In this document: one piece after another, positions 1 to 64,000 of the stretch
Layout: every line of letters starts with the position of its first letter
Position numbering within the stretch: position 1 is the stretch's first letter
Assembly: GCA_030674455.1 (NCBI GenBank)
Contig: JAUSGQ010000007.1
Span: forward strand, 19,947 to 83,946
DNA length: 64,000 nt
Direction: 5' to 3'
From: a bacterium
Lineage (GTDB): Bacteria > Patescibacteriota > Minisyncoccia > Phycocordibacterales > UBA2100
Translations under genes and position numbers: made by a program
Notes under the pieces: generated by a model
Databases searched by the model: none
The model's input: the letters and a program-made list of their open reading frames with translations, nothing else
What the model was told of the DNA's origin: nothing

Positions 1-331
1 GCCTACCTGCCACACGGGGACAGTATCGTGTTTCGGTTACGAACTTAAGAAAAACGCGATAAAAGAATTATTTGCTGTAATAAAAGACCGAAAGGCCTCG
101 CTTCCGGAAGGCTCGTACACCACGAGCTTGTTTAAGTCTGGCGTTGACAAGATTTCTCTAAAGGTCAGCGAGGAGGCTATGGAGGTCATACACGCCGCGC
201 AAAAACAAACGAAAGAGCGCTTAACGGAAGAAACGGTGGATTTGCTTTACCACTTGTTCGTGTTACTCGTCGAGAAAGGGCTTACCCTTGAGGAAATCGA
301 AGTTGAAATGCAAAACCGCGCCAAAAAGTAG
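1..331 (+). CDS. hisIE: bifunctional phosphoribosyl-AMP cyclohydrolase / phosphoribosyl-ATP pyrophosphatase HisIE, 3' portion (5' end outside window)
   Basis: Frame 2 is open from base 2. It translates to ...ACHTGxxSCF (the HisI C-terminal Cys motif) followed by ELKKNAIKELFAVIKDRK...EEAMEVIHAAQ, which is HisE-like. Confidence 0.65.
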   Translation, partial: PTCHTGTVSCFGYELKKNAIKELFAVIKDRKASLPEGSYTTSLFKSGVDKISLKVSEEAMEVIHAAQKQTKERLTEETVDLLYHLFVLLVEKGLTLEEIEVEMQNRAKK

Positions 332-414
332 AGATGTTGAAGCGATGTCGTTGTTTGTATTTGCATTGAGTCCATACTGAATACCAAATACTGAATACAA
401 GATACTCAGCATCT

Positions 415-741
415 ATGTCTATGGCGTATTTGAAAATCATTGTTTACGTTCCACTTGCCAACGCTGACGCCGTGCGTAAGGCGATAGGATATGCTGGCGG
501 CGGTAAAATCGGTAATTATTCCTTCTGCAGTTTTAGCAGCAGGGGAGTCGGCAGATTTTTACCGGAGACGGGGGCGCATCCTGCGACAGGAGAGATCGGG
601 AAACTTGAACAAGTGGAAGAGGAGCGCATTGAATTCGTTTGTGAGCCGGAATTAAGGGCAAAAGTGGTTGAGGCAATAAAGCGAGCCCACCCATACGAAG
701 AACCCGCGATTGACATCTGGCCTGTAGAAATCGAGCCTTAG
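415..741 (+). CDS. PII-like domain protein resembling the central insert domain of NIF3/YqfO family (GNYSxCSFxSxGxGxF...HPYEEPAxDI motif); called geneX below
   Basis: 108-aa ORF. The motifs GNYSFCSFSSRGVGRF and HPYEEPAIDIWP match the NIF3 middle domain as I recall it. Confidence 0.5.
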   Translation: MSMAYLKIIVYVPLANADAVRKAIGYAGGGKIGNYSFCSFSSRGVGRFLPETGAHPATGEIGKLEQVEEERIEFVCEPELRAKVVEAIKRAHPYEEPAIDIWPVEIEP

Positions 742-752
742 CCACTTTAATA

Positions 753-784
753 ACATTCCAACATTCTGCAGAATGTTGGAATGT
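753..784. repeat. perfect 32-bp palindrome ACATTCCAACATTCTG|CAGAATGTTGGAATGT, followed by a TTCTAGAAATGCT tail (copy 1 of 2)
   Basis: Self-complementary on inspection. A second near-identical copy lies at 1394..1425. Confidence 0.9.
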
Positions 785-855
785 TCTAGAAATGCTTCGG
801 CGGCTGTTGAACCATTAGCACAATGAGAGACTGGATGTCCCAACGCCATAAACAA

Positions 856-884
856 AGAGCAGGCGGGGCGACCTGCTCTTTTTG
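856..884. terminator. bidirectional rho-independent terminator (AGAGCAGG-loop-CCTGCTCT plus T-run, A-run upstream)
   Basis: GC stem with a T5 run, located between convergent genes 415..741(+) and 898..1380(-). Confidence 0.6.
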
Positions 885-897
885 GGTGTATGGGGGG

Positions 898-1380
898 TCA
901 GTCCACGACCTGAACCGCCTCCTTCATCCTTTCGTCAGTAAAGACCCCAACGCCGGTTGACTCTGATGTCTCGCGCAGACTACCGAACTCGGTCACCTCG
1001 AAGAAACCGAACGTGATCTTTCCGGTCGCTCCGTCCCAGTGGTGAGCGATTGTGTCGAAAACGGCGTACAGACCGTCACCGATGGAGGGACACTTTTCTT
1101 CTCCATCAACCAGCGCTACGACGCGATGGGGCGCATGATACTTTATGGCTCCCGTAGCTTCGCATTCCGCCAAAGAAACCACAAGACTCTTCGCCGGGAC
1201 TATTTGTACGCCCTTTTCCACGATGGTAATCCCAGCAGCTTTTAACGCACGCCGTAATTCGGCGCTGATAATTTCGGGCATAATTGCCTCCATTGATTTA
1301 GGGACGGTTTGCCAAGTGCATTCGTCTCCGCGTGGATAATGCATATATATATATCCTGTCAAGGAAAATCCGGCATACAA
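898..1380 (-). CDS. hypothetical protein (called geneY below). True start may be the internal Met, giving about 130 aa. It is flanked by the 32-bp palindrome pair.
   Basis: 160-aa ORF with no family I can name. It sits between the two palindromes and between the geneX 3' end and its diverged duplicate. Confidence 0.4.
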   Translation of the reverse strand: MYAGFSLTGYIYMHYPRGDECTWQTVPKSMEAIMPEIISAELRRALKAAGITIVEKGVQIVPAKSLVVSLAECEATGAIKYHAPHRVVALVDGEEKCPSIGDGLYAVFDTIAHHWDGATGKITFGFFEVTEFGSLRETSESTGVGVFTDERMKEAVQVVD

Positions 1381-1393
1381 ATTAACCCCCGTG

Positions 1394-1425
1394 ACATTCC
1401 AATATTCTTGAGAATGTTGGAATGT
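1394..1425. repeat. copy 2 of the 32-bp palindrome (2 mismatches), plus CGAGAAATGCTA tail
   Basis: ACATTCCAATATTCTTGAGAATGTTGGAATGT. It is in direct orientation with copy 1 (753..784). Confidence 0.9.
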
Positions 1426-1545
1426 CGAGAAATGCTACTGACACAACTGTCCGTAACTATTGACTCATTCTCACGAATTAGACAATAAGGAATTCTATTG
1501 ATGATTTATAACGATCTATTTTGAGCTGGTTTTTTATCGAATACC

Positions 1546-1623
1546 AACTACTTGCTTATTCGCGCGAATAAGCAAGTAGTTACGCAACTAATCTTCCTCC
1601 CTCCATACTCCATACGCGATACG
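1546..1623. repeat. intergenic element, copy 1. It has a perfect 36-bp palindrome AACTACTTGCTTATTCGC|GCGAATAAGCAAGTAGTT (TTCGCGCGAA core) and a conserved ATACTCCATACGCGATACG tail.
   Basis: A second copy lies at 2615..2706, with one mismatch in the palindrome and an identical tail. Confidence 0.85.
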
Positions 1624-1624
1624 A

Positions 1625-1681
1625 CAAGTTCATCCGTATGAAGAACCGGCGATCGATATTTGGCCGATAGAGATTCTTTAA
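1625..1681 (+). pseudogene. diverged duplicate of the 3' terminus of 415..741 (encodes ...HPYEEPAIDIWPIEIL*)
   Basis: The translation matches the C-terminus of geneX in 14 of 15 residues, while DNA identity is only about 70-75%. There is no start codon and no upstream coding context. Confidence 0.7.
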
Positions 1682-1843
1682 CAAAGAATATTTTGTCCAA
1701 TAGAATTCACACGAAGTTCAAGACCTCTTTGTTACTTTTAATTTTGATTCACCGAACGCAACAATTTGCGTGAGCGTTCTGATCTTATTTCTTTTGTTCT
1801 TTAAGGTCCATCCCCATACCCATCATCTAAAGGAGAGAAGGCC

Positions 1844-2368
1844 ATGATGCCTAGAAAGGGAATTCCGCTTCGGAAACGCGGAGGTAGCTTGTTTTTACGT
1901 AGCTACCTGCTTATAAATTCGTCCCTCTGCAGTATCAGCGGAGCGAATGAGCAGCTTGCGAAACTCTCCGAATCGTTGATTGTGATGACGACGAGTGCTG
2001 CGAATTCAGGAGCGCAGATTAAGGATTTTGAATTCCTAAATCCGATTGAAGTCGTTGTTGTTGCGAGCGCTAACGCCGATGCAGTCTTACTAACTGCAGC
2101 TCAAAGATTGGGCTGTTTTACAGTTTGTATCGGAACTCCTGACGATGAAGTCTCGGCGGATTTCATCACTCCTGATGTATTGGAGGCGTTGGACATGTTG
2201 ATGAACCCAACACAACTTAACGAACGTCTGCGCAACGGGCGCGGTAATAAGGGTTCCTTCTGGCAAACTACGATGTATTGGTGGGACTCGGTTCGCTCGT
2301 CTCGGTGGAAGTGCAAGCAAGCTGCCACTTCGCTCATCGCTAACCTCAATAAGGAAATTGTCGCCTGA
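1844..2368 (+). CDS. hypothetical protein
   Basis: 174-aa ORF with no recognisable family. The start is uncertain. Confidence 0.3.
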   Translation: MMPRKGIPLRKRGGSLFLRSYLLINSSLCSISGANEQLAKLSESLIVMTTSAANSGAQIKDFEFLNPIEVVVVASANADAVLLTAAQRLGCFTVCIGTPDDEVSADFITPDVLEALDMLMNPTQLNERLRNGRGNKGSFWQTTMYWWDSVRSSRWKCKQAATSLIANLNKEIVA

Positions 2369-2614
2369 GTCCGGATTTTGCGCGTTTGGCACGGAGGCAA
2401 TGGATATCCCTCTCGCTGTTCGCAGCGCGGGGGATTTCTACACATATTCATCCGAATAATCGGGAAATTTGTGTCAACCACAGTTACAGTATCGTTCACG
2501 CGCAAGAACATTCTAGTGAATTACTGATAAACACTCAACTCCCTAGCACGTTTCGTCCACCAACTGAGTCAAGATTTCCGCTAGTGAGTTACGTGAAAGT
2601 CAGTAGACCATGCA

Positions 2615-2706
2615 AACTACTTGCTTATTCGCGCGAATGAGCAAGTAGTTGAGTATAAATAGTTGAGTATCGAATCTTTCTATATGAATACTCCATACGC
2701 GATACG
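2615..2706. repeat. intergenic element, copy 2 (palindrome AACTACTTGCTTATTCGCGCGAATGAGCAAGTAGTT plus ATACTCCATACGCGATACG tail)
   Basis: Matches 1546..1623. Confidence 0.85.
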
Positions 2707-2776
2707 CCATACTAGATACATATGCATTGCATATCTGATGGGGTATACTGAATCATTAGTAATGCCTTAAAACCTC

Positions 2777-4213
2777 TTGCTTCAACATATGCTTGACCTT
2801 GGAGAAAAGTGCGGCGTTTTTGGAGTTTACGGGGAAGGATTGGACGTCGCGCGTATAACTTTCTTCGGTCTATTTGCACTTCAACATAGGGGTCAGGAAA
2901 GCTCCGGTATCGCATCTTCTGATGGCAAACGCATTGAATCGCACAAGGGCATGGGGCTCGTCTCGCAGGTCTTTTCCGAAGACGACATAAAAAAACTAAC
3001 CGGCCATATCGCTATCGGGCATAACCGGTATTCAACTGCCGGTGGGTCTCATGCGGATCACGCGCAGCCGACTATCGTGGGCGATTGGAGCATAGCTCTC
3101 GCTCACAACGGCAATATTCCCAGCACAGCCGCTTTGGAGGAATTCCTTCGGGCTCGGAATATTGAAACTGACAAACTTTCTGATTCTAGAATGATAGCGC
3201 AGGCAATCGCCGTGCTTGAGGGTGAAGGAGCGACACTGGAAGACGCGATTAAGAAAGCGTACCCGCTTATGACAGGTGCGTTTTCAATTCTTATAATGTC
3301 GAAAGATAAGCTGATCGCGATTCGCGATGAGTGTGGAATTCGCCCGCTTTCAATCGCAAAGCTCAACGGCGGCTTTGTATTTTCCTCCGAGACATGCGCA
3401 TTTCAAACAGTTGGTGCGGAATTTATTCGCGATGTAAATCCGGGTGAGATGGTAGTAGTAGACGCGAGCGGTTTGCGCGGTGAACAGCTTGTTCCTGCAA
3501 ATCCGAAGTTGGACATATTTGAATTCGTTTACTTTGCTCGACCGGATAGTCATTTACTGGGGAAATCGGTCTATGATGTGAGAAGGAATTTCGGCGTACA
3601 ACTTGCCAAGGAATATCCGCTTCGCGCGGATGTGGTTATCCCCGTTCCGGAAACAGCGATTCCGGTGGCAATCGGCTACGCAAACGAGTCCGGCATTCCG
3701 CTTGAAATGGGGCTGACAAAAAATCGTTACATTCACCGCACATTTATTGAGCCCGAACAGCACATCCGCGACCAGGGGGTGCGAGCGAAGCTCACCCCCA
3801 TTGCTGAAGTTATTAAGGGCAAACGTGTTGCGGTTATCGACGATTCAATAGTGCGCGGCACTACCTCCAGAAAAATCGTCGAGATGCTTTTCGGTGCAGG
3901 CGCTTCTGAAGTGCATTTTCTCGTCTCTTCTCCGCCGATAATGTTCCCTGATTTTTACGGTATTGATACTCCAAAACAGAAGAATCTTTTGGCATCCGAT
4001 AAGTCAATTCTTGAAATGAAGTCGTACCTTGGCGCAACATCGCTTAATTTTCTCTCATACATTGGAATGATAAAAGCAACCGGAATTTCGGAAGACCAGT
4101 TTTCAACGTCGTGTTTTACCGGAGAGTATCCAATAGACATCAAAGAGCGCATGAAGGAAATTGTAGCTAAGAAAGTCTGCTATACGCCGTTTGCGGATAA
4201 ACTGTCGGATTGA
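2777..4213 (+). CDS. purF: amidophosphoribosyltransferase (glutamine PRPP amidotransferase)
   Basis: N-terminal CGVFGV nucleophile motif and a PRTase domain; 478 aa. Confidence 0.9.
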   Translation: MLQHMLDLGEKCGVFGVYGEGLDVARITFFGLFALQHRGQESSGIASSDGKRIESHKGMGLVSQVFSEDDIKKLTGHIAIGHNRYSTAGGSHADHAQPTIVGDWSIALAHNGNIPSTAALEEFLRARNIETDKLSDSRMIAQAIAVLEGEGATLEDAIKKAYPLMTGAFSILIMSKDKLIAIRDECGIRPLSIAKLNGGFVFSSETCAFQTVGAEFIRDVNPGEMVVVDASGLRGEQLVPANPKLDIFEFVYFARPDSHLLGKSVYDVRRNFGVQLAKEYPLRADVVIPVPETAIPVAIGYANESGIPLEMGLTKNRYIHRTFIEPEQHIRDQGVRAKLTPIAEVIKGKRVAVIDDSIVRGTTSRKIVEMLFGAGASEVHFLVSSPPIMFPDFYGIDTPKQKNLLASDKSILEMKSYLGATSLNFLSYIGMIKATGISEDQFSTSCFTGEYPIDIKERMKEIVAKKVCYTPFADKLSD

Positions 4214-4268
4214 TATAGGCAACTCTGGGAAAGGACATCGCACTCTGCAGACCGCGGTCATTGAGACA

Positions 4269-4799
4269 TTAGTCCGCCATGCCATCTATATCGTCTGGCA
4301 GCAGTAGAACGCTCAAAGAACTCTCTCGCGCCAAACCAAGCGATGGGCGATCCGCGAAACCCACATACTCTACCTTCTTTCCCTTATTTAGGACGTATTT
4401 GATTGCCGGAATTAAATCTGTGTCAGAACTCACTATAACGGCGGTATCATACTCGTCCTCAACTGCCCCTATAACGAGGTCAATGGCGATTTTAACATCC
4501 ACTCCCTTTTCTCTGATTTTGTGGTCATAAACAATTCTTCCCCGCTCGATGAGGAATCCTTGAAGCTCTAGTGCGCTAAGAAATTTCTGCTGGCCTTCAA
4601 CCATCTTTTGACTTTGTTCAGTCTGATCATGGTTGCGAACTACTCCGATATAGTATCGTTTTGTCGACAAAGAACGTCCGCGAAGCAGACGGTCAATGAG
4701 TTTCGCGTAATTAAATCTCTTGCCCGGGAAAATGCCGCACTCTTTTAGTCGTTGGTACAGATTCCCGCCATCTATAAAGATAGCTACTTTCTCCGCCAT
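4269..4799 (-). CDS. NYN/LabA-like (PIN-like) domain protein
   Basis: The motifs IFIDGGNL...VDVKIAIDLV...VSSDTDLIPAI are present. The track ORF extends to 4874, but Met at 4799 (MAEKVAIFIDGGN) is the likely start. Confidence 0.7.
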   Translation of the reverse strand: MAEKVAIFIDGGNLYQRLKECGIFPGKRFNYAKLIDRLLRGRSLSTKRYYIGVVRNHDQTEQSQKMVEGQQKFLSALELQGFLIERGRIVYDHKIREKGVDVKIAIDLVIGAVEDEYDTAVIVSSDTDLIPAIKYVLNKGKKVEYVGFADRPSLGLARESSLSVLLLPDDIDGMAD

Positions 4800-5123
4800 C
4801 TGCCCAGTATACAACCAAAACTGCCCTTGCATTTCTGCAGGGGCAGTGAGGTTAGAAACCCCATTGTACACCACTGCACAGTTAATTTCCAGTGAAGGTG
4901 CATAACCCTAAAATAACCTTGAAAAGCTGCCTGTAAGTGCAGGCTCGGAATTCTATTCAGAGCGGAGAATTTCAAGTGATAGTGATTATTATTCTGATGA
5001 GGAGTATTACTATCATGGAGATGAGCCGGATATCTATTCTCCCTAGACACCTAAAATGACATTAGAAGTCTTTATTCTGTGAATTCATCGGTGGACAACA
5101 CGCGGTTCAGCCTGTAGTCTTGT

Positions 5124-6365
5124 TTGATGCAATATAAACCAAGCGATAGGATTCTTAAAAATTATGCGAATGTTCTGGTAAATTTTGCGCTCGGAGGAGG
5201 GAAGGGAATAAAGAAAGGAGAGGTTGTGCGCGTTTCAGCTTCCGAATCGGCGAAGCCGCTTTTTATGGCGGTTTGCAATGCGATTGTGGATGCCGGCGGA
5301 CATGTGATGTCACACTACGGTCCCGACGATGAACAGGGCGACAAGCGCCGCAACGTTTCCGTTTCGCGTTATTTTTACGAGCATGCTACCGACGAGCAGA
5401 TCAAACACTTTCCCGCAAAGTATCTTAAGGGCATCATCGATGAAATGGATCACTCGGTTTTCCTTCTTGCCGAGAAAGACCCGCACGCGCTCAAGGGCAT
5501 AGACGGAAAGAAGATTATGGCGCGCGGGCAAGCTCTCAAGCCGTTTATGGATTGGCGGCACGAGAAAGAATGGAAGGGAAAGTTTACATGGACCATTGCG
5601 CTCTACGGCACGCCAGCTATGGCCAGAGAAGCGGGCCTCTCTGAAAAAGAATACTGGCAACAAATTATCAAAGCCTGCTTTTTGGATGAAAAGGACCCTA
5701 TCGGGAAATGGAAAGCGGTATATCGCGATATAGAAAAATATCGCACTCGCCTCAACAAGTTGTCCCCTCGAATCGACAAACTTCACGCGGTCGGTGAGGA
5801 CATGGATATGTGGTACACGCTGGGAGAGAAGCGTGCGTGGCATGCAGGCTCGGGCCGCAATATACCGTCTTTCGAGATATTTACCTCGCCGGATTGGCGC
5901 GGGACCAACGGCTGGATTCGCGTCAATCAACCGCTTTATCGTTACAGCAATAAAATTACCGGCATCCAGCTGTGGTTTAAGGACGGCCTTGTCGTAAAAA
6001 GCAAAGCAAAAACTAACGAGAAACTGCTAAAGGAAATGATTGCGACGAAAGGTGCCGACAAAATCGGTGAGTATTCATTGACAGACAAACGCCACTCGCG
6101 CATTACCAAATTCATGGCGGAAACATTGTTTGATGAAAACATGGGCGGACCTTTTGGTAACTCACACATTGCGCTCGGCATGAGTTATCGCGACACGTAT
6201 GCAGGTGATGTATCGAAACTTACAGACGCGGAGGCAAAACGCTTGGGCTTCAACGACTCGTCCGTACATACTGATGTTGTTTCAACAACTGACAGAACAG
6301 TAACGGCACACCTCAAAGACGGCTCAACAAAAGTAATCTACAAAGACGGAAAGTTTGTGTTGTGA
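5124..6365 (+). CDS. ampS: aminopeptidase, M29 family (AmpS/PepS-like)
   Basis: At 413 aa the length and overall similarity to the thermophilic metalloprotease M29 family fit, as I recall that family. Confidence 0.65.
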   Translation: MMQYKPSDRILKNYANVLVNFALGGGKGIKKGEVVRVSASESAKPLFMAVCNAIVDAGGHVMSHYGPDDEQGDKRRNVSVSRYFYEHATDEQIKHFPAKYLKGIIDEMDHSVFLLAEKDPHALKGIDGKKIMARGQALKPFMDWRHEKEWKGKFTWTIALYGTPAMAREAGLSEKEYWQQIIKACFLDEKDPIGKWKAVYRDIEKYRTRLNKLSPRIDKLHAVGEDMDMWYTLGEKRAWHAGSGRNIPSFEIFTSPDWRGTNGWIRVNQPLYRYSNKITGIQLWFKDGLVVKSKAKTNEKLLKEMIATKGADKIGEYSLTDKRHSRITKFMAETLFDENMGGPFGNSHIALGMSYRDTYAGDVSKLTDAEAKRLGFNDSSVHTDVVSTTDRTVTAHLKDGSTKVIYKDGKFVL

Positions 6366-6385
6366 TCCTATAGATTTGCAGATTA

Positions 6386-6546
6386 TGACAAAGTGGAATC
6401 AATATTCAAACAGACAAAAGCTCATAGTGATTGTTTTGCTGACGATAATTATTGGAATCGCAGTGTATATTGCTAGAAGCGATTTCCTTACTGGACCGTG
6501 TGCTGGTAAGGTGCCGATATTTGGTTGGCCACAGGGAGGTTGCTGA
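6386..6546 (+). CDS. small hypothetical membrane protein
   Basis: A short ORF with one hydrophobic helix. Support is weak. Confidence 0.2.
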
Positions 6547-6570
6547 CCGGAATCTTGTCATACCGAATAC

Positions 6571-7338
6571 ATGAAAAACTCACAGCAAGGTTTTGCGCCA
6601 TTGTTACTTCTCGCGATTATCGCACTTTTAGCAATCGGCGGCGGGGCGTATGTGTATTTGCAAAAGAAGCAAGTAAATCTGCCCGAAGTGATTAAGACGC
6701 CTGCGCAGGCAAATCCAATTCCACAAACCCTGCCCCCTCAAAACCCTGTCTCTGATGCTAACAATGTAACTGCTAATTGGGAAACGTACACAAGCACTAA
6801 AGATGGCTACTCATTTCGGTATCCTGAAGAATGGAATATAGGCGATGGAGGAATTTTTTCGAAACAAGGAGTTCCAAGTAGTAGAAATGGATTTTTTGGC
6901 GCTTTTTATGCATCTGATTTATATGTACTGATTCACTCGCCGGAAAGCGCGAATTCCACAAGGAGAGCATCACCGCAAGAGGTAATGTCTGATGACTATC
7001 CATCAAATAGAGGTGTTAAAAAAGAAGAATGGCTTCATATTAATAATATTCCGGTTTTGTATTATGATACAACAAGTGACACCATTCCCGACGGTCCGAA
7101 CGGCGATATTAGATTTGTTATATTTACTGCCGAAAAGCAATACGTTTTTGTACTTAGTCCTGGCAATAAGGTGTCCCCGACATCTTTTGTGCCGGAAGAC
7201 ACCAATACAATGAAAAAGATAATTTCGACTTTTTCATTGCTTAATTCTTTTGATAAATTTGTAGATATGACGTCGATTCCGTTGAGTACTTTCCAATTAA
7301 AAACAACACCGTACCAACCATACCAACAAACACAGTAG
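6571..7338 (+). CDS. secreted/membrane-anchored hypothetical protein (N-terminal signal anchor)
   Basis: N-terminal hydrophobic segment LLLLAIIALLAIGGGAYVYL followed by a Pro/Gln-rich linker. Confidence 0.55.
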   Translation: MKNSQQGFAPLLLLAIIALLAIGGGAYVYLQKKQVNLPEVIKTPAQANPIPQTLPPQNPVSDANNVTANWETYTSTKDGYSFRYPEEWNIGDGGIFSKQGVPSSRNGFFGAFYASDLYVLIHSPESANSTRRASPQEVMSDDYPSNRGVKKEEWLHINNIPVLYYDTTSDTIPDGPNGDIRFVIFTAEKQYVFVLSPGNKVSPTSFVPEDTNTMKKIISTFSLLNSFDKFVDMTSIPLSTFQLKTTPYQPYQQTQ

Positions 7339-7430
7339 GTTTGTAATAAGTACGTATTTAAGACATCTAAGCCCCCAAATAATGAGGCGTTGCAATAAGT
7401 TATAATGTTGGCATGTTATACTAATTTCCC

Positions 7431-7982
7431 ATGAAATTTGAATACGCGACTGGATGGTTAAAATTCATCCTTGGATGGGTGGTTGTATTCTTATTTCGAT
7501 TGATTCCATTTCGTCCGCCTAATTTCGAGCCGATGCTCGCTACTATCATGCCGGTCTCAAAACGGTTCGGCATGCTCGGCAGTTTTCTTTTTGGTTTTTT
7601 GGGAATCGTTTTGTTTGACGCAGTCACATCCGGGTGGGGAAGTTGGACTGTGGTAACGGCAATCGCTTACGGGGTGCTCGGTATAGGTTCACAACTTTAT
7701 TTTAGAAATAGGGAAGCCACTGTTAGAAATTTCTTGAGCTTCGGCATCGTTGGAACTATTTTTTACGACGCAGTGACCGGCCTCACCATCGGCCCGATTT
7801 TCCAAGGCCAGTCGTTTATGGTCGCGCTTACGGGCCAAATACCATTCACGCTAATGCACCTCCTCGGCACAGTGGTCTTCGCGACATTTTTAAGCCCCGC
7901 ACTCTATAGGTGGGTAGTTAGGTCGGAAACCCTTGAATTGAGTGTTATTTTGCCGAAATTTGCCAAAATCGGCATTAAGTAG
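7431..7982 (+). CDS. polytopic membrane protein, possibly an ECF-transporter S component or vitamin-uptake protein
   Basis: About 5 predicted TM helices; 183 aa. Confidence 0.4.
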   Translation: MKFEYATGWLKFILGWVVVFLFRLIPFRPPNFEPMLATIMPVSKRFGMLGSFLFGFLGIVLFDAVTSGWGSWTVVTAIAYGVLGIGSQLYFRNREATVRNFLSFGIVGTIFYDAVTGLTIGPIFQGQSFMVALTGQIPFTLMHLLGTVVFATFLSPALYRWVVRSETLELSVILPKFAKIGIK

Positions 7983-8216
7983 TGTAGGACTTACGCAACA
8001 TCTGAATCGTCTTTGCGAGGCTTTGCCGAAGCAATCTAGGGTTAGAGCTGTAGATTCTGGATTGCTTCGCTCCGCTCGCAAAGACGGGAAGCTCGGTTTT
8101 ACGCTGTCTTTTGGGGTTCTTGCGTAGGTCCTATAGTATAAAAGTATTCCGTATACGGTATTCAGTATTCCGACTTCCATACTGTATACAGAATACAAAA
8201 TACTGTATACTGATAA

Positions 8217-9128
8217 TTGATGAATCATGTAACCAGAACACAACAGTTTGACAGAAGATATATAAAACGTTTATTCACTCTCGCGGACAAATTAAAAAAT
8301 GAAAGAGACGAGTCGCTGAAGGGAAAAATAATGGCTGCGCTTTTCTTTGAACCGTCAACGAGAACGCGCCTTTCTTTTTCTTCGGCAATGCTCCGCTTGG
8401 GCGGTTCGGTCATAACCATGGAAAGCGGGCAGGCGTCGTCACAATCAAAGGGCGAGACGCTTGAAGATTCAACCCGTGTTATTAGCAATTACGCTGATGT
8501 GATTGTGATGCGCCATCATGAAACCGGAGCGGCCGACAGAGCTGCCGCGGTTTCCAACGTGCCGATAATAAACGCGGGAGACGGAAATATGGGACAGCAC
8601 CCAACGCAGGCGCTTTTAGATTTATACACAATTCAGCGCGAACTAAAGCGCGAAGATGGGATACATGTGGCCATCATAGGGAATTTGCGATATTACCGTT
8701 CCGCACGGTCGCTCGCATATATTATAGGGAAATACAAGGATATGAAAATTACGTTTGTTTCTTCGCCGGAGCTTCAAATGGCCGATGACGTGAAGAAATA
8801 TCTCACGAGACATAAAGTAGCATGGGATGAAACTGAAGATATGACAGAGGTCGTCAAAAAGGCTGATGTCGTATATCAGACGCGCATTGCGAAGGAATGG
8901 ATAAAAGATGACGCATTGTATGAGAAGCAGAGAGGCCGCTATATCATTACGCGCAAAGTCGCTAATTCAATGAAAAAGGGCGCCATAATCATTCATCCGT
9001 TGCCGCGTATCGGAGAGATAACAGATGATGTCGACACTTCGCCGCATGCCGTGTATTTCCGGCAGGTCCGCTACGGCCTTCTTGTGCGCATGGCGCTTCT
9101 CAAAACTATTCTCTCTGGTCAGAAGTAG
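8217..9128 (+). CDS. pyrB: aspartate carbamoyltransferase catalytic subunit
   Basis: STRTR, HPTQ and HPLP motifs. Confidence 0.9.
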   Translation: MMNHVTRTQQFDRRYIKRLFTLADKLKNERDESLKGKIMAALFFEPSTRTRLSFSSAMLRLGGSVITMESGQASSQSKGETLEDSTRVISNYADVIVMRHHETGAADRAAAVSNVPIINAGDGNMGQHPTQALLDLYTIQRELKREDGIHVAIIGNLRYYRSARSLAYIIGKYKDMKITFVSSPELQMADDVKKYLTRHKVAWDETEDMTEVVKKADVVYQTRIAKEWIKDDALYEKQRGRYIITRKVANSMKKGAIIIHPLPRIGEITDDVDTSPHAVYFRQVRYGLLVRMALLKTILSGQK

Positions 9129-9672
9129 TCTTTTGCCCCAAGATTCTCGCGACTTTGATTCCTAGGAGAACAAATATTCCTCCGAGCACGTATCCTGCAA
9201 GAACGTCGCTCGGATAATGGACGCCTAGGTACAGGCGGCTATATCCTATCGCAATTATTAATACTGCGACTACGCCAATCGTAGGTTTCTTCCACGCGGG
9301 CGGTATTGAATCCCAGATAATCCAGAGAAGAAACGTGTAGAGCGCGAATGAAAAGGTTGCGTGCCCGCTTGGAAAGGAGTACCCGTTATCAGAGAGCATG
9401 TTGAGGTAGCCTGGCGGCCGAGGTCTGGCGATTAATTCTTTAAGTGCGTAAACGGCAATGTAGCTTCCCGATATACAAGCAGACAGGCCTGCCGCAAGCG
9501 CCCATCGCTTCTTATATGCGAGGATAATTAACGCGATGATCGTTAGTGCGGGAATTACTGTCTTATAGTCGCCGAGTTCGGTGAACCAGATATAAAATTG
9601 CGCGAGCGATGGGCTGCGTACTGTATAGAGTGCCTGCTCGAACTGAAGGTCAAATGTCGAAATGATGTTCAT
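9106..9672 (-). CDS. PAP2-family phosphatase (undecaprenyl-diphosphatase-like)
   Basis: PSGH and SRxxxxxHxxSDV motifs in a membrane protein. Confidence 0.8.
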   Translation of the reverse strand: MNIISTFDLQFEQALYTVRSPSLAQFYIWFTELGDYKTVIPALTIIALIILAYKKRWALAAGLSACISGSYIAVYALKELIARPRPPGYLNMLSDNGYSFPSGHATFSFALYTFLLWIIWDSIPPAWKKPTIGVVAVLIIAIGYSRLYLGVHYPSDVLAGYVLGGIFVLLGIKVARILGQKTTSDQRE

Positions 9673-10037
9673 GCTGTAAAGAAATTTATAACACGAGGAG
9701 TAAAGATAATGAGACCGATGAGGAGCGCTGTTAAAGCCGCAACAGATACGGCTGCGGCTGAAAGGTCCTTGATTTTTCCAATGTGAGGGTCGTGAGTGGG
9801 TTGGAATTTATCGCAGAGTTCTTCAAGCGCAGTATTAAAAAGTTCGGCGACGATCACAAAACTAATCATTGTGAGTATGATTAGAAATTCAATTATCGAA
9901 ACGCTGAAAATATAGGAAAAAAGAATCGTGAGAGACATCCATGCAATATGGAATCTGAAATTTGACTCTTCGCGCCAGACGATCAGAAGCCCATTGGCCG
10001 GATACTTAAATCGTTTAAAGTATTCTTTTAATGACAT
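9669..10037 (-). CDS. dgkA: diacylglycerol/undecaprenol kinase family protein
   Basis: EELFNTALE motif, 3 TM helices, 122 aa. Confidence 0.75.
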   Translation of the reverse strand: MSLKEYFKRFKYPANGLLIVWREESNFRFHIAWMSLTILFSYIFSVSIIEFLIILTMISFVIVAELFNTALEELCDKFQPTHDPHIGKIKDLSAAAVSVAALTALLIGLIIFTPRVINFFTA

Positions 10038-10046
10038 ACGAACTTA

Positions 10047-10838
10047 TCAGATACCAGCAAATGTAACCGCTACAAAAATGAACGCTATGCCCAATGCCGT
10101 CATTACAGTTGTCCACAGAGTCGGATGCTGGTGATGGCTCTCGGGCAAGAGGTCGCTTGCCCCGATATACAAAAAGAACCCGCAAAAAAGAGCAAGCGCG
10201 ATCCCAAGAATGTGCTCCGGCAATGTAAAGAAGATGCTTAAAAAGATTCCCATTACGGGTGCAAGAGCGTCGGTCGCGAGCCATTTGAAGGCGCTTTGTT
10301 TGCTACCGCCGTTTTTTAGAATAATGCTGACCGTGTTTATGCCGTCGGAAAAACCATGCGCCAAGACAGCAACAGCAACGATGGCGCCGACAGCAGCCGA
10401 AACCTGAAATGCCAATCCGACAGCAATTCCGTCGAGGAAACTATGTATTGAAAGGCTTCCGGCGCCGATAATCCCTCTTCCACAATGTCCGTCAGAGCCT
10501 GTGGCAGCGGCTTGACCATGCCCTGGTTCATCAGTGTGCGCATGAAGTGTTATGCATCGGTCTAAAAAAAGATACGCGACAAAGCCGAGAGCGACGACGC
10601 TTGTAATTATCGAGATGCCAAAATTCTCCCCCGCAAGAGCGAGTGATTCAGGGAGCAAATCAAAAAAAGCCACCCCGATTACAGAGCCAGCGCTGAATCC
10701 AAGAACAAGGTGTAGACGGTCGGTATATTTCAAAGCGAGCAGTCCACCCAAAAAAGTGGTTGCAAAAGCGATAAGCGCCACGAGAGTGAGCATTAAAGAA
10801 TTATACCAGTAAAACCTCATTAGAAGCGTCGCGGGCAT
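10047..10838 (-). CDS. zupT: ZIP-family metal (zinc) transporter
   Basis: HSFLDGIAVG and HGFSDG motifs. Confidence 0.8.
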   Translation of the reverse strand: MPATLLMRFYWYNSLMLTLVALIAFATTFLGGLLALKYTDRLHLVLGFSAGSVIGVAFFDLLPESLALAGENFGISIITSVVALGFVAYLFLDRCITLHAHTDEPGHGQAAATGSDGHCGRGIIGAGSLSIHSFLDGIAVGLAFQVSAAVGAIVAVAVLAHGFSDGINTVSIILKNGGSKQSAFKWLATDALAPVMGIFLSIFFTLPEHILGIALALFCGFFLYIGASDLLPESHHQHPTLWTTVMTALGIAFIFVAVTFAGI

Positions 10839-10956
10839 ATTCGCGCTCGCTAAAACAATGATTGATTAGTTAAATACGAGCTAAATCTTGCAGAACCTGT
10901 TTCTAACGGGGCAGGCCGTAATGGTTGATAATGCTTCGTAAAAATTATAGACTCCA

Positions 10957-12474
10957 TTGGCTATGGAAAAGACTAAGAATATCTTGCTGAAACGGCCATG
11001 GGTTACCGGTGTGGTCGTTATCGTTGCCGCTCTTGGCTTATGGTATTTCACGCGCTCAAATCAACCAGAGACAATCGACTATGTCGTAGTGGAACGCGGC
11101 ACTGTCGCACAGCTGGTTTCTGTGACAGGCATTGTAAAGGCCGCGAGCGAAGTAGACCTATCGTTTGAAAAAGGCGGCAAAATTACAGGAGTCTTTCACG
11201 GCGTTGGAGAAAGGGTAGGCGCCGGTTCAGCGCTCGTATCTATAGGCAGCGGGGAACTCTCGGCGCAAATAGCGCAGGCAGAGGCAGATGTAAAAGCCCA
11301 ACAGGCGAAACTTGCAGAGCTGGAGCGGGGGGCACGGCCGGAAGACATCGCTGTTTCAGAAGTTGATGTCGAGAATGCAAAAAATGATGTAGTAAATAGC
11401 ATACAGAGTGCGTATCTGAATGCAGACGACGCAATGCGCAACAAGGTTGACCAGCTGTTCTCAAATCCGCGTTCAGATTCTCCCACGTTTAATTTCAATC
11501 TTAGCGATTCGAAACTTAAAAACAAGCTCGAAACGGAACGAGTTCTGATAGAAACTCTATTAAGGAGCTGGAATACCGAGATTTCTAATTCCATTGTAGA
11601 GGTTGACGTCGAACCGTACATCACATTGACAAAAAATAATTTGGCGACGGTACAGAGCTTTCTTGACGAAGTCGCGTTCGCGGTCAACTCCCTGCAATCA
11701 AGCACGTTACTAACTCAAACGACGCTCGACGCCTATAGAGCTGCCATACTTGCCGGCAGAACCAACGTCTCAAATGCGATTGACAGTATAGTTTCTGAGC
11801 AAGAAACTTTACGTACTGCCGTATCAAAATTGGCACTAAAGAAAGCGGGCACAAGTAAAGAGGAAATTGACGCACAAGCGGCTAGAGTGGCCTCGGTGGA
11901 AGCAAGCGTTTTGAATCTCAAAGCTCAGCTCGCAAAGACCGTGATTTATTCGCCTATCTCCGGCATAGTAACGAAACAAGATGCAAAACTTGGAGAGATA
12001 GCTACTGCGGGAACTGTTCTCACATCTATAATTTCAGACGCTAAATATCAAATCGAAGCCAATGTAGCGGAAGCGGATATAGCAAAAATAAAAATCGGCG
12101 ATGACGCGCGCGTAACCCTTGATGCGTACGGCAGCGATGTTGTGTTTGGCGCCCGCGTAACAAAAATAGACCCGGCCGAAACTATCATTGACGGAGTGCC
12201 GACGTATAAAACGACTCTGCAATTTGTGCAGAATGATGCGCGAATTCGCTCCGGCATGACGGCAAATACGGATATCGCGGGACAAAAGCGTGAGACTGTA
12301 CTTTTTATTCCGGGCCGCGCCGTTCTAGGAAAGGGGACCGATAAGACAGTAGCCCTAGTAGGGGGTGCGACGACGACCGAAGTTAAAATCGAAACGGGTT
12401 TGCGCGGTTCGAACGGGGACGTGGAAGTGATATCCGGGCTTAACGAAGGCGACAGAATAAAGGCCAGCCAATAA
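10957..12474 (+). CDS. HlyD/MacA-like periplasmic adaptor (efflux membrane-fusion protein)
   Basis: N-terminal TM anchor, a coiled-coil region and a C-terminal beta-barrel domain. It is followed by ABC ATPase and FtsX permease genes. Confidence 0.75.
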   Translation: MAMEKTKNILLKRPWVTGVVVIVAALGLWYFTRSNQPETIDYVVVERGTVAQLVSVTGIVKAASEVDLSFEKGGKITGVFHGVGERVGAGSALVSIGSGELSAQIAQAEADVKAQQAKLAELERGARPEDIAVSEVDVENAKNDVVNSIQSAYLNADDAMRNKVDQLFSNPRSDSPTFNFNLSDSKLKNKLETERVLIETLLRSWNTEISNSIVEVDVEPYITLTKNNLATVQSFLDEVAFAVNSLQSSTLLTQTTLDAYRAAILAGRTNVSNAIDSIVSEQETLRTAVSKLALKKAGTSKEEIDAQAARVASVEASVLNLKAQLAKTVIYSPISGIVTKQDAKLGEIATAGTVLTSIISDAKYQIEANVAEADIAKIKIGDDARVTLDAYGSDVVFGARVTKIDPAETIIDGVPTYKTTLQFVQNDARIRSGMTANTDIAGQKRETVLFIPGRAVLGKGTDKTVALVGGATTTEVKIETGLRGSNGDVEVISGLNEGDRIKASQ

Positions 12475-12498
12475 CATCTGCAAACTAAGATTTGTGAT

Positions 12499-13230
12499 TT
12501 GGAACTTGCGAAGCATATGCCTCTCATTGAAGTGAAGAATCTCGAGAAAACGTATCACGATGAGGAGGTCGCGACTCAAGTGTTGTTTGGTCTGGACATC
12601 AAGATAAATAAGGGCGAATTTGTGGCCATCATGGGACCATCGGGTTCAGGAAAATCCACGCTTCTTCAGATCCTTGGATTTCTTGACCCGCCCACGGGAG
12701 GCGAGTACTTATTTGATAATAAGAACTCAACGGATTATTCCGAATATGAGGTCGCAAAAGTGAGAAACGAGCGGCTCGGATTTATTTTTCAGTCTTTTAA
12801 CCTGCTTCCGAGAACGACGGTGCTCGATAATGTGAAGCTTCCGCTTGTGTACTCTTCAACGAAGGAGGAGCTTTGGGATGGCATCGCGCGCAAAGCGGTG
12901 GATTCGGTGGGGCTTTCGCATCGCCTCGACTTTGAGCCTTCACAGTTGTCAGGCGGGGAAAAACAGAGAGTCGCTATTGCCCGCGCGCTTGTAAATAATC
13001 CGGATGTCATTTTTGCAGATGAACCAACCGGGAATCTTGATTCAAAATCGGGCGAGATTGTGATGGGCATCATCGGGATGCTTCACGCGAAATTTGGCCA
13101 CACGATAGTCCTCATCACGCACGAAACATATACTGCCGAATACGCCGAGAGAATTATTAAATTGCGCGACGGCAGGATTGAAAGCGACATGAAAGTCGCC
13201 AACCGCCGCGCAGGCGGTTTTATCAAGTAA
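12499..13230 (+). CDS. ABC transporter ATP-binding protein (MacB/LolD-like)
   Basis: Walker A GPSGSGKST, signature LSGGEKQR and Walker B IFADEPTGNLD. The start may be Met at 12517. Confidence 0.9.
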   Translation: MELAKHMPLIEVKNLEKTYHDEEVATQVLFGLDIKINKGEFVAIMGPSGSGKSTLLQILGFLDPPTGGEYLFDNKNSTDYSEYEVAKVRNERLGFIFQSFNLLPRTTVLDNVKLPLVYSSTKEELWDGIARKAVDSVGLSHRLDFEPSQLSGGEKQRVAIARALVNNPDVIFADEPTGNLDSKSGEIVMGIIGMLHAKFGHTIVLITHETYTAEYAERIIKLRDGRIESDMKVANRRAGGFIK

Positions 13231-13238
13231 CAAATCGT

Positions 13239-14477
13239 ATGCCGATTAACCACGCCATTCAAACGGCCTTTCGGGGGCTTAAAGCGAACAAAACACGCTC
13301 TGCACTCACCATACTAGGGATAGTAATCGGGGTCACGGCCATCATCATGGTGGTTTCGCTCGGGCAGGGCGCAAAGAACCTGATTTTAGGCCAAATTCAG
13401 GGTATTGGGGCGAAAACTATCGGCATTGTCCCGGGCCGTCAACCCAAAGGTCCGACTGATATTTTGGCAACGCTCACCGCGTCGCTAAAGGCGCGGGACA
13501 TCGTTGCATTGTCTCGAAAAGATAATGTACCGCATGCGCAGGACATCATGCCAGTAGTTTTTGGAAGCGAGACCGCGTCATACGGAGGTGAAACCTACAG
13601 GCCGACGATATTCGGGGGCAATGAACTGATGGCCGACATTTACGATTCGTATCCCGATCGCGGCAGAAGCATAACGGCAGACGACGTGCGCAGCTCCGCG
13701 GACGTGGTTGTCTTAGGTCAAACGGTAGTTGAAAAGCTTTCTCCCGACCATGACCTTTTGAACGAACGCATAAAAATCAAAGGTAGGAATTTCTTGGTAA
13801 TCGGAATACTTCCGAAAAAGGGCGGGGCCTCATTCATTAACTTTGATGAAATGGCGCTCATGCCGTACACAACCGCTCAAAATTATATTTTTGGCATCAA
13901 GCACTTTAATCGCGTGGTAGTAAGGGCTGACGATGAGTTGAATGTTGATGTGACTGTTAATGACATAAAGTCTACGCTTAGAGAACTGCACGGTATTACC
14001 GACCCGGAGAAAGACGATTTTGGCATTGAGACGCAGGCCGATGCACTGAAAACAGTCGGTACGATCCTCACCACCATGACGGTATTTCTGGCTATGGTTG
14101 CGGCAATATCGCTCGTAGTGGGAGGCATAGGAATTATGAACATAATGCTTGTTTCCGTGACGGACAGAACGCGGGAAATCGGGCTGCGAAAAGCGCTCGG
14201 CGCGACCAATAGAGACATTCTTATGCAATTCCTGCTTGAGGCAATCATCTTGACCGGCATTGGGGGAATCGTAGGCATTTTATTGGGTACCGGACTTTCA
14301 TTTGCAATTTCTTTAGTGATTACAAATGTGTTCGGTCTGATTTGGTCGTTTACATTCCCTCTAGGCGCTGCGATAGTCGGGATTCTAATTTCAACCATTG
14401 TTGGTCTTGTGTTCGGTCTTTACCCCGCTAGAAAGGCCTCACTGATGAGTCCTATTGAGGCTCTTCGGCACGAGTAG
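13239..14477 (+). CDS. ABC transporter permease, FtsX/MacB family
   Basis: MacB-type periplasmic domain and a C-terminal FtsX 4-TM domain. Confidence 0.85.
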   Translation: MPINHAIQTAFRGLKANKTRSALTILGIVIGVTAIIMVVSLGQGAKNLILGQIQGIGAKTIGIVPGRQPKGPTDILATLTASLKARDIVALSRKDNVPHAQDIMPVVFGSETASYGGETYRPTIFGGNELMADIYDSYPDRGRSITADDVRSSADVVVLGQTVVEKLSPDHDLLNERIKIKGRNFLVIGILPKKGGASFINFDEMALMPYTTAQNYIFGIKHFNRVVVRADDELNVDVTVNDIKSTLRELHGITDPEKDDFGIETQADALKTVGTILTTMTVFLAMVAAISLVVGGIGIMNIMLVSVTDRTREIGLRKALGATNRDILMQFLLEAIILTGIGGIVGILLGTGLSFAISLVITNVFGLIWSFTFPLGAAIVGILISTIVGLVFGLYPARKASLMSPIEALRHE

Positions 14478-14532
14478 CCTTTATTCACTTGCAGCGAATT
14501 CAAAGAGCGCGCTGGCTTTCATACGGGGCAGG

Positions 14533-14587
14533 CCCCGCTAGAAAGGCCTCACTGATGAGTCCTATTGAAGCCCTTAGACACGAATAA
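14533..14587 (+). pseudogene. duplicate of the permease 3' terminus (encodes PARKASLMSPIEALRHE*), part of a ~110-bp tandem duplication
   Basis: The first 37 nt are identical to 14423..14459. The last 6 codons differ only synonymously, so the peptide is identical. Confidence 0.75.
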
Positions 14588-14686
14588 ACTTAATTATCTT
14601 GCTGTGTAAGTTATTGATCACGCTGGCCTCCTTACGGGGCATGCGACCGCCAAAGAAACTTTCTCAATTTTGCCAAGACAGAATGT

Positions 14687-14718
14687 CAACGATATCTCAC
14701 GGTCGTGAGATATCGTTG
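14687..14718. promoter_or_regulatory. perfect 15-bp inverted repeat CAACGATATCTCACG-GT-CGTGAGATATCGTTG (operator-like)
   Basis: The palindrome is visible on inspection. There is no T-run, so it is not a typical terminator. Confidence 0.4.
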
Positions 14719-15019
14719 AATGCTTGTGAGCTCCAAAATATGAAACTTAGCGCGCTTACGCAGTCCTAGAAATCGCAAATATGATACAATCGCCATCTAT
14801 GAATATTGACGAGTTGCAAGAAAAAAGCGACAAGATGTTCCATGACCATGGCGATATTCTTATAAAAGTCTTTTCCGTTCTCGTTGCGTTTATTCTCCTG
14901 GCTCTTTGGTTTGCATCTACTGTCCGTCCGCAGGATTTTGCGCCAACCGATATTCAGCAACAAAATAGCTAGAATCTGTTGCGCTGACTCGCCTCATTCA
15001 TACATGGTATTATCAACGT

Positions 15020-16483
15020 ATGGCCGAAAGCGATATTCGAGATGAGCGCTTAAAAAAGCTTGAAAAGTTGAGAGAGGCAGGCATGGAGGCATATCCGGCC
15101 GATTCCCATCGAGACATCAGCATCGGTGATGCCATCGCTACATTTGACGAATTGGAAGCCAGCGGCAAGAAGCTCCACATTGGCGGGCGCATAATGTCGC
15201 TGCGCGGACAGGGCGGAATTGTATTTGCCGACCTTTTTGACGGAACCGGCCGGTTGCAAATAGTTCTTCAGAAGGCGGATATGGATGAATCTCTGTACGC
15301 GCTTTTCACAGAATGCGTCGATACCGGAGATTTTATTGAAGTATTTGGTATAGCATTTAAAACGAAGCGAGGCGAGCCTTCTATCAAAGTCGAAAAGTGG
15401 AGAATGCTTGCAAAAGCGTTGCTTCCGATACCCGACGAGTGGTTTGGGCTAAAGGATGAAGAAAAGCGTCTTCGCGAGCGCGCCGTCGACATTTTGCAAA
15501 ATGAGGAGTTGCGGCAAATGATTATTCGCAAGTCGCGATTTTGGTCTGCGTGCAGGACATTTTTTGAGAAAAAAGGCTTCATGGAAGTTGAAACTCCCGT
15601 ACTCGAAACTTCGCCGGGCGGAGCCGAGGCGAGGCCGTTCATAACGCATCACAATGCGCTCGATATAGACGTGTACCTGCGAATCTCCGCGGGCGAATTG
15701 TGGCAAAAAAGATTGCTTGTCGCAGGATTCCCCAAAATCTTTGAAATAGGGCGTATTTTCCGAAATGAGGGACAGTCCCGAGAGCATTTGCAAGATTACA
15801 CGCAGGTGGAATTTTATGAGGCGTATTCCGATTACAAAAACGGGATGATACAGGTGCAGGAACTTTACAGGCATTTGGCTCACGAGGTATATAAGAAGTA
15901 CACATTCACCATAAACGGATACGAGGTGGATTTTGCCGAAGAATGGAAGACGATTGATTTCTCGGAATCCATTAAAGAACACTTTGGCATTGACCCAATC
16001 AACTGCACGGAAAAGCAAGCGATAGACGCGGCGCGCGAGGCGGGTGTGCTATCGCCAAAAGTTGAGCCGAACAAGGAGCGCTCAATCGACAGTTTGTGGA
16101 AACACATTCGCAAAACGATTGCCGGGCCGGCATTTCTCGTCGGAGTGCCGATTTTTCTTGAACCGCTCGCAAAGCGTTCCTCAAAAAATCCGGAAGTTGT
16201 CGAACGATTCCAGGTCATTCTCGCAGGTTCCGAGGTCGGAAAGGGCTTCAGCGAATTAAATGACCCGATTGACCAGCGAAAGCGCTTTGAAGATCAGCAA
16301 AAACTTCGCGACAAAGGCGATGAAGAAGCCCAGCGGCTTGATTTGGACTACGTGCGCACGATGGAATACGGCATGCCGCCGGCATTCGGATTCGGTGTTT
16401 CGGAGCGCCTCTTTGCTTTCCTAGAGGACAAACCGATACACGAGGTGCAGATATTTCCACTTCTTAGGCCGAAGGCGGACTAA
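15020..16483 (+). CDS. lysS: lysyl-tRNA synthetase, class II
   Basis: N-terminal OB fold and class II motifs; 487 aa. Confidence 0.9.
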   Translation: MAESDIRDERLKKLEKLREAGMEAYPADSHRDISIGDAIATFDELEASGKKLHIGGRIMSLRGQGGIVFADLFDGTGRLQIVLQKADMDESLYALFTECVDTGDFIEVFGIAFKTKRGEPSIKVEKWRMLAKALLPIPDEWFGLKDEEKRLRERAVDILQNEELRQMIIRKSRFWSACRTFFEKKGFMEVETPVLETSPGGAEARPFITHHNALDIDVYLRISAGELWQKRLLVAGFPKIFEIGRIFRNEGQSREHLQDYTQVEFYEAYSDYKNGMIQVQELYRHLAHEVYKKYTFTINGYEVDFAEEWKTIDFSESIKEHFGIDPINCTEKQAIDAAREAGVLSPKVEPNKERSIDSLWKHIRKTIAGPAFLVGVPIFLEPLAKRSSKNPEVVERFQVILAGSEVGKGFSELNDPIDQRKRFEDQQKLRDKGDEEAQRLDLDYVRTMEYGMPPAFGFGVSERLFAFLEDKPIHEVQIFPLLRPKAD

Positions 16484-16492
16484 AGCGCGGCT

Positions 16493-16903
16493 ATGAGAGA
16501 GAGTGAATTTGAGGCTCTTGTGCGCGAGGGATTCGAACGGCTACCGAAAGGGGTACGCGAAAAAATAAGGAATGTGGCTCTACTTGTTGAGGACGAGCCG
16601 TCCGCCGAAGTGCGCAAGCGCGAGGGATTACGCAAATACGAAACGCTTCTCGGATATTATCAGGGAATACCGCTTTCCTATCGCGGCGATAATTACGGCG
16701 TTGGCCCTACTTTGCCGGATACCATCACGCTCTATAAACTGCCCATTGAAGACGAAGCGCATGAACTATTAAGGGCCAGCGAATCGCACGATTTTAAGGA
16801 AGCAGTAACCAAGGTCGTCAGAGATACTATTTGGCACGAGTTCGCACATCACTTTGGGATGAATGAGGGTGAGGTGAGCGAGCGCGAAGAAAAACGCCTC
16901 TAA
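16493..16903 (+). CDS. zincin-like metallopeptidase (DUF1025-like, HEFAHH motif)
   Basis: A C-terminal HExxH motif in a protein of about 136 aa. Confidence 0.6.
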   Translation: MRESEFEALVREGFERLPKGVREKIRNVALLVEDEPSAEVRKREGLRKYETLLGYYQGIPLSYRGDNYGVGPTLPDTITLYKLPIEDEAHELLRASESHDFKEAVTKVVRDTIWHEFAHHFGMNEGEVSEREEKRL

Positions 16904-16921
16904 ATGCTATAATCAGTTGGT

Positions 16922-17158
16922 ATGGAAAATCAAGAGGAATTTAAGGTAAGAGGCGAAGAGCTGATAAAAAAGGTCAAAGAGCTAATTAAGGCCGGAAATG
17001 CGCGCCGCATCATAATAAAGAACGAAGCAGGTGAGACCTTTGTTGAGATTCCGCTCACTGTCGGAGCAGTCGGAGCGCTCATAGCGCCGATGCTCGCCGC
17101 AGTCGGCGCAATAGCGGCACTCGTTACAAAATGCACTATTGTCGTGGTGAAAAAATAG
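16922..17158 (+). CDS. DUF4342-like small protein
   Basis: The pattern FKVxGxELxxKVKELIxxGNxRRIIIKNExG...CTIVV is the DUF4342 signature as I recall it. Confidence 0.6.
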   Translation: MENQEEFKVRGEELIKKVKELIKAGNARRIIIKNEAGETFVEIPLTVGAVGALIAPMLAAVGAIAALVTKCTIVVVKK

Positions 17159-17174
17159 AAATCTTTCGACCTGC

Positions 17175-17456
17175 ATGAAAGATAAAATTCAAAATTTGGA
17201 GGCGGAGTTGCTAGAAATAAAAAGCAGAAACGCGCGCGTAGAGGCCGACAAAGCGTGGGAGACAAGCCGATTCAGGATTTTCTCACTGCTCTTAATTACA
17301 TACGGAATCTCCGCATTTATTCTATACGAGATTGGAAATCAAAATCCATTCCGCAATGCTTTTATACCGACGATTGGATATTTTCTCTCTATACAGTCTT
17401 TGCCATTCCTGAAAAGCAGGTGGATACGGTCATATCTTGAGAAACGCTCCGTCTAA
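17175..17456 (+). CDS. hypothetical membrane protein
   Basis: 93 aa with 2 TM helices. Confidence 0.4.
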   Translation: MKDKIQNLEAELLEIKSRNARVEADKAWETSRFRIFSLLLITYGISAFILYEIGNQNPFRNAFIPTIGYFLSIQSLPFLKSRWIRSYLEKRSV

Positions 17457-17461
17457 GCGAT

Positions 17462-18406
17462 ATGCGGCGTCTATGGGGAAACATAGCAATTTTGATGGTA
17501 ATTGCCGGCTTGGCGTATGCGTATCGAGGACCGATTCAAGAGCAATTTGGCGGCTTAGTAGCAAACCTAGAGGCGACGTTTACGCCGTGTCAGAAACCTA
17601 TCGCATACTCACTTGGAACCTTTGATACTCGCTTTGGTATCTCTAAAGAAAGTTTCTTAAGAGCCGTTGCGGACGCAGAGGCAATATGGGAGAAGCCGAT
17701 AGGAAAGAATTTGTTTCAATATTCTTCCGATGGCCGGCTCGCAGTACACCTTATCTATGACTACCGGCAAGAAGCGACAGATAAGCTTAAGAGGCTCGGA
17801 ATAACTGTCGATGCAAGCAGGGCTTCATACGATTCGCTGAAAGTTAAATACTATGAGGTGAAGTCAGCACTGATGCAATCGCAAAAGCAGTACGAAACGG
17901 CTCTTGCTCTATATAAACAACATCTCGATTCTTATAATCAGGAAGTTGAGTCCTGGAATGCGAAGGGCGGAGCGCCTCGGTCGGAATTCGTACGCTTGAG
18001 TAGCGAAAAGCAAAGTCTCGATGCCGAGTTGTCCGCTTTGAAGTCGCTTCAAGATACAGTTAACGGCTATGTCGATGAGGTAAATTCTATAGCTGTTGTA
18101 TTAAATGGAATGGCAAATGCTCTTAATGTTGACGTCGGTAAATACAACACGATTGGCGCTTCGCGAGGCGAGGAATTCACCGAAGGCGATTATCAAAGCA
18201 AAGGAGGCGAGCAAAAAATAGATATATATGAATTCAGCACGCAGAACAAATTGGTGCGGGTATTAGCTCACGAACTGGGGCACGCTCTCGGTCTTGAGCA
18301 CGTGGAGGGTTCGACATCCATAATGTATGAGCTAAATCAAAGCACCAACGAAAAGCTTTCGTCACAGGACCTCGCAGCATTGAAATCAAAATGTGGCATT
18401 AAGTAG
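17462..18406 (+). CDS. matrixin-like zinc metalloprotease (HELGHALGLEH) with coiled-coil insert, membrane-anchored
   Basis: An HExxHxxGxxH zinc-binding motif and an N-terminal TM segment. Confidence 0.65.
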   Translation: MRRLWGNIAILMVIAGLAYAYRGPIQEQFGGLVANLEATFTPCQKPIAYSLGTFDTRFGISKESFLRAVADAEAIWEKPIGKNLFQYSSDGRLAVHLIYDYRQEATDKLKRLGITVDASRASYDSLKVKYYEVKSALMQSQKQYETALALYKQHLDSYNQEVESWNAKGGAPRSEFVRLSSEKQSLDAELSALKSLQDTVNGYVDEVNSIAVVLNGMANALNVDVGKYNTIGASRGEEFTEGDYQSKGGEQKIDIYEFSTQNKLVRVLAHELGHALGLEHVEGSTSIMYELNQSTNEKLSSQDLAALKSKCGIK

Positions 18407-18481
18407 TTGTTATGCAATAATTGAATCCGGCCAAATTATTAATATAATGCCTAGAACCTAATCCCTAACACCTACTTCTAT

Positions 18482-18754
18482 ATGGACTTGACCAAATTAC
18501 CGAAGCAGTTTTGCGAGAATATCGCCGTGGCTTTGTCGAAAGAATATTTTGTCATGAGCATGCTCACAGGCGAAACGGGAGTCACCTATGCGCTTACTCC
18601 GCAGCATATGAAGCGCTTATCACAATATATTGCCTATCAAATCGCAGAATACGAGAAGCAATTCGGCACTATTACGGCAGAGTGGACGCCAAATATTCAA
18701 AGTCCACTACAAACTAAAGACATTATGGATGGAGGTAAAGACAGCAACAAGTAG
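18482..18754 (+). CDS. hypothetical protein
   Basis: 90-aa ORF. Confidence 0.35.
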   Translation: MDLTKLPKQFCENIAVALSKEYFVMSMLTGETGVTYALTPQHMKRLSQYIAYQIAEYEKQFGTITAEWTPNIQSPLQTKDIMDGGKDSNK

Positions 18755-18821
18755 TTTCGACTAGCTCTAAAAATATGGTATAAATTTGACACTCGTCTTC
18801 TCCTTACGAGTGTCGACGAGT

Positions 18822-18872
18822 GGGGGCGGGATGGAATCCTATCATTGCTGTCCGATAGGCCCGCCCCTTTTA
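18822..18872 (+). terminator. GC-rich hairpin GGGGCGGG...CCCGCCCC plus TTTT. It lies 18 nt upstream of the tyrS start and is preceded by a second hairpin at 18788..18814.
   Basis: The stem and T-run are visible on inspection. It may terminate the upstream gene or act as a tyrS leader attenuator. Confidence 0.5.
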
Positions 18873-18889
18873 CATGCTATATTTTCTAC

Positions 18890-20149
18890 ATGTCTAATAT
18901 CGCACTTTCGCAGGTTTTGCGCGCTCGCGGGTACGTATACCAGCATTCGAGTGAGAAGCTGGAAGAAATTACAGATGGCGCTAAGCGCACGCTTTACTTA
19001 GGCATTGACCCCTCGGCCGACTCCTTACATGTAGGGCAACTACAGGCGTTTCTAATTCTTCGACGATTTCTAGAGGACGGCCACAAGTTAATCTTGTTGA
19101 TAGGCGGAGCCACGGGCATGATAGGCGACCCGAGCGGGAAGTCTGCCGAGCGTGTTCTTCAGGATGAAAAGACTGTCGCACGCAATGCAGAAATTATTTC
19201 GGCGCAAGTCAAAACGCTTCTCGGTTCCGGCGATTTTACCATTCTTGATAACTCCCAGTGGTTGTCTGAATTGAAGCTTATTGATTTTCTGCGCGATGCG
19301 GGCAAGCATTTCTCCGTAAATGCAATGCTTCAGAGAGATTTTATCAAGGAGCGGATAACAAATGTTGAAGAGGGAATATCATACACAGAATTTTCCTATG
19401 CGCTTTTACAAGCGTATGACTATTGGCACTTACACAAGAGTTACCAATGCGACCTGCAAGTTGGCGGCTCCGACCAGTGGGGAAACATTGTTTCTGGTAT
19501 AGATTTCATACGGCGTAAAGAGGGAAAAATCGTCTTCGGGCTAACATGGCCGCTGCTTGTCGATAAATCGGGTAAAAAGTTCGGCAAAAGCGAACAGGGA
19601 ACAATTTGGCTGGATCCGGCGAAAACGTCTCCATTCCAATTCTATCAATTTTGGATAAATATACCCGATGACGCTGTTCAGGAATATTTATTGAAGATGA
19701 CCACCGTTTCAGATTCGGAAATTCGCATGTTAATGACCGAACATAAGAAGAACCCGGGGAGCCGGAAAGCACAAAAGAGATTGGCACACGAGGCAACGAA
19801 ACTGGCTCATGGAGCGGACATCGCGAAAATCGTCGAGGATGTTTCCTCTGTTCTCTTTGGGAAGAAAGAAGCGAAAGAATTAAGCGCGGCCGAGCGCGAG
19901 ATGCTTCAAAAAGAAGCTCCATCATGCGAGGTGCGCCTCGGAGAAACGCTATTAGACATTTTAATTAAGACTAAGCTTGCCACTTCGCGCAGTCAGGCTC
20001 GCCAATTTATAGAAGATAACGCAGTCGCAGTAAACGGTGGCACTGTCTCCTTAATCGACAGGGTAATAATGCATGAGGATTTCCAAGACGCGCCGATTGC
20101 AACCTTAACGCGCGGCAAGCGCAACGCGGTAGTATTAACTCTAGGTTGA
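18890..20149 (+). CDS. tyrS: tyrosyl-tRNA synthetase with C-terminal S4 domain
   Basis: The HIGH-like GDPSAD region, KFGKS (KMSKS) motif and S4 domain are present. The likely ATG start is 18890. Confidence 0.9.
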   Translation: MSNIALSQVLRARGYVYQHSSEKLEEITDGAKRTLYLGIDPSADSLHVGQLQAFLILRRFLEDGHKLILLIGGATGMIGDPSGKSAERVLQDEKTVARNAEIISAQVKTLLGSGDFTILDNSQWLSELKLIDFLRDAGKHFSVNAMLQRDFIKERITNVEEGISYTEFSYALLQAYDYWHLHKSYQCDLQVGGSDQWGNIVSGIDFIRRKEGKIVFGLTWPLLVDKSGKKFGKSEQGTIWLDPAKTSPFQFYQFWINIPDDAVQEYLLKMTTVSDSEIRMLMTEHKKNPGSRKAQKRLAHEATKLAHGADIAKIVEDVSSVLFGKKEAKELSAAEREMLQKEAPSCEVRLGETLLDILIKTKLATSRSQARQFIEDNAVAVNGGTVSLIDRVIMHEDFQDAPIATLTRGKRNAVVLTLG

Positions 20150-20302
20150 ATCTGTCGAGAAAGTACACTTTGCGGCTCAATCCTGATAGAGTGGGCGGAT
20201 GGCCAAGTTTAAAATTAAATCGGACTACAAACCGGCAGGCGACCCCGATACCATAAGTTCTGCGAACTTAGCTACGGGGCGGGACATGCCATATTTTGAT
20301 GT

Positions 20303-22378
20303 ATGAGTAAATCTGGCGTATTCAAGCTACGTAGTGATTATCGACCAGCTGGAGATCAACCTACGGCTATAAAGTCACTCGTCGACGGCTTGAAAGAAGG
20401 GAAACGACACCAGACACTACTTGGCGTCACCGGTTCCGGCAAGACCTTTACGATGGCAAATGTGATTGAAAAAACGCAGAAACCTACGCTCGTCATTGCG
20501 CACAACAAGACGCTTGCCGCTCAACTCACTGCGGAATATCGCGAGTTCTTTCCCGAAAATGCAGTGCATTACTTTGTTTCTTATTACGATTACTATCAGC
20601 CGGAAGCATATATGCCGATAAGCGATACATATATCGAAAAAGAATCGCAAGTAAATGAGGACATAGAAAGGCTGCGGCACGCGGCGACGCAGGCGCTGCT
20701 TACAAGAAAAGATGTCATTGTCGTCGCGTCGGTCTCCTGCATTTATGGCCTAGGTAGCCCGTTTGAGTACGAGAAAGTAAACATGAAGCTCACGAAAGGA
20801 GAGCCGCTCACTCGCGCCGCTCTTATGAGACGACTAATCGGTATGTATTTCGAAAGAGTTGCCGGCGACCTTTCGCCCGGCACTTTTCGCGCGCTTGGCT
20901 CGTACGTGGAGATCATGCCGGCAAACGAGAGAATTATTAAAAGAATCGACCTCTCACAAGGTAAAGTCTCTAAAATAGAAGAAATCGACGCGACAACGCG
21001 TGAATCATTAGGGACGCACGACGCAATATTTGTTTTCCCGGCGAAGCATTATGTGACACCAAAGGATGTGCAAGAACTTGCACTTACTGATATTGAGCTC
21101 GAGCTTAAGGAACAGTTAAAAAAGTTTGATGCGGCTGGCAAAATATTGGAGGCGGAGCGATTGAAGCGAAGGACTCGTCAGGACATCTCAATGATACGCG
21201 AGTTCGGATTCTGCAACGGTATTGAAAATTATTCGCGGCACTTCGACAGACGGCAAGCGGGAGAGCCGCCGCATACTCTGCTTTCGTATTTTACGAAGAA
21301 TGTTGGAAGTTCAACGGATTTTCTCACAATTATAGATGAATCGCACGTTACCGTTCCGCAGATAGGCGGCATGTACGCAGGAGACCGCGCGCGCAAGGAT
21401 ATGCTGGTGCAACACGGATTCCGGCTTCCGAGCGCGATTGATAACAGACCGCTCAATTTTGATGAATTCCAAGAGCGTGTCGGACAAACAATTTATACGA
21501 GCGCGACACCCGGAACGTATGAATTAGAACATAGCGGCAAACCTATCGAACAGGTCATCCGCCCTACAGGACTCGTTGACCCAGAAATTATCGTGAAGCC
21601 CATCGTGGGCGGTGGACCGAGGACGGTCCTCAAGGGAGCCCGAGGACCGTCCTCGGTCCCCGAGAAGTATCCGGGGCAGGTAAAGGATTTCATCGCCGAG
21701 GCAGAAATCGTTACCAAGCGGGGCGGACGCTCGATGGTCACCGTCCTTACGAAAAAAATGGCAGAAGATCTGACAACCTTTTTGCTCGAAAAGAAGATTA
21801 GAGCGCAGTATGTACATTCCGACGTGAAAACAATCGAAAGAATAGAAATTCTTACGAATTTCCGCAAGGGCACGTTTGATGTATTGGTCGGCGTCAACTT
21901 ATTGCGAGAAGGATTGGATTTGCCCGAAGTCGAGCTCGTAGGAATTATGGACGCCGATAAAGAGGGCTTTCTGCGTTCCGAAACTTCACTCATCCAAACA
22001 ATCGGCCGAGCTGCGAGAAACGTGCTGGGTCGTGTGATTTTGTACGCGGATTCTCCTACGGGTTCTATGGAGAGGGCAATTCGCGTGACAAATGAGAGGC
22101 GCGCCCGCCAAATTGAATACAATAAGAAGCATGGTATTACGCCAAAAACGATAAAGACTAGGATAAAAGATATCGTGGGAGATATCGTAAGCGCAAGAAG
22201 GCGTGCGGTATTTGACCTTGCAAAGCTCGATTCTGCGGCATATGCGGGAAGCAAGGCAAGCTTAATCACAGCCAAGCGACGAGAAATGCGAGAGGCAGCG
22301 AGTATACTTGATTTTGAAACAGCCGCGCTTTTGCGGGATGAAATTCAAGAACTTGAAAAGGGTAAACGAAAGCGATAA
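20303..22378 (+). CDS. uvrB: excinuclease ABC subunit B
   Basis: Helicase motifs GVTGSGKT, the beta-hairpin region YYDYYQPEAY and a C-terminal UVR domain. Confidence 0.95.
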   Translation: MSKSGVFKLRSDYRPAGDQPTAIKSLVDGLKEGKRHQTLLGVTGSGKTFTMANVIEKTQKPTLVIAHNKTLAAQLTAEYREFFPENAVHYFVSYYDYYQPEAYMPISDTYIEKESQVNEDIERLRHAATQALLTRKDVIVVASVSCIYGLGSPFEYEKVNMKLTKGEPLTRAALMRRLIGMYFERVAGDLSPGTFRALGSYVEIMPANERIIKRIDLSQGKVSKIEEIDATTRESLGTHDAIFVFPAKHYVTPKDVQELALTDIELELKEQLKKFDAAGKILEAERLKRRTRQDISMIREFGFCNGIENYSRHFDRRQAGEPPHTLLSYFTKNVGSSTDFLTIIDESHVTVPQIGGMYAGDRARKDMLVQHGFRLPSAIDNRPLNFDEFQERVGQTIYTSATPGTYELEHSGKPIEQVIRPTGLVDPEIIVKPIVGGGPRTVLKGARGPSSVPEKYPGQVKDFIAEAEIVTKRGGRSMVTVLTKKMAEDLTTFLLEKKIRAQYVHSDVKTIERIEILTNFRKGTFDVLVGVNLLREGLDLPEVELVGIMDADKEGFLRSETSLIQTIGRAARNVLGRVILYADSPTGSMERAIRVTNERRARQIEYNKKHGITPKTIKTRIKDIVGDIVSARRRAVFDLAKLDSAAYAGSKASLITAKRREMREAASILDFETAALLRDEIQELEKGKRKR
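21614..21662. repeat. in-frame palindromic insert in uvrB (CCGAGGACGGTCCTC-AAGGGAGC-CGAGGACCGTCCTCGG), encoding GGGPRTVLKGARGPSSVPE
   Basis: The inverted repeat is visible. Relative to E. coli UvrB as I recall it, this region carries an extra segment of about 20 aa. Confidence 0.7.
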
Positions 22379-22488
22379 TTCTCAATTTACAATTTTGCAA
22401 TTTGCAATGAATTTACAATGATTAATTTACAACATTTATAAATTGAACCTTGATTGAAAATCGATAATTAAAAATTTAAAATTCAAGC

Positions 22489-23415
22489 ATGACCTTAGAC
22501 ATACGACATAATGTCCCCCTCGCTCCTCTGACCACTTTTAATATCGGCGGTCCGGCCAGATATTTCACCTACGTTCGCACAGAAAATGATATGCGGGAGG
22601 CGGTACTCTGGGCAAAGCAGAAATCAATCGACTTTGTTATTCTTTCCGGCGGCAGCAATGTGCTTATACCGGATGAAGGATTAAACAAACTCGTTATCCA
22701 TGTCATTAAGGGCGATTTTAGTATTCGGGAACAGTCGCTCACAGCCGATGCGGGATGTAATCTTTTGAAACTCATTCGAGCCGCCAGCGAAAACAATTTG
22801 GGAGGGTGGGAGAAACTGGCCGGCATTCCTGGGACGATTGGAGGTGCCATTCGCGGCAACGCAGGCGCGTTCGGGACTGAGATCAAAGACTTGCCCGTGA
22901 AAGTTCGTGCGCTGAATTATAAAACTTCGGAAATTAAGGAATTCCAAAATGCGGATTGCGGTTTTGCTTACCGCCGCAGCTTCTTTAAAGACAATCCGGA
23001 GTGGATTATTACGAATTTAGCAGTCAGACTGCTAAAAGTTGCCGAAGTTGAAAGTATAAGATTGATAGAGTACACCATAGCCGAACGAGAACAACGCCAT
23101 TTGCAGAATATACAAGCCGCAGGTTCGTATTTTATGAATCCGATTGTTCCGCCTGTGATTCAAGAACTCTTTGAGAACGATAAGGGTTTAAAATCAAAAG
23201 AGAATAGAGTCCCCGCGGGGTGGCTTATAGAAAGGGCAGGTATGAAAGGAGTAAAAGTCGGTGATGCCATTTCGAGTATTCAGCACCCAAATTATTTGGT
23301 TAACGATGGCAATGCGACCGCCAAAGATGTCAAACAGCTGGCACAAAGTATTAAGGACGCCGTTCACGCAAAGTTCGGTGTCAATCTCTGTGAAGAGGCA
23401 GTGATATTGTCTTGA
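22489..23415 (+). CDS. murB: UDP-N-acetylenolpyruvoylglucosamine reductase
   Basis: FAD-binding domain with the GGSN motif and a MurB C-terminal domain. Confidence 0.85.
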   Translation: MTLDIRHNVPLAPLTTFNIGGPARYFTYVRTENDMREAVLWAKQKSIDFVILSGGSNVLIPDEGLNKLVIHVIKGDFSIREQSLTADAGCNLLKLIRAASENNLGGWEKLAGIPGTIGGAIRGNAGAFGTEIKDLPVKVRALNYKTSEIKEFQNADCGFAYRRSFFKDNPEWIITNLAVRLLKVAEVESIRLIEYTIAEREQRHLQNIQAAGSYFMNPIVPPVIQELFENDKGLKSKENRVPAGWLIERAGMKGVKVGDAISSIQHPNYLVNDGNATAKDVKQLAQSIKDAVHAKFGVNLCEEAVILS

Positions 23416-23461
23416 TGAATGTCACTGCAACCTGTAACCTGTATCCTATAACCTACCCGAT

Positions 23462-24034
23462 ATGGAAAACTTTGCTGAAAGGACTCATGAGGCCATGCAA
23501 GATGTCGTTATGGTGCCGGGCGCTCCGGGGCCAGCCGTTCACTACTACATGATTCGAGGCGGTTCTAAGCAAAGAAACATTACAATTTGGCAAACGGGAA
23601 CGGTTGGCGGCGAATATATAAAAACGTACGGACACTACCATGTCGGTGATTTAGATGAGACTTATAAAATTCTGGAAGGAGAGGGAATCGCTCTTCTTCA
23701 AAAACTAGTAGTGGAAAATGGCGTTCCCGTTATTGACAGAGTCGATGAATTCAAAGCAATTAAGGTGAAGGCGGGCGATTCCATATACATGCCCCCGGGG
23801 TATGGGCATTTGGTAGTGAATACGGGAAGGACATGGCTCGTAACATCAGACGACAGCCCCGTCGATGGTTTTAACGATTCGGCATCTATGCCAGGACACG
23901 CTGATTACGAACCGGTAAAAAAGATGCGTGGATTTGCATATTACGTTGTCGAAAAAAGCGGCGCGCCCGCCCTCGTGCGCAATCCATTATATAAAGAAAT
24001 ACGTTCAGAAATATTAAATGGATTGTCTCAATAG
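23462..24034 (+). CDS. cupin-type glucose-6-phosphate isomerase (archaeal cPGI-like)
   Basis: At 190 aa with TYGHYH, ILEGEG and YMPPGYGHLVVNTG motifs, it resembles Pyrococcus-type cupin PGI in motifs and length as I recall them. Confidence 0.6.
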   Translation: MENFAERTHEAMQDVVMVPGAPGPAVHYYMIRGGSKQRNITIWQTGTVGGEYIKTYGHYHVGDLDETYKILEGEGIALLQKLVVENGVPVIDRVDEFKAIKVKAGDSIYMPPGYGHLVVNTGRTWLVTSDDSPVDGFNDSASMPGHADYEPVKKMRGFAYYVVEKSGAPALVRNPLYKEIRSEILNGLSQ

Positions 24035-24075
24035 TCATGATATATTTTAGTTTGGCATAAATTTGGGAGGACGCG

Positions 24076-24489
24076 ATGAATAAAAAACAGCTGCGGCTGT
24101 TTGTATTACCAGGGTCGTTATTAGCGCTGACGTTAGCGCTAATGATGTGGAACGGTAACACTTTTGATCTTTTTACTACCAATATTTGGTATGACAAGAT
24201 CATGCATTTGCTGGGAGGCGCCGGAGCGTGCATTCTAACGCTCTGGATTGCATCTATGCTAACGGATGATACGCGATGGAAAATTCTTCGCTTCGGTCTT
24301 CCGTTCGTAGGTGTAATTGGGGCCATTTGTTTCGGTCTAGGTTGGGAAGGATTAGAAGATTACTTCCCGATAATAACCGACTATGTCATCCAAAGCTCGG
24401 GGGATACCCTAGCGGATTTGTTTTTTGACATAGTCGGGGGCTATATCTCCTCCAGATACTATGAAGAAATCTGGAGGTGGCAATTATGA
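24076..24489 (+). CDS. hypothetical membrane protein
   Basis: 137 aa with 3-4 TM helices. Confidence 0.4.
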   Translation: MNKKQLRLFVLPGSLLALTLALMMWNGNTFDLFTTNIWYDKIMHLLGGAGACILTLWIASMLTDDTRWKILRFGLPFVGVIGAICFGLGWEGLEDYFPIITDYVIQSSGDTLADLFFDIVGGYISSRYYEEIWRWQL

Positions 24490-24490
24490 A

Positions 24491-24536
24491 GGCGACGAGG
24501 AATCGGCGATGACGCTACCTCGTCGCCGATTCTTTT
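24491..24536 (+). terminator. rho-independent terminator GGCGACGAGG...CCTCGTCGCC plus T-run
   Basis: Perfect 10-bp stem with a T-run immediately after it. Confidence 0.7.
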
Positions 24537-24590
24537 ATGTTATATTGCTCAGTACCAACCCTAGCGCAAAGCGAGGGTCGGTTTGTGTTT

Positions 24591-27287
24591 ATGTCAAAAA
24601 AAAACGAACATTCAGGGGAAGCCGAGAAAATCGTAGTTAAAGGCGCACGCACGCATAACTTGAAGAACATCACGGTAGAAATACCGCGGAATAAAATGGT
24701 GGTTTTTACAGGCCTTTCCGGCTCTGGGAAATCATCTCTCGCTTTTGACACCATATTTGCCGAGGGCCAGCGCAAATACGTGGAGTCTCTTTCTGCCTAT
24801 GCCCGTCAGTTCTTGCGGCAAATGCAAAAACCGGATGTCGATGAGATATCCGGCCTATCTCCTGCCATTTCAATAGACCAAAAATCGCGCTCGAATAATC
24901 CACGTTCCACAGTCGCTACAATTACCGAAATCTATGATTATCTGCGTGTTCTCTATGCGAGAGTAGGCAAACCTCACTGCACTATCTGCGGCAGGGAAGT
25001 TAAGAAACATACGAATGAGGAGATACTTGAGTCAGTTCTCAAAATAGTGGACAAGGCTCGAAAGTACCAAGGAGAGACCTTAAAATACCCAAGGTCTCAC
25101 CTTAAGGTTCAAGATAAGAAGCTCACAAAAAATGTATCGAGCGCAAAGGTCACAATAACGTCACCGGTGGTTGTCGGTAGAAAAGGGGAGTACTACCAGC
25201 TTCTTTATGACTTGCTCAATAAGGGATTCGAGAAAGTAATAATTGATGGCGAAGAGAAGAAGCTGCGTGAAAGAATCATTCTCGAGAAGAATCATAAACA
25301 CGATATAGATGTCGTGGTCGATGAAATATTTGTCAGTGAATTTGCCGACGATGCGAAAGCTGCGCGCGAACGGGCATCGGAAGCTATCGAAAGAGCTCTG
25401 CATGAATCCAATGGGCTGGTAAAGATAATAGGCGCGAGCGGAGAATCACACATTGTCTCGGCAAAGTTTATGTGCCCGTACGACGGATTCTCATTTCCTG
25501 AAATCGAGCCGCGGCTCTTTTCGTTCAATTCTCCGCATGGCGCTTGCCCCGCATGCAATGGCCTAGGTTCTAAGTATTTCTTTGGCGACGAGCCGTGCGA
25601 TGTGTGTAATGGTGCCCGGTTGCGTCCGGAGGCATTAAATGTGTTTCTTGGGACAAATAGTCGAGGAGACACCTCGCAAGCGAGGAGCCACCTCGACTCA
25701 CCCCATGGTCTGCATATTGTCGATTTAAGCTCGTCATCTATAGACGACGCAAAGAAATTCTTTGACTCGCTTAAACTTACCAAAAAGGAAGAGGAAATAT
25801 CCAAGGTCGTAATCAAAGAAATTATGAGCCGGCTGCGCTTTATGCAAGATGTCGGCATTGAATACTTAACACTCGACCGAAAAGCCAACACTCTATCGGG
25901 CGGTGAAGCACAGCGCATTCGTCTGGCATCACAGCTTGGAAGCGGGCTCGTTGGCGCGCTCTATGTGCTTGATGAGCCGACAATCGGGCTTCACCAGCGC
26001 GACAACGACAAACTTATTGAGACTCTCAAACACCTGCGCGATATCGGCAATACAGTAATCGTGGTAGAACACGATGAGGACACCATTTTCGCATCCGATT
26101 ACATCGTGGATCTAGGCCCTGGCGCTGGCATTCATGGAGGTAATGTCGTGGTGTCGGGGTGGCTCGATGAGCTATTGACCGCCAAATCCAATAAGTCCGG
26201 CTCGCGTACTCTTGCGTATCTACGTGGAGAGTCATCAATTGAAACGCCGGAGAAATGGCGAACTGCTGACAGAGGAAAGATAAAAATTCGCGGGGCTTCA
26301 AAATTTAACATTAAAAATATAAACGTTGATATACCGCTCGGCAAACTTGTGGCAATCACGGGGGTGTCTGGTTCCGGCAAGTCGACGTTTCTCTATGAGA
26401 TGCTTCATCGCAATTTGCTGGCGCGCTTTGATAAGCGGTACCGTACGGCAAAAATCTACAACTGCAAGGAATTCAGCGGAACGGAATATCTTTCACGCTC
26501 CATATTGATTGATCAATCGCCCATAGGAAGAACCCCGCGCTCAAATCCTGCAACGTACACAGGTGCTTTCACGCACATTCGCGACCTATTCGCGATGAGC
26601 GAGGATGCTCGAGCGCGCGGATGGGGTCCGGGACGATTTAGCTTCAATGTAAAAGGCGGGCGATGTGAGGTATGCCAGGGCAACGGCCTTGTCGCTGTCG
26701 AAATGCACTTTTTGCCGACGGTCTATGTCACATGCGACATGTGCAACGGAAAACGTTTTATGAAGGAGACACTTGATGTTAAATATAAAAAGAAAAGCAT
26801 TTATGACGTGTTATCCATGACCGTCGAAGAGGCCTCGGCCTTCTTTGAGGATGTTCCTGCAATATCTGACAGGTTAAAAACTTTGTCTGATGTTGGCCTG
26901 GACTATCTAGAACTCGGCCAGAGCGCGACAACTCTATCCGGCGGTGAAGCGCAGCGAGTGAAAATTGCGTCAGAACTATATCGGCCGTTGGATGCAAAAA
27001 CGATGTACCTGTTGGATGAACCCACTGTGGGACTCCACTACGACGACGTGCAAAAACTTATCGATATATTGCAAAAGCTGGTTCAGCGGGGAAATAGCGT
27101 CGTTGTTATCGAACACAATCTTGATGTCTTGAAATGCGCAGATTGGATTATGGATATGGGACCGGAAGGAGGCGCCGGAGGCGGCGAAATCGTAGCCCGA
27201 GGAACGCCGCTCGAAGTTTCTAAAACCGACGGCTCATACACCGGATATTATCTGAAGCGAGTTTTGAAGAGAAAGGTAAAAGATTGA
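24591..27287 (+). CDS. uvrA: excinuclease ABC subunit A
   Basis: Two ABC modules with zinc-finger Cys clusters. The start is set at Met 24591 to avoid overlapping the terminator. Confidence 0.95.
25660..25697. repeat. in-frame imperfect palindrome or direct repeat in uvrA (GTCGAGGAGACACCTCGC-AA-GCGAGGAGCCACCTCGAC), encoding [14 protein letters not shown]
   Basis: It uses the same CGAGGA/TCCTCG word as the uvrB insert. Relative to E. coli UvrA as I recall it, this region is about 18 aa longer. Confidence 0.55.
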
Positions 27288-27303
27288 GATGTCATCTCAA
27301 TCT
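27281..27303. terminator. hairpin AGATTGAGATG-T-CATCTCAATCT overlapping the uvrA stop codon (family of 3)
   Basis: 11-bp arms. Related copies lie at 36390..36420 and 41847..41867. Confidence 0.5.
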
Positions 27304-27538
27304 TTTCATCCTAAAGGGGTTTTAAAGCTATCCGGAGCTTAAGCTTGACTCAAATTCTGCAGGGTGTACAAAGCCATTATCATCGGCTGTTTTGTGGTCG
27401 ATGATCCGTTCCTCTGAGGGAAAGTGAGGGATTGTAGGTGGCATAAAAAGCCACACGCGGGATGTATTCAAAGCATCCCCAATGTGACCGGACTCTGACA
27501 CAACACGATTCGTGTGTTGCAGTGGCCGGTCTTTTTCT

Positions 27539-30500
27539 TTATGTATATGCATCGACCGAGATAGATTTGAGTTCAGACGCCTTAATTCCTGCAAAAGCCA
27601 TGATGAATGCCTCGGCAAGCTGGCGATTGGTTATGAGCGGTATATTCAAGTCCACCGCTTTTCGGCGGATTATGTAGCCGTCTATCGCATCGCGGCCAAA
27701 TGCTTGAGCGGGAATATTTATTATCAAATCTACTTTACCTTTCTCTATAAGCGTTCCTACATTGGGCTCCTTGCCTCCGATTTTATAAACCTTTTCACAT
27801 GCAATTCCATTTTCTCTCATAAAATCGGCAGTATGCTCGGTGGCAAATAACTTGAAATTCATTTTGGCCAATTCTTGCAGAGCGGATAGTAATTTAATTT
27901 TATTTTCCTCTTTTCCCAAGGAAATCAGTATATTTCCCGACGCTTTGGTCGGGATCCCGACCTCGCTTCGCGAGCGTCGGGACTTATACGGCAATCTCCG
28001 ACGCTTTGGTCGGGGCAGGCGGAATCCTGAAGCAAGCATTGATTTAATCAGAGCTTCTGAAAATGTATCACCAAAACAAGCGACTTCGCCGGTAGAAGCC
28101 ATTTCCACGTTGGAAACGGGGTCGGCACCCTTTATGCGCGCATAGGAGAATTGCGGCGACTTTACTGCAATGTAATCAAGTTCAAGGGTGCGATAATCGC
28201 CGGAAACGTCTTTACCGAGCATCGCGCGCGTAGCAATATCAATAAAGTTATATCCCGTAGCTTTTGACACGAAAGGAAAGCTTCGAGATGAACGAACATT
28301 GCACTCAATGACTTGCAAATGGTTATCTTTTGCGATGAATTGAATATTGAACGGGCCGGTAATTTTCAGTTCTTTGACGACGTCCTTCGTGATGTGTTTA
28401 GCTCGTCGAATTGTCTCCATATATGTGCGCTGGGGAGGCAAAACCACCGTAGCGTCGCCAGAGTGCGTGCCGGCATTTTCGACGTGCTCCGTAATCGCGT
28501 AAATTATGAGCTTCCCGCGCGAAGCAACTCCGTCAATTTCAATTTCCCGCGCATTCTCGATAAATTTGGAAATCACGACCGGATGTTCCGTAGAGATATC
28601 AACCGCGCGTTTGAGAAAGCGCAAAAGAGATGTCTCGTCGTGCGCAACGCTCATCGCAGAGCCGGAGAGAACATATGACGGCCGGACAAGCACGGGATAT
28701 CCGATTCGCGCCGCAGCTATCGCTGCTTCTTTATGAGTAGTAAGTTCTACCCACTCGGGCTGATCAATTTCGAGCCTATCAAGAAGTTTAGAGAATGTGT
28801 GCCTGTCTTCGGCGCGGTCTATATCTTCTGGTTTTGTTCCCATGATTCTTACTCCTCGCTTATGCAGTGGGAGCGCGAGATTATTCGGAATTTGGCCGCC
28901 AGTAGAAATTACGACTCCTCGCGCTTTCTCAAATTGATAAATATCTAGAACACGCTCAAGCGAAAGTTCTTCAAAATACAGTCGGCTCGACATGTCGTAG
29001 TCGGTTGAAACGGTCTCCGGATTTGAATTTATCATTATCGTTTCGTATTCATTTTTTGAAAGAGTTTTTAACGCTTGTACGCAAGACCAATCAAATTCTA
29101 CCGACGAACCGATGCAATACGGTCCGCTTCCAAGGACGATCATACTTTTCTTGGTGCGACCTATATCATTCTCGGTCCCGTTATACGTCACATACAGATA
29201 ATTTGTTTTGGCGGGAAATTCTCCAGCCAAAGTGTCGATTTGCTTTATAACTGGCAGGATTTTGTGGCGCATTCGCTCCTGTCGGATCTTATCCTCAGTA
29301 CTTTTAATCAATGTGGCAATTTGAATATCAGAAAAACCAAGCTTCTTAGCCTCGAGCATGTCTTCTCTAAGAAGGTCTGACCTTCCAGGAAGGTCAGACC
29401 TTCTGAGATTTCTCGAGCAACGCATGATGTTCTTCATTTTTTCTAGAAACCACGGATCAATGCCGCCGGAAAGACGGCTGATCTTTGAGACGGACGTACC
29501 TCTGCGAAGTGCCTCTGCAATGGCAAAAATGCGGCGGGTAGTCGGGTGCTTGATTTCATCCAGATAATTTGCCACGCGAAAGTTACCATTTTTATGCGCT
29601 ACAAAACCATCCGCGCCAATGGAAAGCATACGAATAGCTTTCTGCAGTACCTCCTCAAAACTTCTGCCGATTGCCATCACTTCTCCCACACTTTTCATCT
29701 CCGTACCAATTTGCGTGATGGCATTCTCAAATTTCGTCAAATCCCAGCGCGGCATTTTAAGCACGATGTAATCAAGCGCCGGCTCGAAACAGGCCGTCGT
29801 GGATTTGGTTACCGAGTTTTTTAGTTGCGGCAGAGTAAAGCCCATTGCGAGTTTCGCCGCAATGAACGCGAGCGGATATCCTGTGGCCTTTGAGGCAAGC
29901 GCAGATGAGCGGGAAAGGCGCGCATTAACTTCTATGACGCGATAATCTCCGGTTTTCGGATGAAGCGCGTACTGTATATTGCATTCTCCCACGACGCCGA
30001 GATGCCTGATGGTCTTTATCGCGATTTCGCGCAAGCGATGATACTCCTCGTTCGTAAGAGTTTGTGACGGCGCCACGACCATACTTTCGCCCGTATGAAT
30101 GCCCATCGGGTCTATGTTTTCCATATTGCAAACGGAAATGCAGTTGTCGGTTCTGTCGCGCACAATTTCATACTCAACTTCTTTCCAACCGCACAAATCT
30201 TCTTCGATCAATACCTGCGGACTCGAGCCAAAGATTTCTGACAGTTTAGCGACAAGTTCTTTTTCCGTACGAACCACTCCGGAGCCAAGGCCGCCCAAGG
30301 CGAATCCCGCGCGCAACATGACCGGATAACCGATTTTTGTCGCCGCCTTTTTGGCATCAGATATATTTCTTGCTGCGAAACTTCGCGCTGTCTTAACATC
30401 AATTTTTTGCAGCCGCTTTATGAACATGTCTCTATCTTCTGTTTCGCGTATGACAGATACCGGTGTTCCCAAAACCTGCACTTTGTATTTAGAGAGAATC

Positions 30501-30838
30501 CCTTTCTCCTCCAGTTCAAGGCCGAGATTAAGCGCGGTTTGGCCGCCGAACCCTAGGAGAATCGCATCGGGTTTTTCTTTCTTGATAACCTGTACGGCAA
30601 ACGGCAAGGTAAGTGGCAAGAGGTAGACGACGTCTGCTACGTTTTCACTCTTTGCATCAGTTCCTTGAGCTGGCGAGTCCGTTTGAACTGTTGCGATATT
30701 CGGATTTATGAGTATGACGCGAATGCCTTCTTCTTTAAGAGCCTTAATCGCTTGTGTGCCGGAGTAATCAAATTCTCCGGCCTGACCGATTTTAAGACCG
30801 CCTGAACCGAGCAACAATACTTTTTTTATGGTCGTCAT
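27539..30838 (-). CDS. carB: carbamoyl-phosphate synthase large subunit
   Basis: 1099 aa with two ATP-grasp halves and an MGS-like C-terminal domain. Confidence 0.95.
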   Translation of the reverse strand: MTTIKKVLLLGSGGLKIGQAGEFDYSGTQAIKALKEEGIRVILINPNIATVQTDSPAQGTDAKSENVADVVYLLPLTLPFAVQVIKKEKPDAILLGFGGQTALNLGLELEEKGILSKYKVQVLGTPVSVIRETEDRDMFIKRLQKIDVKTARSFAARNISDAKKAATKIGYPVMLRAGFALGGLGSGVVRTEKELVAKLSEIFGSSPQVLIEEDLCGWKEVEYEIVRDRTDNCISVCNMENIDPMGIHTGESMVVAPSQTLTNEEYHRLREIAIKTIRHLGVVGECNIQYALHPKTGDYRVIEVNARLSRSSALASKATGYPLAFIAAKLAMGFTLPQLKNSVTKSTTACFEPALDYIVLKMPRWDLTKFENAITQIGTEMKSVGEVMAIGRSFEEVLQKAIRMLSIGADGFVAHKNGNFRVANYLDEIKHPTTRRIFAIAEALRRGTSVSKISRLSGGIDPWFLEKMKNIMRCSRNLRRSDLPGRSDLLREDMLEAKKLGFSDIQIATLIKSTEDKIRQERMRHKILPVIKQIDTLAGEFPAKTNYLYVTYNGTENDIGRTKKSMIVLGSGPYCIGSSVEFDWSCVQALKTLSKNEYETIMINSNPETVSTDYDMSSRLYFEELSLERVLDIYQFEKARGVVISTGGQIPNNLALPLHKRGVRIMGTKPEDIDRAEDRHTFSKLLDRLEIDQPEWVELTTHKEAAIAAARIGYPVLVRPSYVLSGSAMSVAHDETSLLRFLKRAVDISTEHPVVISKFIENAREIEIDGVASRGKLIIYAITEHVENAGTHSGDATVVLPPQRTYMETIRRAKHITKDVVKELKITGPFNIQFIAKDNHLQVIECNVRSSRSFPFVSKATGYNFIDIATRAMLGKDVSGDYRTLELDYIAVKSPQFSYARIKGADPVSNVEMASTGEVACFGDTFSEALIKSMLASGFRLPRPKRRRLPYKSRRSRSEVGIPTKASGNILISLGKEENKIKLLSALQELAKMNFKLFATEHTADFMRENGIACEKVYKIGGKEPNVGTLIEKGKVDLIINIPAQAFGRDAIDGYIIRRKAVDLNIPLITNRQLAEAFIMAFAGIKASELKSISVDAYT
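27935..28015. repeat. structured insert in the carB C-terminal region (direct repeats TCCCGACGCTTTGGTCGGG x2 with CTCGCTTCGCGAG between), encoding RPKRRRLPYKSRRSRSEVGIPTKAS on the minus strand
   Basis: Nested hairpins are visible. An arginine-rich segment of about 25 aa is absent from E. coli CarB at this position, as I recall it. Confidence 0.6.
29370..29404. repeat. perfect 17-1-17 palindrome AGAAGGTCTGACCTTCC-A-GGAAGGTCAGACCTTCT in frame in carB, encoding RRSDLPGRSDL
   Basis: The palindrome reads RSDLPGRSDL on both strands. It appears to be an 11-12-aa insertion relative to other CarB sequences. Confidence 0.75.
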
Positions 30839-30843
30839 ATGAG

Positions 30844-30943
30844 TGCCAATCTACAAATGGACTCCAATCTACAAATAACTACGAATAAGCAATGCTCACA
30901 TTTGTAGCTATTCGTAGTATTCGGATGATTCGTAGATTGGGAC
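30844..30943. repeat. ~100-bp composite palindromic repeat (CCAATCTACAAAT ... ATTCGTAGATTGG), family copy R1 of 6, REP/BIME-like
   Basis: It shares words with the copies at 42502, 47001, 48156, 49350 and 61654, and it fills the carA-carB spacer. Confidence 0.85.
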
Positions 30944-30955
30944 ATAATAAATATT

Positions 30956-32014
30956 CTAGATGCTGATAGAACGTATAAACTCATCAAATATCCATGCGGT
31001 GTCCGTTGGCCCCGGTGCTGCCTCGGGGTGGAACTGCACAGCTCGCCAGGCTTTTGATTTGTGCTTGATGCCCTCCACGCTTCCGTCATTCGCGTTGGTG
31101 AACCATACAGCCCAATCATGCGGAAGCGATTTTGCGTCAACAGCATACCCGTGATTTTGCGATGTTATGTAACAACGGCCTGTCTCCTGATCTACGCATG
31201 GTTGATTTTGTGAGCGATGACCGTATTTGAGCTTGTATGTACTTCCGCCCGCGGCGAGCGCCAAGAGTTGAGTTCCGAGGCAGATGCCTAATATCGGCTT
31301 TGGCATAAGCATTGCACGCTTGAGATTTTCAATTGTATTGCCGCACATGTTTGGGTCGCCGGGCCCGTTGGAAATCACAAGCGCATCATGCGGCTCATTC
31401 GCAAAATCATAGTCCCATGGAACGCGTACGATCGTAATTTCAGGGCGCACGAGTGAGCGCAAAATATTTTCCTTCATCCCGCAGTCAACTATAACGATGG
31501 TAGTGGCCCCATTGCCGTACGTTTCCGGCTTTTTTATACTGACCCGCGCAACGAGATTCTCCTTATTCGGGTCAACAAAAGCCGATGCAGTGAGGCGTCG
31601 CCTCACTGCATTCACAGGCCTGGCGTCTATTATGCCGAGCATCACACCGTGTTCGCGCAATTTTTTTGCAAGCGCACGCGTATCTACGCCCGTAATTGCC
31701 GGAACACCGGAGCGCTTAAGCCACTCCGATAATGACTCGCACGCCAACTGGTGCGAATAATTCTCGGAATAGTCCGCCACGATTAGGCCAGCGGCCTGGA
31801 TTTTATCGGATTCAAAATATTTACGTTCTGGCACGCCATAATTTCCCACCAGAGGATAGCTCAAGACAATGATTTGTCCTGCATATGAGGGGTCCGATAA
31901 GCTCTCTACATATCCGACCATCCCCGTGTTAAAAACCACCTCGCCGGATGCCGATACGGGTGCGCCAAAGCTTTTACCCTCAAATACTGTCCCGTCTTTA
32001 AGAGTTAATTTCAT
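30956..32014 (-). CDS. carA: carbamoyl-phosphate synthase small subunit (glutamine amidotransferase)
   Basis: GATase class I motifs, including ICLGHQ-like GICLGTQ. Confidence 0.9.
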   Translation of the reverse strand: MKLTLKDGTVFEGKSFGAPVSASGEVVFNTGMVGYVESLSDPSYAGQIIVLSYPLVGNYGVPERKYFESDKIQAAGLIVADYSENYSHQLACESLSEWLKRSGVPAITGVDTRALAKKLREHGVMLGIIDARPVNAVRRRLTASAFVDPNKENLVARVSIKKPETYGNGATTIVIVDCGMKENILRSLVRPEITIVRVPWDYDFANEPHDALVISNGPGDPNMCGNTIENLKRAMLMPKPILGICLGTQLLALAAGGSTYKLKYGHRSQNQPCVDQETGRCYITSQNHGYAVDAKSLPHDWAVWFTNANDGSVEGIKHKSKAWRAVQFHPEAAPGPTDTAWIFDEFIRSISI

Positions 32015-32238
32015 AATGTATGAGACCCTACTTCGCTTCCTCCTACGTCAAGACTACGGAGGACAAGAAAGCTACGAAGGGTTGCTCTCTCATGAAAATG
32101 CCCGCTTACTGCGGGCAGAAATGGAGAGCAAAAAAATACACCCGGGCGGGTGTTTCTCTTATTAATTCCTTGCGAGTTCATTAAAGTTGAATTATATGCC
32201 CATATTTGCCGGTGTCAAATTTTAACCTGGCTGTGGAT

Positions 32239-33561
32239 ATGTCGCGTGAGTATACTGGAAACATGGTGCGCGATGACTTAATCAAATTTAAATTGCCCGA
32301 CAGTCCGGGTATATACTATTATCGAAATTCGAGGGGCAAAATTCTATACATTGGTAAAGCTACATCTCTGCGCGACCGCGTACGGAGCTATTTTTTGTCA
32401 GGTCTATCGGAATCTCGAAGCACGGCAATCGCAGCAATGATAGATGAGACGCACTCCGTCACATGGCAAACGACCGAGTCGGTTCTTGAAGCTCTGATAC
32501 TCGAAGCGAATGAGATAAAAAAACATCAGCCGAAATACAATGCACGAGAAAAGGACGACAAGAGCTTTAATTTTCTCGTAATCACAAAGGAAGATTTCCC
32601 GCGCGTTTTAGTAATTCGCGGCCGCGAACTATTTTCTCCACTTATCGCTAATCGCTATTCGCTAACCGCTATCTTCGGCCCATATCCGCAGGGACGTTCA
32701 CTGCAAGAAGCTCTGAAAATCGTTCGGAAAATATTTCCTTTCCGCGATAAATGCATTCCATGTGACACTGCGGAAAAATCCTTACTTTCTAATTCGCGCG
32801 AATTAGAAAGTAAAGAAACTCATGTACATCTTAAACATAAATGCAGGCCGTGCTTCAATCATCAGATAGGATTATGTCCCGGTGTATGCAGTGGGGAAAT
32901 ATCAAAAAACGATTATGCTCGAACTATACGACACATTAAGACTCTATTTTCAGGGAAAATAAAGAGGTTGAAGAGGGATCTGGAACGAGAAATGAGAGCC
33001 GAATCGAAAGCCGAGCGATTTGAAAAGGCCGCCATATTGCGTCGACAAATTGGTTCGTTAAACCACATACGCGACGTATCGCTAATAAATAACGATAACA
33101 TGGCCGATTTACCCAGGAAACCTACGAGGATAGAGGCGTATGACGTGGCACATACGTCGGGATCGGAGACAGTAGCCGTAATGACTGTTGTGAATAATGG
33201 CGAGCCCGAAAAGAGTTCCTACAGAAAATTCAAGATTCAAACTGCTGCAAACGACGACATTGGAGCACTCAAAGAGGTTCTCTCACGCCGCCTGGCGCAC
33301 TCGGAGTGGCCCTTGCCGAGCGTGTTTGTTGTGGACGGAGGAACTGCGCAATTGCGTGCGGCCGCAAATATTCTAAAAGACGCTGGTATAATGATTCCCG
33401 TGGTATCTGTGGTAAAAAACGAATTTCATAAACCCGAACGGCTCATGGGAGATACGAATGCAATTAAGACCTTGGGAAAAGAAATTCTTCTTGCCAATCA
33501 AGAAGCGCATCGTTTTGCGATTACGTATCATAGAAAACGACGAGGTCGACTAACGATATGA
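32239..33561 (+). CDS. uvrC: excinuclease ABC subunit C, short form lacking C-terminal HhH
   Basis: GIY-YIG motif (PGIYYY...ILYIGKA), a UVR domain and an RNase H-like endonuclease domain. The track start at 32206 is also possible. Confidence 0.85.
   Translation: MSREYTGNMVRDDLIKFKLPDSPGIYYYRNSRGKILYIGKATSLRDRVRSYFLSGLSESRSTAIAAMIDETHSVTWQTTESVLEALILEANEIKKHQPKYNAREKDDKSFNFLVITKEDFPRVLVIRGRELFSPLIANRYSLTAIFGPYPQGRSLQEALKIVRKIFPFRDKCIPCDTAEKSLLSNSRELESKETHVHLKHKCRPCFNHQIGLCPGVCSGEISKNDYARTIRHIKTLFSGKIKRLKRDLEREMRAESKAERFEKAAILRRQIGSLNHIRDVSLINNDNMADLPRKPTRIEAYDVAHTSGSETVAVMTVVNNGEPEKSSYRKFKIQTAANDDIGALKEVLSRRLAHSEWPLPSVFVVDGGTAQLRAAANILKDAGIMIPVVSVVKNEFHKPERLMGDTNAIKTLGKEILLANQEAHRFAITYHRKRRGRLTI
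32782..32813. repeat. perfect 32-bp palindrome TTACTTTCTAATTCGC|GCGAATTAGAAAGTAA in frame in uvrC (encodes LSNSRELESK)
   Basis: TTCGCGCGAA core, as in the intergenic copies and the yggS copy. Confidence 0.8.
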
Positions 33562-33574
33562 TTATGAGTGTTGT

Positions 33575-34069
33575 ATGAGTAAAGAAAACGGAGAAGGCGG
33601 GAATGTCGTCAATTTGAAACGGCGATTGGAACAACTAAAGGCGACGCGTAGCCTAAGACCTACAGCAGACGCTCAACAGCAGGAAACCATCCCACCGCTA
33701 ACGGACAAAGAAGTGTTACAAAAAGCTAGAGAGATTGTGGAAAGATTCCCGGGCATTGCCTCGTTGGCTAAAGACTTAGATAGTCAAGAGATCGCCCTTG
33801 GCCGGATACCGAGTGAAAGAAATGTTGAACTGGCACGTGCTGGTTATGAGGAAGAATTGGGACGAGCCCGAGAGAGAGCCGAGGTGAATGTCCGAAACAA
33901 ACCTGAATCCCCATTACAGAATAGACTTCAGGAGGATGTCAGAATCATGTTCGCTGGATATGAATGGACGCAACCGGTGTTTTTCAATACCAAATATGCC
34001 GCCTATGCCCGCGCCTATCTCGAAAAATTTGATCCAAAATTCAAACTGCCTGATTTTACCGACATATGA
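33575..34069 (+). CDS. hypothetical protein
   Basis: 164 aa. Its stop overlaps the start of the next ORF (ATGA). Confidence 0.4.
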   Translation: MSKENGEGGNVVNLKRRLEQLKATRSLRPTADAQQQETIPPLTDKEVLQKAREIVERFPGIASLAKDLDSQEIALGRIPSERNVELARAGYEEELGRARERAEVNVRNKPESPLQNRLQEDVRIMFAGYEWTQPVFFNTKYAAYARAYLEKFDPKFKLPDFTDI

Positions 34070-34461
34070 TGAATAAATGGAAGCAAGGAAAAGTCGTTAG
34101 CTTAAAAGTTGCGCAGTTGAAAATTCAGCGCAGGGAGACATCCGAACTTTCGGCCAAAGAAAGAATGCACCTCTCGCTATTCGCAAAAGAGACTATTCCT
34201 AAACTTAACGAAAAAGTCTTGATGGAAGACTTTATGAGAAGATTTCATAAGGCAGATCTATCCAAGGTCAGACACAACATCGAAGAGATAAGAAGAGATA
34301 TACGGCGGGAGATCGGCGGTTTTACGGAGATTGTTAAACAGAGCTACAAACTTAAAGACCTAGAAGAGTTACTGCTTAAATACAAAACTGGAGAAAGTTC
34401 TGCACCCTTAACGTTTATTTACGCAGCCGCGCAGGAATATATTAAACGAGTTTACCTTTAG
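34066..34461 (+). CDS. hypothetical protein
   Basis: 131 aa. It is translationally coupled to the upstream ORF. Confidence 0.4.
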   Translation: MMNKWKQGKVVSLKVAQLKIQRRETSELSAKERMHLSLFAKETIPKLNEKVLMEDFMRRFHKADLSKVRHNIEEIRRDIRREIGGFTEIVKQSYKLKDLEELLLKYKTGESSAPLTFIYAAAQEYIKRVYL

Positions 34462-34488
34462 GATGAATTGAGGTGTTATAATTTCGAA

Positions 34489-35460
34489 ATGTCGCGGACT
34501 ATAGTCGGCGTTTTGCGCGGGGGGACATCAAACGAATATGCTCTTTCGCTCAAAACGGGTGCGGCTCTTCTTTCTGCACTACCGGAAGAGAAGTATGACA
34601 CTCGCGATATTCTCGTGGACAAGAGCGGCGTGTGGCATTCGCGAGGAATTCCAATGGATGCTCCGCGTGCGCTGGCGCAAATCGATGTCGTTCTGAACGG
34701 ATTGCACGGCGGCGCCGGCGAAGATGGCACGGTGCAGCGCCTATTAGATAGGGCAGGAGTCGCATATGCAGGTTCGCGCGCGCGAGGCGCAGCTGTTTCG
34801 CTCAACAAATCCCTTTCGCACGAAATTTTGCAGAAAGCGGGAATACAGATGCCGCGCGCCGTTTCATTTACCCTTAACAATCAAATTGATACCGGCGAGA
34901 TGGCTCAAGCGGTTTTCTCTCAATTCGGCCCTCCATATATTGTAAAGCCCGTGAATGATGGCGCTTCTCATGGCATTCGTTTTGCCGTCAATCTGCTCGA
35001 GCTGCCGGATGCTATCGGCGACATTTTGGATGAATACGGAGCTGCCCTGATTGAAGAGTTTGTCTTAGGGGATGAAGTCAGTGTGGGTGTAATTGATAAT
35101 TATCGCGGACAAGAATTGTACGTTTTGCCGCCGGCACATGTGCATTACCCCGATGAGAGCAAATTTCTCACTCACCATGTACATGAGAACGCGACTGCGA
35201 AATACGAATGCCCGAGCAATTTCACGCACGAGGAAAAACAAGCTATTGAAGAAATGGCGCGGACCGCTCACCGCGCACTCGAACTTTCGCATTTTTCACG
35301 CGCCGACATTATCTTGACGCGCCGAGGCCCGTACCTCTTGGAGGTTAACGCATTGCCCGGATTGTATTCCGGAGCATCCCTTCCGGTAATGCTTGAAGCC
35401 GTCGGAGCATCAACAGGGGAGTTTGTAGAGCATGCAATCGGTCTCGCGAAGCAATATTAG
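34489..35460 (+). CDS. ddl: D-alanine--D-alanine ligase
   Basis: ATP-grasp fold with Ddl N-terminal motifs (GGxSxE). The likely start is Met 34489. Confidence 0.85.
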   Translation: MSRTIVGVLRGGTSNEYALSLKTGAALLSALPEEKYDTRDILVDKSGVWHSRGIPMDAPRALAQIDVVLNGLHGGAGEDGTVQRLLDRAGVAYAGSRARGAAVSLNKSLSHEILQKAGIQMPRAVSFTLNNQIDTGEMAQAVFSQFGPPYIVKPVNDGASHGIRFAVNLLELPDAIGDILDEYGAALIEEFVLGDEVSVGVIDNYRGQELYVLPPAHVHYPDESKFLTHHVHENATAKYECPSNFTHEEKQAIEEMARTAHRALELSHFSRADIILTRRGPYLLEVNALPGLYSGASLPVMLEAVGASTGEFVEHAIGLAKQY

Positions 35461-35507
35461 ATTATTTGCTAGTCTGGCAGAAAACCTGTAACCTACACCC
35501 TGTTCAT

Positions 35508-35580
35508 GGGCCGGTAGTTCAGTGGTAGAACGTCTCATTTGCAATGAGAAGGTCGGGGGTTCGATTCCTCTCCGGTCCAC
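35508..35580 (+). tRNA. tRNA-Ala (anticodon UGC)
   Basis: Acceptor stem GGGCCGG/CCGGTCC with the G3:U70 Ala identity pair, anticodon loop CTCATTTGCAATGAG (TGC) and T-loop GGTTCGATTCC. Confidence 0.9.
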
Positions 35581-35650
35581 CCCGTTAGAGATTAGTAACG
35601 TCTTTATTACTGATTCGTCGAATAACTCTTTTATATATCTAAAGGTATAA

Positions 35651-36376
35651 ATGATCTCTAACGGGGTCCACAAAATGATTAGTGCAAATCTTAGGAATAT
35701 AGAAGGCGAAATGAGTAGCGCGGGTAGGAAAGTTACCTTGGTTGCTGTAACAAAAAGCGTGGGGATAGACGAAACAAACGAAATCATTAAAGCGGGAGTG
35801 CGCGCAATCGGAGAAAATAGAGTCGAGGATTTTGAAAAGAAAATCACGCAATTGCTTCCGGTAGAAAAGCATTTCATCGGGCAAATTCAATCGCGAAAGA
35901 TTAAACGAATTGTAGAACTATTTGATGTTATTCAATCTGTCGATTCAATCGAGCACTTAGAGAAAATCGAGAGGGAGGCAGTCTCTCAAAACAAAAAAAT
36001 AAAAATTCTTCTACAGTTCAATATTTCACGGGAGGCGCAAAGAGGCGGCTTCGAACCAAGTGATGTCGTACAAATTATTAAAGCTATTGGAAGGTATTCA
36101 CTATCGGTTAATTCGCGCGAATTAACCGATAAGAGCAATAGCATTTTGTCGATTCAACATGTGGAAATCATCGGAGTGATGGGAATGGCTAGCGATACTA
36201 CAGATACTGAAGTGGTGAGAGAGCAGTTTCGCTTGCTAAAAGATATTAGAGACCAATTGCAGTCGAAATATCCTAAAATCAAAGAACTGTCGATGGGCAT
36301 GTCTAGTGACTGCCAAATCGCCCTGGAGGAAGGCGCCACAATACTGCGAATCGGCAGGGCACTATTCAGCAATTAG
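35651..36376 (+). CDS. yggS: YggS-family pyridoxal phosphate homeostasis protein
   Basis: VTKSV, GENRVQ-like GENRVE, HFIGQIQSRK and SMGMSSD motifs. Confidence 0.85.
   Translation: MISNGVHKMISANLRNIEGEMSSAGRKVTLVAVTKSVGIDETNEIIKAGVRAIGENRVEDFEKKITQLLPVEKHFIGQIQSRKIKRIVELFDVIQSVDSIEHLEKIEREAVSQNKKIKILLQFNISREAQRGGFEPSDVVQIIKAIGRYSLSVNSRELTDKSNSILSIQHVEIIGVMGMASDTTDTEVVREQFRLLKDIRDQLQSKYPKIKELSMGMSSDCQIALEEGATILRIGRALFSN
36105..36128. repeat. perfect 24-bp palindrome CGGTTAATTCGC|GCGAATTAACCG in frame in yggS (encodes SVNSRELTDK)
   Basis: Same TTCGCGCGAA core and the same reading frame (NSREL) as the uvrC copy. Confidence 0.8.
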
Positions 36377-36389
36377 CGCGTTTCTTTGA

Positions 36390-36420
36390 CAATCCAATGA
36401 GATGTCATCTCATTGGATTG
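36390..36420. terminator. hairpin CAATCCAATGAGATG-T-CATCTCATTGGATTG, 14 nt after the yggS stop
   Basis: 15-bp arms. It belongs to the same GAGATGNCATCTC family as 27281 and 41847. Confidence 0.5.
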
Positions 36421-36551
36421 CATAATTGACGGGGTGATGTACTATGCTGGCGTAATGTAAGTTTTCCATAGCTTGAGTAGGTTGCATTAGACCAAGGGAA
36501 GCGAGGAAAGGTTGGTTTACATTTTTATACAGAAAACAAAAAAATAGCATC

Positions 36552-36893
36552 ATGGCAAAGAAACTTTACGTCGGCGGGCTGCCTTACAGCACGACCGATG
36601 CAGAACTCAAGGACGCTTTCTCGCAGTCTGGTTCCGTCGTGTCGGCCGTCGTCATCATTGATAAGATGAGCGGGCGCTCGAAGGGATTCGGATTCGTAGA
36701 AATGTCATCCGATGAGGAAGCGCAGAAAGCGATAGACGCTTTCAACGGGAAGGACTTCGGCGGACGAACCCTCACAGTAAACGAGGCTCGCCCGATGGAG
36801 GAGAGACCGCGACGCGATTTCCGAGGTGGCGGCAATGGCGGCAGTGACCGCGGCGGCTACGGAGGAGGCGACAGAGGCGGACGAAGCTGGTAA
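36552..36893 (+). CDS. RRM-domain RNA-binding protein with Gly/Arg-rich tail
   Basis: RNP-1 motif KGFGFVEM and RNP-2 motif LYVGGL. Confidence 0.9.
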   Translation: MAKKLYVGGLPYSTTDAELKDAFSQSGSVVSAVVIIDKMSGRSKGFGFVEMSSDEEAQKAIDAFNGKDFGGRTLTVNEARPMEERPRRDFRGGGNGGSDRGGYGGGDRGGRSW

Positions 36894-36911
36894 TTTTTCA
36901 GCTTTTCAAAC

Positions 36912-36948
36912 AAAAAGCTCTGTGGTAAAACGCAGAGCTTTTTGTTTT
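36912..36948 (+). terminator. rho-independent terminator (AAAGCTCTG...CAGAGCTTT plus TTTGTTTT)
   Basis: Stem plus T-run directly after the RRM gene. Confidence 0.7.
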
Positions 36949-37155
36949 ATCTGTCGAGGATAGCGAGAGAAGTGAAAGAGTACTCTCTTTCACTTCTGAG
37001 CGGCGCAGACAGCAAAGGTGATAACCCCGCGGCTTGCCGCGGAAACCTTTCATACGCATCTGACCTATAACCTTTTACCTGACACCTGTAACCTGTTGCG
37101 TGATATCCACAAGCTAGTAAAGGAAATTACACTCTGATGAGTCATACTGTACTCA

Positions 37156-37536
37156 ATGCTTAGATACCGCTCTCTTCTCGGGTGGGGAATTACGATATAC
37201 GCCATTATGTATGTGGTGTGGGCCGGCTTCACCATATACGGATTTATAGTGGGCACTGCGCCTCATGTCGCGGCTCTGCTCATCCTGCTCGTGATTGCCG
37301 CGATTGCCGGAAGTTCTCTGCGCCTCGCCTCATGGAAAGACATCTTTCCATACTCGCTCACGTGGGCTGTATCAATGGCAATATTGAATTCTGTCATGTC
37401 TATGCCATATGTCGGATGGAATGTATTTGCGGAACCATACGTCTGGGCTAGTTATGCGCTCGTCGTGCTTGTCCCGCTATTTTGCGCCGAGCAAGTTTCT
37501 ATAACGGATGAGATGTCGTCGCGGTGGCACACGTAG
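37156..37536 (+). CDS. hypothetical membrane protein
   Basis: 126 aa with 3-4 TM helices. Confidence 0.4.
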   Translation: MLRYRSLLGWGITIYAIMYVVWAGFTIYGFIVGTAPHVAALLILLVIAAIAGSSLRLASWKDIFPYSLTWAVSMAILNSVMSMPYVGWNVFAEPYVWASYALVVLVPLFCAEQVSITDEMSSRWHT

Positions 37537-38798
37537 GCGCTATGGCAGTTACTCAAGATGCAGTAATTCTATCCGATGCGGGACATAGGTTCGGGTTTCT
37601 CCACATTCACAGATTTGTATTTCGAATAGGGTTGAGCATCGCGAATACATTCGCTTGGATTTTCGTGCTTCAGTATTTTATAAATATAACGAGCAGCCTC
37701 TCGCGGGCATTTATTGCCGTATTTGTAATGTATGCAATCGGGCAGGTGGTGACTATTATTTTGACGCCCATTTCCGCGGCACACTTGCGCCGCGGCACGA
37801 GGCATTCGCTATTTTTCGGCGCACTCGTCGCCGGCGGCGCATATATAACGCTCGGTGCAACTCTTGGTGGAATATTCAACGGCGCGTCGATGGGGTTGGC
37901 ATCGACACCTGTAGACGGGCCGACTGGATGGGGAATAGCGGTATTTGCGATACTCCTCGGCGCATACAGAGCCATTTATTGGGTTCCATACCAACTCCGC
38001 TCATCCACAGAGGAGCACGGTCGCTCCCGCCTGCCGCTTGTATACGAGGCTTTAATCGCTCTCATGCCAGCGTTTGCGGGAATCACGATGGCGGTTGAGC
38101 CATTTGCTCCTCTGCGCCTACTCTTCGGTAGTGCTGTCTTGCTTGCTGTTTCTCTTTTGCCGATTCTGCCGCTCAAAGATTATTACGAAAGATTTTCGTG
38201 GAATTACGGAGAGACCTTCGCACAATTATTAAAGCCCCGCAATCGCCGCTTGCTATCATCTTCGTTTAGCGGGGGATTGCAGGGAACAGTACTATTCCTG
38301 ATATGGCCGATTTATGTTTTCTTTCTCGTTGGCACAAATTACAAAGTCCTTGGAGCAATATTGAGTGTTACATTTTTTGCGGTGCTTCTTCTGCGCTACG
38401 CCTATCGCAAGCTGGCTCACAAGGTGAAATTCAGCCAATCAGTCGTAGTTCACATCGTATTTTCCATGTCGGGTTGGGTGATGCGGATTTTTGTCGGCTC
38501 GCCACTCGGTGTAGTTCTTGCTGATTCTTATTCCCATATCGGCGCTCCTCGAACTTCTCACAGCATAGACACGCACACCATGGAACAAACTGCCGACAAC
38601 GGCTCGTTTATCGATGAATACACCGCTCTCAAAGAAATTGGGCTGGCCATTGGCAGAATCGGCGCGTGCGCAATAGCGGGATTACTTTTCGTGCTTACAA
38701 CGCCTCCAATAGCGCTCACCGGCATGCTGCTTATAGCGGGAATTTCCGCGGCGGTTTCTGTATATATGGAACGAACCGCCGAGCGAAATTCATTTTAA
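37524..38798 (+). CDS. polytopic membrane protein (transporter-like, about 10-12 TM)
   Basis: 424 aa and hydrophobic throughout. No family can be named with confidence. Confidence 0.45.
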   Translation: MAHVGAMAVTQDAVILSDAGHRFGFLHIHRFVFRIGLSIANTFAWIFVLQYFINITSSLSRAFIAVFVMYAIGQVVTIILTPISAAHLRRGTRHSLFFGALVAGGAYITLGATLGGIFNGASMGLASTPVDGPTGWGIAVFAILLGAYRAIYWVPYQLRSSTEEHGRSRLPLVYEALIALMPAFAGITMAVEPFAPLRLLFGSAVLLAVSLLPILPLKDYYERFSWNYGETFAQLLKPRNRRLLSSSFSGGLQGTVLFLIWPIYVFFLVGTNYKVLGAILSVTFFAVLLLRYAYRKLAHKVKFSQSVVVHIVFSMSGWVMRIFVGSPLGVVLADSYSHIGAPRTSHSIDTHTMEQTADNGSFIDEYTALKEIGLAIGRIGACAIAGLLFVLTTPPIALTGMLLIAGISAAVSVYMERTAERNSF

Positions 38799-39023
38799 AA
38801 TAATCAATTTAGGTATATCCTTGGTTCGGGAATGTGTGATAGTTGGCCTGTTTGCGATTGACCTTGGTCCGGCCCAATCCAGACTGAAGAGAAACTACAT
38901 AACCAATTGTTGACTCTCCCGGGTGAACATGGACTCATTCACTCATTACTCGCGGCCAGGCTCTCCTCCTGGTCGCTTTTTTTTGCAAAAAAAAAGACGC
39001 GTCCGGACGCCGTTCAGCCTAAT

Positions 39024-39353
39024 CTAATTGTTCTCATCTGGCTGGCTTTTACTTATAAAAGAAACCTTGGGCAGTATTATCGGACGCCGTGCATCCTCCT
39101 CAGGTTTCTTAGCTACCGAAGATTCTGGCTGTATATTTTCTTGCGAATGTTCTGTGTTTTTAGCCAGAATTTGCTTCATTCGAGATTCAGGAATCGCATC
39201 AAGGGCCTCTCGCAAGGTAATATTCTTTCTACCTGCAAATCTTGGCTTAGCGAATGGCTTTGGTTCTTCTTTCATGCATGGAATGAACTCGAAGTCTATC
39301 CTATAGTTTTGTGAGATTCTCGCTTTCTGTAATTTTCCCACCATAGTGCACAT
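39024..39353 (-). CDS. hypothetical protein (weak call; overlaps the next ORF by about 58 nt)
   Basis: ORF only. Confidence 0.2.
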   Translation of the reverse strand: MCTMVGKLQKARISQNYRIDFEFIPCMKEEPKPFAKPRFAGRKNITLREALDAIPESRMKQILAKNTEHSQENIQPESSVAKKPEEDARRPIILPKVSFISKSQPDENN

Positions 39354-39745
39354 TCAAGAAACTCTTCCGGATCCTTATTTGCGTCAACATTTTCGTTATC
39401 CCAGTCAGTCAACTTTTGAATGGCAGCAATCGCCTTTTGGTCGACGGCATCACCCACATTTGGCTCGATTGGGGGAGTATTTGTGACTACACGTATCTTC
39501 TCCATTCTTAGTCGTACTTCATCATTTGATCCATACTTGCTTATGATCGCTTTTGCGTTTCGATCCGCCTGCTGTTCTAACCTCCGTTTGTCCATCTCTC
39601 GTGTCCTCAGATTCGTCATAAATCCCTCTACATCTCGTTTGTGCGCAACAACATTTCTAACTTCTCGAGTATGCACTATTCTATTTCTGGGGAATTGGAC
39701 CACTTTGCCCGGCTTATCTTTGTTGTCGCTGCCGCTTTCAATCAT
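39296..39745 (-). CDS. hypothetical protein
   Basis: 149-aa ORF. Confidence 0.3.
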   Translation of the reverse strand: MIESGSDNKDKPGKVVQFPRNRIVHTREVRNVVAHKRDVEGFMTNLRTREMDKRRLEQQADRNAKAIISKYGSNDEVRLRMEKIRVVTNTPPIEPNVGDAVDQKAIAAIQKLTDWDNENVDANKDPEEFLECALWWENYRKRESHKTIG

Positions 39746-39785
39746 GTTAGTACTATATCACTTTCCACGCTCGCGAGTATGTTTA

Positions 39786-40265
39786 CTACAATAATGATTC
39801 AATCACCTCTTTTACAACAGTCCCATCCGTCTGTCCTTTCAACTCTTTCATAACCGCGCCGACGAGCTTACCCCTAAACGCGGCGTTTTGCGTCGCGTCG
39901 GGCGAACCGCCTTCGGCGGTTTTAGCCATTTTCTCTTTGACTTGTTTTGCAACCACCTCAATTTGCTCGCGCGACATCTGAGCCGGCATATATTCCTCGA
40001 GTATTTTCATTTCCGCTTCTTCTTTCTGCGCTAAGTCTTCGCGGTTGCCCGCTTTGAATTGCTGAATAGAGTCTTTGCGCTGTTTAACCGCACGCTTGAT
40101 TACATTAAGTGCGTCCGCATCCGCAATCTGCTCTTGCGGCTTAATGCCTTTTGAGACCAGTTCGTTCGTGAAAGCTGATAGCAACCCGCGCAAAGTGTTC
40201 ATTTTTAGCGAGTCCTTTGCCCTCATCGCATCGGTCAATTCCTCGCGTATTTTTGCACTCAACAT
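39786..40265 (-). CDS. yqeY: GatB/YqeY-domain protein
   Basis: Typical YqeY length (159 aa), with LKMNTLRGLLSAFTNE and EEYMPAQMSREQIE segments. Confidence 0.75.
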   Translation of the reverse strand: MLSAKIREELTDAMRAKDSLKMNTLRGLLSAFTNELVSKGIKPQEQIADADALNVIKRAVKQRKDSIQQFKAGNREDLAQKEEAEMKILEEYMPAQMSREQIEVVAKQVKEKMAKTAEGGSPDATQNAAFRGKLVGAVMKELKGQTDGTVVKEVIESLL

Positions 40266-40310
40266 ATACGCGAATTATAACAAAATCAGACCGTGGTACA
40301 ATGCTGAAAT

Positions 40311-41444
40311 ATGGAATGGTCTATTTTTGTAACCCCAGGAGCGCTTGTTCTGTTTTTCGTACTTCTTTACGTAAAGCGTCGCGCAATTGCAGACTATTTT
40401 ATTGTTGTATCTCAAAAAGCGGTTGATGAAAGTCTCAAGGTAGCGGAACAAAGAACTAGAGAGGTCATGAAAGATGAAAGGGAAAGAATTACTGAATTAG
40501 TAGAGGCGCGCATGAAGCTTAACGATCAATCACTAGAAGCAAAAAAAGATTTAATACTTGAAAGCGTTAAGAATATGCGCGAGGAAATTAATCGTAGTCA
40601 GGACAGGCTTGTTAAGACTGACGAGAAGAGAGTCACGGAATTTGAGAATCTACGAACTCTGATGTCAGAGCAGAAGGCCGTCACTCAGTCGCTGCAGTTG
40701 ACAACTGATAACCTAAGGCGAGTGCTTTCGAATAACCAGATGCGCGGTTCATTCGGGCAGGAAGTGGCTGAGGATCTTTTAAAAATGGCAGGCTTTGTTA
40801 AGGGTCAAAATTACTCCTCACAGGAACAACAAGGTTCTGGCAATAAGCCGGATTTCACGATTTTACTTCCCGATGGAACCAAGGTGAATATTGACGTAAA
40901 ATTCCCGTTCCAAGCTCTTCAGCGACTCCAAGAAACAGAAGATAAAGAACAACAAAAACAATATCTTGCGGAATTTAAGGGAGCCATAAAAACCAAGATG
41001 AAAGAAGTTACGACGCGTGATTATATAAATCCTGAGGAAAATACGGTTGACTTTGTAATAATGTTCATCCCAAATGAAATGATTTTTAGTTTCATTTATG
41101 AGAAATTTGACGATGTTTGGAGAGATGGGATGAAAAGCAAAGTTGTCATGTGCGGCCCTTTTGGATTTGTTGCCATTTTACGAATGATTCAGCAGTCGTA
41201 TGAGAATTTTAAGTATCAGAAAGATTTACATAACATAATTGCGCAAATTAAGATATTTGAGACTGAATATATAAAATTTAGTGAATCACTTGATACTCTG
41301 GGCGATAAAATTTTATTGGTTGATAAACAATACCAAGTAGTTTCTGGTGTGCGTGACCGGCAACTAACGAAAGTGATCGATAAAATTCGCTCAGGTGGAA
41401 CTGTTTTAAACGAACCAGTATTAAAGATTAGCTCTAAGGACTAG
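40311..41444 (+). CDS. rmuC: DNA recombination protein RmuC
   Basis: N-terminal TM anchor, a coiled coil and a C-terminal RmuC nuclease-like region (GSFGQ...DFTILLPDGTKVNIDVKFP). Confidence 0.8.
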   Translation: MEWSIFVTPGALVLFFVLLYVKRRAIADYFIVVSQKAVDESLKVAEQRTREVMKDERERITELVEARMKLNDQSLEAKKDLILESVKNMREEINRSQDRLVKTDEKRVTEFENLRTLMSEQKAVTQSLQLTTDNLRRVLSNNQMRGSFGQEVAEDLLKMAGFVKGQNYSSQEQQGSGNKPDFTILLPDGTKVNIDVKFPFQALQRLQETEDKEQQKQYLAEFKGAIKTKMKEVTTRDYINPEENTVDFVIMFIPNEMIFSFIYEKFDDVWRDGMKSKVVMCGPFGFVAILRMIQQSYENFKYQKDLHNIIAQIKIFETEYIKFSESLDTLGDKILLVDKQYQVVSGVRDRQLTKVIDKIRSGGTVLNEPVLKISSKD

Positions 41445-41515
41445 AGAAGCACAGCTTGAGGACTAGACTAGACCTTGCTGTGATGTTCAGCGTGGGTTAT
41501 AGTGTTCGCTTCATG

Positions 41516-41824
41516 GCAAAGATAGCTATCATAGAGACAGGAGGGAAGCAGTACCTGGTCACCCAGGATTCTGTTTTGAATGTTGAAAAGCTTCCCGCAA
41601 CTGACGGTAAAATCACTTTTGATAAGGTGTTGCTTGTGGATGACGGAAAAGAAACCACGGTTGGCGCACCATATATCGCCGGCGCAGTAGTCTCCGCGGA
41701 GCATGTTGCAGAAGGAAGAAACCCGACAGTTACCGTAATCAAATACCGCCAAAAGAGCCGATATTTCAAAAAGAGGGGACACAGACAGCCATTCACGAAA
41801 GTAAGAATCACCGCCCTGCCGTAG
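41516..41824 (+). CDS. rplU: 50S ribosomal protein L21
   Basis: MAKIAIIETGGKQY start. It is followed by terminator CCGCCCT...AGGGCGG-TTTT overlapping the stop. Confidence 0.9.
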   Translation, partial: AKIAIIETGGKQYLVTQDSVLNVEKLPATDGKITFDKVLLVDDGKETTVGAPYIAGAVVSAEHVAEGRNPTVTVIKYRQKSRYFKKRGHRQPFTKVRITALP

Positions 41825-41846
41825 GGCGGTTTTCTTATCCCAATCG

Positions 41847-41867
41847 ATTGAGATGACATCTCAATCC
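41847..41867. terminator. hairpin GATTGAGATG-A-CATCTCAATC after rplU (family of 3)
   Basis: 10-bp arms. A second hairpin ATGAGGTT-TAA-CCTCAT follows. Confidence 0.5.
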
Positions 41868-41890
41868 GATGAGGTTTAACCTCATAGATT

Positions 41891-42496
41891 CTAACGTCTG
41901 GAATCGAGAGCGCTTTTTATTGTGTCGGGGTCGGCGTATTCAATTTCGCTACCGGTGGAAAGGCCTCTGCCGAGCGATGTAACTCTCAATGAATGGCCCT
42001 TTGCAAGGGATTCCAATTCCTCTTTAAGCCGGATGGATGTGGCATCACCTTCGGGATTGGCAGGAAATGCCAAAATTATTTCTTTTAATCCGCCTTTGGC
42101 CAATTTTGGAACATACGCAATTAGCTCGCGCAGTCGCAAACCACTAAGTACTTCCGATGCGAGCGACACCGTTCCACCGAATACGAAATATTTTCCACGA
42201 TACGTTCCACTTCGCTCAATGGCCAAAAGGTCAGTATCGTTCGCTACAACGGCAAGCAGAGTGCTGTCGCGCTCCAGGTTTTCGCATATCGAGCATATCG
42301 CACGCTTACCCGAGTGATATCGCATGCACTCCAAACACTGGTGAACGGCGGCGCTTAGACTTTCAATAGCCGCCGCGAGTTCAGCGCGCGTCCTTTGCGA
42401 ACTACGCAGAAGAAACTGAACAAACCTGCCGGCTTGCCGCGGGCCGATGCCGGGGAATTTCTCGAATATTGATGACAGTTTTTCAATGGAATCCAT
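41891..42496 (-). CDS. recR: recombination protein RecR
   Basis: HhH motif (KFPGIGPRQA), C4 zinc finger, Toprim domain and a C-terminal Walker B-like segment. Confidence 0.9.
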   Translation of the reverse strand: MDSIEKLSSIFEKFPGIGPRQAGRFVQFLLRSSQRTRAELAAAIESLSAAVHQCLECMRYHSGKRAICSICENLERDSTLLAVVANDTDLLAIERSGTYRGKYFVFGGTVSLASEVLSGLRLRELIAYVPKLAKGGLKEIILAFPANPEGDATSIRLKEELESLAKGHSLRVTSLGRGLSTGSEIEYADPDTIKSALDSRR

Positions 42497-42501
42497 ATTG
42501 T

Positions 42502-42597
42502 CCCAATCTACGAATCATCCGAATACTACAAATGACTGCAAATACTCGCATTTCTTATTCGTAGACATTTGTAGATTGGAATCCATTTGTAGATTGG
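42502..42597. repeat. composite GTAG-palindromic repeat, copy R2, filling the recR-dnaB spacer
   Basis: It has the words CCAATCTACGAAT and ATTTGTAGATTGG, the latter twice. Confidence 0.85.
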
Positions 42598-42601
42598 CAC
42601 T

Positions 42602-43990
42602 TCAAAACGGTGAATCTTCTTCACCGACTTTTGCCTCGGTCGCAAAATCTCCAAAATCGCTCTTTTCTATCGGAAGAAAAGTGGTTTTGGCCTCATCAAA
42701 CCGCAGGTCGATTTTACCCACGGGGCCGTTGCGGTGCTTCTCTATCATGATTTCTGCAATGCCCGGCCTGTCTGAATTCTCGTTCATTTTGTCGTCGCGG
42801 TGTATGAACATGACGACATCCGCGTCTTGCTCCAGAGCGCCCGAGTCGCGAAGGTCGGAGAGGCGCGGTTTTCCTCGCCGACTCTCCACCGCACGCGAAA
42901 GCTGGGAAAGCGCAAGAACCGGCACGTCTAGCTCGCGCGCCATTGCTTTAAGTGAGCGGGATATTTCCGTTATCTGCTGGACCATTGAATCTCCTCCGCG
43001 CGCGTGAAGGGGAGTTATAAGCTGAAGATAATCAATTACGACGAGACCAAGACCTTTTTCCATCTTTAGCCGGCGGGCGACAGAACGCATCGAGAGAACC
43101 GTACTGCTTGGCCTGTCATCAATGTATATAGGCGCTTCGGATAGAACACTGAGTCCCGCCTGCAGCCGCTCGTATTCCGCGTCTTTTGAAATCTTGCCGG
43201 TGCGCAAGCGCCACGCATCAACTCCCGCCTGAGCCGCGAGCATTCTGTCTACGAGCTGTTGGGAACTCATTTCCAAAGAGAAGATGCCGACAGCCGTTCC
43301 ATGCTTAGTCGCTGTCTGGCGAGCTATGTCCAAAGCAAGCGCAGTCTTTCCCATTGAAGGTCTCGCCGCGAGAATGATGAGGTCTGATTTTTGGAAGCCA
43401 GCGAGAATATTATCTAGCTGGGGAAAACCGGTGGGAACGCCTCGTATCGTGCCGCCGTGTTTCTGAAGATGCTCCAACCGTTCCCACGCTTCCGACAACT
43501 CGTCTTTGAGCGCCGAAAAAGATTGCAGCATCGGCGAATTAGCAACTCTAAAAACTGCGGCCTGCGCCTCATCTAAGATTTCTTCTATTTCGCGGTCTTC
43601 CTGAAAGCCAAGCTCTCCAATCGTTGAGGCGGCATTTATGAGTGAGCGAAGAATAAATTTCGTCTGTACAACGTGCGCGTAATGCTGGGCGCTCCCGGGG
43701 CTCGCCGCGGCTCCCGTTAATTCCGAAAGGTACGCCGCACCGCCTATGTCCGCGAGTTGCTTTCGTTCTTTGAGCTTGCCGGAAACTGTAACTACATCAA
43801 TGGGTTCGCCTTTAGAGTAAAGAGCCATCATTGATTCATAGATGACGCGATGCTTACCGGCATAAAACGAGTCCGCGATTACAATGTCCGCGACCTCGTA
43901 CATCGCGTTCTGGTTCATCATGAGCGCCCCGAGGAGTGCGCGCTCTGTTTCAACATCTTGCGGCGGAACTCTCGGAGTATTCACTGACAT
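42602..43990 (-). CDS. dnaB: replicative DNA helicase
   Basis: DnaB N-terminal domain, Walker A GARPSMGKT and RecA-like motifs. Confidence 0.9.
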   Translation of the reverse strand: MSVNTPRVPPQDVETERALLGALMMNQNAMYEVADIVIADSFYAGKHRVIYESMMALYSKGEPIDVVTVSGKLKERKQLADIGGAAYLSELTGAAASPGSAQHYAHVVQTKFILRSLINAASTIGELGFQEDREIEEILDEAQAAVFRVANSPMLQSFSALKDELSEAWERLEHLQKHGGTIRGVPTGFPQLDNILAGFQKSDLIILAARPSMGKTALALDIARQTATKHGTAVGIFSLEMSSQQLVDRMLAAQAGVDAWRLRTGKISKDAEYERLQAGLSVLSEAPIYIDDRPSSTVLSMRSVARRLKMEKGLGLVVIDYLQLITPLHARGGDSMVQQITEISRSLKAMARELDVPVLALSQLSRAVESRRGKPRLSDLRDSGALEQDADVVMFIHRDDKMNENSDRPGIAEIMIEKHRNGPVGKIDLRFDEAKTTFLPIEKSDFGDFATEAKVGEEDSPF

Positions 43991-44109
43991 TTCGCGATTC
44001 TATCACGGCACGCATTTATAAATACTATGGAATCAACTTCAATTCTGTGTTCTACATGGGGAAAACTATCTAGGTGGTAAACTTTACTCGTACCCCCAGT
44101 TTTAGAGAG

Positions 44110-44197
44110 AAAGCCATGCATTTTTGACGGTGCGGGTTTATCTTCCCTTCTACAGGTGCCTATCATGACCGATAGGCCGTCAAAAATGCATGGCTTT
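44110..44197. other. long structured element with 21-bp inverted repeat AAAGCCATGCATTTTTGACGG / CCGTCAAAAATGCATGGCTTT and an inner hairpin CCTATC..GATAGG, inside a 457-nt noncoding region
   Basis: The inverted repeat is visible on inspection. This is the largest intergenic region in the window. Confidence 0.5.
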
Positions 44198-44456
44198 TGA
44201 AAGTTCGTGTTGCCATAAGGTTGACGTTATGGTATTGTTCTGTTATTGTCACGGTGTAAGCGAGTCACAGCAAAACATAATCCCTAAAATAGTCAAATAA
44301 ATCAACCCAAAAGCAACTTTATGCCCGGTAGGACAATTTCGAATCGCATTGTATGAACAATCAACATCACAGTAAGCAAATATTGACGGGTCGGTTTTTA
44401 CATATGTACACAGGTACAACTACTGCAGAAATTATTCGAAATTGTACTAACCGGGT

Positions 44457-45476
44457 ATGATCACATTTTCGCCGCGAGCAGTATCAAAGGATCTATTGTC
44501 TGAACTTCAGGACCGTTCTCGGCACGTTCTTATAGAGCGATTCGGCCTCGGCCCCAAGGGCATCTCAAGGACACTCGATTCGATCGGCCAAGAATACGGC
44601 ATCACGCGCGAACGCATTCGCCAGATAGAAAACCACGCTGTCGCGCAGGTACGAGAATCATCGAAATACGCCGAGCACACTGCGCACCTTAACGATCTAA
44701 AAACCGCGATTCACAACCTGGGCGCGGTTCTTTCGAACCAAACCATACTTTCGAACATTGCGGATGAAAAAGACCGCAATCATGTTGTATTCCTGCTTAC
44801 CGTCGGCCATCATTTCACAGACCGCCGCGAGAACAACGACTTTTATGCGCGATGGCACACCGACGAACAGCTGGCGGACCAAGTGGAGCGGGCGCTTACG
44901 AGCTTGGCCAGCTCGATCGAACCAGACAAGCTGACGCCGGAAGAAGAGTTTTTACAGATTTTTGCAAAGGCACTCAAACAGGAAGGAATTAAGAATCGCC
45001 CGAATGAAGTGCTGTCGAGATGGCTCGTCATATCAAAGCGCATAGGCCGCAATCCGCTTGGCGAATGGGGTAGGGCGGATTCTCCGCACGTGAGAATAAA
45101 GAACACGCGCGATTTTGCATACCTCACTTTGCGCCGCCACGGCTCGCCGATGCACTTCACAGAAGTTGCGAAGAACATCAGAGACCTTTTTGGCCGCGAA
45201 GCTCATCCCGCAACGACGCACAACGAGCTAATCAAAGACAACCGCTTCGTTTTGGTAGGCCGCGGATTGTATGCACTCAAAGAGTGGGGCTACCAGCCGG
45301 GCGTCGTTCGCGATGTCATCAAAGCCATTCTCGAACGCGAGGGAGCGCTCACGCGAGAAGAGATAGTTGAACGAGTACGGCGCGAACGCTATGTCAAAGA
45401 CGCGACTATTGCCGCCAATCTTCAGCACGGCATTTTCATTCGACTTTCGGATGGACGCCACTCTCTCGCGAAATAA
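44457..45476 (+). CDS. sigma-70 region-4-like HTH domain protein (N-terminal), function unknown
   Basis: The segment LGPKGISRTLDSIGQEYGITRERIRQIENHAVAQVR resembles a sigma-70 region 4 HTH. Confidence 0.45.
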   Translation: MITFSPRAVSKDLLSELQDRSRHVLIERFGLGPKGISRTLDSIGQEYGITRERIRQIENHAVAQVRESSKYAEHTAHLNDLKTAIHNLGAVLSNQTILSNIADEKDRNHVVFLLTVGHHFTDRRENNDFYARWHTDEQLADQVERALTSLASSIEPDKLTPEEEFLQIFAKALKQEGIKNRPNEVLSRWLVISKRIGRNPLGEWGRADSPHVRIKNTRDFAYLTLRRHGSPMHFTEVAKNIRDLFGREAHPATTHNELIKDNRFVLVGRGLYALKEWGYQPGVVRDVIKAILEREGALTREEIVERVRRERYVKDATIAANLQHGIFIRLSDGRHSLAK

Positions 45477-45537
45477 GATTTTGGGGTCCGACCGATATAA
45501 CGCTAGCAAATGCGGTCGCATTTGCTAGCGTTATAGA

Positions 45538-46998
45538 TTGCATATCACTGCTGGGCAATGTTCTGGAAATGGTATAATTGTATATATGGCAGACACGCCC
45601 GTGCATGGTCCTCCTTCGGACGTAAAGAAGTTTTTTAACGCGATCAAATCCTTTGACTGGGATGAGTGGAACGATTATTTCTATTTTTGGGGAATTTCGC
45701 GATTTCTATATCACACAATAATTTTCTTCGGCTTATTGGGCATTCTGTCGCTACAAGTCCCAAATCTATTTCTTTTTGCAACAGGGTGGCTAATTGGAAC
45801 CGCACCCATTTGGCTTCCGATAGCCATGCTAATCGGATTCTACGAGATATGGTTCTGGTATGTCCGCTCGAATTTTATTTTTCATAAAAAACCGGTGCTG
45901 TTGGAGATGAGGATACCGCGCGAAATCACCAAATCTCCCCGAGCGATGGAAACAGCGCTCACGAATTTATGGGTGCCTCAAGGAGTCACGACGCTATACC
46001 AGCGAATGTTTAAAGGAATGGTTCTACCATGGTATTCGCTGGAAATGGCCTCCTTGGGGGGTGAAATTCACTTCTATATTTGGGTCTGGCAGGACTGGCG
46101 AAAGATAGTCGAGGCAACTCTCTATGCGGAATATCCTGAAATCGAACTGCATGAGGCGGAAGATTATGCACAAAAGTTTGTTTATAACCCAGAGACGCAG
46201 ACGTGCTACGGATGCGGGTGGCGGTTAGAACCGTATAATCCAAAAGTCAGATATATAGACGCGTACGTGATGAAAACATATATCGACTTGGAGCTCGATA
46301 AAGACCCAAAAGAGGAATTTAAAATTGACCCGCTTGCAGAAGTTCTGGAGGTTATGGGTTCCATGAACAAAGACCAGCAGATGTGGATACAGTTTCTGAT
46401 AACTCCGGAATTTAAATGGGGCAAACTTAGTCCAAAAGAAAGCGATTGGTCGGCTAGGGTTAAATGGGAAGTGGAGAAAATCCGCGCGACATCGCTCACG
46501 TTCTCTAAAGAGGCAGAGGCATTGCTCACAGAACGCCAGAGAATGCTCGCCCGCCCGAGGCCGACGTGGGTTCAGGAACATCAACTGGAGACCATGCAGA
46601 GAAATCTCGGCAAACATCCCTTTGCAGTGGTCCCGCGCGGGATTTTTATATCGCCGCACAAAGATTTCGGCGTGCGATTTTGGGACATGCGATGGATATG
46701 GCGGCCATTTGCAAATCCGCAGTACATGACACAAATGCGTAATCGCTGGTATCACACGGTAATGGATTATCCGTGGCAGGACTTTCACGATATGCGCTGG
46801 GAAATGCTTACCAAACGCTTTATTGATGCCTACAGGCGCAGGTCGGGCTTTTACAGCCCATGGGATTTTCCTCCGAATGTTATGACAACTGAATTACTCG
46901 CGACGTTCTATCATCCGCCAAGCAGTTCAATCAAAGTGCCGGGCCTAGTCCGCATTGAATCAAAGAAGTCTGCGCCACCGCCGAATCTTCCACAATAA
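45538..46998 (+). CDS. large Trp-rich membrane-anchored hypothetical protein
   Basis: 486 aa with N-terminal TM helices. It has no recognisable family, and the start is uncertain (Met 45586 is possible). Confidence 0.4.
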   Translation: MHITAGQCSGNGIIVYMADTPVHGPPSDVKKFFNAIKSFDWDEWNDYFYFWGISRFLYHTIIFFGLLGILSLQVPNLFLFATGWLIGTAPIWLPIAMLIGFYEIWFWYVRSNFIFHKKPVLLEMRIPREITKSPRAMETALTNLWVPQGVTTLYQRMFKGMVLPWYSLEMASLGGEIHFYIWVWQDWRKIVEATLYAEYPEIELHEAEDYAQKFVYNPETQTCYGCGWRLEPYNPKVRYIDAYVMKTYIDLELDKDPKEEFKIDPLAEVLEVMGSMNKDQQMWIQFLITPEFKWGKLSPKESDWSARVKWEVEKIRATSLTFSKEAEALLTERQRMLARPRPTWVQEHQLETMQRNLGKHPFAVVPRGIFISPHKDFGVRFWDMRWIWRPFANPQYMTQMRNRWYHTVMDYPWQDFHDMRWEMLTKRFIDAYRRRSGFYSPWDFPPNVMTTELLATFYHPPSSSIKVPGLVRIESKKSAPPPNLPQ

Positions 46999-47000
46999 GT

Positions 47001-47114
47001 CCCAATCTGCAAATATATTCCAATCAACGAATGAATCCCAATCTACAAATGGCTACGAATGGACAATGCTTACATTTGTAGTTATTCGTAGTATTCGTAT
47101 CATTTGTAGATTGG
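47001..47114. repeat. composite GTAG-palindromic repeat, copy R3 (ends 7 nt before the mltG start)
   Basis: Same family. Confidence 0.85.
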
Positions 47115-47120
47115 AACTCT

Positions 47121-48152
47121 ATGGCTTCCTTTGAAAAATTCCTTGAACGCGCATTCGACGCATATGACCGCGTTTTGAATGATTTGTCGAATCGATGGCG
47201 GGAACACGCGAATCGCAGAACGATAATTACGCTCCTATCCGTCGGCACATTGGCGATAGTGTTATACCTGAACGTCATACGACCGCCGGACAACTTTCCG
47301 CTCGATACGCTCGTGACTATAGAAGATGGCGCGACGGTAAGCGATGCCGCCTCGGTGCTTGAGTCAAATCACGTTGTGCGTTCCGGAACGGCCTTGCGAT
47401 ATCTCATTATCCTGCTTGGTGACCAGAAAAATGTGCATGCAGGAGATTATCTTTTTAAAGAACCGCGCGATTTATTCAGCGTAGCGCGCGCTATTGTAAT
47501 CGGGGCATATGGACTGGAACCTCTGCGCATTCGCATTCCCGAGGGCGCGACGACAAAAGAAATGGCGCGCATTTTAGAAGCGCGGCTTCTGCGCTTCAAC
47601 GGCGATACATTTATCGCTGAAGCACAACCGCTGGAGGGATTCCTTTTTCCCGATACCTATTATTTTCTTCCGAACGCAAGCGAAGAACTTGTGATTCGAA
47701 CAATGCGTCAGACATTTGACACGCGGACATCGGAAATTGACGCACAAATCAAATCATTCGGAAAACCACTGAATGACGTCATTATAATGGCATCTCTTTT
47801 AGAGCGTGAGGCGCGCACATCAAAAGACAGAAGAATGATTGCCGGAGTTTTGTGGAATCGGTTGAACAAAGGCATGTTGCTCCAGGTTGACGCCGCTTTT
47901 CGCTACACCATCGGAAAGGGAACATACCAGCTGACGACAGAAGACCTCGCGAGCGATTCCCCCTACAACACGTATCGGAACCCAGGGTTGCCGCCGACAC
48001 CCATCGGTAGCCCAAGTCTTGATTCCATCCTGGCGGCCGTTACTCCCCTCAAGCATAACTATTTATATTACCTTGCCGATAGAAGCGGAGTTACTCACTA
48101 CAGCAAGACATACGCCGAACATTTGCGATATAAGCGAAAATATATAGACTAA
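47121..48152 (+). CDS. mltG: endolytic murein transglycosylase MltG (YceG family)
   Basis: N-terminal TM anchor and LEGFLFPDTY, ASLLEREA and NTYRNPGLPPTPI motifs. Confidence 0.9.
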   Translation: MASFEKFLERAFDAYDRVLNDLSNRWREHANRRTIITLLSVGTLAIVLYLNVIRPPDNFPLDTLVTIEDGATVSDAASVLESNHVVRSGTALRYLIILLGDQKNVHAGDYLFKEPRDLFSVARAIVIGAYGLEPLRIRIPEGATTKEMARILEARLLRFNGDTFIAEAQPLEGFLFPDTYYFLPNASEELVIRTMRQTFDTRTSEIDAQIKSFGKPLNDVIIMASLLEREARTSKDRRMIAGVLWNRLNKGMLLQVDAAFRYTIGKGTYQLTTEDLASDSPYNTYRNPGLPPTPIGSPSLDSILAAVTPLKHNYLYYLADRSGVTHYSKTYAEHLRYKRKYID

Positions 48153-48155
48153 AGT

Positions 48156-48266
48156 GCCAATCTGCGAATGATACGAATACTACGAATGGCTACAAATGTG
48201 AGTGTTGATTATTCGTAGTTATTTGTAGATTGGAATATATTCGTAGATTGGTACTTGTTAGATTGG
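48156..48266. repeat. composite GTAG-palindromic repeat, copy R4
   Basis: Same family. Confidence 0.85.
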
Positions 48267-48273
48267 AACATGT

Positions 48274-49392
48274 ATGTCAAAAACAGTTTTCGTTGGTTTG
48301 TCGGGTGGCGTCGATTCCGCCGTTTCGGCTGCGCTGCTTAAAGAGCAAGGCTATAACGTCGCTGGCGTATTCATAAAAATCTGGCAACCTGAATTTATAG
48401 AATGCACGTGGGCGAAAGACCGTCTGGACGCGATGCGCGTTTGCGTTTCGCTCGGAATCCCGTTCCAGGAAATAGACCTTTCATCTGATTACAAACGCAC
48501 GGTTGTGGACGACATGATCTCCGCATATTCGCGCGGCATCACTCCAAATCCGGATGTCCTGTGCAATAGACACATAAAATTCGGCAGTTTTATGAACTAT
48601 GCGCGCAAAGAGGGTGCGGATTATATTGCGACGGGACATTACGCCCGTGTCGCCTTAGGCGACCGCAGATTTACGCAGAAAGAACCCAAAAACGTATACA
48701 AATTATTAAGAGGGTCAGATAACAATAAAGACCAGTCATACTTCTTGTACTTATTGAAACAGGATGACCTTGTGCATACGCTATTCCCCGTGGGAAATCT
48801 TTTAAAGTCAGAGGTAAGGAAGCTTGCAGCTAAGTTTTCTCTTCCTGTTGCAGAAAAATCCGATAGCCAAGGATTGTGCTTTGTCGGCGATGTGACGATG
48901 AAGGATTTTCTCTCGAGATATATGAAACTCGACGAAGGAAAAGTCATAGATACAAATGGCACATGCATAGGCAGTCACGAAGGAGCTGCGCTTTATACGA
49001 TAGGACAACGACACGGATTCACAACCGAGCGCCTTGCGGGTGACAGAACCCCGTACTATGTCGTCTCTGTTAATATTCCCGCGAATACAATAACTGTTTC
49101 CACAAGGCGCGACGACGCAACGCAAAAAGATATACGCATCGACTCAATGCATTGGATATCGGGCGCTCCGGAAATGCCGTTGCGCGCACAAACACAGGCG
49201 AGATATAGAGAAAAACCGAGCGAAGCAACAATTTCTGTAGAGGGTGGAGGTGTGAGCGTTGCTTTTGATGAGCCGCAAATTGCCGCGGCCGGGCAATCGA
49301 TCGTTGTGTATAACGACGACACATGTTTAGGCGGAGGCACCATAGAGTACCAATCTACGAATGAATTCCAATCTACAAATAACTACGAATAA
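48274..49392 (+). CDS. mnmA: tRNA-specific 2-thiouridylase MnmA. The last ~14 codons (YQSTNEFQSTNNYE) are encoded by repeat copy R5.
   Basis: PP-loop SGGVDS and MnmA domains. The ORF reads into the repeat before reaching a stop. Confidence 0.9.
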   Translation: MSKTVFVGLSGGVDSAVSAALLKEQGYNVAGVFIKIWQPEFIECTWAKDRLDAMRVCVSLGIPFQEIDLSSDYKRTVVDDMISAYSRGITPNPDVLCNRHIKFGSFMNYARKEGADYIATGHYARVALGDRRFTQKEPKNVYKLLRGSDNNKDQSYFLYLLKQDDLVHTLFPVGNLLKSEVRKLAAKFSLPVAEKSDSQGLCFVGDVTMKDFLSRYMKLDEGKVIDTNGTCIGSHEGAALYTIGQRHGFTTERLAGDRTPYYVVSVNIPANTITVSTRRDDATQKDIRIDSMHWISGAPEMPLRAQTQARYREKPSEATISVEGGGVSVAFDEPQIAAAGQSIVVYNDDTCLGGGTIEYQSTNEFQSTNNYE

Positions 49393-49444
49393 TCATTTCT
49401 CCACATTTGTAGCCATTCGTAGTATTCGTGCATTCGTAGATTGG
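49350..49444. repeat. composite GTAG-palindromic repeat, copy R5
   Basis: Same family. Confidence 0.85.
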
Positions 49445-49459
49445 GACTATACTATTTAA

Positions 49460-50341
49460 ATGCAAACATATGCACGTGGTGCGTCATCAGTAGCTCACGG
49501 TTATGGTGCGCAAAATATTGGGAGTGTATTGATTACAAAAGCAGACGGCGAGCAAGAAATGTTCGTCCCTACCAAGCTGGATAACTCTCTAGCACGCGTA
49601 GGCGTTGGGCCAGACATGCGCAAGCGTGTCATTGACCATGTCATACGCGAACTGAAACCCGGCATGACTACTGAAGAAATTTATCGGCACGCTTTCGATA
49701 TCCTGCGTAGGGAAGAAAGCGCGCCCATGGCGGCGCGCTATTCGATAAAGCGGGCGGTTTTCGCCCTTGGTCCTTCGGGATTTCCTTTTGAGCAATTCCT
49801 GGCGGAGATACTGCGCGCGCACGGATGGACATGCCGCACTGGAGCAGCACTCAATGGTCACTGTGCTCCACACGAAGTAGATGTGTTAGCAGAAAAGAGC
49901 GGAAGAAAAATCGGAATCGAAGCAAAGTTCCACAATGATGCCGGGGGAAAGACCGATATTAAAGACGCACTTTATGTGCATGCCCGCTATGAGGATTTGA
50001 AGAAAACGACGGAGGAATCTTCCCACGTTGATGAGGGGTGGCTCGTCACTAATACTACTTTTACACACAACGCAATCCGCTATGCGCAATGCTCCGGCCT
50101 GACGCTCCTCGGATGGGATTATCCGAACGGCCGCGGACTCCTGCCTATGATAGAAGAAGCAAAAGTCCATCCTTTGACCTGCCTCACGACTCTTACAGAG
50201 GGTGAAAAACGGCAATTGCTCGACAACAAAATTGTTCTGTGCAAGAGCGTGCAATCGCGGCACCTGCTGGATGAATACGGCATCCGGCCAGGACGAATAC
50301 CTCAAGTAATGGAGGAAGCCCAGCGCCTATGCGGGATATGA
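49460..50341 (+). CDS. ATP-cone domain + Mrr-like restriction-endonuclease (PD-(D/E)XK) domain protein
   Basis: N-terminal ATP-cone-like segment (VPTKLDNSLARVGV...) and a C-terminal Mrr_cat-like segment (FEQFLAEILRAHGW...VDVLAEK...IEAKF...LVTNTTFT). The real start may be an internal Met. Confidence 0.5.
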   Translation: MQTYARGASSVAHGYGAQNIGSVLITKADGEQEMFVPTKLDNSLARVGVGPDMRKRVIDHVIRELKPGMTTEEIYRHAFDILRREESAPMAARYSIKRAVFALGPSGFPFEQFLAEILRAHGWTCRTGAALNGHCAPHEVDVLAEKSGRKIGIEAKFHNDAGGKTDIKDALYVHARYEDLKKTTEESSHVDEGWLVTNTTFTHNAIRYAQCSGLTLLGWDYPNGRGLLPMIEEAKVHPLTCLTTLTEGEKRQLLDNKIVLCKSVQSRHLLDEYGIRPGRIPQVMEEAQRLCGI

Positions 50342-50449
50342 GTACAGTATACAGTATTCCGTATTCCGTATTCTGTATTCTGTATTTTTTATACAGTATA
50401 CTAGATACTGAATACAGTATACACGTTTAAGGGTGCTATACTTTGAATT

Positions 50450-50953
50450 ATGGAATCAGTAGCGCAATTCACAGACACTACGATAGTGATGTTTGCAAAA
50501 CTGGTTCTTGCTGTTGTGTTGGGGGGAATCATCGGCACGGAGCGCGCCGTCATGGCGCGGCAGGCGGCCGGCACTCGCACGTTCGGCCTTGTCGCCCTCG
50601 GAGCATGTCTCTTTGTCCTCACCGCGAATTACGTTGATTTGGCTCATCTCGGTATCGTTAATTTCGACCCGATGCGGGTAGCCGCGGCAATCATTACGGG
50701 CGTTGGTTTCTTGGGAGGCGGACTCATTATTTTCAGAGGCGAGACTCAACACGGCATCACTACAGCGGCCGGTTTGTGGATCTCTTCCGCCGTCGGAATT
50801 GCCGTCGCTTTTGGACTATACGCGATAGCGATATTCTCCACCGTTCTCGTTCTTTTGATTTTTACAGGTATGTGGTACATGGAAAACCGCTTCAAGCACT
50901 GGTTCGAAGACCACAAACCGGAAATAGAAAGAAAAGCTGATAACGGTTTGTAG
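50450..50953 (+). CDS. mgtC: MgtC/SapB family membrane protein
   Basis: LGGIIGTER motif and 4-5 TM helices; 167 aa. Confidence 0.8.
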   Translation: MESVAQFTDTTIVMFAKLVLAVVLGGIIGTERAVMARQAAGTRTFGLVALGACLFVLTANYVDLAHLGIVNFDPMRVAAAIITGVGFLGGGLIIFRGETQHGITTAAGLWISSAVGIAVAFGLYAIAIFSTVLVLLIFTGMWYMENRFKHWFEDHKPEIERKADNGL

Positions 50954-51040
50954 AAAATACTCGAGGTGACTCCTTGCATTGGGCGAGGTGTCTCCTCGGG
51001 TATTTTCCCAGCTATGCCAGTCCTCTGCTATACTGCCTCA

Positions 51041-51844
51041 ATGTCCACCTACTACAAACCCGATAGAAACCCCGGTTGGAATTACGGCGGAGAGCGATTC
51101 CGTCTTTCGCGTTCTAAAATTGCGCTTTTCCTCGACTGCCCGCGATGCTTCTATGTCGACAACAAGCTCGGCACCGCCCGTCCACCCGGATATCCGTTTA
51201 ATCTTAACAGCGCGGTGGATGCGCTTTTAAAGAAAGAATTCGACACACATAGAAACGGGAAGACAACGCATCCCCTCATGAAAGCTTACGGATTAGATGC
51301 CGTACCGTTCGCCGACGAGCGCATGGATGAATGGCGCGATTCACTGCGGCGAGGCATACAGTTTAAGCACAAAACAGGTCTTTTGGTCACAGGAGGTGTC
51401 GACGATGTGTGGGTAAGGCCCAACGGAGAACTAATAATTGTAGATTACAAAGCCACGAGTAAGGATGCAAAAATAACCGAGCTTGACCAGGAATGGCAGG
51501 ATGGTTACAGACGACAGATGGAAATTTACCAATGGCTGTTCCGGCAGAACGGTTTCAAAGTTTCTGATACAGGGTACTTTGTTTACGCAAACGCAGGCAG
51601 AGACAAAGAAGCATTCGACGGCGTGCTCAATTTTGAAGTTACTCTCGTTCCATACAAAGGCGACGACTCGTGGGTTGAGGGTAAGCTCGTAGAACTGAAA
51701 AAATGTCTTGATAGCGACGAACTTCCCGAGGCATCCGCGGAGTGCGATTATTGCAGGTACCGCGAAGCTGTCGGAAAAAAGATGCTGGCATTCACAAAGA
51801 AGCCGCAAAAGAAAACAGCGGGTGACGGGACTCTAGGAATATGA
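51041..51844 (+). CDS. Cas4-like PD-(D/E)XK nuclease with Cys cluster (standalone, no CRISPR nearby)
   Basis: N-terminal CPRC, the IVDYKA motif and a C-terminal ECDYC motif. The track start at 50966 is also possible. Confidence 0.5.
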   Translation: MSTYYKPDRNPGWNYGGERFRLSRSKIALFLDCPRCFYVDNKLGTARPPGYPFNLNSAVDALLKKEFDTHRNGKTTHPLMKAYGLDAVPFADERMDEWRDSLRRGIQFKHKTGLLVTGGVDDVWVRPNGELIIVDYKATSKDAKITELDQEWQDGYRRQMEIYQWLFRQNGFKVSDTGYFVYANAGRDKEAFDGVLNFEVTLVPYKGDDSWVEGKLVELKKCLDSDELPEASAECDYCRYREAVGKKMLAFTKKPQKKTAGDGTLGI

Positions 51845-51977
51845 AAACACAAATCCTAAATCCTAAGCTCTAAACAAATCTTTAGCACCAAAACCCGAAA
51901 CGAAACATTTTTGAATTTGAAAATTGTGATTTTGATTTTGTTTAGGATTTAGATATTAGAGTTTAGGATTTCTTCCA

Positions 51978-52712
51978 ATGATTATGACCGAGAAGCAGGA
52001 ACAGGAATCGGACGTTAAGATGGAAGAATCATGGAAAAACGCGTTAAAGGATGAATTCGGGCAGGACTACTTCAAGCAACTGCGGGAATTCGTCAAAGGC
52101 GAGTACAAGCATGCCATCGTGTACCCGCCGCCAAAGAATATCTTTCGCGCGTTTGAGCTTTGCCCCTTTGATAAAGTCGAGGTTGTGCTACTCGGACAAG
52201 ACCCATATCACGGCCCGAAACAGGCAAATGGACTCTGTTTCGCAGTGAGCGAAGGGCTTGCTCTACCGCCCTCTCTTCAGAATATCTTTAAGGAATTGGC
52301 CGCAGATATGGGATTGTCCCACGATGCCTTGCTTGCCCGTCGAAGCCTTGGCGAAGTCGGGGCGAAGAAGGGTGGAACTCTTGAGGATTGGGCCAAGCAA
52401 GGTGTTCTACTACTCAATGCAACATTGACCGTGGCAGCGCGCGCGCCCGGTTCGCATCAAGGAAAGGGGTGGGAAGAATTTACCGATGCGGTTATACGCA
52501 AACTTTCTAACGAGCGCGAGAATCTAGTCTTTATTCTTTGGGGCAACTACGCAAAAGCCAAAGGCGCGCACATCGACCGCACCAAGCACCTCGTCATTGA
52601 ATCCGCGCACCCTTCGCCTTTTTCCGCCGACCGCTTCTTCGGCTCTAAACCTTTCAGCAAAACGAACGAATATCTGAAAGCCCACGACAAAAAGCCGATT
52701 GATTGGTTGTAA
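51978..52712 (+). CDS. ung: uracil-DNA glycosylase, family 1
   Basis: GQDPYHGP, LLLNATLTV and HPSPFSA motifs, with C-terminal KKPIDWL. Confidence 0.9.
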   Translation: MIMTEKQEQESDVKMEESWKNALKDEFGQDYFKQLREFVKGEYKHAIVYPPPKNIFRAFELCPFDKVEVVLLGQDPYHGPKQANGLCFAVSEGLALPPSLQNIFKELAADMGLSHDALLARRSLGEVGAKKGGTLEDWAKQGVLLLNATLTVAARAPGSHQGKGWEEFTDAVIRKLSNERENLVFILWGNYAKAKGAHIDRTKHLVIESAHPSPFSADRFFGSKPFSKTNEYLKAHDKKPIDWL

Positions 52713-52713
52713 T

Positions 52714-52742
52714 CTTCTACCAAGGTCTTACCTTGGTAGAAG
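52714..52742. repeat. 27-bp GTAG-type palindrome CTTCTACCAAGGT-CTT-ACCTTGGTAGAAG (REP-like, left flank of RAYT). It begins 2 nt after the ung stop, and its right arm encodes the RAYT C-terminal LLPR.
   Basis: The palindrome is visible. Inverted-centre copies lie at 53439..53465 and 53235..53258. Confidence 0.85.
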
Positions 52743-53420
52743 TTCGTTATCATCTTGCCGAGCATATATTTTTGCCTCCTCGATAAGTTGGTCAATCGTT
52801 TGCGAAGCATCGAGTATTTCCAACACCGGCTCTTTGTTTATGATAGAGGACTCCGGACGCGTTCCTGAGTAGTCGAGAAAACTGGAGTACTGATACTCCG
52901 ATAAAAATTTCCGCAAATTCTTTTCGTTCTGTATCGAACATTGTTTCCATTTCGGCTCTATTAGCTCTGCAGGGTTTGCATGAATATAACTAACTACTCT
53001 ATTTAGATTCTGATCCGACTCTATTCGTTTCGCCTTAAAGGTGCCTTGAAACAATGCTCCGTTACGTTCGTATTTGATATTGAAGTACATCGTGTAGCCC
53101 GTTCCGAGCTGTCGCATAAAGGATGTGATGCCTCCATAATTATGTTCACGTAAAAACAGGTGATGATGGTTTGGCATCAGGCAGTACGCGCCAATGTCCA
53201 CGAGTTTTTCTTTTCTCTCAACTGCCGCCACGAGTTCTACCAAGGTCTTACCTTGGTTGATGTTGCTGATATGTATTGGTTCGCGACTGTTACATGCATA
53301 TAGAAGCATCACAAATCGCTCGTAGTCTTCTGGATTTGTGAAAACGACCCGCTTATCAACGCCGCGATTGTAGCAGTGATACCATTCGTTCGGTGCGAAG
53401 GAAATTGTTCGCTGTCCCAT
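52728..53420 (-). mobile_element. IS200-like HUH tyrosine transposase (REP-associated tyrosine transposase, RAYT-like)
   Basis: WYHCYNRG (YHVxxRG-like), HUH motif CLMPNHHHLFL and catalytic-Tyr region YIHANPAE. The track ORF starts at TTG 53510, but the likely start is Met 53420. Confidence 0.75.
53235..53258. repeat. internal copy of the RAYT-flank palindrome (TTCTACCAAGGTCTTACCTTGGTTGA) in frame inside the RAYT gene (encodes INQGKTLVEL)
   Basis: Same word, with arms degenerate by 2 nt. Confidence 0.7.
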
Positions 53421-53438
53421 ATCGATAATAATAACATG

Positions 53439-53465
53439 TTCTACCAAGGTAAGACCTTGGTAGAG
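53439..53465. repeat. right-flank palindrome TTCTACCAAGGT-AAG-ACCTTGGTAGAG (centre inverted relative to the left copy)
   Basis: The REP pair is in inverted orientation around the RAYT gene. Confidence 0.85.
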
Positions 53466-53484
53466 ACTTCCAGTGGATAAGAGT

Positions 53485-53574
53485 TTCTTCGGCTCAAAAC
53501 CCTTAGGCAAGACGAATGAATACCTTGTGGATCTTCCAAAGGTCTCTCCTCGAGAATTCAGTATTTTGAGGTGA
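53485..53574 (+). pseudogene. diverged duplicate of the ung 3' terminus (encodes FFGSKPLGKTNEYL... then diverges)
   Basis: About 80% nucleotide identity to ung 52634..52680 (FFGSKPFSKTNEYL). There is no upstream coding context. Confidence 0.7.
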
Positions 53575-53730
53575 GGCCTTGGGGATTTTTAAGGTTTAAC
53601 CTTGGTTGCATAACGAGTTTTCTCTCCCTTTACTGACTACGTACTACTAACTACTGACTGCCAAGCCAATTGACTCTCTCTCTCTGATTTGAGATAGTGT
53701 CGCCAGTCGACCTAATGCATTAGGTCTTAT

Positions 53731-53997
53731 ATGGAGGCAAAAATGGCTGATGAGAAAACGCATCCGACATACGCGCAACTCGTTGCGAAAGTCGAGCGGT
53801 TGGAAAGGAATGAGAAACGGTTAGTAGAGTGGTCCAAAACACTTGGACCCATCTTCAAACAGCTTGAGGACGCACTGAATGACCTCGCCACGAACCACGG
53901 CAGGTCGCAGTCTCGCGCTCAAATACTGATGGAACCGTTCATCTCACTCGAAACCAAGCCGGATGGAAGCCCCATGCGGCCGATAGAAGGAGGGTGA
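53731..53997 (+). CDS. hypothetical protein
   Basis: 88-aa ORF preceded by a TACTACTAACTAC repeat block. Confidence 0.35.
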   Translation: MEAKMADEKTHPTYAQLVAKVERLERNEKRLVEWSKTLGPIFKQLEDALNDLATNHGRSQSRAQILMEPFISLETKPDGSPMRPIEGG

Positions 53998-54012
53998 GAC
54001 TTGCTTTATCGT

Positions 54013-54048
54013 GGCGCCTTCCGAGCAATCGGAAGGCGCTGGACTTAT
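54013..54048. terminator. hairpin GCGCCTTCCGA-GCAA-TCGGAAGGCGC between convergent genes
   Basis: 11-bp stem with a weak T-run. Confidence 0.5.
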
Positions 54049-55329
54049 TTAGGCTCGCAAAAGAGAGAGGAACTTTTCTCTATCCAAATGCGGACCAATA
54101 ATTGCGAGGTTCAATCCTTCTGTCCGCAACAGGTCTTTAGCTACTCTGAAAACATCTGACGCTTTCACTTTGTCTATGCCCCTTGTGATGTCCTCCATCG
54201 TGCGGATTTTGCCGAGACTAATAAGAGATGTCGCGGCCTGCGCGGCCACGGCGTCGCTCGTTTCGAGCGCCATGGCAAGCGTTCCCTTGATGTGTGCTTT
54301 TGCCTTCTTAAGTTCTTCGTCCGATACCTTCACGTTCTTTATCTTGCGGAATTCCGCGAGAATAGTAGTGATGGCCTTTTCCAGCTTTCCATGCTCAACG
54401 CCGGCCTGAACCGCAAGGTAGCCGGTGTCTGGATATTTCTCAACCGATGCATGTACTGAATAGGCGAGGCCTCTCTTTTCGCGCACTTCCAAAAACAAAC
54501 GGCTCGACATGCCGCCGCCTAGTATAGTCGCTAGAACTTCCAAAACGTATTCATCCTTGTGCGCATAAGGATATGAAGGAACGCCGAGCATCAATTGAGT
54601 CTGGTCGGTTTTCTTTTCCTTAATTGCAACGCGAGGACTCACTTGCATTGACGCGAAAGGAACAAACCGCGGAGCGGGACTCTTCGCCACTTTCCCGAAT
54701 GAACGGTTTATAGCATCCAAAACTTTCTGTTCCGATATCGCGCCTGCAACGCACACCACAGTATTTTCCGGAGTGTAGTGATGCTTCAAATAATTTGCAA
54801 AATCCTTCCGCATGAACGTGCGGATGTTATCTTTCGGTCCCAAGATTGTTCGCCCCAACGGGTGGTCGCCGCCAAAAATGAGTTCATCAAACACGTTATC
54901 AATAATACGCATCGGCATGTCCTCATACATATCAATTTCTTGAATGATCGCACCGCGCTCCTTCGTAATTTCCTTGCCGGGCAATGTCGAGTTGAGGAAA
55001 ATGTCGCTGATTACATCAAGAGCCGTGTCCAAATACTTACTGCTCACTTTCGCGTAATATGCCGTCCTGTCCTTCGCGGTGAACGCGTTATAAACGCTTC
55101 CTATCGCATCCAATTCTTCGCTGATGAGCCGCGCGCTCGGGCGATTCTTCGTCCCTTTAAAAAACATGTGCTCAAGAAAGTGCGCCAGGCCGTTCTCTTC
55201 TTTTGTTTCGTAGCGCGAACCAGTACCCGCCATAACGACAACAGTCGCCGTTTTGGCATCGAGCATTGGCACGAGTACGACACGGAGTCCGTTATGCAGA
55301 GTGTGGATGTTGTACTTCATTCCGAGCAA
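54049..55329 (-). CDS. M16-family (insulinase-like) zinc peptidase
   Basis: HFLEHMFFKGT (HxxEH) motif; 426 aa. Confidence 0.85.
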   Translation of the reverse strand: MLGMKYNIHTLHNGLRVVLVPMLDAKTATVVVMAGTGSRYETKEENGLAHFLEHMFFKGTKNRPSARLISEELDAIGSVYNAFTAKDRTAYYAKVSSKYLDTALDVISDIFLNSTLPGKEITKERGAIIQEIDMYEDMPMRIIDNVFDELIFGGDHPLGRTILGPKDNIRTFMRKDFANYLKHHYTPENTVVCVAGAISEQKVLDAINRSFGKVAKSPAPRFVPFASMQVSPRVAIKEKKTDQTQLMLGVPSYPYAHKDEYVLEVLATILGGGMSSRLFLEVREKRGLAYSVHASVEKYPDTGYLAVQAGVEHGKLEKAITTILAEFRKIKNVKVSDEELKKAKAHIKGTLAMALETSDAVAAQAATSLISLGKIRTMEDITRGIDKVKASDVFRVAKDLLRTEGLNLAIIGPHLDREKFLSLLRA

Positions 55330-55557
55330 TACTATCGCCTTATCGCACCCAAAGCAATTTTGAATAATAAACTTCTTTTAATCATGACTAATAATCATGA
55401 CAAATAGAGCGAATATCGGCAGATAAAACACTCTGTACATACTTCATGCGACCGCATGATGTATGTACACATGGATTTCTACCAATATCAGAACCTGTAA
55501 CCCGAATCTCTGAGGGCACTTACATGACGAACGGATGGTGGGGTATAATCTTCACAC

Positions 55558-57534
55558 ATGGATATACACGAAATTCGGGCGAAATATCTGGAATTCTTCG
55601 AGAGGCGCGGGCATGCGCTTATTCCTTCGGCGCCTATAATTCCGGAAAATGACCCTACGACTCTCTTTACAGGAAGCGGAATGCAGCCCTTGATTCCGTA
55701 TCTTCTCGGCAAAAAGCACCCCGTGGGAGATCGGCTCGTGAATTCACAAACATGCTTTCGAGCGATGGATATCGACGAGGTAGGCGATAATCGCCACACA
55801 ACGTTTTTTGAGATGCTTGGAAATTGGTCCCTCGGAGATTACTTCAAGAGTGAACAGTTGCCGTGGCTTTTCGAATTTCTCACCGAAGAAATCGGGCTCG
55901 ACCCCAAGCGGCTTTATGTAACCGCTTTCATCGGAGACGAAAAAAACGGAATTCCTCGCGACACTGAATCAGTCGCGATTTGGAAATGGCTATTTGAAAA
56001 AAATGGGATTGATGCCAAAGAGGTCGCACTCGGCTCCGAGGCGGATGGATACAGAATCGGTATGCAAGTCGGCCCTAATCCTGCGGACGGGCAAGGACGC
56101 ATTTTTTATTACGACGCAAGCAAGAATTGGTGGAGCCGCGCCGGCACGCCGGAGGAAATGCCGGAGGGAGAGCCGGGAGGCCCCGATTCGGAAGTATTTT
56201 ACGATTTTCAGACTCCGCACGACAAGAAATTTGGCAACGAGTGCCATCCGAATTGCGAATGCGGACGTTTCCTGGAAATCGGCAACTCCGTTTTTATGCA
56301 ATACATAAAACAAGGCAATTCCTTCTCTCTATTGCCAAAACAAAACGTAGACTTCGGCGGCGGTCTCGAACGTATTGCGGCCGCTAAAAATAGTAATCCT
56401 GACGTATTCACCACAGATGTCTTTGAGAAACTAATTGAGCTTCTGGAATTTTATTCCGATGGAAAGTCGTATGACGACAGCCGATACACAGGAAGCTTCC
56501 GCATAATTGCAGACCACATGCGCGCGGCAACATTTATGATTGCCGACGGAGTTAAACCATCCAATACCGACCGCGGTTACATTTTGCGGCGGCTTATCCG
56601 CCGCGCCGCGCAACACGCGATATCGCTCGGCTGCGCTCAGGGGCAAGAGAAGGAGAACGAGCTGGTTCGATGCGCGACTCTGGTTATTGAAAAATATAAA
56701 GGGTGGTACACGAAGTTGGGTGGCGAGGAAATGTACGAAACCATCTCGCGAGAAATATGGCAGGAAGAAAAACAGTTTGCTCATGCCCTCGAGCAGGGGA
56801 CTCGCGAGTTTGAAAAGATGACTACAGGCACTATTTCCGGCGAGCAAGCGTTCATGCTTTTCACAACCTATGGCTTCCCACTCGAGATGACGCTCGAAAT
56901 GGCGCAGGAAAAAGGAAAATCTGTCGATGTAATGGCCTTTAAAGCGCTCATGGAAAAGCACAAAGACACTTCGCGCGCAGGTTCGGGGCAGAAATTCAAA
57001 GGAGGTCTTGCCGATACTTCAGTCGCAACAACCCGCCTGCATACAGCGCACCACCTTTTGTTGAAAGCTCTCCAAATAGTTCTGGGGCCGCAGGTGAAGC
57101 AGAGGGGAAGCAACATCACGAGCGAGCGCCTGCGAATAGATTTCTCTCACGGCGAGAAAATGAAGCCGGAGCAAATTGCGGAAGTTGTAAGAATCGTGAA
57201 TGAGAAAATCAAAGAGGCGTTACCTGTCATAAACTCGACGCTTCCAAAGAGAGAAGCGGAAAAACTCGGAGCACAGCAAGAGTTCGGCGCGAAATATCCC
57301 GACATGGTTTCCGTATATTCCGTGGGGCCAGAAGGAGCGACAAAAGATAACCCGCAATTTGAAAAAACATTTTCAATAGAATTCTGCGGCGGCCCTCACG
57401 TCGAGAATACCGGCGACCTAGCCGGTATTCGAGATCCTGACGGCAGTCGCCGGAAGGATGTATTCAAAATCCTGAAGGAAGAAGCGGTGGCATCAGGAAT
57501 AAGACGCATCAAGGCGGTATTGGTAAGGGATTGA
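55558..57534 (+). CDS. alaS: alanyl-tRNA synthetase, short form (catalytic + editing domains, no C-Ala domain)
   Basis: Class II AlaRS N-terminal motifs and the editing HxxxH (TAHHLL) motif. At 658 aa it is shorter than the ~870 aa of typical bacteria. Confidence 0.9.
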   Translation: MDIHEIRAKYLEFFERRGHALIPSAPIIPENDPTTLFTGSGMQPLIPYLLGKKHPVGDRLVNSQTCFRAMDIDEVGDNRHTTFFEMLGNWSLGDYFKSEQLPWLFEFLTEEIGLDPKRLYVTAFIGDEKNGIPRDTESVAIWKWLFEKNGIDAKEVALGSEADGYRIGMQVGPNPADGQGRIFYYDASKNWWSRAGTPEEMPEGEPGGPDSEVFYDFQTPHDKKFGNECHPNCECGRFLEIGNSVFMQYIKQGNSFSLLPKQNVDFGGGLERIAAAKNSNPDVFTTDVFEKLIELLEFYSDGKSYDDSRYTGSFRIIADHMRAATFMIADGVKPSNTDRGYILRRLIRRAAQHAISLGCAQGQEKENELVRCATLVIEKYKGWYTKLGGEEMYETISREIWQEEKQFAHALEQGTREFEKMTTGTISGEQAFMLFTTYGFPLEMTLEMAQEKGKSVDVMAFKALMEKHKDTSRAGSGQKFKGGLADTSVATTRLHTAHHLLLKALQIVLGPQVKQRGSNITSERLRIDFSHGEKMKPEQIAEVVRIVNEKIKEALPVINSTLPKREAEKLGAQQEFGAKYPDMVSVYSVGPEGATKDNPQFEKTFSIEFCGGPHVENTGDLAGIRDPDGSRRKDVFKILKEEAVASGIRRIKAVLVRD

Positions 57535-57615
57535 CATAGGACTTAATACGTGCTATCGTTTAGATACTCGGTGTTTGAGACCGGGCTCGTTTTTCAATTC
57601 TTCAAGGGGAAGCAA

Positions 57616-58395
57616 ATGAACAAACGCGATTCGATCTTTGCAACATTTGTCCTGCTCATCGCACTATTCGGATGTGCAGAACAGGAAAACATAAACCTCG
57701 TAGACGGCGTTGCACCAGTTTCCACAGCGTTTGTCGATATTGAGCCGACGCTTCGTGAAATGGCAGCAATGGCCCCGGCCGAGCGCGCTTCATACCTCGC
57801 CCGGGTCCGGCCGCGCCTTGCACTTGACGTGGTTCAGTACCTGCGTAATCAAAGGAAGATCACACGGGATCAGAAAGTGAACAATGTGACTTTCTTTTTC
57901 GGTTCGCTGAAAGAAGTGAGCGCAGAAAGTCATGGCGGTGGCAGACACCAAGGCTACTTCAATGACCAGCTCGTGGCCAGGGTCGAGGTGGCAGGAGCTG
58001 CGCCCATTGAGGTTATCGTTAAATGCCTCAACGGCCTTTTCATGACAATCAATCGCCTGAATTCACTGCAGACGGTCGGTAACTACCCGATTCTCGAACG
58101 CTTCAAAATCGGGCGTCACGAAGGGCTGGTGCACCATGTTAGTTACCAGCTCGCAATGGACATTGCCCAACGTTTTAACTTGCCATTGTATCGCGGTCGC
58201 GGCAAGGGGGAGATGCGCATCACCCCTGACCAAGCTCGTGTACTTGAAAGCGAGACAGACCGTGTTCGGGTCAGGGTTCATGTGGTCGAGGGCGATCGGT
58301 TCGACCTCGTCAACATGACGTTTACACCGTCACCGCTCCGAGGAGTGACCAGAGGTGCTGTTCTCGACTTGAAGACCGGCACGTTCAAGCGGTAG
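57616..58395 (+). CDS. putative lipoprotein (lipobox LFGC)
   Basis: Signal peptide with a lipobox Cys. The track ORF starts at 57550. Confidence 0.45.
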   Translation: MNKRDSIFATFVLLIALFGCAEQENINLVDGVAPVSTAFVDIEPTLREMAAMAPAERASYLARVRPRLALDVVQYLRNQRKITRDQKVNNVTFFFGSLKEVSAESHGGGRHQGYFNDQLVARVEVAGAAPIEVIVKCLNGLFMTINRLNSLQTVGNYPILERFKIGRHEGLVHHVSYQLAMDIAQRFNLPLYRGRGKGEMRITPDQARVLESETDRVRVRVHVVEGDRFDLVNMTFTPSPLRGVTRGAVLDLKTGTFKR

Positions 58396-58443
58396 CCGGG
58401 TCGAGGAAGTAAAATACCCGTAGTTGCAGTTGCATCACGGAAG

Positions 58444-58493
58444 AAGGCGGCCAATGGTACGAACCGTACTGAATTGTGGTCGCCTTTTTTCTT
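58444..58493 (+). terminator. rho-independent terminator (GGCGGCCA...TGGTCGCC plus T6)
   Basis: Stem with a nested hairpin and a T-run. Confidence 0.65.
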
Positions 58494-58562
58494 ACATAAT
58501 TTTTACACTACTTACTACTAACTACCGACTACTAACTATTTTCTGCGTTATAATGTTAGCTA

Positions 58563-59726
58563 ATGTCCTTGTCATTTGCACATAAGCGCGAAAGGGTCAT
58601 CGCAGTCGCCGATATTGCGAGCGACAGCGCGGGCGCTTGCATTGCGCTCGTGCGCGACGACGCGCCTGCTTCAATTATTTGCGCGGAACGTTCATCGCTC
58701 ACATACGACGAGAAATCACCGGAGCAAGCAATAACCAGCATCCTTTCTCTTCTTGAAGACGCGAGCGCAAAGGTGATGCGCATATATTCAAAGTTACCGA
58801 ATGCAGATAAGCGGCCGATTTCTTCCGTACACGCGATAATTCATACGCCTCTCGTAACTTCGCAAACTGAGCGAGCTGATACTTCATTCAAAACAGAAGA
58901 ACTCATAACGCACAATGTTATCGGGAATCTGGCGAGAACGGCTCTCACAGGCCAGAAAGACTTGGACAAGGCGCGATTATTTGAAGCCGGCGTTGCAAGC
59001 ATAGAGCTGAACGGTTACCGGACGGGGCGTCCGGTCGGCAGGCGCGCCCACAATGTTTCCGTCGCGGCACTCATCTCGCAATGCGAGCCGGAACTTCGCG
59101 CCAAAATCGTCGACACATTGCGAAAGGGATTCGGCGTGCAAAATCCGGTGCTTCACAGCGACACGCGCGCGATTCTACTCGGCACGCATGCCAACTCAAT
59201 TCGCACGAACATCCACTTTACGATTGACGTCTCCGGCTACTCAACGAATTGCGTGGTCATTCACAAGGATGCCGCCGCAGAGCATCTTGTCGTCCCCGAA
59301 GGAGTGCGGACAATTTTGAAACGCATCGCCGGGAAGGGACTGGCAGAAGAGAAACTTTCTCTGATGAAGATGGTGTCGCGCGATTCGTGCACCACAACAG
59401 CCTGCGAGGAACTCAATGCCACACTCGCGCGCGTCGAACCGGAGCTTGTGAAGATTTTTGGCGAAGCCTTCAGTAAACTCATTTCCGAGCGCCGCATGCC
59501 CAACGACCTCGTGCTTATAGTCGCTCCGGATTTCGCGCCATGGATGAGCAATTTCTTTTCCCGTATTGATTTCGGGCAATTTACGGTCACCGCGAGACAA
59601 TTTTCAGTCCACGCCCTCACACCCGAGGCCATGCGCGATTCCGTCTCGGGCAATTTAGGGCCAAAGGTTGACGCCTGGCTCTCGCTAGGCACCGCACTTG
59701 CCAGCGCAGATGAGAAATCCACATAA
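58563..59726 (+). CDS. hypothetical protein, possibly an actin-like (ASKHA) ATPase
   Basis: N-terminal IAVADIASDSAG and later IDVSGYSTNCVV resemble the phosphate-1 and phosphate-2 motifs. The similarity is weak. Confidence 0.3.
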   Translation: MSLSFAHKRERVIAVADIASDSAGACIALVRDDAPASIICAERSSLTYDEKSPEQAITSILSLLEDASAKVMRIYSKLPNADKRPISSVHAIIHTPLVTSQTERADTSFKTEELITHNVIGNLARTALTGQKDLDKARLFEAGVASIELNGYRTGRPVGRRAHNVSVAALISQCEPELRAKIVDTLRKGFGVQNPVLHSDTRAILLGTHANSIRTNIHFTIDVSGYSTNCVVIHKDAAAEHLVVPEGVRTILKRIAGKGLAEEKLSLMKMVSRDSCTTTACEELNATLARVEPELVKIFGEAFSKLISERRMPNDLVLIVAPDFAPWMSNFFSRIDFGQFTVTARQFSVHALTPEAMRDSVSGNLGPKVDAWLSLGTALASADEKST

Positions 59727-59866
59727 AAGAGTATCTTGTATACTGTATGCTGTATTCAGTATGATAGAATCATCGTTATACACTTTAGTTGCGAGAGGGA
59801 GTTGTGTATTTATGAGTTATACTAAATACTAATACGGAATACTGTATACCGTATACTAATTTTGAT

Positions 59867-61249
59867 ATGGCTAAAGACTATTTCCAGGACATTCTGCAAC
59901 CGGATGATGGTAAACCAGCAAGTTCCTTTGTTACTGGCAAGAATCTGCGCGACGCAGGTCAGGAATCACAAGGTGCAGGCGAGCGCTCAATAAGAAACAT
60001 CACGGTCACACGCGCTTCGCGCCCTCGTGGAATGTCCAGCGATGTGAGAGATTCTGTCTCCGAGCCGCAGCCGCCATACGAAAGGTCTAGTTTGGGAGGC
60101 CAGCGGCGCGTTTGGATTTGGGTAGTTGCGGCGATTTCGGTCGTCGTTCTGGGTGTACTTGCGATTTTTGCATTCCGCAGCACGGCGATAACGGTAACGC
60201 AGAGGTCACGTCCGATAATCTTCGACCAGTCCGTGCATTTCGTTGCTAACGCGACCGCAGATGACCCTACTGCACTTACATACACAGTCGTCACCAACGA
60301 ACTTGAAGACACTGCCGTAGTTCCGTCAAACGGAACAGAGCGCGTGGAAGAAAAGGCAAGCGGAACGATACAAGTTTTCAATTCATATTCCGCAGCTCCC
60401 GTACGTCTTATAAAAAACACGAGATTCTCGACACCTGACGGTTTGATTTTCAGAGTTCCCGCAACTGTCGTGATTCCGGGAAAGAAGGGGACTACGCCCG
60501 GCTCCGTGGAGGTTACCGTTTCTGCCGATCAGGCGGGCGAGAAGTACAAAGTCGGTCCGATTGATAAATTTACTCTGCCCGGCCTAAAGACAAGTCCGGA
60601 AATGTACAAAGGAGTATACGGGCGTTCCACTGCGGCATTTACCGGAGGCTTCATCGGCGACAGGCCAGCCATGGAGGCAGGCGCGCTTGATGCTGCAAAA
60701 GCCGAGGTTCGTGGCCGCTTGGAAACTAAGGCGCGCGACGGCGCACGCGCACTCGGGAATGATACATCGACAGTCTTTCCGGATCTGATACGCATCACCT
60801 ACGAATCACTGCCGCCGACGGCAGAAGCTGGCGGAGGTTCTCGCATCCACGAAAAAGCCAGAGTTGAAATCCCTGTACTGCCTGCGCAAGCATTCGCGAA
60901 AACTGTCGTGGAGGGAGTCGGCGAGAATACGGAGGGCACAAGCTTTACGATTCAAGGCTTGGATAATCTGACCGCAAGAGGCGGTGCGACAATTTCTAAT
61001 GTAGCACTTGGCAAAGACGCGATTGATTTCACGCTCTCGGGCAATGCGGTACTCGTTTGGAATGTCGATTCTGCAGCACTCGCGGCGGCTCTCGCCGGAC
61101 GAGATGAAAGTGCATTTCAGGGCATAATAACTGGCTTTCCTAGCATTCAGGAAGCTCGCGCCAGAATCGAACCTTTTTGGAAGAGCACATTCCCTGCATC
61201 GGCTTCCGACATCAAAGTTGAGTTCGCGCCGCTTCAATCGTCGCAATAG
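59867..61249 (+). CDS. membrane-anchored hypothetical protein (single TM near residue 90, large extracytoplasmic domain)
   Basis: 460-aa ORF with one hydrophobic segment. Confidence 0.4.
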   Translation: MAKDYFQDILQPDDGKPASSFVTGKNLRDAGQESQGAGERSIRNITVTRASRPRGMSSDVRDSVSEPQPPYERSSLGGQRRVWIWVVAAISVVVLGVLAIFAFRSTAITVTQRSRPIIFDQSVHFVANATADDPTALTYTVVTNELEDTAVVPSNGTERVEEKASGTIQVFNSYSAAPVRLIKNTRFSTPDGLIFRVPATVVIPGKKGTTPGSVEVTVSADQAGEKYKVGPIDKFTLPGLKTSPEMYKGVYGRSTAAFTGGFIGDRPAMEAGALDAAKAEVRGRLETKARDGARALGNDTSTVFPDLIRITYESLPPTAEAGGGSRIHEKARVEIPVLPAQAFAKTVVEGVGENTEGTSFTIQGLDNLTARGGATISNVALGKDAIDFTLSGNAVLVWNVDSAALAAALAGRDESAFQGIITGFPSIQEARARIEPFWKSTFPASASDIKVEFAPLQSSQ

Positions 61250-61446
61250 TTTCTTCTCTCGATGCTTTTCCCGTCTTTCACTCCTCATAATGCGGCTTCG
61301 GGGTTGACTCGCCGGCAATTAACTGATATTGTCCCCTGCGCAGATATGTCCGTACACACGAATTACCGCAATCAATTTGTTGCAGTGATTTCGAGAGTAC
61401 TTCTGTCGGCCGGAATGTCATCGCGCTTTTCTTTCGTGTGATGAAT

Positions 61447-61653
61447 ATGGCCGAACAAGAATCTGTGGAAGGAGTTGTTGAGGAAGCTCTTCCGAATACG
61501 CTTTTTCGAGTGAGAATGCCGTCGGGAGAATTAGTAATCGCGTATCTGGCCGGCAAGATGCGCCTGCACAGGATAAAAGTCCTTGTGGGAGATAAGGTTT
61601 CCGTGCATCTCGACCCATACGGAGGTCGCGCGCGAATTATAAGGAGGGTTTAG
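61447..61653 (+). CDS. infA: translation initiation factor IF-1
   Basis: S1-like domain (GVVEEALPNTLFRVRM...). Confidence 0.9.
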   Translation: MAEQESVEGVVEEALPNTLFRVRMPSGELVIAYLAGKMRLHRIKVLVGDKVSVHLDPYGGRARIIRRV

Positions 61654-61749
61654 TTCCAATCTGCAAATGAATTCCAATCTACAAATAACTACAAATGAGA
61701 AAGCGGATATTCGTAGCCATTTGTAGTATTCGTATCATTCGTATATTGG
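61654..61749. repeat. composite GTAG-palindromic repeat, copy R6, between infA and rpmJ
   Basis: Same family. It starts immediately after the infA stop. Confidence 0.85.
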
Positions 61750-61758
61750 TACATATTT

Positions 61759-61872
61759 ATGAAGGTAAAAGCATCAGTTAAAAAGATATGCATGCATTGC
61801 AAACATGTAAAGCGCCACGGGCGTCTTTTGGTTATCTGCTCCAACCCGCGGCATAAACAGAGGCAGGGATAA
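61759..61872 (+). CDS. rpmJ: 50S ribosomal protein L36
   Basis: [37 protein letters not shown]. It is not in the ORF track because it is under 60 aa. Confidence 0.9.
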
Positions 61873-62032
61873 GCACGAAATCCGAAACTCGAAATCCGAA
61901 AAAACACAAAATATGAAAAATATAAAAAAGATTCCAGAAATACAGCGAGGTGGCTTGAGTTTTGGATTTAGAATTTATAATTTTGCCTATTTTTCGGATT
62001 TCGTGCTTCGTGCTTCGAATTTCTAAATTATT

Positions 62033-62416
62033 ATGTTGCGTATCTCAGGAGTAACCGTGCCGGAAAATAAGCGCCTCGAAATAGCGCTCACATCTATATA
62101 TGGTGTCGGCCGTTCTCGTGCGCTTTCCGTTCTTTCGCAACTCGGCATAGACGCTGGCAAGCGCGCATCTCAACTATCTGCTACTGACGAAAACAAGCTG
62201 CGCGTGTCTATCGAAAAGTTTGCCGTGGAGGGCGAGCTCAAGCGCCAGATAAGCAGCCACATCAGGCGCCTCAAAGACATTAAATCGTATCGAGGGTCCC
62301 GGCACGCAAAGCATCTGCCGGCGCGCGGCCAGAGAACAAAAACCAATTCTCGCACCACCCGCGGCAATGTTCGCAAGACAATGACATCCGGCAAGCGCAA
62401 ACTCGAAAAGACATAG
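62033..62416 (+). CDS. rpsM: 30S ribosomal protein S13
   Basis: RISGVTVPENKRLEIALTSIYGVG. Confidence 0.95.
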   Translation: MLRISGVTVPENKRLEIALTSIYGVGRSRALSVLSQLGIDAGKRASQLSATDENKLRVSIEKFAVEGELKRQISSHIRRLKDIKSYRGSRHAKHLPARGQRTKTNSRTTRGNVRKTMTSGKRKLEKT

Positions 62417-62561
62417 TCTTTTCTAGAAAGTAGCAAGTATCAAGTATCATGTATCAAACAATATCCAAGCATCAAATCAATAAATCAAAAACTTTCACTT
62501 ATCACTTAATTACTGATACTTATTTGATACTTGCTAATTGAGACTTGATACTTAATGTAAT

Positions 62562-62996
62562 ATGGGAAAAAAACGTATAATCAGAAAATCAGGAGGCAGC
62601 GTGGATGCGGGTCTAAAATCGCGCTCGCTTGCTCGGGTAGCCAAGAAGAACCTCGTATCGGGCATTCTCAATATTCACGCGACATACAACAACACCAAGA
62701 TACTTCTTGCCGACAAGGATGGAAACACTGTTGCGTGGTCATCCTCCGGCGCTCTTGGATTCTCCGGCGCAAAGAAAGGCACTCCTTTTGCAGCCGCCAA
62801 GGTGGGTGAAATAGTCGGCGACAAAGCGAATATAATCGGCATTAAAGAAGTTGATGTGGTTATCCGCGGCGTCGGCGCTGGGCGCGAATCCGCACTGCGC
62901 GCATTCGCGGGAAAGGGAATTGACGTATTACGCATTTCAGACGATACACCGATTCCTCACAACGGCCCGCGCCCGCCGAAGCCGAGGAGAATTTAA
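62562..62996 (+). CDS. rpsK: 30S ribosomal protein S11
   Basis: IHATYNNT...SSSGALGFSGAKKGTPFAA. Confidence 0.95.
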   Translation: MGKKRIIRKSGGSVDAGLKSRSLARVAKKNLVSGILNIHATYNNTKILLADKDGNTVAWSSSGALGFSGAKKGTPFAAAKVGEIVGDKANIIGIKEVDVVIRGVGAGRESALRAFAGKGIDVLRISDDTPIPHNGPRPPKPRRI

Positions 62997-63175
62997 TAGA
63001 AAAATAATGAGTTTACGAATATATTTTTCATTACCCAGCACCTTTAACATCAAATTATTTATTGAATATGAGTCACAAAACAGATACTATCCTGCAGTTC
63101 AGCGACCGATATCACGTGAAAGGTGCTGGGTGTAAGATTTACTAAACTCGTTATCACTCGTTAAGAAAATCTAAC

Positions 63176-63793
63176 ATGCTTCAAATTAAATCAAAATACA
63201 AAATTGCCAAACGCCTCGGTGCCGGAATTTTCGAGCAGACGCAAACTCAAAAGTTCGCACTTTCAGAGGCGCGCTCAAAAGCGACCAAAACTCCTCGCGG
63301 AAGACGCGGCGGTTCCGATTACGGACGACAGCTTTTGGAAAAACAACGCCTTCGATTTACATACGGACTTTCAGAGCGCCAGCTATCCAACTATGCGGAA
63401 GAAGCGTTTTCACAGCCGAATCCGCCGGCTGCTCTTCACAAAGCTCTTGAAATGCGCGCCGATAATGCCGCCTATCGCGCAGGAATAGCTACAACCAGGA
63501 GAGCCGCGCGTCAAATCGTTTCCCACGGCCACATAACGGTCAACGGAAAACGAATAACGATACCTTCGTACAAGGTTCACAAGGGAGATGTCATCGCGGT
63601 ACGCGAGGGAAGCCGCACGAGTTCGCTCTTTACCAGATTAACTGACCCGGAGGAGGCATCTAAAGGAACAAAGTCTGCATGGATAGTGCTTGATGCGCCG
63701 CTTATGAAGGCGGAGGTGGTGGAAGAGCCGACCTACACGCCAGCGGAGAGCGGAATTGACTATTCGACAGTGTTTGAGTTTTATAGCAGATAG
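63176..63793 (+). CDS. rpsD: 30S ribosomal protein S4
   Basis: S4 N-terminal and S4 RNA-binding domains. Confidence 0.9.
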   Translation: MLQIKSKYKIAKRLGAGIFEQTQTQKFALSEARSKATKTPRGRRGGSDYGRQLLEKQRLRFTYGLSERQLSNYAEEAFSQPNPPAALHKALEMRADNAAYRAGIATTRRAARQIVSHGHITVNGKRITIPSYKVHKGDVIAVREGSRTSSLFTRLTDPEEASKGTKSAWIVLDAPLMKAEVVEEPTYTPAESGIDYSTVFEFYSR

Positions 63794-63889
63794 TGTTATA
63801 ATTGCACCCGTTTTTTGTCACATCGGCTCTATTTATTAATTTTAGTATTATTTATTTAGCGTTTATTAATTAGATTTTTCGTATTTGAT

Positions 63890-64000
63890 ATGTCTGACTA
63901 CCACATAGCCCTGCCTTCCAAGCCTCGTGTTGTTTCCGAATCCGAAAGGAGCGGTACATACGAGATAGACGGATTGTACCCGGGTTATGGATACACTCTC
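63890..64000 (+). CDS. rpoA: DNA-directed RNA polymerase alpha subunit, 5' portion (continues beyond window)
   Basis: MSDYHIALPSKPRVVSESERSGTYEIDGLYPGYGYTL, in the expected position after rpsD. Confidence 0.75.
   Translation, partial: MSDYHIALPSKPRVVSESERSGTYEIDGLYPGYGYTL

What the first reader, a model, noticed from the sequence alone, without database searches (positions are those of the whole stretch)
30844..61749. Six copies of a ~100-bp composite GTAG palindrome that exactly fill intergenic spacers
Copies lie at 30844..30943, 42502..42597, 47001..47114, 48156..48266, 49350..49444 and 61654..61749. Each is built from the words CCAATCTAC(A/G)AAT and (A/T)ACTACGAAT on the left and their complements ATTCGTAG...ATTTGTAGATTGG on the right, forming a long imperfect hairpin. 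They start within 0-5 nt of the upstream stop (immediately after the infA stop, and 2 nt before the dnaB stop) and end 7-10 nt before the next start codon. They are present between co-directional genes, including inside the infA-rpmJ ribosomal cluster. Copy R5 supplies the last 14 codons and the stop of mnmA. This is REP/BIME- or MITE-like behaviour at very high local density, about one copy per 10 kb.
Basis: seen in the sequence. Interest (0 to 1): 0.75.

Follow-up and report, generated by a model that had tools for sequence, protein, structure and literature searches.

The report
ORF-less copies of a nuclease-carrying hairpin element
The six repeats are real and are gene-less copies of a roughly 95-base palindromic element found across Parcubacteria (tiny uncultured bacteria), whose full-length form carries a small nuclease gene in its loop; this looks like an undescribed kind of selfish DNA sitting between housekeeping genes.

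Summary
Six copies of a ~95-115-nt composite palindrome lie at the stated coordinates: 20 hits to the 13-mer against 0.49 expected, and none elsewhere in the window.

Each copy has conserved polarity and folds as a long imperfect hairpin (z -4 to -9). All six sit between a stop codon and the next start codon of co-directional housekeeping genes. One copy replaces the natural stop of mnmA.

The family is widespread. The 23-nt core occurs in at least 100 stretches, almost all from Parcubacteria/Patescibacteria MAGs, sometimes in every spacer of a ribosomal-protein operon.

In nine loci fetched around a hit to the core pattern or to one GxxExxY protein, and around nearly every one of 67 distinct homologues in metagenomes, the same arms enclose a ~125-aa GxxExxY / PDDEXK_3 nuclease gene. 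That gene exactly replaces the loop, and its start and stop codons are made from arm words. Full and short copies within one genome share lineage-specific arm variants.

Related genomes show filled and empty sites, inverted orientations, and unrelated palindromes in the same spacer.

The window copies are therefore MITE-like, ORF-less derivatives of a hairpin-flanked nuclease cassette. They are not REPs of the RAYT-like transposase at 52.7-53.4 kb, which has its own different REP. How they move is inferred, not shown. I found no description in Rfam or in the paper library searched.

The parts
30843..30943 (-). Copy R1, between carA (30956-32014, -) and carB (27539-30838, -). The strand given is the vestigial GxxExxY-sense strand, which here runs the same way as the host genes.
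   Evidence: RNA fold -44.9 kcal/mol (z -9.0) on the - strand, -36.0 on the + strand.
42500..42600 (+). Copy R2, between dnaB (42602-43990, -) and recR (41891-42496, -). The GxxExxY-sense strand is antisense to the host genes. In L104, L105, L143 and L146 this same spacer holds a full GxxExxY cassette.
   Evidence: The orthologous copy in L079 is the best match overall (92% identity, loop 92%).
46999..47117 (-). Copy R3, with three outer 18-nt units, between a 486-aa ORF (45538-46998, +) and mltG/YceG (47121-48152, +). It starts directly after the TAA stop.
   Evidence: In relatives this spacer holds an inverted copy or unrelated palindromes.
48154..48269 (+). Copy R4 (core 48154-48254 plus a degenerate third unit reaching 48269), between mltG and mnmA (48274-49392, +). 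The sense strand runs the same way as the host genes.
   Evidence: Fold -46.2 kcal/mol on the + strand against -26.9 on the - strand.
49347..49447 (-). Copy R5, which overlaps the 3' end of mnmA and supplies its last 14 residues (YQSTNEFQSTNNYE) and its TAA stop. It is followed 12-15 nt later by an Mrr-like gene (49460-50341, +). The site is empty in L064 and L087.
61653..61752 (-). Copy R6, between infA (61438-61653, +; the G of its TAG stop is the first base of the element) and rpmJ (61759-61872, +).

Best explanation
The six copies are non-autonomous, ORF-less members of a Parcubacteria-wide family of palindromic insertion cassettes.

The complete element is ~450 nt. It has two ~41-nt inverted arms built from 8-13-nt words (CCAATCTACRAAT, CTACRAAT), and these enclose a ~125-aa GxxExxY protein, a minimal PD-(D/E)XK nuclease (TIGR04256 / PF13366). 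The gene's ATG lies in the arm word CGAATGGCTACAAAT, and its stop is the TAG of a GTAG word. The cassette sits between the stop codon of one host gene and the start of the next, almost always in the same direction as both, so it is probably read from host transcripts.

The ~100-nt copies in the window keep both arms and a 12-17-nt remnant loop. They look like internal-deletion derivatives, as MITEs are of their parent elements.

Shown here: the shared architecture, the parent-derivative relationship, insertion polymorphism and turnover, the orientation bias of full copies, and hairpin potential.

Inferred: the GxxExxY nuclease, acting on the arm words or on the hairpin/cruciform they form, is what moves or copies the element. 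Also inferred: the stem matters as single-stranded RNA or DNA on the gene-sense strand, for instance by sequestering the nuclease start codon or by acting as a processing site like the stem of 23S rRNA intervening sequences.

For the host, the window copies are most likely tolerated selfish DNA. In one case a copy has rewritten the C-terminus of mnmA.
For: Family and distribution:
- The core pattern occurs in at least 100 stretches, nearly all in Patescibacteria/Parcubacteria MAGs.
- A profile search finds 120 non-overlapping elements in the window plus the 100 fetched loci, six of them the window's own.
- The canonical two-unit architecture holds in 54 of 63 high-scoring copies.

The parent element:
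- L061, L017, L019, L028 and L052 carry a gene exactly in place of the loop.
- That gene matches PF13366 at 7e-21 and TIGR04256 at 2.5e-20.
- Practically all of 67 distinct homologues in 80 metagenome loci are flanked by an ACNAAT word array upstream and an ATTNGTA array downstream.
- The N-termini of all 16 homologues read out begin M-x-T-N or carry that motif within the first ten residues, and most C-termini read R-I/V-x-R-I; both are the translation of arm words.
- 44 of the full copies run the same way as both neighbours; none runs against both.
- A full cassette lies in the dnaB-recR spacer of L104/L105, the same spacer as window copy R2.
- In the Nomurabacteria MAG, full and short copies share genome-specific arm variants.

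Mobility and turnover:
- Filled versus empty orthologous sites: L063 against L064/L087; the S8-L6 and S14-S8 spacers of L046/L080 against L083; L036 against L090; R5 against L064/L087.
- Orientation is inverted in the same spacer (L018 against the window; L079 against R3), and unrelated palindromes occupy that spacer in L087 and L060.
- Only in the closest relative are orthologous copies the best matches. In more distant relatives they rank 15-40 of 48.

Structure:
- The six copies fold with z -4 to -9.
- Across 59 copies the gene-sense strand folds better in 40 and worse in 9 (-33.2 against -27.8 kcal/mol, Wilcoxon p = 3e-7).
- The full L104 element folds with its arms paired around the ORF (z -7.6).
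- A short-read contig ends inside R4 and R5.
Against: - No transposition or nuclease activity has been shown. GxxExxY could be a passenger rather than the mobilising enzyme.
- No target-site duplication could be read from the filled/empty pairs.
- There is no GxxExxY gene in the 64-kb window, and the rest of this genome could not be examined.
- The copies are old: 78-88% identical within the window, mean 79% across the family. There has been no recent burst, so long-term retention could reflect a host function.
- The loci were fetched because they contain the element, so site-occupancy figures are biased upward.
- Short copies occur in both orientations (23 sense, 13 antisense). An RNA-level role tied to one strand therefore cannot apply to all of them.
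Confidence: 0.7

Rival explanations
1. The copies are REP/BIME-type elements belonging to a REP-RAYT system. The Y1 (HUH) transposase encoded in the window recognises the GTAG words and their hairpins and disperses them.
For: - GTAG/CTAC is the invariant core of every word.
- The window encodes a RAYT-like protein at 52728-53431(-): PF01797 at 3.9e-8 and NF047646 'REP-associated tyrosine transposase' at 1.9e-11.
- Homologues occur in five other loci that also hold elements.
Against: - The RAYT-like gene is flanked on both sides by a different 25-nt palindrome (TCTACCAAGGTnnnACCTTGGTAGA), with one more copy inside the gene. That palindrome occurs nowhere else in the window.
- Homologues in L065 and L028 are flanked on both sides by other simple CAAGGT-type hairpins, and L041 shows a similar repeat on its downstream side only. 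None is flanked by the composite element.
- The NF047646 score (44 bits) is below the curated cut-off of 80.
- The composite arms are found around GxxExxY genes in practically every case.
Confidence: 0.08
2. The elements are, or have become, host-useful RNA or DNA signals between cistrons. They might be hairpins that terminate, process or stabilise transcripts, as REP/BIME and Correia elements do. Alternatively they might be outward promoters: the terminal TAGATT would act as a -10 box for mRNAs with almost no leader.
For: - The hairpins are strong.
- The position is always stop-element-start, including every spacer of an S14-S8-L6-L18-S5 operon in L046 and the infA-rpmJ spacer here.
- Start codons lie 5-11 nt past GATTGG.
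- Most window genes lack a Shine-Dalgarno sequence (8 of 59 have one) and many carry a TGnTAnnnT motif 6-9 nt before the ATG, so leaderless transcription seems to be the rule.
- The terminal TAGATT lies at -14..-9 or -15..-10 for recR, mltG, carB and mnmA.
- The copies are old and retained.
Against: - TAnnnT is no better conserved at start-proximal ends than at stop-proximal ends (73% against 76%, p = 0.83). About 20% of start-proximal ends read CAGATT.
- The hexamer-to-ATG gap is mostly 9-11 nt, longer than the native 6-9 nt.
- Consensus promoter and terminator scans show no excess over shuffles, and there is no T-tract.
- The same genes do without the element in relatives.
- Both orientations occur.
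- This role would be secondary and does not explain the nuclease-bearing parent.
Confidence: 0.15
3. The word arrays are binding sites for a host DNA-binding protein (a nucleoid or partition-like protein, or a regulator), and the palindromy is incidental.
For: - The 8-13-nt words repeat with an 18-nt (8 + 10) spacing.
- The number of units varies (1-3).
- Word sequence is conserved across many lineages.
Against: - There is no association with any regulator gene.
- Sites are gained and lost between close relatives.
- The inner words double as the first and last codons of the GxxExxY gene.
- The arms of full and short copies vary together within a genome. That fits recognition by an element-encoded protein better than by a host factor.
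Confidence: 0.05
4. The copies are assembly or binning artefacts: duplicated or chimeric sequence.
For: The source is evidently a metagenome-assembled genome, and repeats do break short-read assemblies.
Against: - The six copies differ by 12-22% and have unique flanks in conserved gene order.
- Orthologous copies occur in independently assembled MAGs from other studies.
Confidence: 0.01

Closest known systems
MITEs of bacteria (e.g. Correia/CREE of Neisseria, RUP of Streptococcus pneumoniae, ERIC/IRU of enterobacteria); comparison from general knowledge
   Same: - Roughly 100-150-nt, ORF-less and palindromic.
- Many copies, in intergenic spacers inside operons, co-transcribed with neighbours.
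- Arms shared with a longer gene-bearing element.
- Insertion polymorphism between relatives.
- Can extend or alter neighbouring ORFs, as R5 does to mnmA.
   Different: - The parent does not encode a DDE transposase. It encodes a ~125-aa PD-(D/E)XK (GxxExxY) protein nested in the loop, with its start and stop codons inside the arms.
- No target-site duplication was found.
- The arms are arrays of repeated short words rather than a single terminal inverted repeat.
- The family spans a whole class-level lineage of CPR bacteria with 79% mean identity, rather than one species.
REP/BIME elements and their RAYT (TnpA-REP) transposases; definition from general knowledge
   Same: Extragenic imperfect palindromes with a conserved GTAG/CTAC motif, high copy number, location between convergent or co-directional genes, and the ability to form hairpins.
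   Different: - The unit is a ~95-nt composite of five or six GTAG words per arm pair, not a 20-40-nt GC-rich stem-loop.
- The only RAYT-like gene in the window is flanked by a different REP.
- The composite arms flank GxxExxY genes instead.
Intervening sequences (IVS) of 23S rRNA, e.g. the Coxiella burnetii IVS (PMC4990558)
   Same: [quoted passage not shown]
- It has tandem short repeats, variable in number, just upstream of the ORF start.
- ORF decay and ORF-less versions occur.
- It rides on host transcription.
- In L102 a 23S_rRNA_IVP-family gene sits two genes from a GxxExxY cassette and has its own inverted word arrays, so the design is the same.
   Different: - The elements here sit in spacers between protein-coding genes, not in an rRNA helix.
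- The ORF is a PD-(D/E)XK nuclease, not the four-helix-bundle S23p.
- RNase III excision is known for IVS and is untested here.
GxxExxY protein family (NCBIfam TIGR04256; Pfam PDDEXK_3, PF13366)
   Same: The gene in the full-length elements is a clear member. Steczkiewicz et al. 2012 (PMC3424549) list PDDEXK_3 with function 'Unknown' and 'multiple transfers'.
   Different: - I found no published link between this family and flanking inverted word arrays or ORF-less derivatives.
- Outside CPR, two plasmid-borne members are also flanked by repeats: a 10-bp inverted repeat in Treponema and a 21-nt direct repeat in a Fusobacteria isolate. The arms are unrelated in sequence.

Membership tests
REP/BIME (REP-RAYT system) | Unit is a short (about 20-40 nt) imperfect palindrome preceded by a conserved GTAG tetranucleotide | tested here: not met
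   GTAG is present in every word. However, the repeated unit is a ~95-115-nt composite palindrome of 8-13-nt AT-rich words with a 12-17-nt loop.
REP/BIME (REP-RAYT system) | A cognate RAYT (Y1/HUH transposase) gene flanked by inverted copies of the same REP | tested here: not met
   The RAYT-like gene at 52728-53431(-) is flanked by TCTACCAAGGTnnnACCTTGGTAGA, not by the composite element. Homologues in L065 and L028 (both sides) and L041 (downstream side only) have other hairpins.
REP/BIME (REP-RAYT system) | High genomic copy number in extragenic positions | tested here: inconclusive
   Six copies in 31 kb here, and tens of copies in related MAGs. The window's own genome could not be scanned.
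MITE (non-autonomous derivative of an autonomous element) | Short, no coding capacity, terminal inverted repeats | tested here: met
   Length 100-119 nt. All three frames are closed within each copy. The ~41-nt arms are inverted.
MITE (non-autonomous derivative of an autonomous element) | Ends shared with a longer, gene-bearing element in the same or related genomes | tested here: met
   The same arms enclose a GxxExxY gene in L061, L017, L019, L028, L052 and L104, and in ~67 metagenome genes. Full and short copies share genome-specific arm variants.
MITE (non-autonomous derivative of an autonomous element) | The parent encodes a transposase that acts on those ends | not testable with these tools
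   The parent encodes a PD-(D/E)XK nuclease-fold protein with an intact D...ExK motif. Its activity is unknown.
MITE (non-autonomous derivative of an autonomous element) | Target-site duplication flanking the insertion | tested here: inconclusive
   No consistent duplication appears in five filled/empty comparisons. The spacers are too diverged for base-exact junctions.
MITE (non-autonomous derivative of an autonomous element) | Presence/absence polymorphism at orthologous sites | tested here: met
   L063 against L064/L087; L046/L080 against L083; L036 against L090; window R5 against L064/L087.
23S rRNA intervening-sequence (IVS) type element | Terminal inverted repeats form a long stem enclosing a small ORF | tested here: met
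   This is met for the full-length relatives: the L104 RNA fold pairs the arms around the ORF (z -7.6). The window copies have lost the ORF.
23S rRNA intervening-sequence (IVS) type element | Inserted in a helix of an rRNA gene and excised by RNase III | tested here: not met
   All copies lie between protein-coding genes. RNase III cleavage cannot be tested here.
Any Rfam RNA family | Match to a curated covariance model at its gathering score | tested here: not met
   Only tRNA-Ala reaches threshold in the window, and nothing does in L061, L017 or L019. The only sub-threshold hit is a chance mir-1277 match at E = 3.3.
Guide-RNA arrays (CRISPR, TIGR) | Conserved repeats separated by variable spacers long enough to act as guides | tested here: not met
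   The variable stretches between words are 2 and 5 nt, and the loop is 12-17 nt. No array is present.

The most novel reading that the evidence does not exclude
GxxExxY proteins (TIGR04256 / PDDEXK_3), a widely annotated family of unknown function, would be the nucleases of an unrecognised class of mobile cassette.

In this reading, a small ORF wrapped in inverted arrays of short words inserts between a stop codon and the next start codon without a target duplication. It is expressed from host operon transcripts, and its own long stem keeps it harmless at the RNA level, as in 23S rRNA intervening sequences. It also sheds ORF-less MITE-like copies that come to occupy a large share of the spacers of streamlined CPR genomes.

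The 23S_rRNA_IVP cassettes and the other word-array palindromes in the window would be sister families built to the same plan.
Probability: 0.35. Interest if true: 0.8.

Novelty: new variant of a known kind. Interest (0 to 1): 0.62.

Why it matters
- CPR/Patescibacteria genomes are among the smallest and most streamlined known. Even so, this family, together with several others of similar design in the same window, occupies the few bases left between essential genes, including ribosomal-protein operons. That is a striking tolerance of selfish DNA, or a sign that it has been put to use.
- The link to GxxExxY suggests a testable function for a large 'unknown function' nuclease family, and a possible mobility mechanism that does not use a classical transposase.
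- In practice these repeats break short-read assemblies of CPR genomes and can add residues to annotated proteins, as in mnmA. Annotators should mask them.
- Elements of similar design in rRNA (the intervening sequences) have lacked an explanation for how they spread. These protein-gene-spacer relatives offer many more insertion events to study.

Tried and rejected
1. **Outward -10 promoter.** The terminal TAGATT sits where native TGnTAnnnT boxes sit. But TAnnnT is kept equally at stop-proximal ends (76%) and start-proximal ends (73%), and the spacing is about 2 nt longer than native. Consensus promoter and terminator scans show no excess.
2. **Central inversion ('flip-flop').** I tested this as the explanation for the two inner-word classes (A,C) and (G,T). 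The loops are no more similar in reverse complement, so it is rejected. The near-absence of Watson-Crick combinations at that mirrored position remains unexplained.
3. **Target-site duplication.** None could be read from five filled/empty comparisons.
4. **Coding mini-ORFs.** Short copies retain ATG-GCT-ACA-AAT...TAG, but lengths and sequences vary, so there is no evidence for a peptide.
5. **RNA families.** Rfam at gathering and permissive thresholds gave nothing.
6. **Phage carriage.** The core pattern has no hit in 2.9 million viral contigs.
7. **The window's own genome.** Only a 1168-nt contig bounded by R4 and R5 was found.
8. **The L063 comparison with the window.** It first looked like a filled/empty pair, but the downstream genes differ. 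L064 and L087 gave the clean comparison.
9. **Non-CPR hits.** The hits in a 'Deltaproteobacteria' and a 'Clostridiaceae' MAG have no palindromic partner. About 0.5 chance matches are expected, so these are chance.
10. **Consensus RNA structure.** RNAalifold chose an alternative register because the words repeat. Covariation between arms cannot separate a hairpin from protein recognition of inverted sites, so no covariance model was built.
11. **Known structures and defence or phage families for GxxExxY.** No PDB sequence match. There were only weak Cas4b-like PADLOC hits and a PHROG family of unknown function.


Full report

Yes. The 13-mer CCAATCTRCRAAT, with up to one mismatch, occurs 20 times against 0.49 expected from shuffles, and 19 of those hits lie in the six loci. 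CTACRAAT occurs 34 times against 3.9 expected. A profile built from the six cores finds exactly six elements in the 64 kb, all between 30.8 and 61.8 kb. The copies are 78-88% identical to each other and have unique flanks, so they are not duplicated assembly.

**2. Anatomy**

Once oriented, every copy has the same polar architecture:
- One arm is GTN-CCAATCTRCRAAT-N5-CCAATCTACAAAT-NN-CTACGAAT.
- A 12-17-nt variable loop follows.
- The other arm is ATTTGTAG-NN-ATTCGTAG-TATTCGKATS-ATTYGTAGATTGG-NAC.

The two arms are ~41-nt inverted copies of each other. The exception is the second unit, which reads CCAATCTAC in one arm and the complement of CGAATACTAC in the other. That asymmetry is kept in 54 of 63 high-scoring copies from many genomes. 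R3 and R4 carry one extra 18-nt outer unit.

All six copies fold as long imperfect hairpins, with z-scores of -4 to -9 against shuffles.

**3. Gene context in the window**

| Copy | Flanking genes | Host strand |
|---|---|---|
| R1 | carA - carB | minus |
| R2 | dnaB - recR | minus |
| R3 | a 486-aa ORF - mltG | plus |
| R4 | mltG - mnmA | plus |
| R5 | mnmA - an Mrr-like gene | plus |
| R6 | infA - rpmJ | plus |

- The upstream stop is 0-4 nt from the element for R2, R3, R4 and R6, and 12-15 nt for R1.
- For R5 the stop lies inside the element.
- The next ATG is 6-9 nt past GATTGG, except for R5, where it is 15 nt.
- The mnmA claim is correct. Orthologues end at ...CLGGGVIAH* or ...GGGIIRK*, whereas the window protein continues YQSTNEFQSTNNYE* into R5. 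The site downstream of mnmA is empty in L064 and L087.

**4. Distribution**

Nearly all are in Patescibacteria/Parcubacteria MAGs: Kaiser-, Zambryski-, Nomura-, Vogel-, Wolfe-, Campbell- and Taylorbacteria, plus unlabelled or probably mislabelled bins. Two hits in non-CPR bins have no palindromic partner and match the ~0.5 chance hits expected.

The profile finds 120 non-overlapping elements in the window plus the 100 fetched loci, six of them the window's own. Sequence variants track lineage. In L046 an element occupies every spacer of rpsN-rpsH-rplF-rplR-rpsE. Viral contigs have none, and Rfam has no matching family.

The window's genome is not among the loci. Its nearest relatives share 70-85% nucleotide identity in the flanking genes. 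The only public contig encoding the window's exact mnmA protein is 1168 nt long and ends inside R4 and R5, as expected if repeats break short-read assemblies.

**5. The parent element**

In L061, L017 and L019 the two arms are ~320-400 nt apart. The intervening DNA is an ORF on the strand opposite to my 'canonical' orientation. It matches PF13366 (PDDEXK_3) at 7e-21 and TIGR04256 (GxxExxY protein) at 2.5e-20. L028 and L052 have the same arrangement.

- The gene replaces the loop exactly.
- Its ATG lies in the arm word CGA-ATG-GCT-ACA-AAT.
- Its stop is the TAG of a GTAG word.

A database search returned 314 homologues. The source names attached to the best 120 are overwhelmingly Parcubacteria. 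In all 16 sequences I read out, the M-x-T-N motif lies at or within ten residues of the N-terminus, and most C-termini read R-I/V-x-R-I, which is the translation of arm words.

A metagenome scan gave 80 more loci. Practically every one of 67 distinct genes is preceded by an ACNAAT word array and followed by an ATTNGTA word array. Of these genes, 44 run the same way as both neighbours and none runs against both.

In L104 and L105 the full cassette lies in the dnaB-recR spacer, the same spacer that holds R2 in the window. In the Nomurabacteria MAG, the full copy and the short copies share genome-specific arm features that differ from the Kaiserbacteria-type arms of the window. These features are an AC/GT inter-word spacer, a symmetric second unit, and a TACAGATTAGTTGATTGGTAA end.

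The window has no GxxExxY gene. Its six copies are therefore non-autonomous forms.

**6. Evidence for gain, loss and turnover**

Filled and empty orthologous sites:
- L063 has an element where L064 and L087 have a 22-23-nt spacer.
- L046 and L080 have elements in the S8-L6 and S14-S8 spacers, where L083 has an 8-nt spacer and a different short sequence respectively.
- L036 is filled where L090 is empty.
- R5 is present where L064 and L087 are empty.

Orientation flips within one spacer. L018 is inverted relative to the window in dnaB-recR, and L079 is inverted relative to R3. The R3 spacer holds two unrelated word-array palindromes in L087 and L060.

Orthologous copies are each other's best match only in the closest relative: R2 to L079 at 92% with the loop at 92%, and R4 to L079 at 89%. 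In more distant relatives they rank 15-40 of 48. That pattern fits vertical inheritance over short distances and replacement over longer ones.

One caveat applies. The loci were fetched because they contain the element, so occupancy is overestimated.

I could not read a target-site duplication from any filled/empty pair. The elements abut or overlap the stop codon (for example TA|GTNCCAATC) and end a few bases before the ATG.

**7. Single-strand structure**

Across 59 short copies, the strand corresponding to the GxxExxY sense strand folds better as RNA in 40 and worse in 9. The means are -33.2 and -27.8 kcal/mol (Wilcoxon p = 3e-7), though the copies are not independent. The cause is that mismatches are G.U on that strand and A.C on the other.

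The full L104 element folds with its arms paired around the ORF and the start codon inside the stem (z -7.6).

Short copies occur in both orientations relative to host transcription: 23 sense and 13 antisense among 63, and 2 sense and 4 antisense in the window.

One oddity remains unexplained. At the mirrored R/Y position of the innermost words the combinations are A/C in 30 copies, G/T in 16, A/T in 2 and G/C in none. Watson-Crick pairing is therefore almost absent, and inversion of the centre does not explain it.

**8. Rivals considered**

*(a) REP-RAYT.* The window does encode a RAYT-like Y1 transposase at 52728-53431(-). It matches PF01797 at 3.9e-8 and NF047646 at 44 bits, below the curated cut-off of 80. 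However, it is flanked by its own 25-nt REP, TCTACCAAGGTnnnACCTTGGTAGA, with a third copy in frame inside the gene. Homologues elsewhere carry other simple hairpins. The composite element is therefore not that gene's REP.

*(b) Host signal.* Most window genes lack a Shine-Dalgarno sequence, and many have a TGnTAnnnT motif 6-9 nt before the ATG, so transcripts without a leader seem usual. The element's terminal TAGATT falls near that position. Against this, the hexamer is no better conserved at start-proximal ends than at stop-proximal ends (73% against 76%), and the spacing runs about 2 nt long. Consensus promoter and terminator scans show no excess. A secondary role in mRNA processing or stability is not excluded.

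*(c) Host-protein binding arrays and (d) assembly artefact* have little support.

**9. Comparison with known systems**

The copies behave like bacterial MITEs such as Correia, RUP and ERIC. The parent, however, carries a small PD-(D/E)XK nuclease rather than a transposase. The arms are arrays of words rather than a single repeat. No target duplication is seen.

In design, the full element most resembles the intervening sequences of 23S rRNA. The Coxiella IVS is a 428-nt selfish element with a 28-bp terminal stem around a small ORF. It has variable tandem heptamers before the start codon and is excised by RNase III (PMC4990558). In L102 a 23S_rRNA_IVP-family gene sits two genes from a GxxExxY cassette and has its own inverted word arrays.

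The paper library holds nothing on GxxExxY beyond database listings. PDDEXK_3 is listed with function 'Unknown' in PMC3424549. I found nothing on palindromic repeats or MITEs in CPR genomes.

**10. Verdict**

The MITE-like interpretation is supported and can be stated more sharply. REP/BIME membership is not supported.

The most likely account, at about 0.7 confidence, is that these are ORF-less derivatives of a hairpin-flanked GxxExxY nuclease cassette that is widespread in Parcubacteria. That the nuclease itself moves them is an inference, at roughly 0.35-0.4.

This is a new variant of a known kind of element. It is of moderate to high interest for people working on mobile DNA and CPR genomes.

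Noticed in passing
window 52716-53464 (gene 52728-53431, - strand): A RAYT-like Y1/HUH transposase: PF01797 at 3.9e-8, and NF047646 'REP-associated tyrosine transposase' at 44 bits, below the cut-off of 80. It is flanked by a 25-nt palindrome, TCTACCAAGGTnnnACCTTGGTAGA, at 53440-53464 and 52716-52741. A third copy lies in frame inside the gene at 53236-53260. Homologues in L065 and L028 are flanked on both sides by different CAAGGT-type hairpins, and L041 has a similar repeat on its downstream side.
   Followed up: partly
window 61871-62008, 62428-62553, 63033-63131: In the infA-rpmJ-rpsM-rpsK-rpsD cluster, every spacer holds a different word-array palindrome: CACGAAATCCGAAA words, AAGTATCAAGTATCA words with 40-nt arms, and ACCCAGCACCTTT/AAAGGTGCTGGGT. 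The last core also appears in a ~370-nt insert in the S8-L6 spacer of L032.
   Followed up: no
window 51851-51971; 1546-1581 and 2615-2650; 45496-45535; 44110-44197; 44324-44454; 35579-35667: Further intergenic palindromes. These include AAATCCTAAATCCTAA words, two copies of the perfect 36-bp palindrome AACTACTTGCTTATTCGC|GCGAATAAGCAAGTAGTT, and a hairpin just after tRNA-Ala. The genome's spacers are generally rich in such elements.
   Followed up: no
window-wide, upstream of gene starts: Only 8 of 59 genes have a Shine-Dalgarno-like motif. Many have an extended -10-like motif (TGnTAnnnT, e.g. TGTTATAAT, TGGTACAAT, GTGATAGAAT) ending 6-9 nt before the start codon. This suggests that leaderless mRNAs, and a promoter for nearly every gene, are the norm in this organism.
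   Followed up: partly
L102 9150-9556: A 23S_rRNA_IVP (PF05635) gene inserted between T4SS-like genes. It is flanked by inverted arrays of AGCTTTTAGTT / AACTAAAAGCT words, so it has the same cassette design as the GxxExxY element but a different ORF.
   Followed up: no
L046 2825-2936; L096 356-467 and 7837-7948; L053 3256-3329 (right half only); L004 1436-1498 (right half only): Some copies carry a ~32-nt GC-rich hairpin (CCGTCTACAGGTGCCGACC...GGTCGGCC) nested in the loop, which looks like a second small element inserted into the first. L076 3258-3367 carries a different GC-rich hairpin (GCCCGCCTGCGCCGAGGCTTCGGCGGGCAGGC) nested inside its right arm.
   Followed up: no
alignment A2, columns 41/65 and 13/93 (all short copies, including the window's): The mirrored purine/pyrimidine positions of the inner words are A/C in 30 copies, G/T in 16, A/T in 2 and G/C in none. 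A mismatch or wobble is kept, and Watson-Crick pairing is almost never seen. This is unexplained.
   Followed up: partly
L186 1080-1700 (Treponema saccharophilum pTS1); L187 1080-1680 (Fusobacteria bacterium ZRK30 plasmid): GxxExxY genes outside CPR are also flanked by repeats. In Treponema it is a 10-bp inverted repeat, CACGGATTCG/CGAATCCGTG. In the Fusobacteria plasmid it is a 21-nt direct repeat, AGATTTAATCCGTGTACCTAT.
   Followed up: no
L116, L111, L126, L152, L171-L173, L181 (downstream of GxxExxY genes): Extra half-arms and tandem short copies pile up next to full cassettes. This suggests repeated insertion into, or decay of, earlier elements at the same site.
   Followed up: no
L046 2311-2571; L104 3975-4235: Small stand-alone GIY-YIG nuclease ORFs (~86 aa) lie between housekeeping genes. 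They may be another family of small inserted ORFs in these genomes.
   Followed up: no

Follow-up and report, generated by a model that had tools for sequence, protein, structure and literature searches.

The window, by which we mean the whole 64-kb stretch of DNA analysed here, contains four exact copies of the 10-mer TTCGCGCGAA, at positions 1559, 2628, 32793 and 36112, against a mean of 0.36 in shuffled sequences; none of 100 shuffles reached four. The 12-mer ATTCGCGCGAAT is identical at all four sites, in agreement with the four-copy palindrome family that a sequence-only reading of this DNA had proposed. Two of the copies are intergenic and two lie in frame within coding sequence, as that reading had also seen, encoding LLSNSRELESK in ORF 32206-33561 and LSVNSRELTDK in ORF 35651-36376. 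The features concerned are as follows:

750..787, no strand assigned: first copy of the sister family pal-B, AACATTCCAACATTC-TGCA-GAATGTTGGAATGTT, with the core ATTC-N4-GAAT
1393..1426, no strand assigned: second copy of pal-B, upstream of ORF 898-1380(-) and 12 nt from its start
1457..1489, no strand assigned: fifth, degenerate copy, CTATTGACTCATTC-TCAC-GAATTAGACAATAAG
1546..1581, no strand assigned: intergenic copy 1, a perfect 36-bp palindrome, AACTACTTGCTTATTC-GCGC-GAATAAGCAAGTAGTT, of the CTTATTC subtype
1605..1623, + strand: 19-mer ATACTCCATACGCGATACG, with ATACNNN heptamer units, within the ~100-nt direct repeat that holds copy 1
2615..2650, no strand assigned: intergenic copy 2, the sequence of copy 1 with a single mismatch, G at 2639
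2688..2706, + strand: second exact copy of the 19-mer, within the direct repeat that holds copy 2
32206..33561, + strand: host gene uvrC, encoding a short CPR-type UvrC (database protein P0001, 432 aa)
32779..32816, + strand: uvrC in-frame copy, 38 bp with one mismatch; perfect over the 32 bp at 32782-32813, TTACTTTCTAATTC-GCGC-GAATTAGAAAGTAA
35651..36376, + strand: host gene yggS, encoding a PLP homeostasis protein (database protein P0121, 233 aa)
36083..36142, + strand: yggS in-frame copy, a 60-nt imperfect hairpin; its 30-bp tip at 36102-36131 is perfect, TATCGGTTAATTC-GCGC-GAATTAACCGATA

All four palindromes had been described as perfect, which is correct for 1546-1581, 32782-32813 and the yggS tip but not for 2615-2650, where the G at 2639 interrupts the symmetry; the perfect stretch in yggS, previously given as 24 bp (36105..36128), is in fact 30 bp long. 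The fifth copy, absent from the earlier list, has a right arm identical to the uvrC palindrome arm of the relative L001. The CTTATTC subtype of copy 1 also occurs in L102 and, in L176, flanks an ArsR-like gene of the type described below. Copy 2 is followed 15 nt downstream by TATAAA and further downstream by purF (2777). The 19-mer does follow both intergenic copies exactly, as had been noticed, but these copies are parts of one ~100-nt direct repeat, composed of the palindrome and the downstream ATAC-heptamer sequence; the 19-mer is therefore a member of a local duplicated module and not of the palindrome family. The two pal-B copies bracket ORF 898-1380(-), and in L051 pal-B flanks a paralog of the ArsR-like gene, followed by uvrB. 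Elsewhere in the window, a 70-nt repeat containing CUGAUGAG, at 14423 and 14533, corresponds to the duplicated 3' end of ORF 13239-14477; it was considered as a ribozyme and dropped after a search without match.

Judged by the lengths of P0001 and P0121, uvrC would start at ~32263 and yggS at ~35675. The uvrC copy lies in a variable loop flanked by the motifs CxPC and CxPCFN, and in UvrC orthologs the content of this loop is either absent (a basal state of 17 aa, ~25 loci) or consists of palindromes, which differ from one lineage to another. In yggS the hairpin is an insert of 60 nt, or 20 aa (AIGRYSLSVNSRELTDKSNS); orthologs with 62-65% identity and the solved YggS structures lack ~19 aa at this site, and the AF2 model renders residues 151-166 as coil with pLDDT below 50, which places the insert in a loop of low model confidence. 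Comparison with orthologs, proposed earlier as the refuting test, thus left the proposal standing: both copies occupy segments that many orthologs lack and are therefore lineage-specific insertions. Each is an insertion of ~60 nt, module plus outer hairpin, in a variable loop. The module is also found in frame in ten or more further housekeeping gene families of related metagenomes, absence from orthologs being established for UvrC and YggS.

The core within uvrC is invariant in five lineages, synonymous positions included, in an alignment with a mean column identity of 70%, and its codons are identical across all lineages compared. Relative to L001, the arms show three differences, all three compensated. 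Across 80 uvrC loci from other Paceibacteria, few beyond the closest relatives carry the exact core; the palindrome family is patchy and not universal. Both coding copies do share the N-S-R-E-L frame, as had been pointed out, but half-site stop codons explain this and not a mobile element, since cTAAttc and gaatTAG close both remaining frames with TAA and TAG and the palindrome reads alike on both strands. That the copies arose by chance, or that NSREL is a functional peptide motif and the DNA a codon- or protein-driven coincidence, deserves practically no credence. Such an explanation would cover the recurrence of the peptide and nothing beyond, whereas the excess of the 10-mer core, the identical codons in all lineages, the presence of the same DNA between genes and the location of the peptide in a loop missing from orthologs all speak against it.

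In Paceibacteria metagenomes we collected at least 120 loci and at least 170 distinct copies of the palindrome, hosted by Kaiserbacteria and other Paceibacteria; groundwater from the Hainich wells supplied many of them. The unit is 30 bp long with a 13-4-13 architecture, TA-NNNN-CTAATTC-N4-GAATTAG-NNNN-TA, or in its broader consensus TA-NNNN-CT[A/T]ATTC-N4-GAAT[A/T]AG-NNNN-TA, around the core ATTC-N4-GAAT. Among the matches listed, 95 of 170 copies keep the 6 nt outside the conserved half-site self-complementary, where random pairing expects 7.4, bearing out the earlier view that a single family combines a fixed centre with arms that vary yet stay self-complementary. Arm positions 8-13 are Watson-Crick paired in 74-93% of copies, with several pair types, against 36-60% in shuffles; at no arm position do G:T pairs reach the frequency of other mismatches, and self-complementary arms reach up to 23 nt. 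Hybrid arms occur in L002, L006 and L185. Some palindromes carry insertions precisely at their centre, one of them a true MITE (18-bp TIR, 4-bp TSD), which is a different element from the palindrome; when a nested 33-nt element and the MITE TIR were sought across the collected loci, they were found at their original sites only.

Such symmetry could also operate in RNA, the intergenic copies serving as bidirectional terminators or mRNA stabilisers and the coding copies as translational pause or processing signals. The window palindromes do fold stably (-18.5 to -24.9 kcal/mol, z -4.5 to -7; copy 1, -22.1 kcal/mol, z -6.3), copies are frequent at gene 3' ends, and A-tract and T-tract flanks are found on some metagenome copies (L091, L139, L132). 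T-tracts are nevertheless in the minority, most copies lacking a T-run, and outside the centre the stems, their inner parts included, are rich in A and T, so that the G+C-rich stem and T-run of an intrinsic terminator are not present. A terminator scan of positions 600-2900 detected no terminator-like site at 1546 or 2615, and the only Rfam match in the window was a tRNA, leaving the palindromes without a family. Moreover, G:U-compatible mismatches are no commoner than others, a terminator within uvrC or yggS would be harmful, and the apical sequence is conserved while its variable 4-nt centre tracks a protein residue (see below). We consider an RNA function very unlikely.

What the sequence-only reading overlooked is the main point, namely that the palindrome is a box flanking a dedicated ArsR-family repressor gene, with which it co-varies. 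Among the matches listed, the only recurrent gene family near the boxes encodes ArsR-family wHTH proteins of 86-100 aa; about one third of the collected copies flank such a gene, and in ~30 loci two boxes lie 300-400 bp apart around a HTH_5/HTH_20 (ArsR) gene. Three proteins from related loci scored 28.9-37.2 bits with HTH_5 (cutoff 22), and with HTH_20 (cutoff 27) two passed at 31.3 and 28.5 bits while the third, at 25.4, fell below; precomputed Pfam matches for 120 homologs agree with the ArsR-type assignment. Upstream of most of 31 genes, the order is box, 11-15 nt, TATAAT-like hexamer, 6-8 nt and ATG. The upstream box thus lies directly 5' of the gene's own -10 element and overlaps the -35 position, an arrangement classical for autorepression. 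The second box is located at or overlapping the stop of the ArsR-like gene, before the next gene, with the stop TAA embedded in the box.

The centre of the box follows the recognition helix of the neighbouring protein. With a TS-K-HL helix, 28 of 29 boxes have a GCGC centre; with TS-R-HL, the centre is other than GCGC in 24 of 24 (52 of 53 for both types combined). A crude NJ tree intermingles the K and R types and suggests several switches between them. When homologs were chosen by protein sequence alone, an upstream box was present in four of four, and three of four also had a complete one at the stop or after it. The boxes of L207-L209 are not extended palindromes, so the ArsR-like protein does not need long arms. 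By eye, the proteins have no ELCVCDL-type motif and no alpha-5 metal-site motif, and most contain no or one Cys. The genes uvrB, uvrC and dinB recur directly behind a box in L051, L153, L208 and L207. A restriction site (CGCG/GCGC) was dropped as a candidate, the centre varying while the half-sites are conserved and tracking the protein residue.

The palindrome might instead be a purely selfish, RPE- or MITE-like element that spreads as junk DNA and lasts only where it does no harm, between genes or in the one open frame within protein loops. Its link to the ArsR-like gene would then be incidental, the gene being caught between two copies or using them as boundary hairpins. This could account for the in-frame insertions in many unrelated housekeeping genes, for the different palindromes in one UvrC loop according to lineage, for the density of hairpins (182 in 1.27 Mb, while shuffles gave 1 in 0.36 Mb) and for the outer TA...TA, common at positions 12-13, which resembles a TA target duplication; the MITE nested in a palindrome centre can be added. 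The outer TA...TA is itself palindromic, however, and a target-site duplication is therefore not callable. Copy number per genome looks low, with three strict matches on one 510-kb contig, and a selfish element would hardly place one third of its collected copies (among the matches listed) beside one regulator gene, co-vary in its centre with a helix residue, keep a fixed position relative to -10 boxes or conserve its core at synonymous sites over deep divergence. Mobility as such, suggested by the sequence-only reading, is not supported: ORF clustering of 120 loci among the matches listed revealed no recurrent transposase or recombinase near the copies, an IMG/VR search for viral carriers had no match to the palindrome, and no unambiguous target-site duplication was seen. 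A selfish origin is in our view unlikely.

Site-specific recombination sites of the dif or attC kind, with 13-bp arms bounding single-gene cassettes, would fit the 13-4-13 architecture, the pairs of like palindromes around single genes (750/1393, 1546/2615 and the ArsR cassettes), the hybrid arms and the insertions exactly at the centre. Against them stand the covariation of the centre with a wHTH residue, the conservation over many lineages of the ArsR gene and box layout, which does not point to mobile cargo, and the lack of any recurrent tyrosine or serine recombinase gene near the copies among the matches listed. We therefore hold recombination sites to be highly improbable.

Taken together, the flanking ArsR-like gene, the promoter geometry, the covariation of helix and centre and the four of four independently chosen homologs argue that the palindrome is most likely the operator of the repressor; binding itself is predicted from geometry and covariation. 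We accordingly favour, as probable on sequence evidence, the explanation that the 30-bp palindrome is the operator of a small autoregulated ArsR/SmtB-family repressor, widespread in Paceibacteria, and that this module has been inserted into UvrC and YggS. The repressor would bind the box at its own promoter and repress itself. In the window, the two intergenic copies, with the degenerate third, would be promoter-proximal operators of ORF 1844-2368 and purF; a consensus promoter scan of positions 600-2900 called no more sites than in shuffles, with the intergenic palindromes having none, and by direct reading no obvious -10 box lies downstream of either coding copy. Neither tblastn nor a profile HMM run on all ORFs of at least 45 aa detected an ArsR-like gene in the 64-kb window, and 6.4 kb of the same genome outside it (L205, his genes) contain no regulator; the cognate repressor gene would thus lie elsewhere in the genome.

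Under the operator explanation, the module would have been copied around the genome, housekeeping genes included, and we would guess at copy-and-paste or template switching by way of a hairpin or ssDNA and not at a dedicated transposase. Coding copies may survive because a single frame of the module (N-S-R/H-E-L) is free of stops and because the loops tolerate the residues. The invariance of the core at synonymous sites and the compensated arms suggest that these copies are under DNA-level constraint; they are probably either still bound, as intragenic operators, roadblocks or decoys, or have their symmetry restored by hairpin-templated correction. A dimeric repressor would not account for the self-complementarity of variable arm positions, in arms of up to 23 nt, nor does the operator model account for operators inside coding regions. 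A bolder and rather unlikely proposal is that the ArsR-like protein and its palindromes constitute self-propagating operators, with arms maintained by quasipalindrome correction. The occurrence of uvrB, uvrC and dinB behind boxes, and of boxes inside uvrC, would then make a LexA-independent DNA-damage or repair regulon of Paceibacteria. If this is true, a copied hairpin module rewires a regulon, even by way of protein loops, in bacteria poor in transcription factors.

CPR bacteria (Patescibacteria) are uncultured and have tiny genomes with few regulators, and to our knowledge almost nothing is known of their transcriptional control; full-text literature searches turned up nothing on elements of this kind, or on the ArsR-like regulator, in CPR. 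The operator explanation offers a concrete, testable predicted regulator-operator pair, conserved over many Paceibacteria lineages, with a built-in specificity prediction (Lys or Arg in the helix versus GCGC or GCAC at the centre). In-frame palindromic insertions in part underlie the length variation of CPR housekeeping proteins (402-529 aa for UvrC) and explain odd, low-complexity-like loops in them, a parallel to the palindromic elements of Rickettsia in a quite different reduced-genome lineage. Assemblies may moreover be broken at the palindromes; a Logan contig terminates within a pal-B copy.

Among known systems, dyad operators are typical of the ArsR/SmtB family, with 12-2-12 inverted repeats for SmtB and CzrA and with BigR as a further repressor of this kind. 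The genes from related loci share with this family a small dimeric wHTH protein (HTH_5/HTH_20), ATTC...GAAT half-sites and a ~30-bp dyad overlapping their own promoter. They differ in the minimal size of the proteins (86-100 aa), in the absence by eye of the CVC (alpha-3) and alpha-5 metal-site motifs, in having boxes on both sides of the gene, with a stop codon inside the downstream one, and in the boxes that form in-frame insertions within housekeeping genes. SqrR, an ArsR-family protein and a precedent for the operator explanation, binds ATTC-N8-GAAT as a dimer (bioRxiv 10.64898/2026.05.15.721447). Its spacer is 8 nt, that of our palindrome 4 nt.

The nearest parallel for the coding copies is the Rickettsia palindromic elements (RPE), reportedly described by Ogata et al. 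in 2000 as hairpin repeats in frame in conserved proteins. These are ~100-150 bp long and belong to an obligate intracellular alpha-proteobacterial genus. Like RPE, our palindromes are hairpin repeats in frame in housekeeping proteins (UvrC and YggS, many of whose orthologs lack them) as well as between genes, have no associated transposase and occupy tolerant loops, for YggS by way of the low-confidence coil of the model. They are set apart from RPE as described by size and taxon, being modules of 30-60 nt in CPR hosts, and by their promoter-proximal link to a dedicated DNA-binding protein. RPE are mentioned in PMC1779305.

The resemblance to REP/REPIN sequences lies in dispersed short palindromes with an associated gene between two copies. 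In that system the flanked gene is a RAYT, an HUH/Y1 transposase; here it encodes a non-catalytic wHTH protein of 86-100 aa, the apparent copy number is low and copies lie inside ORFs. With MITEs such as the Correia elements of Neisseria the palindromes have in common inverted symmetry at the ends, perhaps bordered by TA, a capacity to carry regulatory signals and, now and then, insertion in frame. An element of this type would consist here of inverted repeats alone (26-30 bp), and ORF clustering of the 120 loci among the matches listed revealed no parent IS.

The window contains four occurrences of the core TTCGCGCGAA (1559, 2628, 32793 and 36112), against a mean of 0.36 in dinucleotide-preserving shuffles of the window, none of 100 of which reached four; we regard mere chance as a scarcely credible origin of such recurrence. 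All four share the 12-mer ATTCGCGCGAAT without a mismatch. The sequence-only reading had described four perfect palindromes: the cores are indeed exact, but one of the two intergenic copies carries a mismatch, and the yggS copy, present and in frame as claimed, is 30 bp long rather than 24 bp. The copies are as follows.

1457-1489, fifth copy, degenerate
1546-1581, intergenic copy 1, 36 bp, perfect palindrome
2615-2650, intergenic copy 2, sequence as in 1546-1581 with one mismatch
32782-32813, uvrC coding copy, 32 bp, perfect palindrome
36102-36131, yggS coding copy, 30 bp, perfect palindrome capping a longer, imperfect hairpin of 60 nt (36083-36142)

Copies 1 and 2 belong to a single direct repeat of about 100 nt with a 14-nt indel between the repeats, and the 19-mer reported to follow both was recovered exactly at 1605 and 2688. 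A TATAAA hexamer lies 15 nt past copy 2, upstream of purF. Both coding copies are in frame and share N-S-R-E-L, as had been noted, encoding LLSNSRELESK in the UvrC-like ORF and LSVNSRELTDK in the YggS-like ORF. The window has a G+C content of about 47%, and its UvrC is short (451-aa ORF), with best relatives among MAG proteins labelled Candidatus Kaiserbacteria or Paceibacterota, which assigns the window to a CPR/Patescibacteria genome. A tRNA gene, the sole Rfam match in the window, occupies 35508-35579 between ORF 34468-35460 and yggS.

A metagenome scan with CTAATTCGCRCGAATTAG returned at least 120 loci, many from groundwater, and together with other loci at least 170 distinct palindrome copies were collected. 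They establish a family with a 13-4-13 architecture, in which positions 1-7 from the centre are near-fixed as CT[A/T]ATTC (in part a consequence of the search pattern), positions 8-13 are variable, showing three to four pair types apiece, yet are 74-93% Watson-Crick versus 36-60% in shuffles, and pairing past position 13 falls towards background. TATTCT, TATCGG, TATAGG, TATTGT, TACCGG, TACTTT and other arm types recur, hybrids occur, and the earlier proposal of one palindrome type tolerating arm variation is thus borne out. At every arm position G:T pairs are rarer than other mismatches, which points to a symmetry of DNA type rather than RNA type; we consider RNA hairpins quite improbable. Because the half-sites include cTAAttc and gaatTAG, the palindrome leaves a single open reading frame, and since both strands read alike, the coding copies all encode N-S-[R/H/C]-E-L. 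Further in-frame copies, in host ORFs identified by eye, were found in MurD (same site in loci L088/L186 and L133 from relatives or metagenomes, with compensated arms), in TatD at two sites, and in a Dus-like enzyme, Fmt, an IscS/NifS-like enzyme, MnmA and MiaA.

When 32 UvrC orthologs are aligned, the NSREL peptide maps to a variable loop flanked by FPFRDxCxPC and CxPCFN; 7 orthologs have no content there, and others carry palindrome-type peptides with different arms (LSANSRELAD, LLSNSHELDN, LYAYSRELAY, LCANSHELAH). A second site, following IRDVSLIK, holds FLSANSRELAD in 8 orthologs but not in the window. At the DNA level, about 25 of 80 genome loci have a basal 17-aa loop without the CxPC...CxPC cysteines, and many others contain quite different long palindromes in the same FPFRD-PCFN loop, among them a perfect 44-bp palindrome in L019 and, in L057, one of a type found intergenic in the window. 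In YggS, about 19 residues at the palindrome site are missing from solved structures, and across 34 orthologs the closest relatives have the insert while others at 62-65% identity lack it; in an AlphaFold2 model (mean pLDDT 84), residues 151-166 form a coil, of pLDDT below 50, that links a helix to a barrel strand. Since orthologs of both proteins exist without content at these sites, the copies do not fall in segments conserved among palindrome-less orthologs, the outcome that would have spoken against the sequence-only reading, and we conclude that both are insertions.

The loop FPFRD-PCFN is a hotspot across L001-L080, with unrelated perfect palindromes by lineage (L019, L052, L030, L070, L012, L018, L060 and others). 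Three recurrent UvrC insert peptides, each in a different ortholog set, were also seen in the protein alignment: LPAVARSGSEDAKEGAP in P0013, P0019 and P0022, SPIRTRGRKRPTSNGV in P0014 with a variant in P0027, and RSGRGPDLT / RFGRDPNST in P0005, P0020 and P0022; their probable source is other palindrome families.

The uvrC core CTAATTC..CGAATTAG shows no change, even at synonymous positions, between the window, L001, L002, L005 and L006, in an alignment whose column identity averages 70% overall. The arms of the window and L001 differ at three positions, all three compensated in the opposite arm, and YggS orthologs show double changes from C:G to T:A and from T:A to C:G, with one half-changed intermediate (L203). 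The uvrC and yggS copies are best read as old insertions of the same module as the intergenic copies, in frame and still constrained at the DNA level; any function of these intragenic sites would be putative.

The palindromes also show signs of rearrangement. A 33-nt segment is inserted between palindrome arm and centre in YggS of L201 and lies reverse-complemented at the mirror position in L204, which points either to two insertion events or to a single one with a later flip from arm to arm. UvrC of L203 carries in the palindrome centre a 120-nt in-frame element (1504-1623); its terminal inverted repeats are 18 bp long and differ by one mismatch, and GCAC (4 bp) is duplicated. Counting hairpins whose arms reach 12 nt or more gives 182 in 1.27 Mb versus 1 in 0.36 Mb after shuffling, roughly half of the 182 lying within long ORFs (crude ORF calls), and four other long in-ORF candidates suggest that in-frame palindromic insertion is general in the window's lineage.

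21614-21659, palindrome in ORF 20303-22378
25659-25698, palindrome in ORF 24537-27287
29366-29408, palindrome in minus-strand ORF 27539-30838, encoding RRSDLPGRSDLL
31585-31611, palindrome in minus-strand ORF 30956-32014, encoding NAVRRRLTA and recurring in a similar-length ORF of L002

When all ORFs at the at least 120 loci were clustered, a small ArsR-like gene was, among the matches listed, the sole family strongly recurrent near the boxes (30-bp dyads with core ATTC-N4-GAAT), and no recurrent transposase or recombinase was seen near them. That the palindromes are recombination sites we hold to be very improbable; a selfish element resembling MITEs or Rickettsia palindromic elements (RPE), which would fit the in-frame insertions, we consider unlikely. 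In about 30 loci, among the matches listed, two boxes 300-400 bp apart surround a gene of 86-100 aa. Pfam HTH_5 exceeded its cutoff in all three representative box-flanked proteins, and HTH_20 (ArsR family) in two. With the genes oriented, a TATAAT-like hexamer lies 11-15 nt past the upstream box and 6-8 nt from the ATG, which places the box centre at the -35 position; the downstream box often holds the TAA stop (...SLL-TAA-TTCGCGCGAAT). The short distance from hexamer to ATG, seen in L086, L125, L135, L109, L167, L168 and others, leaves no Shine-Dalgarno space and suggests leaderless transcripts for the regulator. Helix and box covary: proteins with a TS-K-HL recognition helix have a GCGC centre in 28 of 29 flanking boxes, whereas with TS-R-HL the centre is GCAC, GTAC, GTGA or other in 24 of 24, and R-form helices occur at several separate places in a crude NJ tree.

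More than 1,100 proteins make up this family, from Paceibacterota, Liptonbacteria, Azambacteria, Colwellbacteria and Ryanbacteria. In a palindrome-independent test, a box precedes the start in all four homologs chosen on protein sequence alone; at or beyond the stop, three have a full box and the fourth (L209) only its left half. In three of them (L207-L209) the right arm forms no extended palindrome and GAAT is repeated (GAATAG-N2-GAATAG), so that the protein-linked feature is the ATTC-N4-GAAT box, long perfect arms being an extra of some copies. Behind the downstream box lie diverse genes, e.g. for aminoacyl-tRNA synthetases, folD, dus, ribosomal protein L21 and a zinc-ribbon protein. DNA-repair genes turn up there repeatedly, namely uvrB (L153, L051 885), uvrC (L208 8325) and dinB (L207 10329); this position directly behind the box may reflect a link between regulator and DNA repair, which we take as a lead and not as a result.

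A sister family in the window, pal-B (ACATTCCAACATTC-TGCA-GAATGTTGGAATGT; also given as AACATTCCAACATTC-TGCA-GAATGTTGGAATGTT), has the ATTC-N4-GAAT core too.

750-787 and 1393-1426, pal-B copies, a pair around the single minus-strand ORF 898-1380

In L051, two pal-B copies surround a divergent ArsR-like gene, followed by uvrB, with the same geometry from box to -10 hexamer to ATG. The family is also found in frame, in UvrC of L057 (HSNILQNVGM) and in an FAD-oxidase of L206 (4624-4655). An independently assembled Logan contig (L205, window 1 to about 778) ends inside the pal-B palindrome near 778; such palindromes may break short-read assemblies.

Other repeats accompany these families. The 19-mer belongs to a class of ATACNNN / GTATNCN heptamer arrays forming long intergenic hairpins, and hairpin repeats of about 100 nt built of 7-nt units (CTACAAAT / CTACGAAT, CCAATCT ends) occur in five to seven intergenic copies. 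Short hairpins centred on GAGATG-N-CATCTC, with different arms, make up another constant-centre, variable-arm family, possibly terminators; two stand just past the ends of ORFs (at 27287 and 36376), and the third overlaps ORF 41497-41859. The sequence CTGATGAG is part of a direct repeat of 70 nt (86% identity), which had no ribozyme match in Rfam.

374-405, 1605-1623, 2688-2719, 8143-8210, 50339-50425 and 59730-59859, heptamer arrays
30846-30943, 42503-42600, 47020-47117, 48157-48254, 49350-49447 and 61652-61752, 7-nt-unit hairpin repeats
27278-27306, 36390-36420 and 41846-41866, GAGATG-N-CATCTC hairpins
14423-14492, first 70-nt repeat, the 3' end of ORF 13239-14477
14533-14602, second 70-nt repeat, a duplicated gene-end fragment

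The best-supported reading of the palindrome is an operator of a Paceibacteria ArsR-type autorepressor, which presumably binds the predicted box and would be present in the window's genome; the window's intergenic copies would then be promoter-proximal operators. A repressor alone does not explain why the variable arm positions stay self-complementary, nor why operators enter coding regions. A hairpin-based process of copying or correction, such as template switching at quasipalindromes, is a candidate that would account for both.

SqrR, a protein of the ArsR family, binds as a dimer to ATTC-N8-GAAT (bioRxiv 10.64898/2026.05.15.721447), a box likewise of the form ATTC...GAAT but with a spacer of N8 rather than N4. 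Dyad operators of ArsR type are already known, and so are palindromic insertions in frame (RPE). Full-text literature searches found no comparable description of an operator module with such a gene in CPR bacteria (Patescibacteria), and the combination of a dedicated wHTH gene with an operator module that has been copied into many of these bacteria's housekeeping proteins appears to be new to the literature.

Follow-up and report, generated by a model that had tools for sequence, protein, structure and literature searches.

The window (the whole stretch of patescibacterial DNA that was analyzed, 64,000 nt long) contains a full-length ung gene for a family-1 uracil-DNA glycosylase, whose product ends in ...RFFGSKPFSKTNEYLKAHDKKPIDWL*. 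The gene is followed by an insert of 772 bp that consists solely of a REP-RAYT-REP unit, i.e., a RAYT-like Y1 (HUH) transposase gene between two inverted REP hairpins. Beyond the insert lie a second, incomplete copy of the ung terminus, a small ORF (orf88), and a gene for an M16-family peptidase. The positions of these features, and of those at two further sites in the window, are given in Table 1. No identical protein was on record for the window's Ung, whichever of two alternative starts was used in the look-up.

Table 1. Features at the ung locus and at the two other gene-end duplications in the window.
Feature	Position	Strand	Remarks
Gene X, conserved 108-aa protein	415..741	+	last 54 nt (688-741) duplicated downstream
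Gene X site, insert A	742..1630		hairpin h2 753-784; ORF160 898-1380 (-); hairpin h2 1394-1425; hairpin module HM1 1541-1581
Gene X end, distal copy HPYEEPAIDIWPIEIL*	1631..1680	+	34/44 nt identical; differences 1/0/9 by codon position
Gene X site, insert B	1681..2709		ORF174 1844-2368 (+); hairpin module HM2 2610-2650 and spacer repeat
End of the 13239-14477 ORF, PARKASLMSPIEALRHE*	14423..14476, repeated at 14533..14586	+	repeat 110 nt downstream; same amino acids; no cargo between
ung, family-1 uracil-DNA glycosylase, full length	51978..52712	+	NCBIfam uracil-DNA glycosylase equivalogs 306 bits (cutoff 162); TIGR00628 ung 263 bits; Pfam UDG
Proximal ung terminus (repeat copy 1), FFGSKPFSKTNEYLKAHDKKPIDWL and stop	52635..52712	+	unit duplicated in many species
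REP hairpin 1	52714..52742		13-bp stem, loop CTT; 1 nt past ung stop; ssDNA fold -13.2 kcal/mol, z -7.7
RAYT-like Y1 (HUH) transposase gene, 230 aa	52728..53420	-	sole gene of the insert; Pfam Y1_Tnp 34.3 bits (cutoff 23)
REP-like palindrome within the RAYT ORF	53235..53264		encodes conserved NQGKTLVE segment; fold z -4.0
REP hairpin 2	53439..53465		loop AAG; inverted relative to REP 1; upstream of RAYT start; z -4.8
Spacer, REP 2 to distal terminus	53466..53484		conserved in RAYT cassettes of L011 and L163
Distal ung terminus (relic), FFGSKPLGKTNEYLV	53485..53533	+	first ~16 codons kept
Replacement of the final ~29 nt of the distal terminus (~127 nt)	53534..53660		degenerate REP-like sequence 53589-53605; ACTAC-type oligo-repeat 53636-53664
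Downstream flank common to other species	53661..53730	+	motif TTGACTCTCTCTCT at 53670; scans as orf88 promoter
orf88, small ORF between scar and M16	53731..53997	+	called as gene in L001
M16-family peptidase gene	54049..55329	-	conserved right-hand neighbor defining the hotspot

The best local alignment of the ung end paired 52635-52675 with 53485-53525 at 34 of 41 nt (83%) and a score of 47, whereas the same query reached at most 26 against the rest of the window on both strands. In blastn the repeat had an E-value of 8e-7 within the window; the similarity is significant. A diverged duplicate of the ung 3' end on the far side of the RAYT unit had been proposed in the first-pass annotation, and its coordinates and peptides were as described there. 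The claimed match of ~45 nt at ~80% identity was close; compared with the ung ends of other species (e.g., ...GAATATCTTGTGGCT in L008), the homology runs somewhat further, over ~49 nt to ~53533 (NEYLV). The distal copy is in frame, within an ORF (53473-53574) that translates to MDKSFFGSKPLGKTNEYLVDLPKVSPREFSILR*, and six of the eight changed codons among its first 14 are synonymous. Its final ~29 nt are missing, and the degenerate REP-like sequence in the ~127 nt that replace them has lost its fold (z -0.3).

The segment from 53485 to 53533 represents the beginning of an ung 3' terminus that was once complete, and it is still joined to its downstream flank, the predicted orf88 promoter. In two other species, L006 (HicAB cargo) and L163 (RAYT cargo), the distal terminus is directly continuous with the flank found downstream of the relic in the window, with the motif TTGACTCTCTCTCT located 9-10 nt past the stop codon of the terminus. 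A further relic ('AKPID') suspected at ~53663 was rejected; the sequence is part of this shared flank and does not represent the lost end of the terminus. L001, a separate Logan assembly, is 100% identical to the window from M16 through the relic and the RAYT gene to the ung end, and its contig breaks off where the proximal terminus begins. With its succession of gene end, insert, and second gene end, the ung 3' end bears a genuine recombination scar of the attL/attR type, as had been suggested. Compared to shuffled sequence, the ung terminus has no significant secondary structure (z -0.14 and -0.41). A microhomology at the junction, TCTTC, was seen by eye in the window; it is absent in L011 and L163.

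Uninterrupted ung loci, whose existence in related genomes the first-pass annotation had left to be checked, were found. The synteny PDDEXK-ung-[x]-M16 is present in 45 Kaiserbacteria-like loci, in which the gap between ung and M16 ranges from 3 nt to 4.2 kb; 11 of the 45 are empty (<=95 nt). In 15 distinct loci, ung is followed by between one and three additional ung termini, with three each in the L008 and L090 arrays; L146, whose Ung is only 64% identical, is among the fifteen. An inverted copy at a contig end in L017 was left out as a probable assembly artifact. The left boundary of the extra termini lies 0-14 nt ahead of TTCTTCGG, and intact copies end at the stop codon; some distal copies are far longer and contain ung from residue 163, 170, or 211. 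The ung-to-M16 interval in Kaiserbacteria-like Patescibacteria is a hotspot for short cassettes, 0.4-1.4 kb in size, with an ung terminus between neighboring cassettes and up to four termini in a row. The bracketed cargo comprises PemK/MazF, HicA with a HicB-like partner, DUF5678 with an aspartyl protease, a 242-aa protein of unknown function, a 68-aa ORF, and RAYT; ParB-like and TrpR-like genes occupy other ung-M16 gaps. The same architecture recurred in numerous separate assemblies and series of samples (RIFCS MAGs, Hain-, NC_groundwater, and Logan contigs). Contigs often break at the arrays, and those of L009 and L099 end inside them.

In L006, L008 (twice), L085, and L106, the next terminus is preceded at a fixed distance of 17 nt by a conserved hairpin module; the cassettes concerned contain three kinds of cargo. 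The module and the REP differ in sequence, and the DUF5678 and L012 cassettes contain no hairpin at all. The L009 and L099 sequences are identical over 2,485 nt save for 12 mismatches, all of which fall within the distal terminus; this confinement suggests an exchange of patches between terminus copies.

Two further gene-end duplications in the window are unconnected to any RAYT. Gene X is followed by insert A, the distal copy of its end, and insert B, after which the native purF leader and purF (2777-4213) resume. In relatives, the gap between gene X and purF measures 38-315 nt, with empty sites in L173, L174, and L176. The other duplication concerns the 13239-14477 ORF, a putative FtsX-type permease by its C-terminal motif; the two copies of its end differ at 1/0/4 sites by codon position, and there is no hairpin. 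In L178, a duplication of the end of orf52 brackets a MazF cassette; all mismatches (7/7) are at third positions, and the copies differ in protein by one conservative E/D change only. The occurrence of the same kind of duplication at unrelated genes argues against a single sequence-specific integrase. Matches of the systematic screen in L086, L136, and L167 (after 7730) were rejected as REP-like elements or internal protein repeats, and an L167 match at 5069 was not counted; it runs past the stop codon and probably reflects a repeat in a large opposite-strand gene. The CTGATGAG motif at 14440 was considered as a hammerhead ribozyme and dismissed, Rfam having returned one tRNA only for the whole window. 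Searches with orf88, ORF160, and ORF174 gave no matches in PHROGs, and in PADLOC a sole, marginal match for ORF174 (E 0.0056).

Proximal and distal copies differ at 54/49/160 sites in codon positions 1/2/3, as compared to the 1:1:2 ratio expected from free decay (chi-square ~12.5, p ~0.002). The three pairs within the window have 4/2/22 differences, and differences between non-coding repeats in the window are even (e.g., 14/13/12). Given this third-position bias and the even non-coding controls, we conclude that the copies diverged as functional gene ends in separate lineages. Across three species, the distal copies are 84-88% identical at positions 1 and 2, with synonymous sites near 50%; they are thus conserved well above the neutral level, and in this respect the description of a degenerating copy did not fully hold. 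Each copy was also compared with the termini of those relatives that are closest in the ung body; the outcome was even (6 vs 6, L146 not counted) and gave no signal. This comparison does not tell the incoming from the resident copy, so the polarity, and with it the earlier proposal that the element supplied a replacement terminus, is unproven.

The RAYT scored 44.1 bits against NCBIfam NF047646 (REP_Tyr_transpos), below the cutoff of 80. Its catalytic motifs, NHHHL (H85, H87) and YIHANP (Y145), are invariant among 7 homologs (alignment A1), and some RAYT homologs carry the JGI name RayT. The RAYT stop codon sits within REP hairpin 1, and 52716-52741 and 53439-53464 are 100% complementary over 26 nt; L011, L163, L167, L170, L002, and L007 likewise have inverted flanking REPs. 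In all three RAYT cassettes, from three species, REP 2 lies ~20 nt before the relic. REP copies occur in the window at 52717, 53237, 53441, and, degenerate, 53589, with one weak match at 25089; a dispersed REP population was not found within these 64 kb. The palindrome inside the RAYT ORF codes for a conserved segment and is no insertion. The RAYT is present in one copy in the window, and its homologs almost all form single-contig clusters. Its third-position identity is 0.51-0.60, versus 0.49-0.57 for ung and M16; since its divergence equals that of these two genes, it behaves as a vertically inherited resident and not as a moving element. RAYTs of two subfamilies (42% and 80% identical) adjoin ung, and one RAYT adjoins a family-4 UDG.

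The RAYT cassette had been taken as the element that left the scar. This attribution was not supported, on several grounds: the same scars bracket MazF, HicAB, DUF5678 with the protease, and other cargo without a RAYT; four other RAYT loci with inverted REPs (L167 and L170 at other sites, and the distant RAYTs of L002 and L007 at the ung site) have no gene-end duplication; and no integrase lies nearby. The RAYT is therefore probably cargo, or a long-term resident of the slot, and not the integrating enzyme. The unit also does not conform to an IS200/IS605 element, being single-copy and flanked by a gene-end repeat of 49-78 nt; IS200/IS605 elements occur in multiple identical copies and insert beside a target of 4-5 nt, without a long duplication. 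With the RAYT probably a passenger, the ung locus does not constitute evidence for att-type integration by HUH transposases.

We searched the window and 161 loci (~1.8 Mb) with XerD, lambda Int, and gamma-delta resolvase as approximate tblastn probes, a search of modest sensitivity, and found no recombinase near ung; the sole match was in L051, at a distance of ~3.7 kb on the upstream side of ung. Pfam identified no recombinase among the cargo proteins that were submitted to it. In the viral collection, a degenerate ung-terminus pattern matched only a complete ung gene on a 379-kb contig, and the hairpin module had no match. A phage or plasmid attP was rejected, as no viral contig of this collection carried an isolated terminus or hairpin module. 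A dif/Xer (IMEX) origin, in which integration occurs at the chromosomal dif site of the replication terminus, was discarded as well: the GC skew shows no switch at 52-54 kb, and the gene orientation at ung is not of the terminus type, the + strand being resumed past M16. An integron-like attC was dismissed in the absence of a significant fold, a core-site motif, or an IntI-like gene nearby. Neither an attachment site in ung nor patescibacterial cassettes of this kind were described in the literature searched.

Campbell-type insertion-duplication and homology-facilitated illegitimate recombination are known mainly from laboratory experiments with the naturally transformable Streptococcus pneumoniae and Acinetobacter. 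We consider it reasonably probable that the ung arrays arose through such insertion-duplication, by Campbell-type or one-sided homologous recombination with DNA from a related lineage, as a recurrent process in which the RAYT is cargo. The donor DNA would carry its own last ~80 nt of ung and recombine with the resident ung inside that stretch; one terminus would complete ung and the other would be stranded beyond the insert. The recombination would be carried out by the host's homologous machinery, homology-facilitated and probably after DNA uptake, and the conserved gene end that is duplicated would serve as a portable arm of homology. As expected for insertion-duplication, the duplicated segment flanks the insert, the copies derive from different functional alleles, and several targets are affected (ung, gene X, the 13239-14477 ORF, and L178 orf52).

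The sharp recurrent boundaries, the arrays, and the empty sites would also follow if a site-specific recombinase, encoded elsewhere or by a helper, acted in trans on the last ~80 nt of ung as attB, and the cassettes were non-autonomous attP elements (CIMEs or satellites) added by tandem accretion; the hairpin module, whose spacing to the following terminus is constant in five cassettes with cargo of three kinds, fits as well. We regard this as unlikely, because no integrase occurs in any cassette or in the flanks of the ~160 loci (a divergent or distant enzyme could escape the approximate probes), scars are found at unrelated genes without shared sequence, and the MazF cargo family occurs at two targets. 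The much longer distal copies, a terminus that lacks a significant fold, and viral contigs devoid of an isolated terminus or hairpin module also speak against it. Still less probable is an integration of the cassettes by the RAYT or another HUH Y1 enzyme, which would act on the REP or module hairpins in single-stranded DNA and make or carry the replacement terminus, a new behavior for HUH enzymes. No recombinase-type gene other than the RAYT was found in the slot; the order REP-RAYT-REP, ~20 nt, and terminus is common to three species; and both RAYT subfamilies are represented beside ung, with one RAYT beside the family-4 UDG. At the left end of IS200/IS605 elements a hairpin lies near the junction, and the hairpins found here 17-21 nt from the junction may be analogous. 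However, the same scars surround cargo other than RAYT, including the hairpin-free DUF5678 and L012 cassettes, and four RAYT loci with REPs lack the duplication. Furthermore, hairpin and cargo are both lacking from the duplication in the 13239-14477 ORF, the hairpin module differs in sequence from the REP, and the divergence of the RAYT matches that of ung and M16, the pattern of a vertical resident.

An in situ tandem duplication of the ung end through slippage or unequal crossing-over, followed by insertion of the RAYT and decay of the distal copy, would be the simplest origin, and the 13239-14477 ORF provides a case of a plain 110-nt tandem. We nevertheless think it highly improbable: the third-position excess goes beyond the ratio expected from decay, the 13239-14477 ORF and L178 pairs are protein-neutral save for the one E/D change in L178, the distal copies have retained positions 1 and 2 while synonymous sites are near 50%, and many cargoes share the same boundaries. 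Chance similarity, or an artifact from the assembly of strain variants, can be given almost no credence. The repeat is short (41-49 nt) and contigs often break at arrays (L001, L009, and L099), but the alignment score of 47 exceeds the background maximum of 26, the E-value is 8e-7, and the architecture recurs across assemblies and sample series, with L001 repeating the arrangement of the window.

Some points sit less easily with homologous recombination. No intermediate of the process was observed, neither a circle junction nor, at the level of reads, an empty-site allele from the same population. The left boundaries cluster within ~15 nt across at least seven cargo types, as a site-specific enzyme would give; under homologous recombination, this clustering requires that the flanks descend from a common ancestor or that breaks are concentrated at a hotspot. 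The fixed hairpin-to-terminus geometry recalls the ends of IS200/IS605 elements and integron attC sites. A bolder reading, which we offer tentatively and hold to be possible more than probable, is that these are undescribed integrase-less cassettes of Patescibacteria that use a copy of the 3' end of a conserved host gene (ung, gene X, and others) as homology arm or attachment site, knock in behind the gene in any related genome, and form integron-like arrays. A hairpin-recognizing enzyme (RAYT or another HUH) may help by acting on the conserved hairpins at the cassette ends, and the gene ends may stay coding-competent by cycling between the expressed and the stranded position.

Integrative elements that insert at the 3' ends of tRNA or protein genes and bring a replacement gene end include tyrosine-integrase islands, ICEs, IMEs, CIMEs with tandem accretion, and the tycheposon arrays of Prochlorococcus. 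The ung cassettes resemble these in the direct repeats of a gene end that flank the insert, the gene left intact, the empty sites, the tandem stacking, and the accessory or selfish cargo. They differ in having no integrase nearby, a size of only 0.4-1.4 kb, a cargo family at unrelated targets, and left boundaries that vary by 0-14 nt and sometimes by >100 nt. With insertion-duplication, they share one region of homology on both sides of the insert, the lack of a dedicated recombinase, the use of any gene, and the presence of donor and recipient copies, which fits the coding-type divergence; in contrast, natural recurrent arrays at one gene end in many species, with hairpins at cassette ends, were not described in the literature searched. 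Like integron arrays, they are tandem short cassettes, usually of one or two genes and often toxin-antitoxin, with a repeated site and some hairpins at cassette ends; however, no IntI or attI was found, and the repeated site is a coding gene end without a significant fold or, by inspection, GTTRRRY. REP-RAYT systems consist of a single-copy Y1/HUH gene with inverted REP hairpins (PMC2817692, PMC3116915, PMC5581495). The unit in the window agrees with these in copy number, inverted REP flanks, and co-divergence with host genes; unlike them, its REPs are local only (three or four in 64 kb), one REP lies inside the ORF, the NCBIfam score is below cutoff, and a gene-end duplication encloses the unit, an arrangement not known of RAYTs.

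Patescibacteria (CPR) have tiny genomes with few recognizable mobile elements. The locus represents a concrete, recurrent route of accessory gene gain in this group: short cassettes, mostly of toxin or selfish genes, stack behind housekeeping genes, bracketed by coding-like gene ends and with no integrase in view. If host homologous recombination is responsible, the arrays would be a natural counterpart of laboratory insertion-duplication and would explain flexible islets in streamlined genomes; if a hairpin-recognizing recombinase is involved, they would constitute a new cassette system. Three of the cassette types start with their own extended -10 box.

The 3' end of ung has a second copy on the far side of the RAYT block, as the first-pass annotation had claimed. 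Positions 52635-52675 recur at 53485-53525 with 34 of 41 nt identical (local alignment score 47; blastn E-value within the window 8e-7), and the same query scored at most 26 elsewhere in the window. The distal copy is in the ung frame, FFGSKP[F/L][S/G]KTNEYL, and six of its eight altered codons are synonymous. It had been described as degenerating after about 45 nt. Judged against the ung ends of other species, the homology extends to about 53533; the final ~29 nt are indeed gone, and about 127 nt stand in their place, including degenerate REP-like sequence that has lost its folding. A contig from a separate Logan assembly (L001) has the identical arrangement.

The insert between the two copies is 772 bp long and contains only the REP-RAYT-REP unit. 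The RAYT protein scores above the Pfam Y1_Tnp cutoff and below the NCBIfam RAYT cutoff; its HUH histidines and catalytic tyrosine are invariant across homologues. Since REP hairpin 1 begins 1 nt past the ung stop, the convergent ung and RAYT genes share one hairpin. The RAYT stop codon (52728-52730) and last few codons lie inside this hairpin. The flanking REPs also match a third palindrome, within the RAYT ORF (53235-53264; counterpart at 7207-7231 of locus L011); this palindrome encodes the conserved NQGKTLVE segment and is not an insertion. No further REP copies were found elsewhere within the 64-kb window.

Features of the window and of comparison loci (L-handles; coordinates after a handle refer to that locus)
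Feature	Coordinates	Strand	Remarks
ung	51978-52712	+	full-length family-1 uracil-DNA glycosylase, NCBIfam equivalog, 306 bits
REP hairpin 1	52714-52742		13-bp stem, begins 1 nt past ung stop
RAYT	52728-53420	-	Y1/HUH transposase gene, 230 aa
REP hairpin 2	53439-53465		inverted
Spacer			19 nt, between REP hairpin 2 and distal terminus
Hairpin module copies	window 1541-1581, 2610-2650; L174 4505; L006 7366; L008 7965, 8615; L085 4960
Gene X insert A			ORF160 between two copies of one hairpin, plus hairpin module (ung-cassette family)
Gene X insert B			ORF174 plus second hairpin module
L178 101-nt repeat copies	3326-3426, 4043-4143		downstream of pyrG
L086 REP-like palindromes	about 5160-5195, 6698-6736, 7427-7464	-
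Periodic repeats, first group	30828-30886, 42500-42602, 47002-47119, 48154-48256, 49332-49390
Periodic repeats, second group	8138-8208, 50348-50420, 59732-59861
Periodic repeats, third group	53636-53664, 58507-58549

The window organism is a Kaiserbacteria-like member of Patescibacteria, and its nearest Ung is 83% identical. The order PDDEXK nuclease, ung, variable interval, M16 peptidase (opposite strand) is kept in 45 loci, with ung-to-M16 gaps from 3 nt to 4.2 kb. Uninterrupted sites were sought among these relatives and found: the interval is effectively empty (<=95 nt) in 11 of the 45. One to three extra ung termini follow ung in 15 distinct loci (the window, L005, L006, L008, L009/L099, L011, L012/L107, L052, L083, L085, L090, L093, L106, L146, and L163); in the L008 array, three cassettes are interleaved with four termini, each 78-84 nt long. 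The right boundary of intact copies is the stop codon, and the left boundary falls 0-14 nt ahead of TTCTTCGG, even in L146, whose Ung is just 64% identical; a few longer copies begin at residue 163, 170, or 211. The cargo varies by locus: PemK/MazF, HicA with a HicB-like partner, DUF5678 plus an aspartyl protease, a 242-aa protein of unknown function, a 68-aa ORF, or a RAYT. The DUF5678-protease, MazF, and HicAB cassettes open with an extended -10 box immediately past the preceding stop codon. Other filled gaps hold ParB-like or TrpR-like genes, and one a gene with a weak sub-threshold HEPN match. Repeated REP-like intergenic palindromes such as AACACCCTCAAATCCCTGCCGGCAAGCTTGCGGA also occur in this interval in other species (L086, L136). 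Short-read contigs tend to end at the left edge of a terminus copy or within arrays (the whole L001 contig; the ends of L009 and L099), consistent with repeats or population heterogeneity at the junctions.

Summed over arrays, with the misregistered L005 pair left out, distal and proximal termini differ at 54, 49, and 160 sites in codon positions 1, 2, and 3, respectively, a third-position excess beyond the 1:1:2 ratio that neutral decay of one copy in situ would give. Non-coding repeats of the window, taken as a control, differ evenly across positions. Distal copies of different species share 75-83% identity (84-88% at codon positions 1 and 2), against about 50% at the near-neutral third positions of the flanking genes. 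The bias and the conservation together indicate that the copies are not freely decaying relics: they once served as functional ung ends in separate lineages and are either young or renewed time and again. Over 2,485 nt, loci L009 and L099 show only 12 mismatches, every one in the distal terminus (L009 7339-7393); this pattern points to patch exchange of terminus copies, which may be a conversion patch or a strain-level swap.

Reading this layout as an integration scar, as the first-pass annotation did, requires that the distal copy once ended an intact ung with a shared flank. The motif TTGACTCTCTCTCT lies 9-10 nt past the distal stop in L006, which has HicAB cargo, and in L163, which has a RAYT. 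In the window the motif is also present, at 53670, where it scans as the promoter of the small ORF orf88. The distal copy therefore once ended an intact ung with that flank. The scar reading is upheld to this extent; resident and incoming copies were indistinguishable, as comparison with the closest relatives' termini gave 6 against 6.

The RAYT is probably not the agent that made the scar. Att-type integration by an HUH/RAYT element is not supported: like scars enclose non-RAYT cargo, the DUF5678 and L012 cassettes are entirely without hairpin, and four other RAYT loci lack the duplication. RAYT homologues (55-60% identity) at unrelated loci, beside gapA and between yebC and ruvC, carry inverted REPs with a common AAGGT-AAG-ACCTT core, but neither has a duplicated neighbouring gene end. 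The same is true of L002 and L007, whose ung sites hold distant RAYTs. Third-position identity among the window, L011, and L163 is 0.51-0.60 for the RAYT, 0.51-0.57 for ung, and 0.49-0.53 for M16; the RAYT has diverged just as much as its neighbours, as an old resident passed on vertically would. In every case, close RAYTs (68-84% identical) sit in the ung-adjoining slot. In L164, a RAYT (68% identical) adjoins a family-4 UDG (4711-5301; TIGR00758, 193 bits) instead of family-1 Ung, a non-orthologous replacement at the hotspot.

Duplicated gene ends are not confined to ung. In gene X (415-741), the final codons, at 688-741, recur at 1631-1680 with 34 of 44 nt identical and differences of 1/0/9 by codon position, and one insert lies on either side of this relic. 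Relatives carry purF directly behind gene X, the two genes being 38, 106, or 315 nt apart; the longest of these intervals, from the MAG that also contains L008, retains the hairpins without the cargo. The ORF at 13239-14477 (ending PARKASLMSPIEALRHE*), a putative FtsX-type permease by its C-terminal motif alone, has a second copy of its final 17 codons 110 nt downstream (region 14423-14602) with identical amino acids and no cargo between. Behind each copy, the non-coding tails have diverged far more than the coding sequence. A MazF cassette in L178 (67% identical to the one that L008 carries at ung) is bracketed by two copies of a 101-nt repeat, formed by the end of a small upstream gene; the 7 mismatches between these copies all fall at third codon positions. 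Scars thus occur at unrelated genes, with one cargo family (MazF) at two different targets. Loci L181 and L182 differ by an indel, a NYN-domain gene being present only in L182.

The structure at the ung site is an insertion-duplication, and its cassettes work like laboratory insertion-duplication. We favor host homologous recombination, of the Campbell or one-sided homology-facilitated type and probably following DNA uptake, and we infer the enzyme. One homology region, the conserved gene end, would come to lie on both sides of the inserted DNA, with copies from different lineages, and the terminus-cassette-terminus unit would be a self-contained knock-in module. This preference stems from the several targets, the shared cargo, and the following negative results. 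No integrase was detected among the cargo proteins tested with Pfam. Probes for XerD, lambda Int, and gamma-delta resolvase, run with tblastn, which has limited sensitivity, gave one match across the window and 161 loci, about 3.7 kb upstream of ung in L051. A replication-terminus (dif) site is rejected, as GC skew does not switch at 52-54 kb and genes return to the + strand after M16; nor does the ung terminus fold like attC. No isolated ung terminus or hairpin module was found in the viral-contig collection. Elements integrating into gene 3' ends, including by tandem accretion, have the same classical layout as the ung arrays; however, the scars described here differ in their very small cassettes, several unrelated targets, lack of any integrase found, and stranded copies with coding-type conservation. 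The searchable literature yielded neither an account in which ung serves as an attachment site nor one of comparable cassette arrays in Patescibacteria.

The rival to homologous recombination is a trans-acting enzyme that is site-specific or recognizes hairpins. The clustered left boundaries of the ung termini speak for it, as do the cassette-end hairpins, which are conserved and lie at fixed distances. The module concerned, TTATTTGCTnATTCGCTTGAATAAGCAAATAG followed by nTAcAGGCACTArCGGC, closes five cassettes with three cargo kinds, abutting the next terminus, and contains a strongly folding hairpin, (C)TTGCTTATTCG-NNN(N)-CGAATAAGCAA(G), that different species have conserved. At both target genes where this hairpin occurs, it invariably closes the cassette on the right-hand side; it may be a conserved terminator or a mobile module resembling REPs.

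A 379-kb contig from a viral collection (L162, IMGVR_UViG_3300031949_000001) carries an entire family-1 ung gene, whose product shares 49% identity with the window Ung. The window also contains short periodic intergenic repeat families, of CCAATCTACAAATG type (18-nt period), TATTCCGTATTC type (14-nt period), and ACTACTAACTAC type. They lie immediately ahead of genes and may be elements of promoter regions in this organism.
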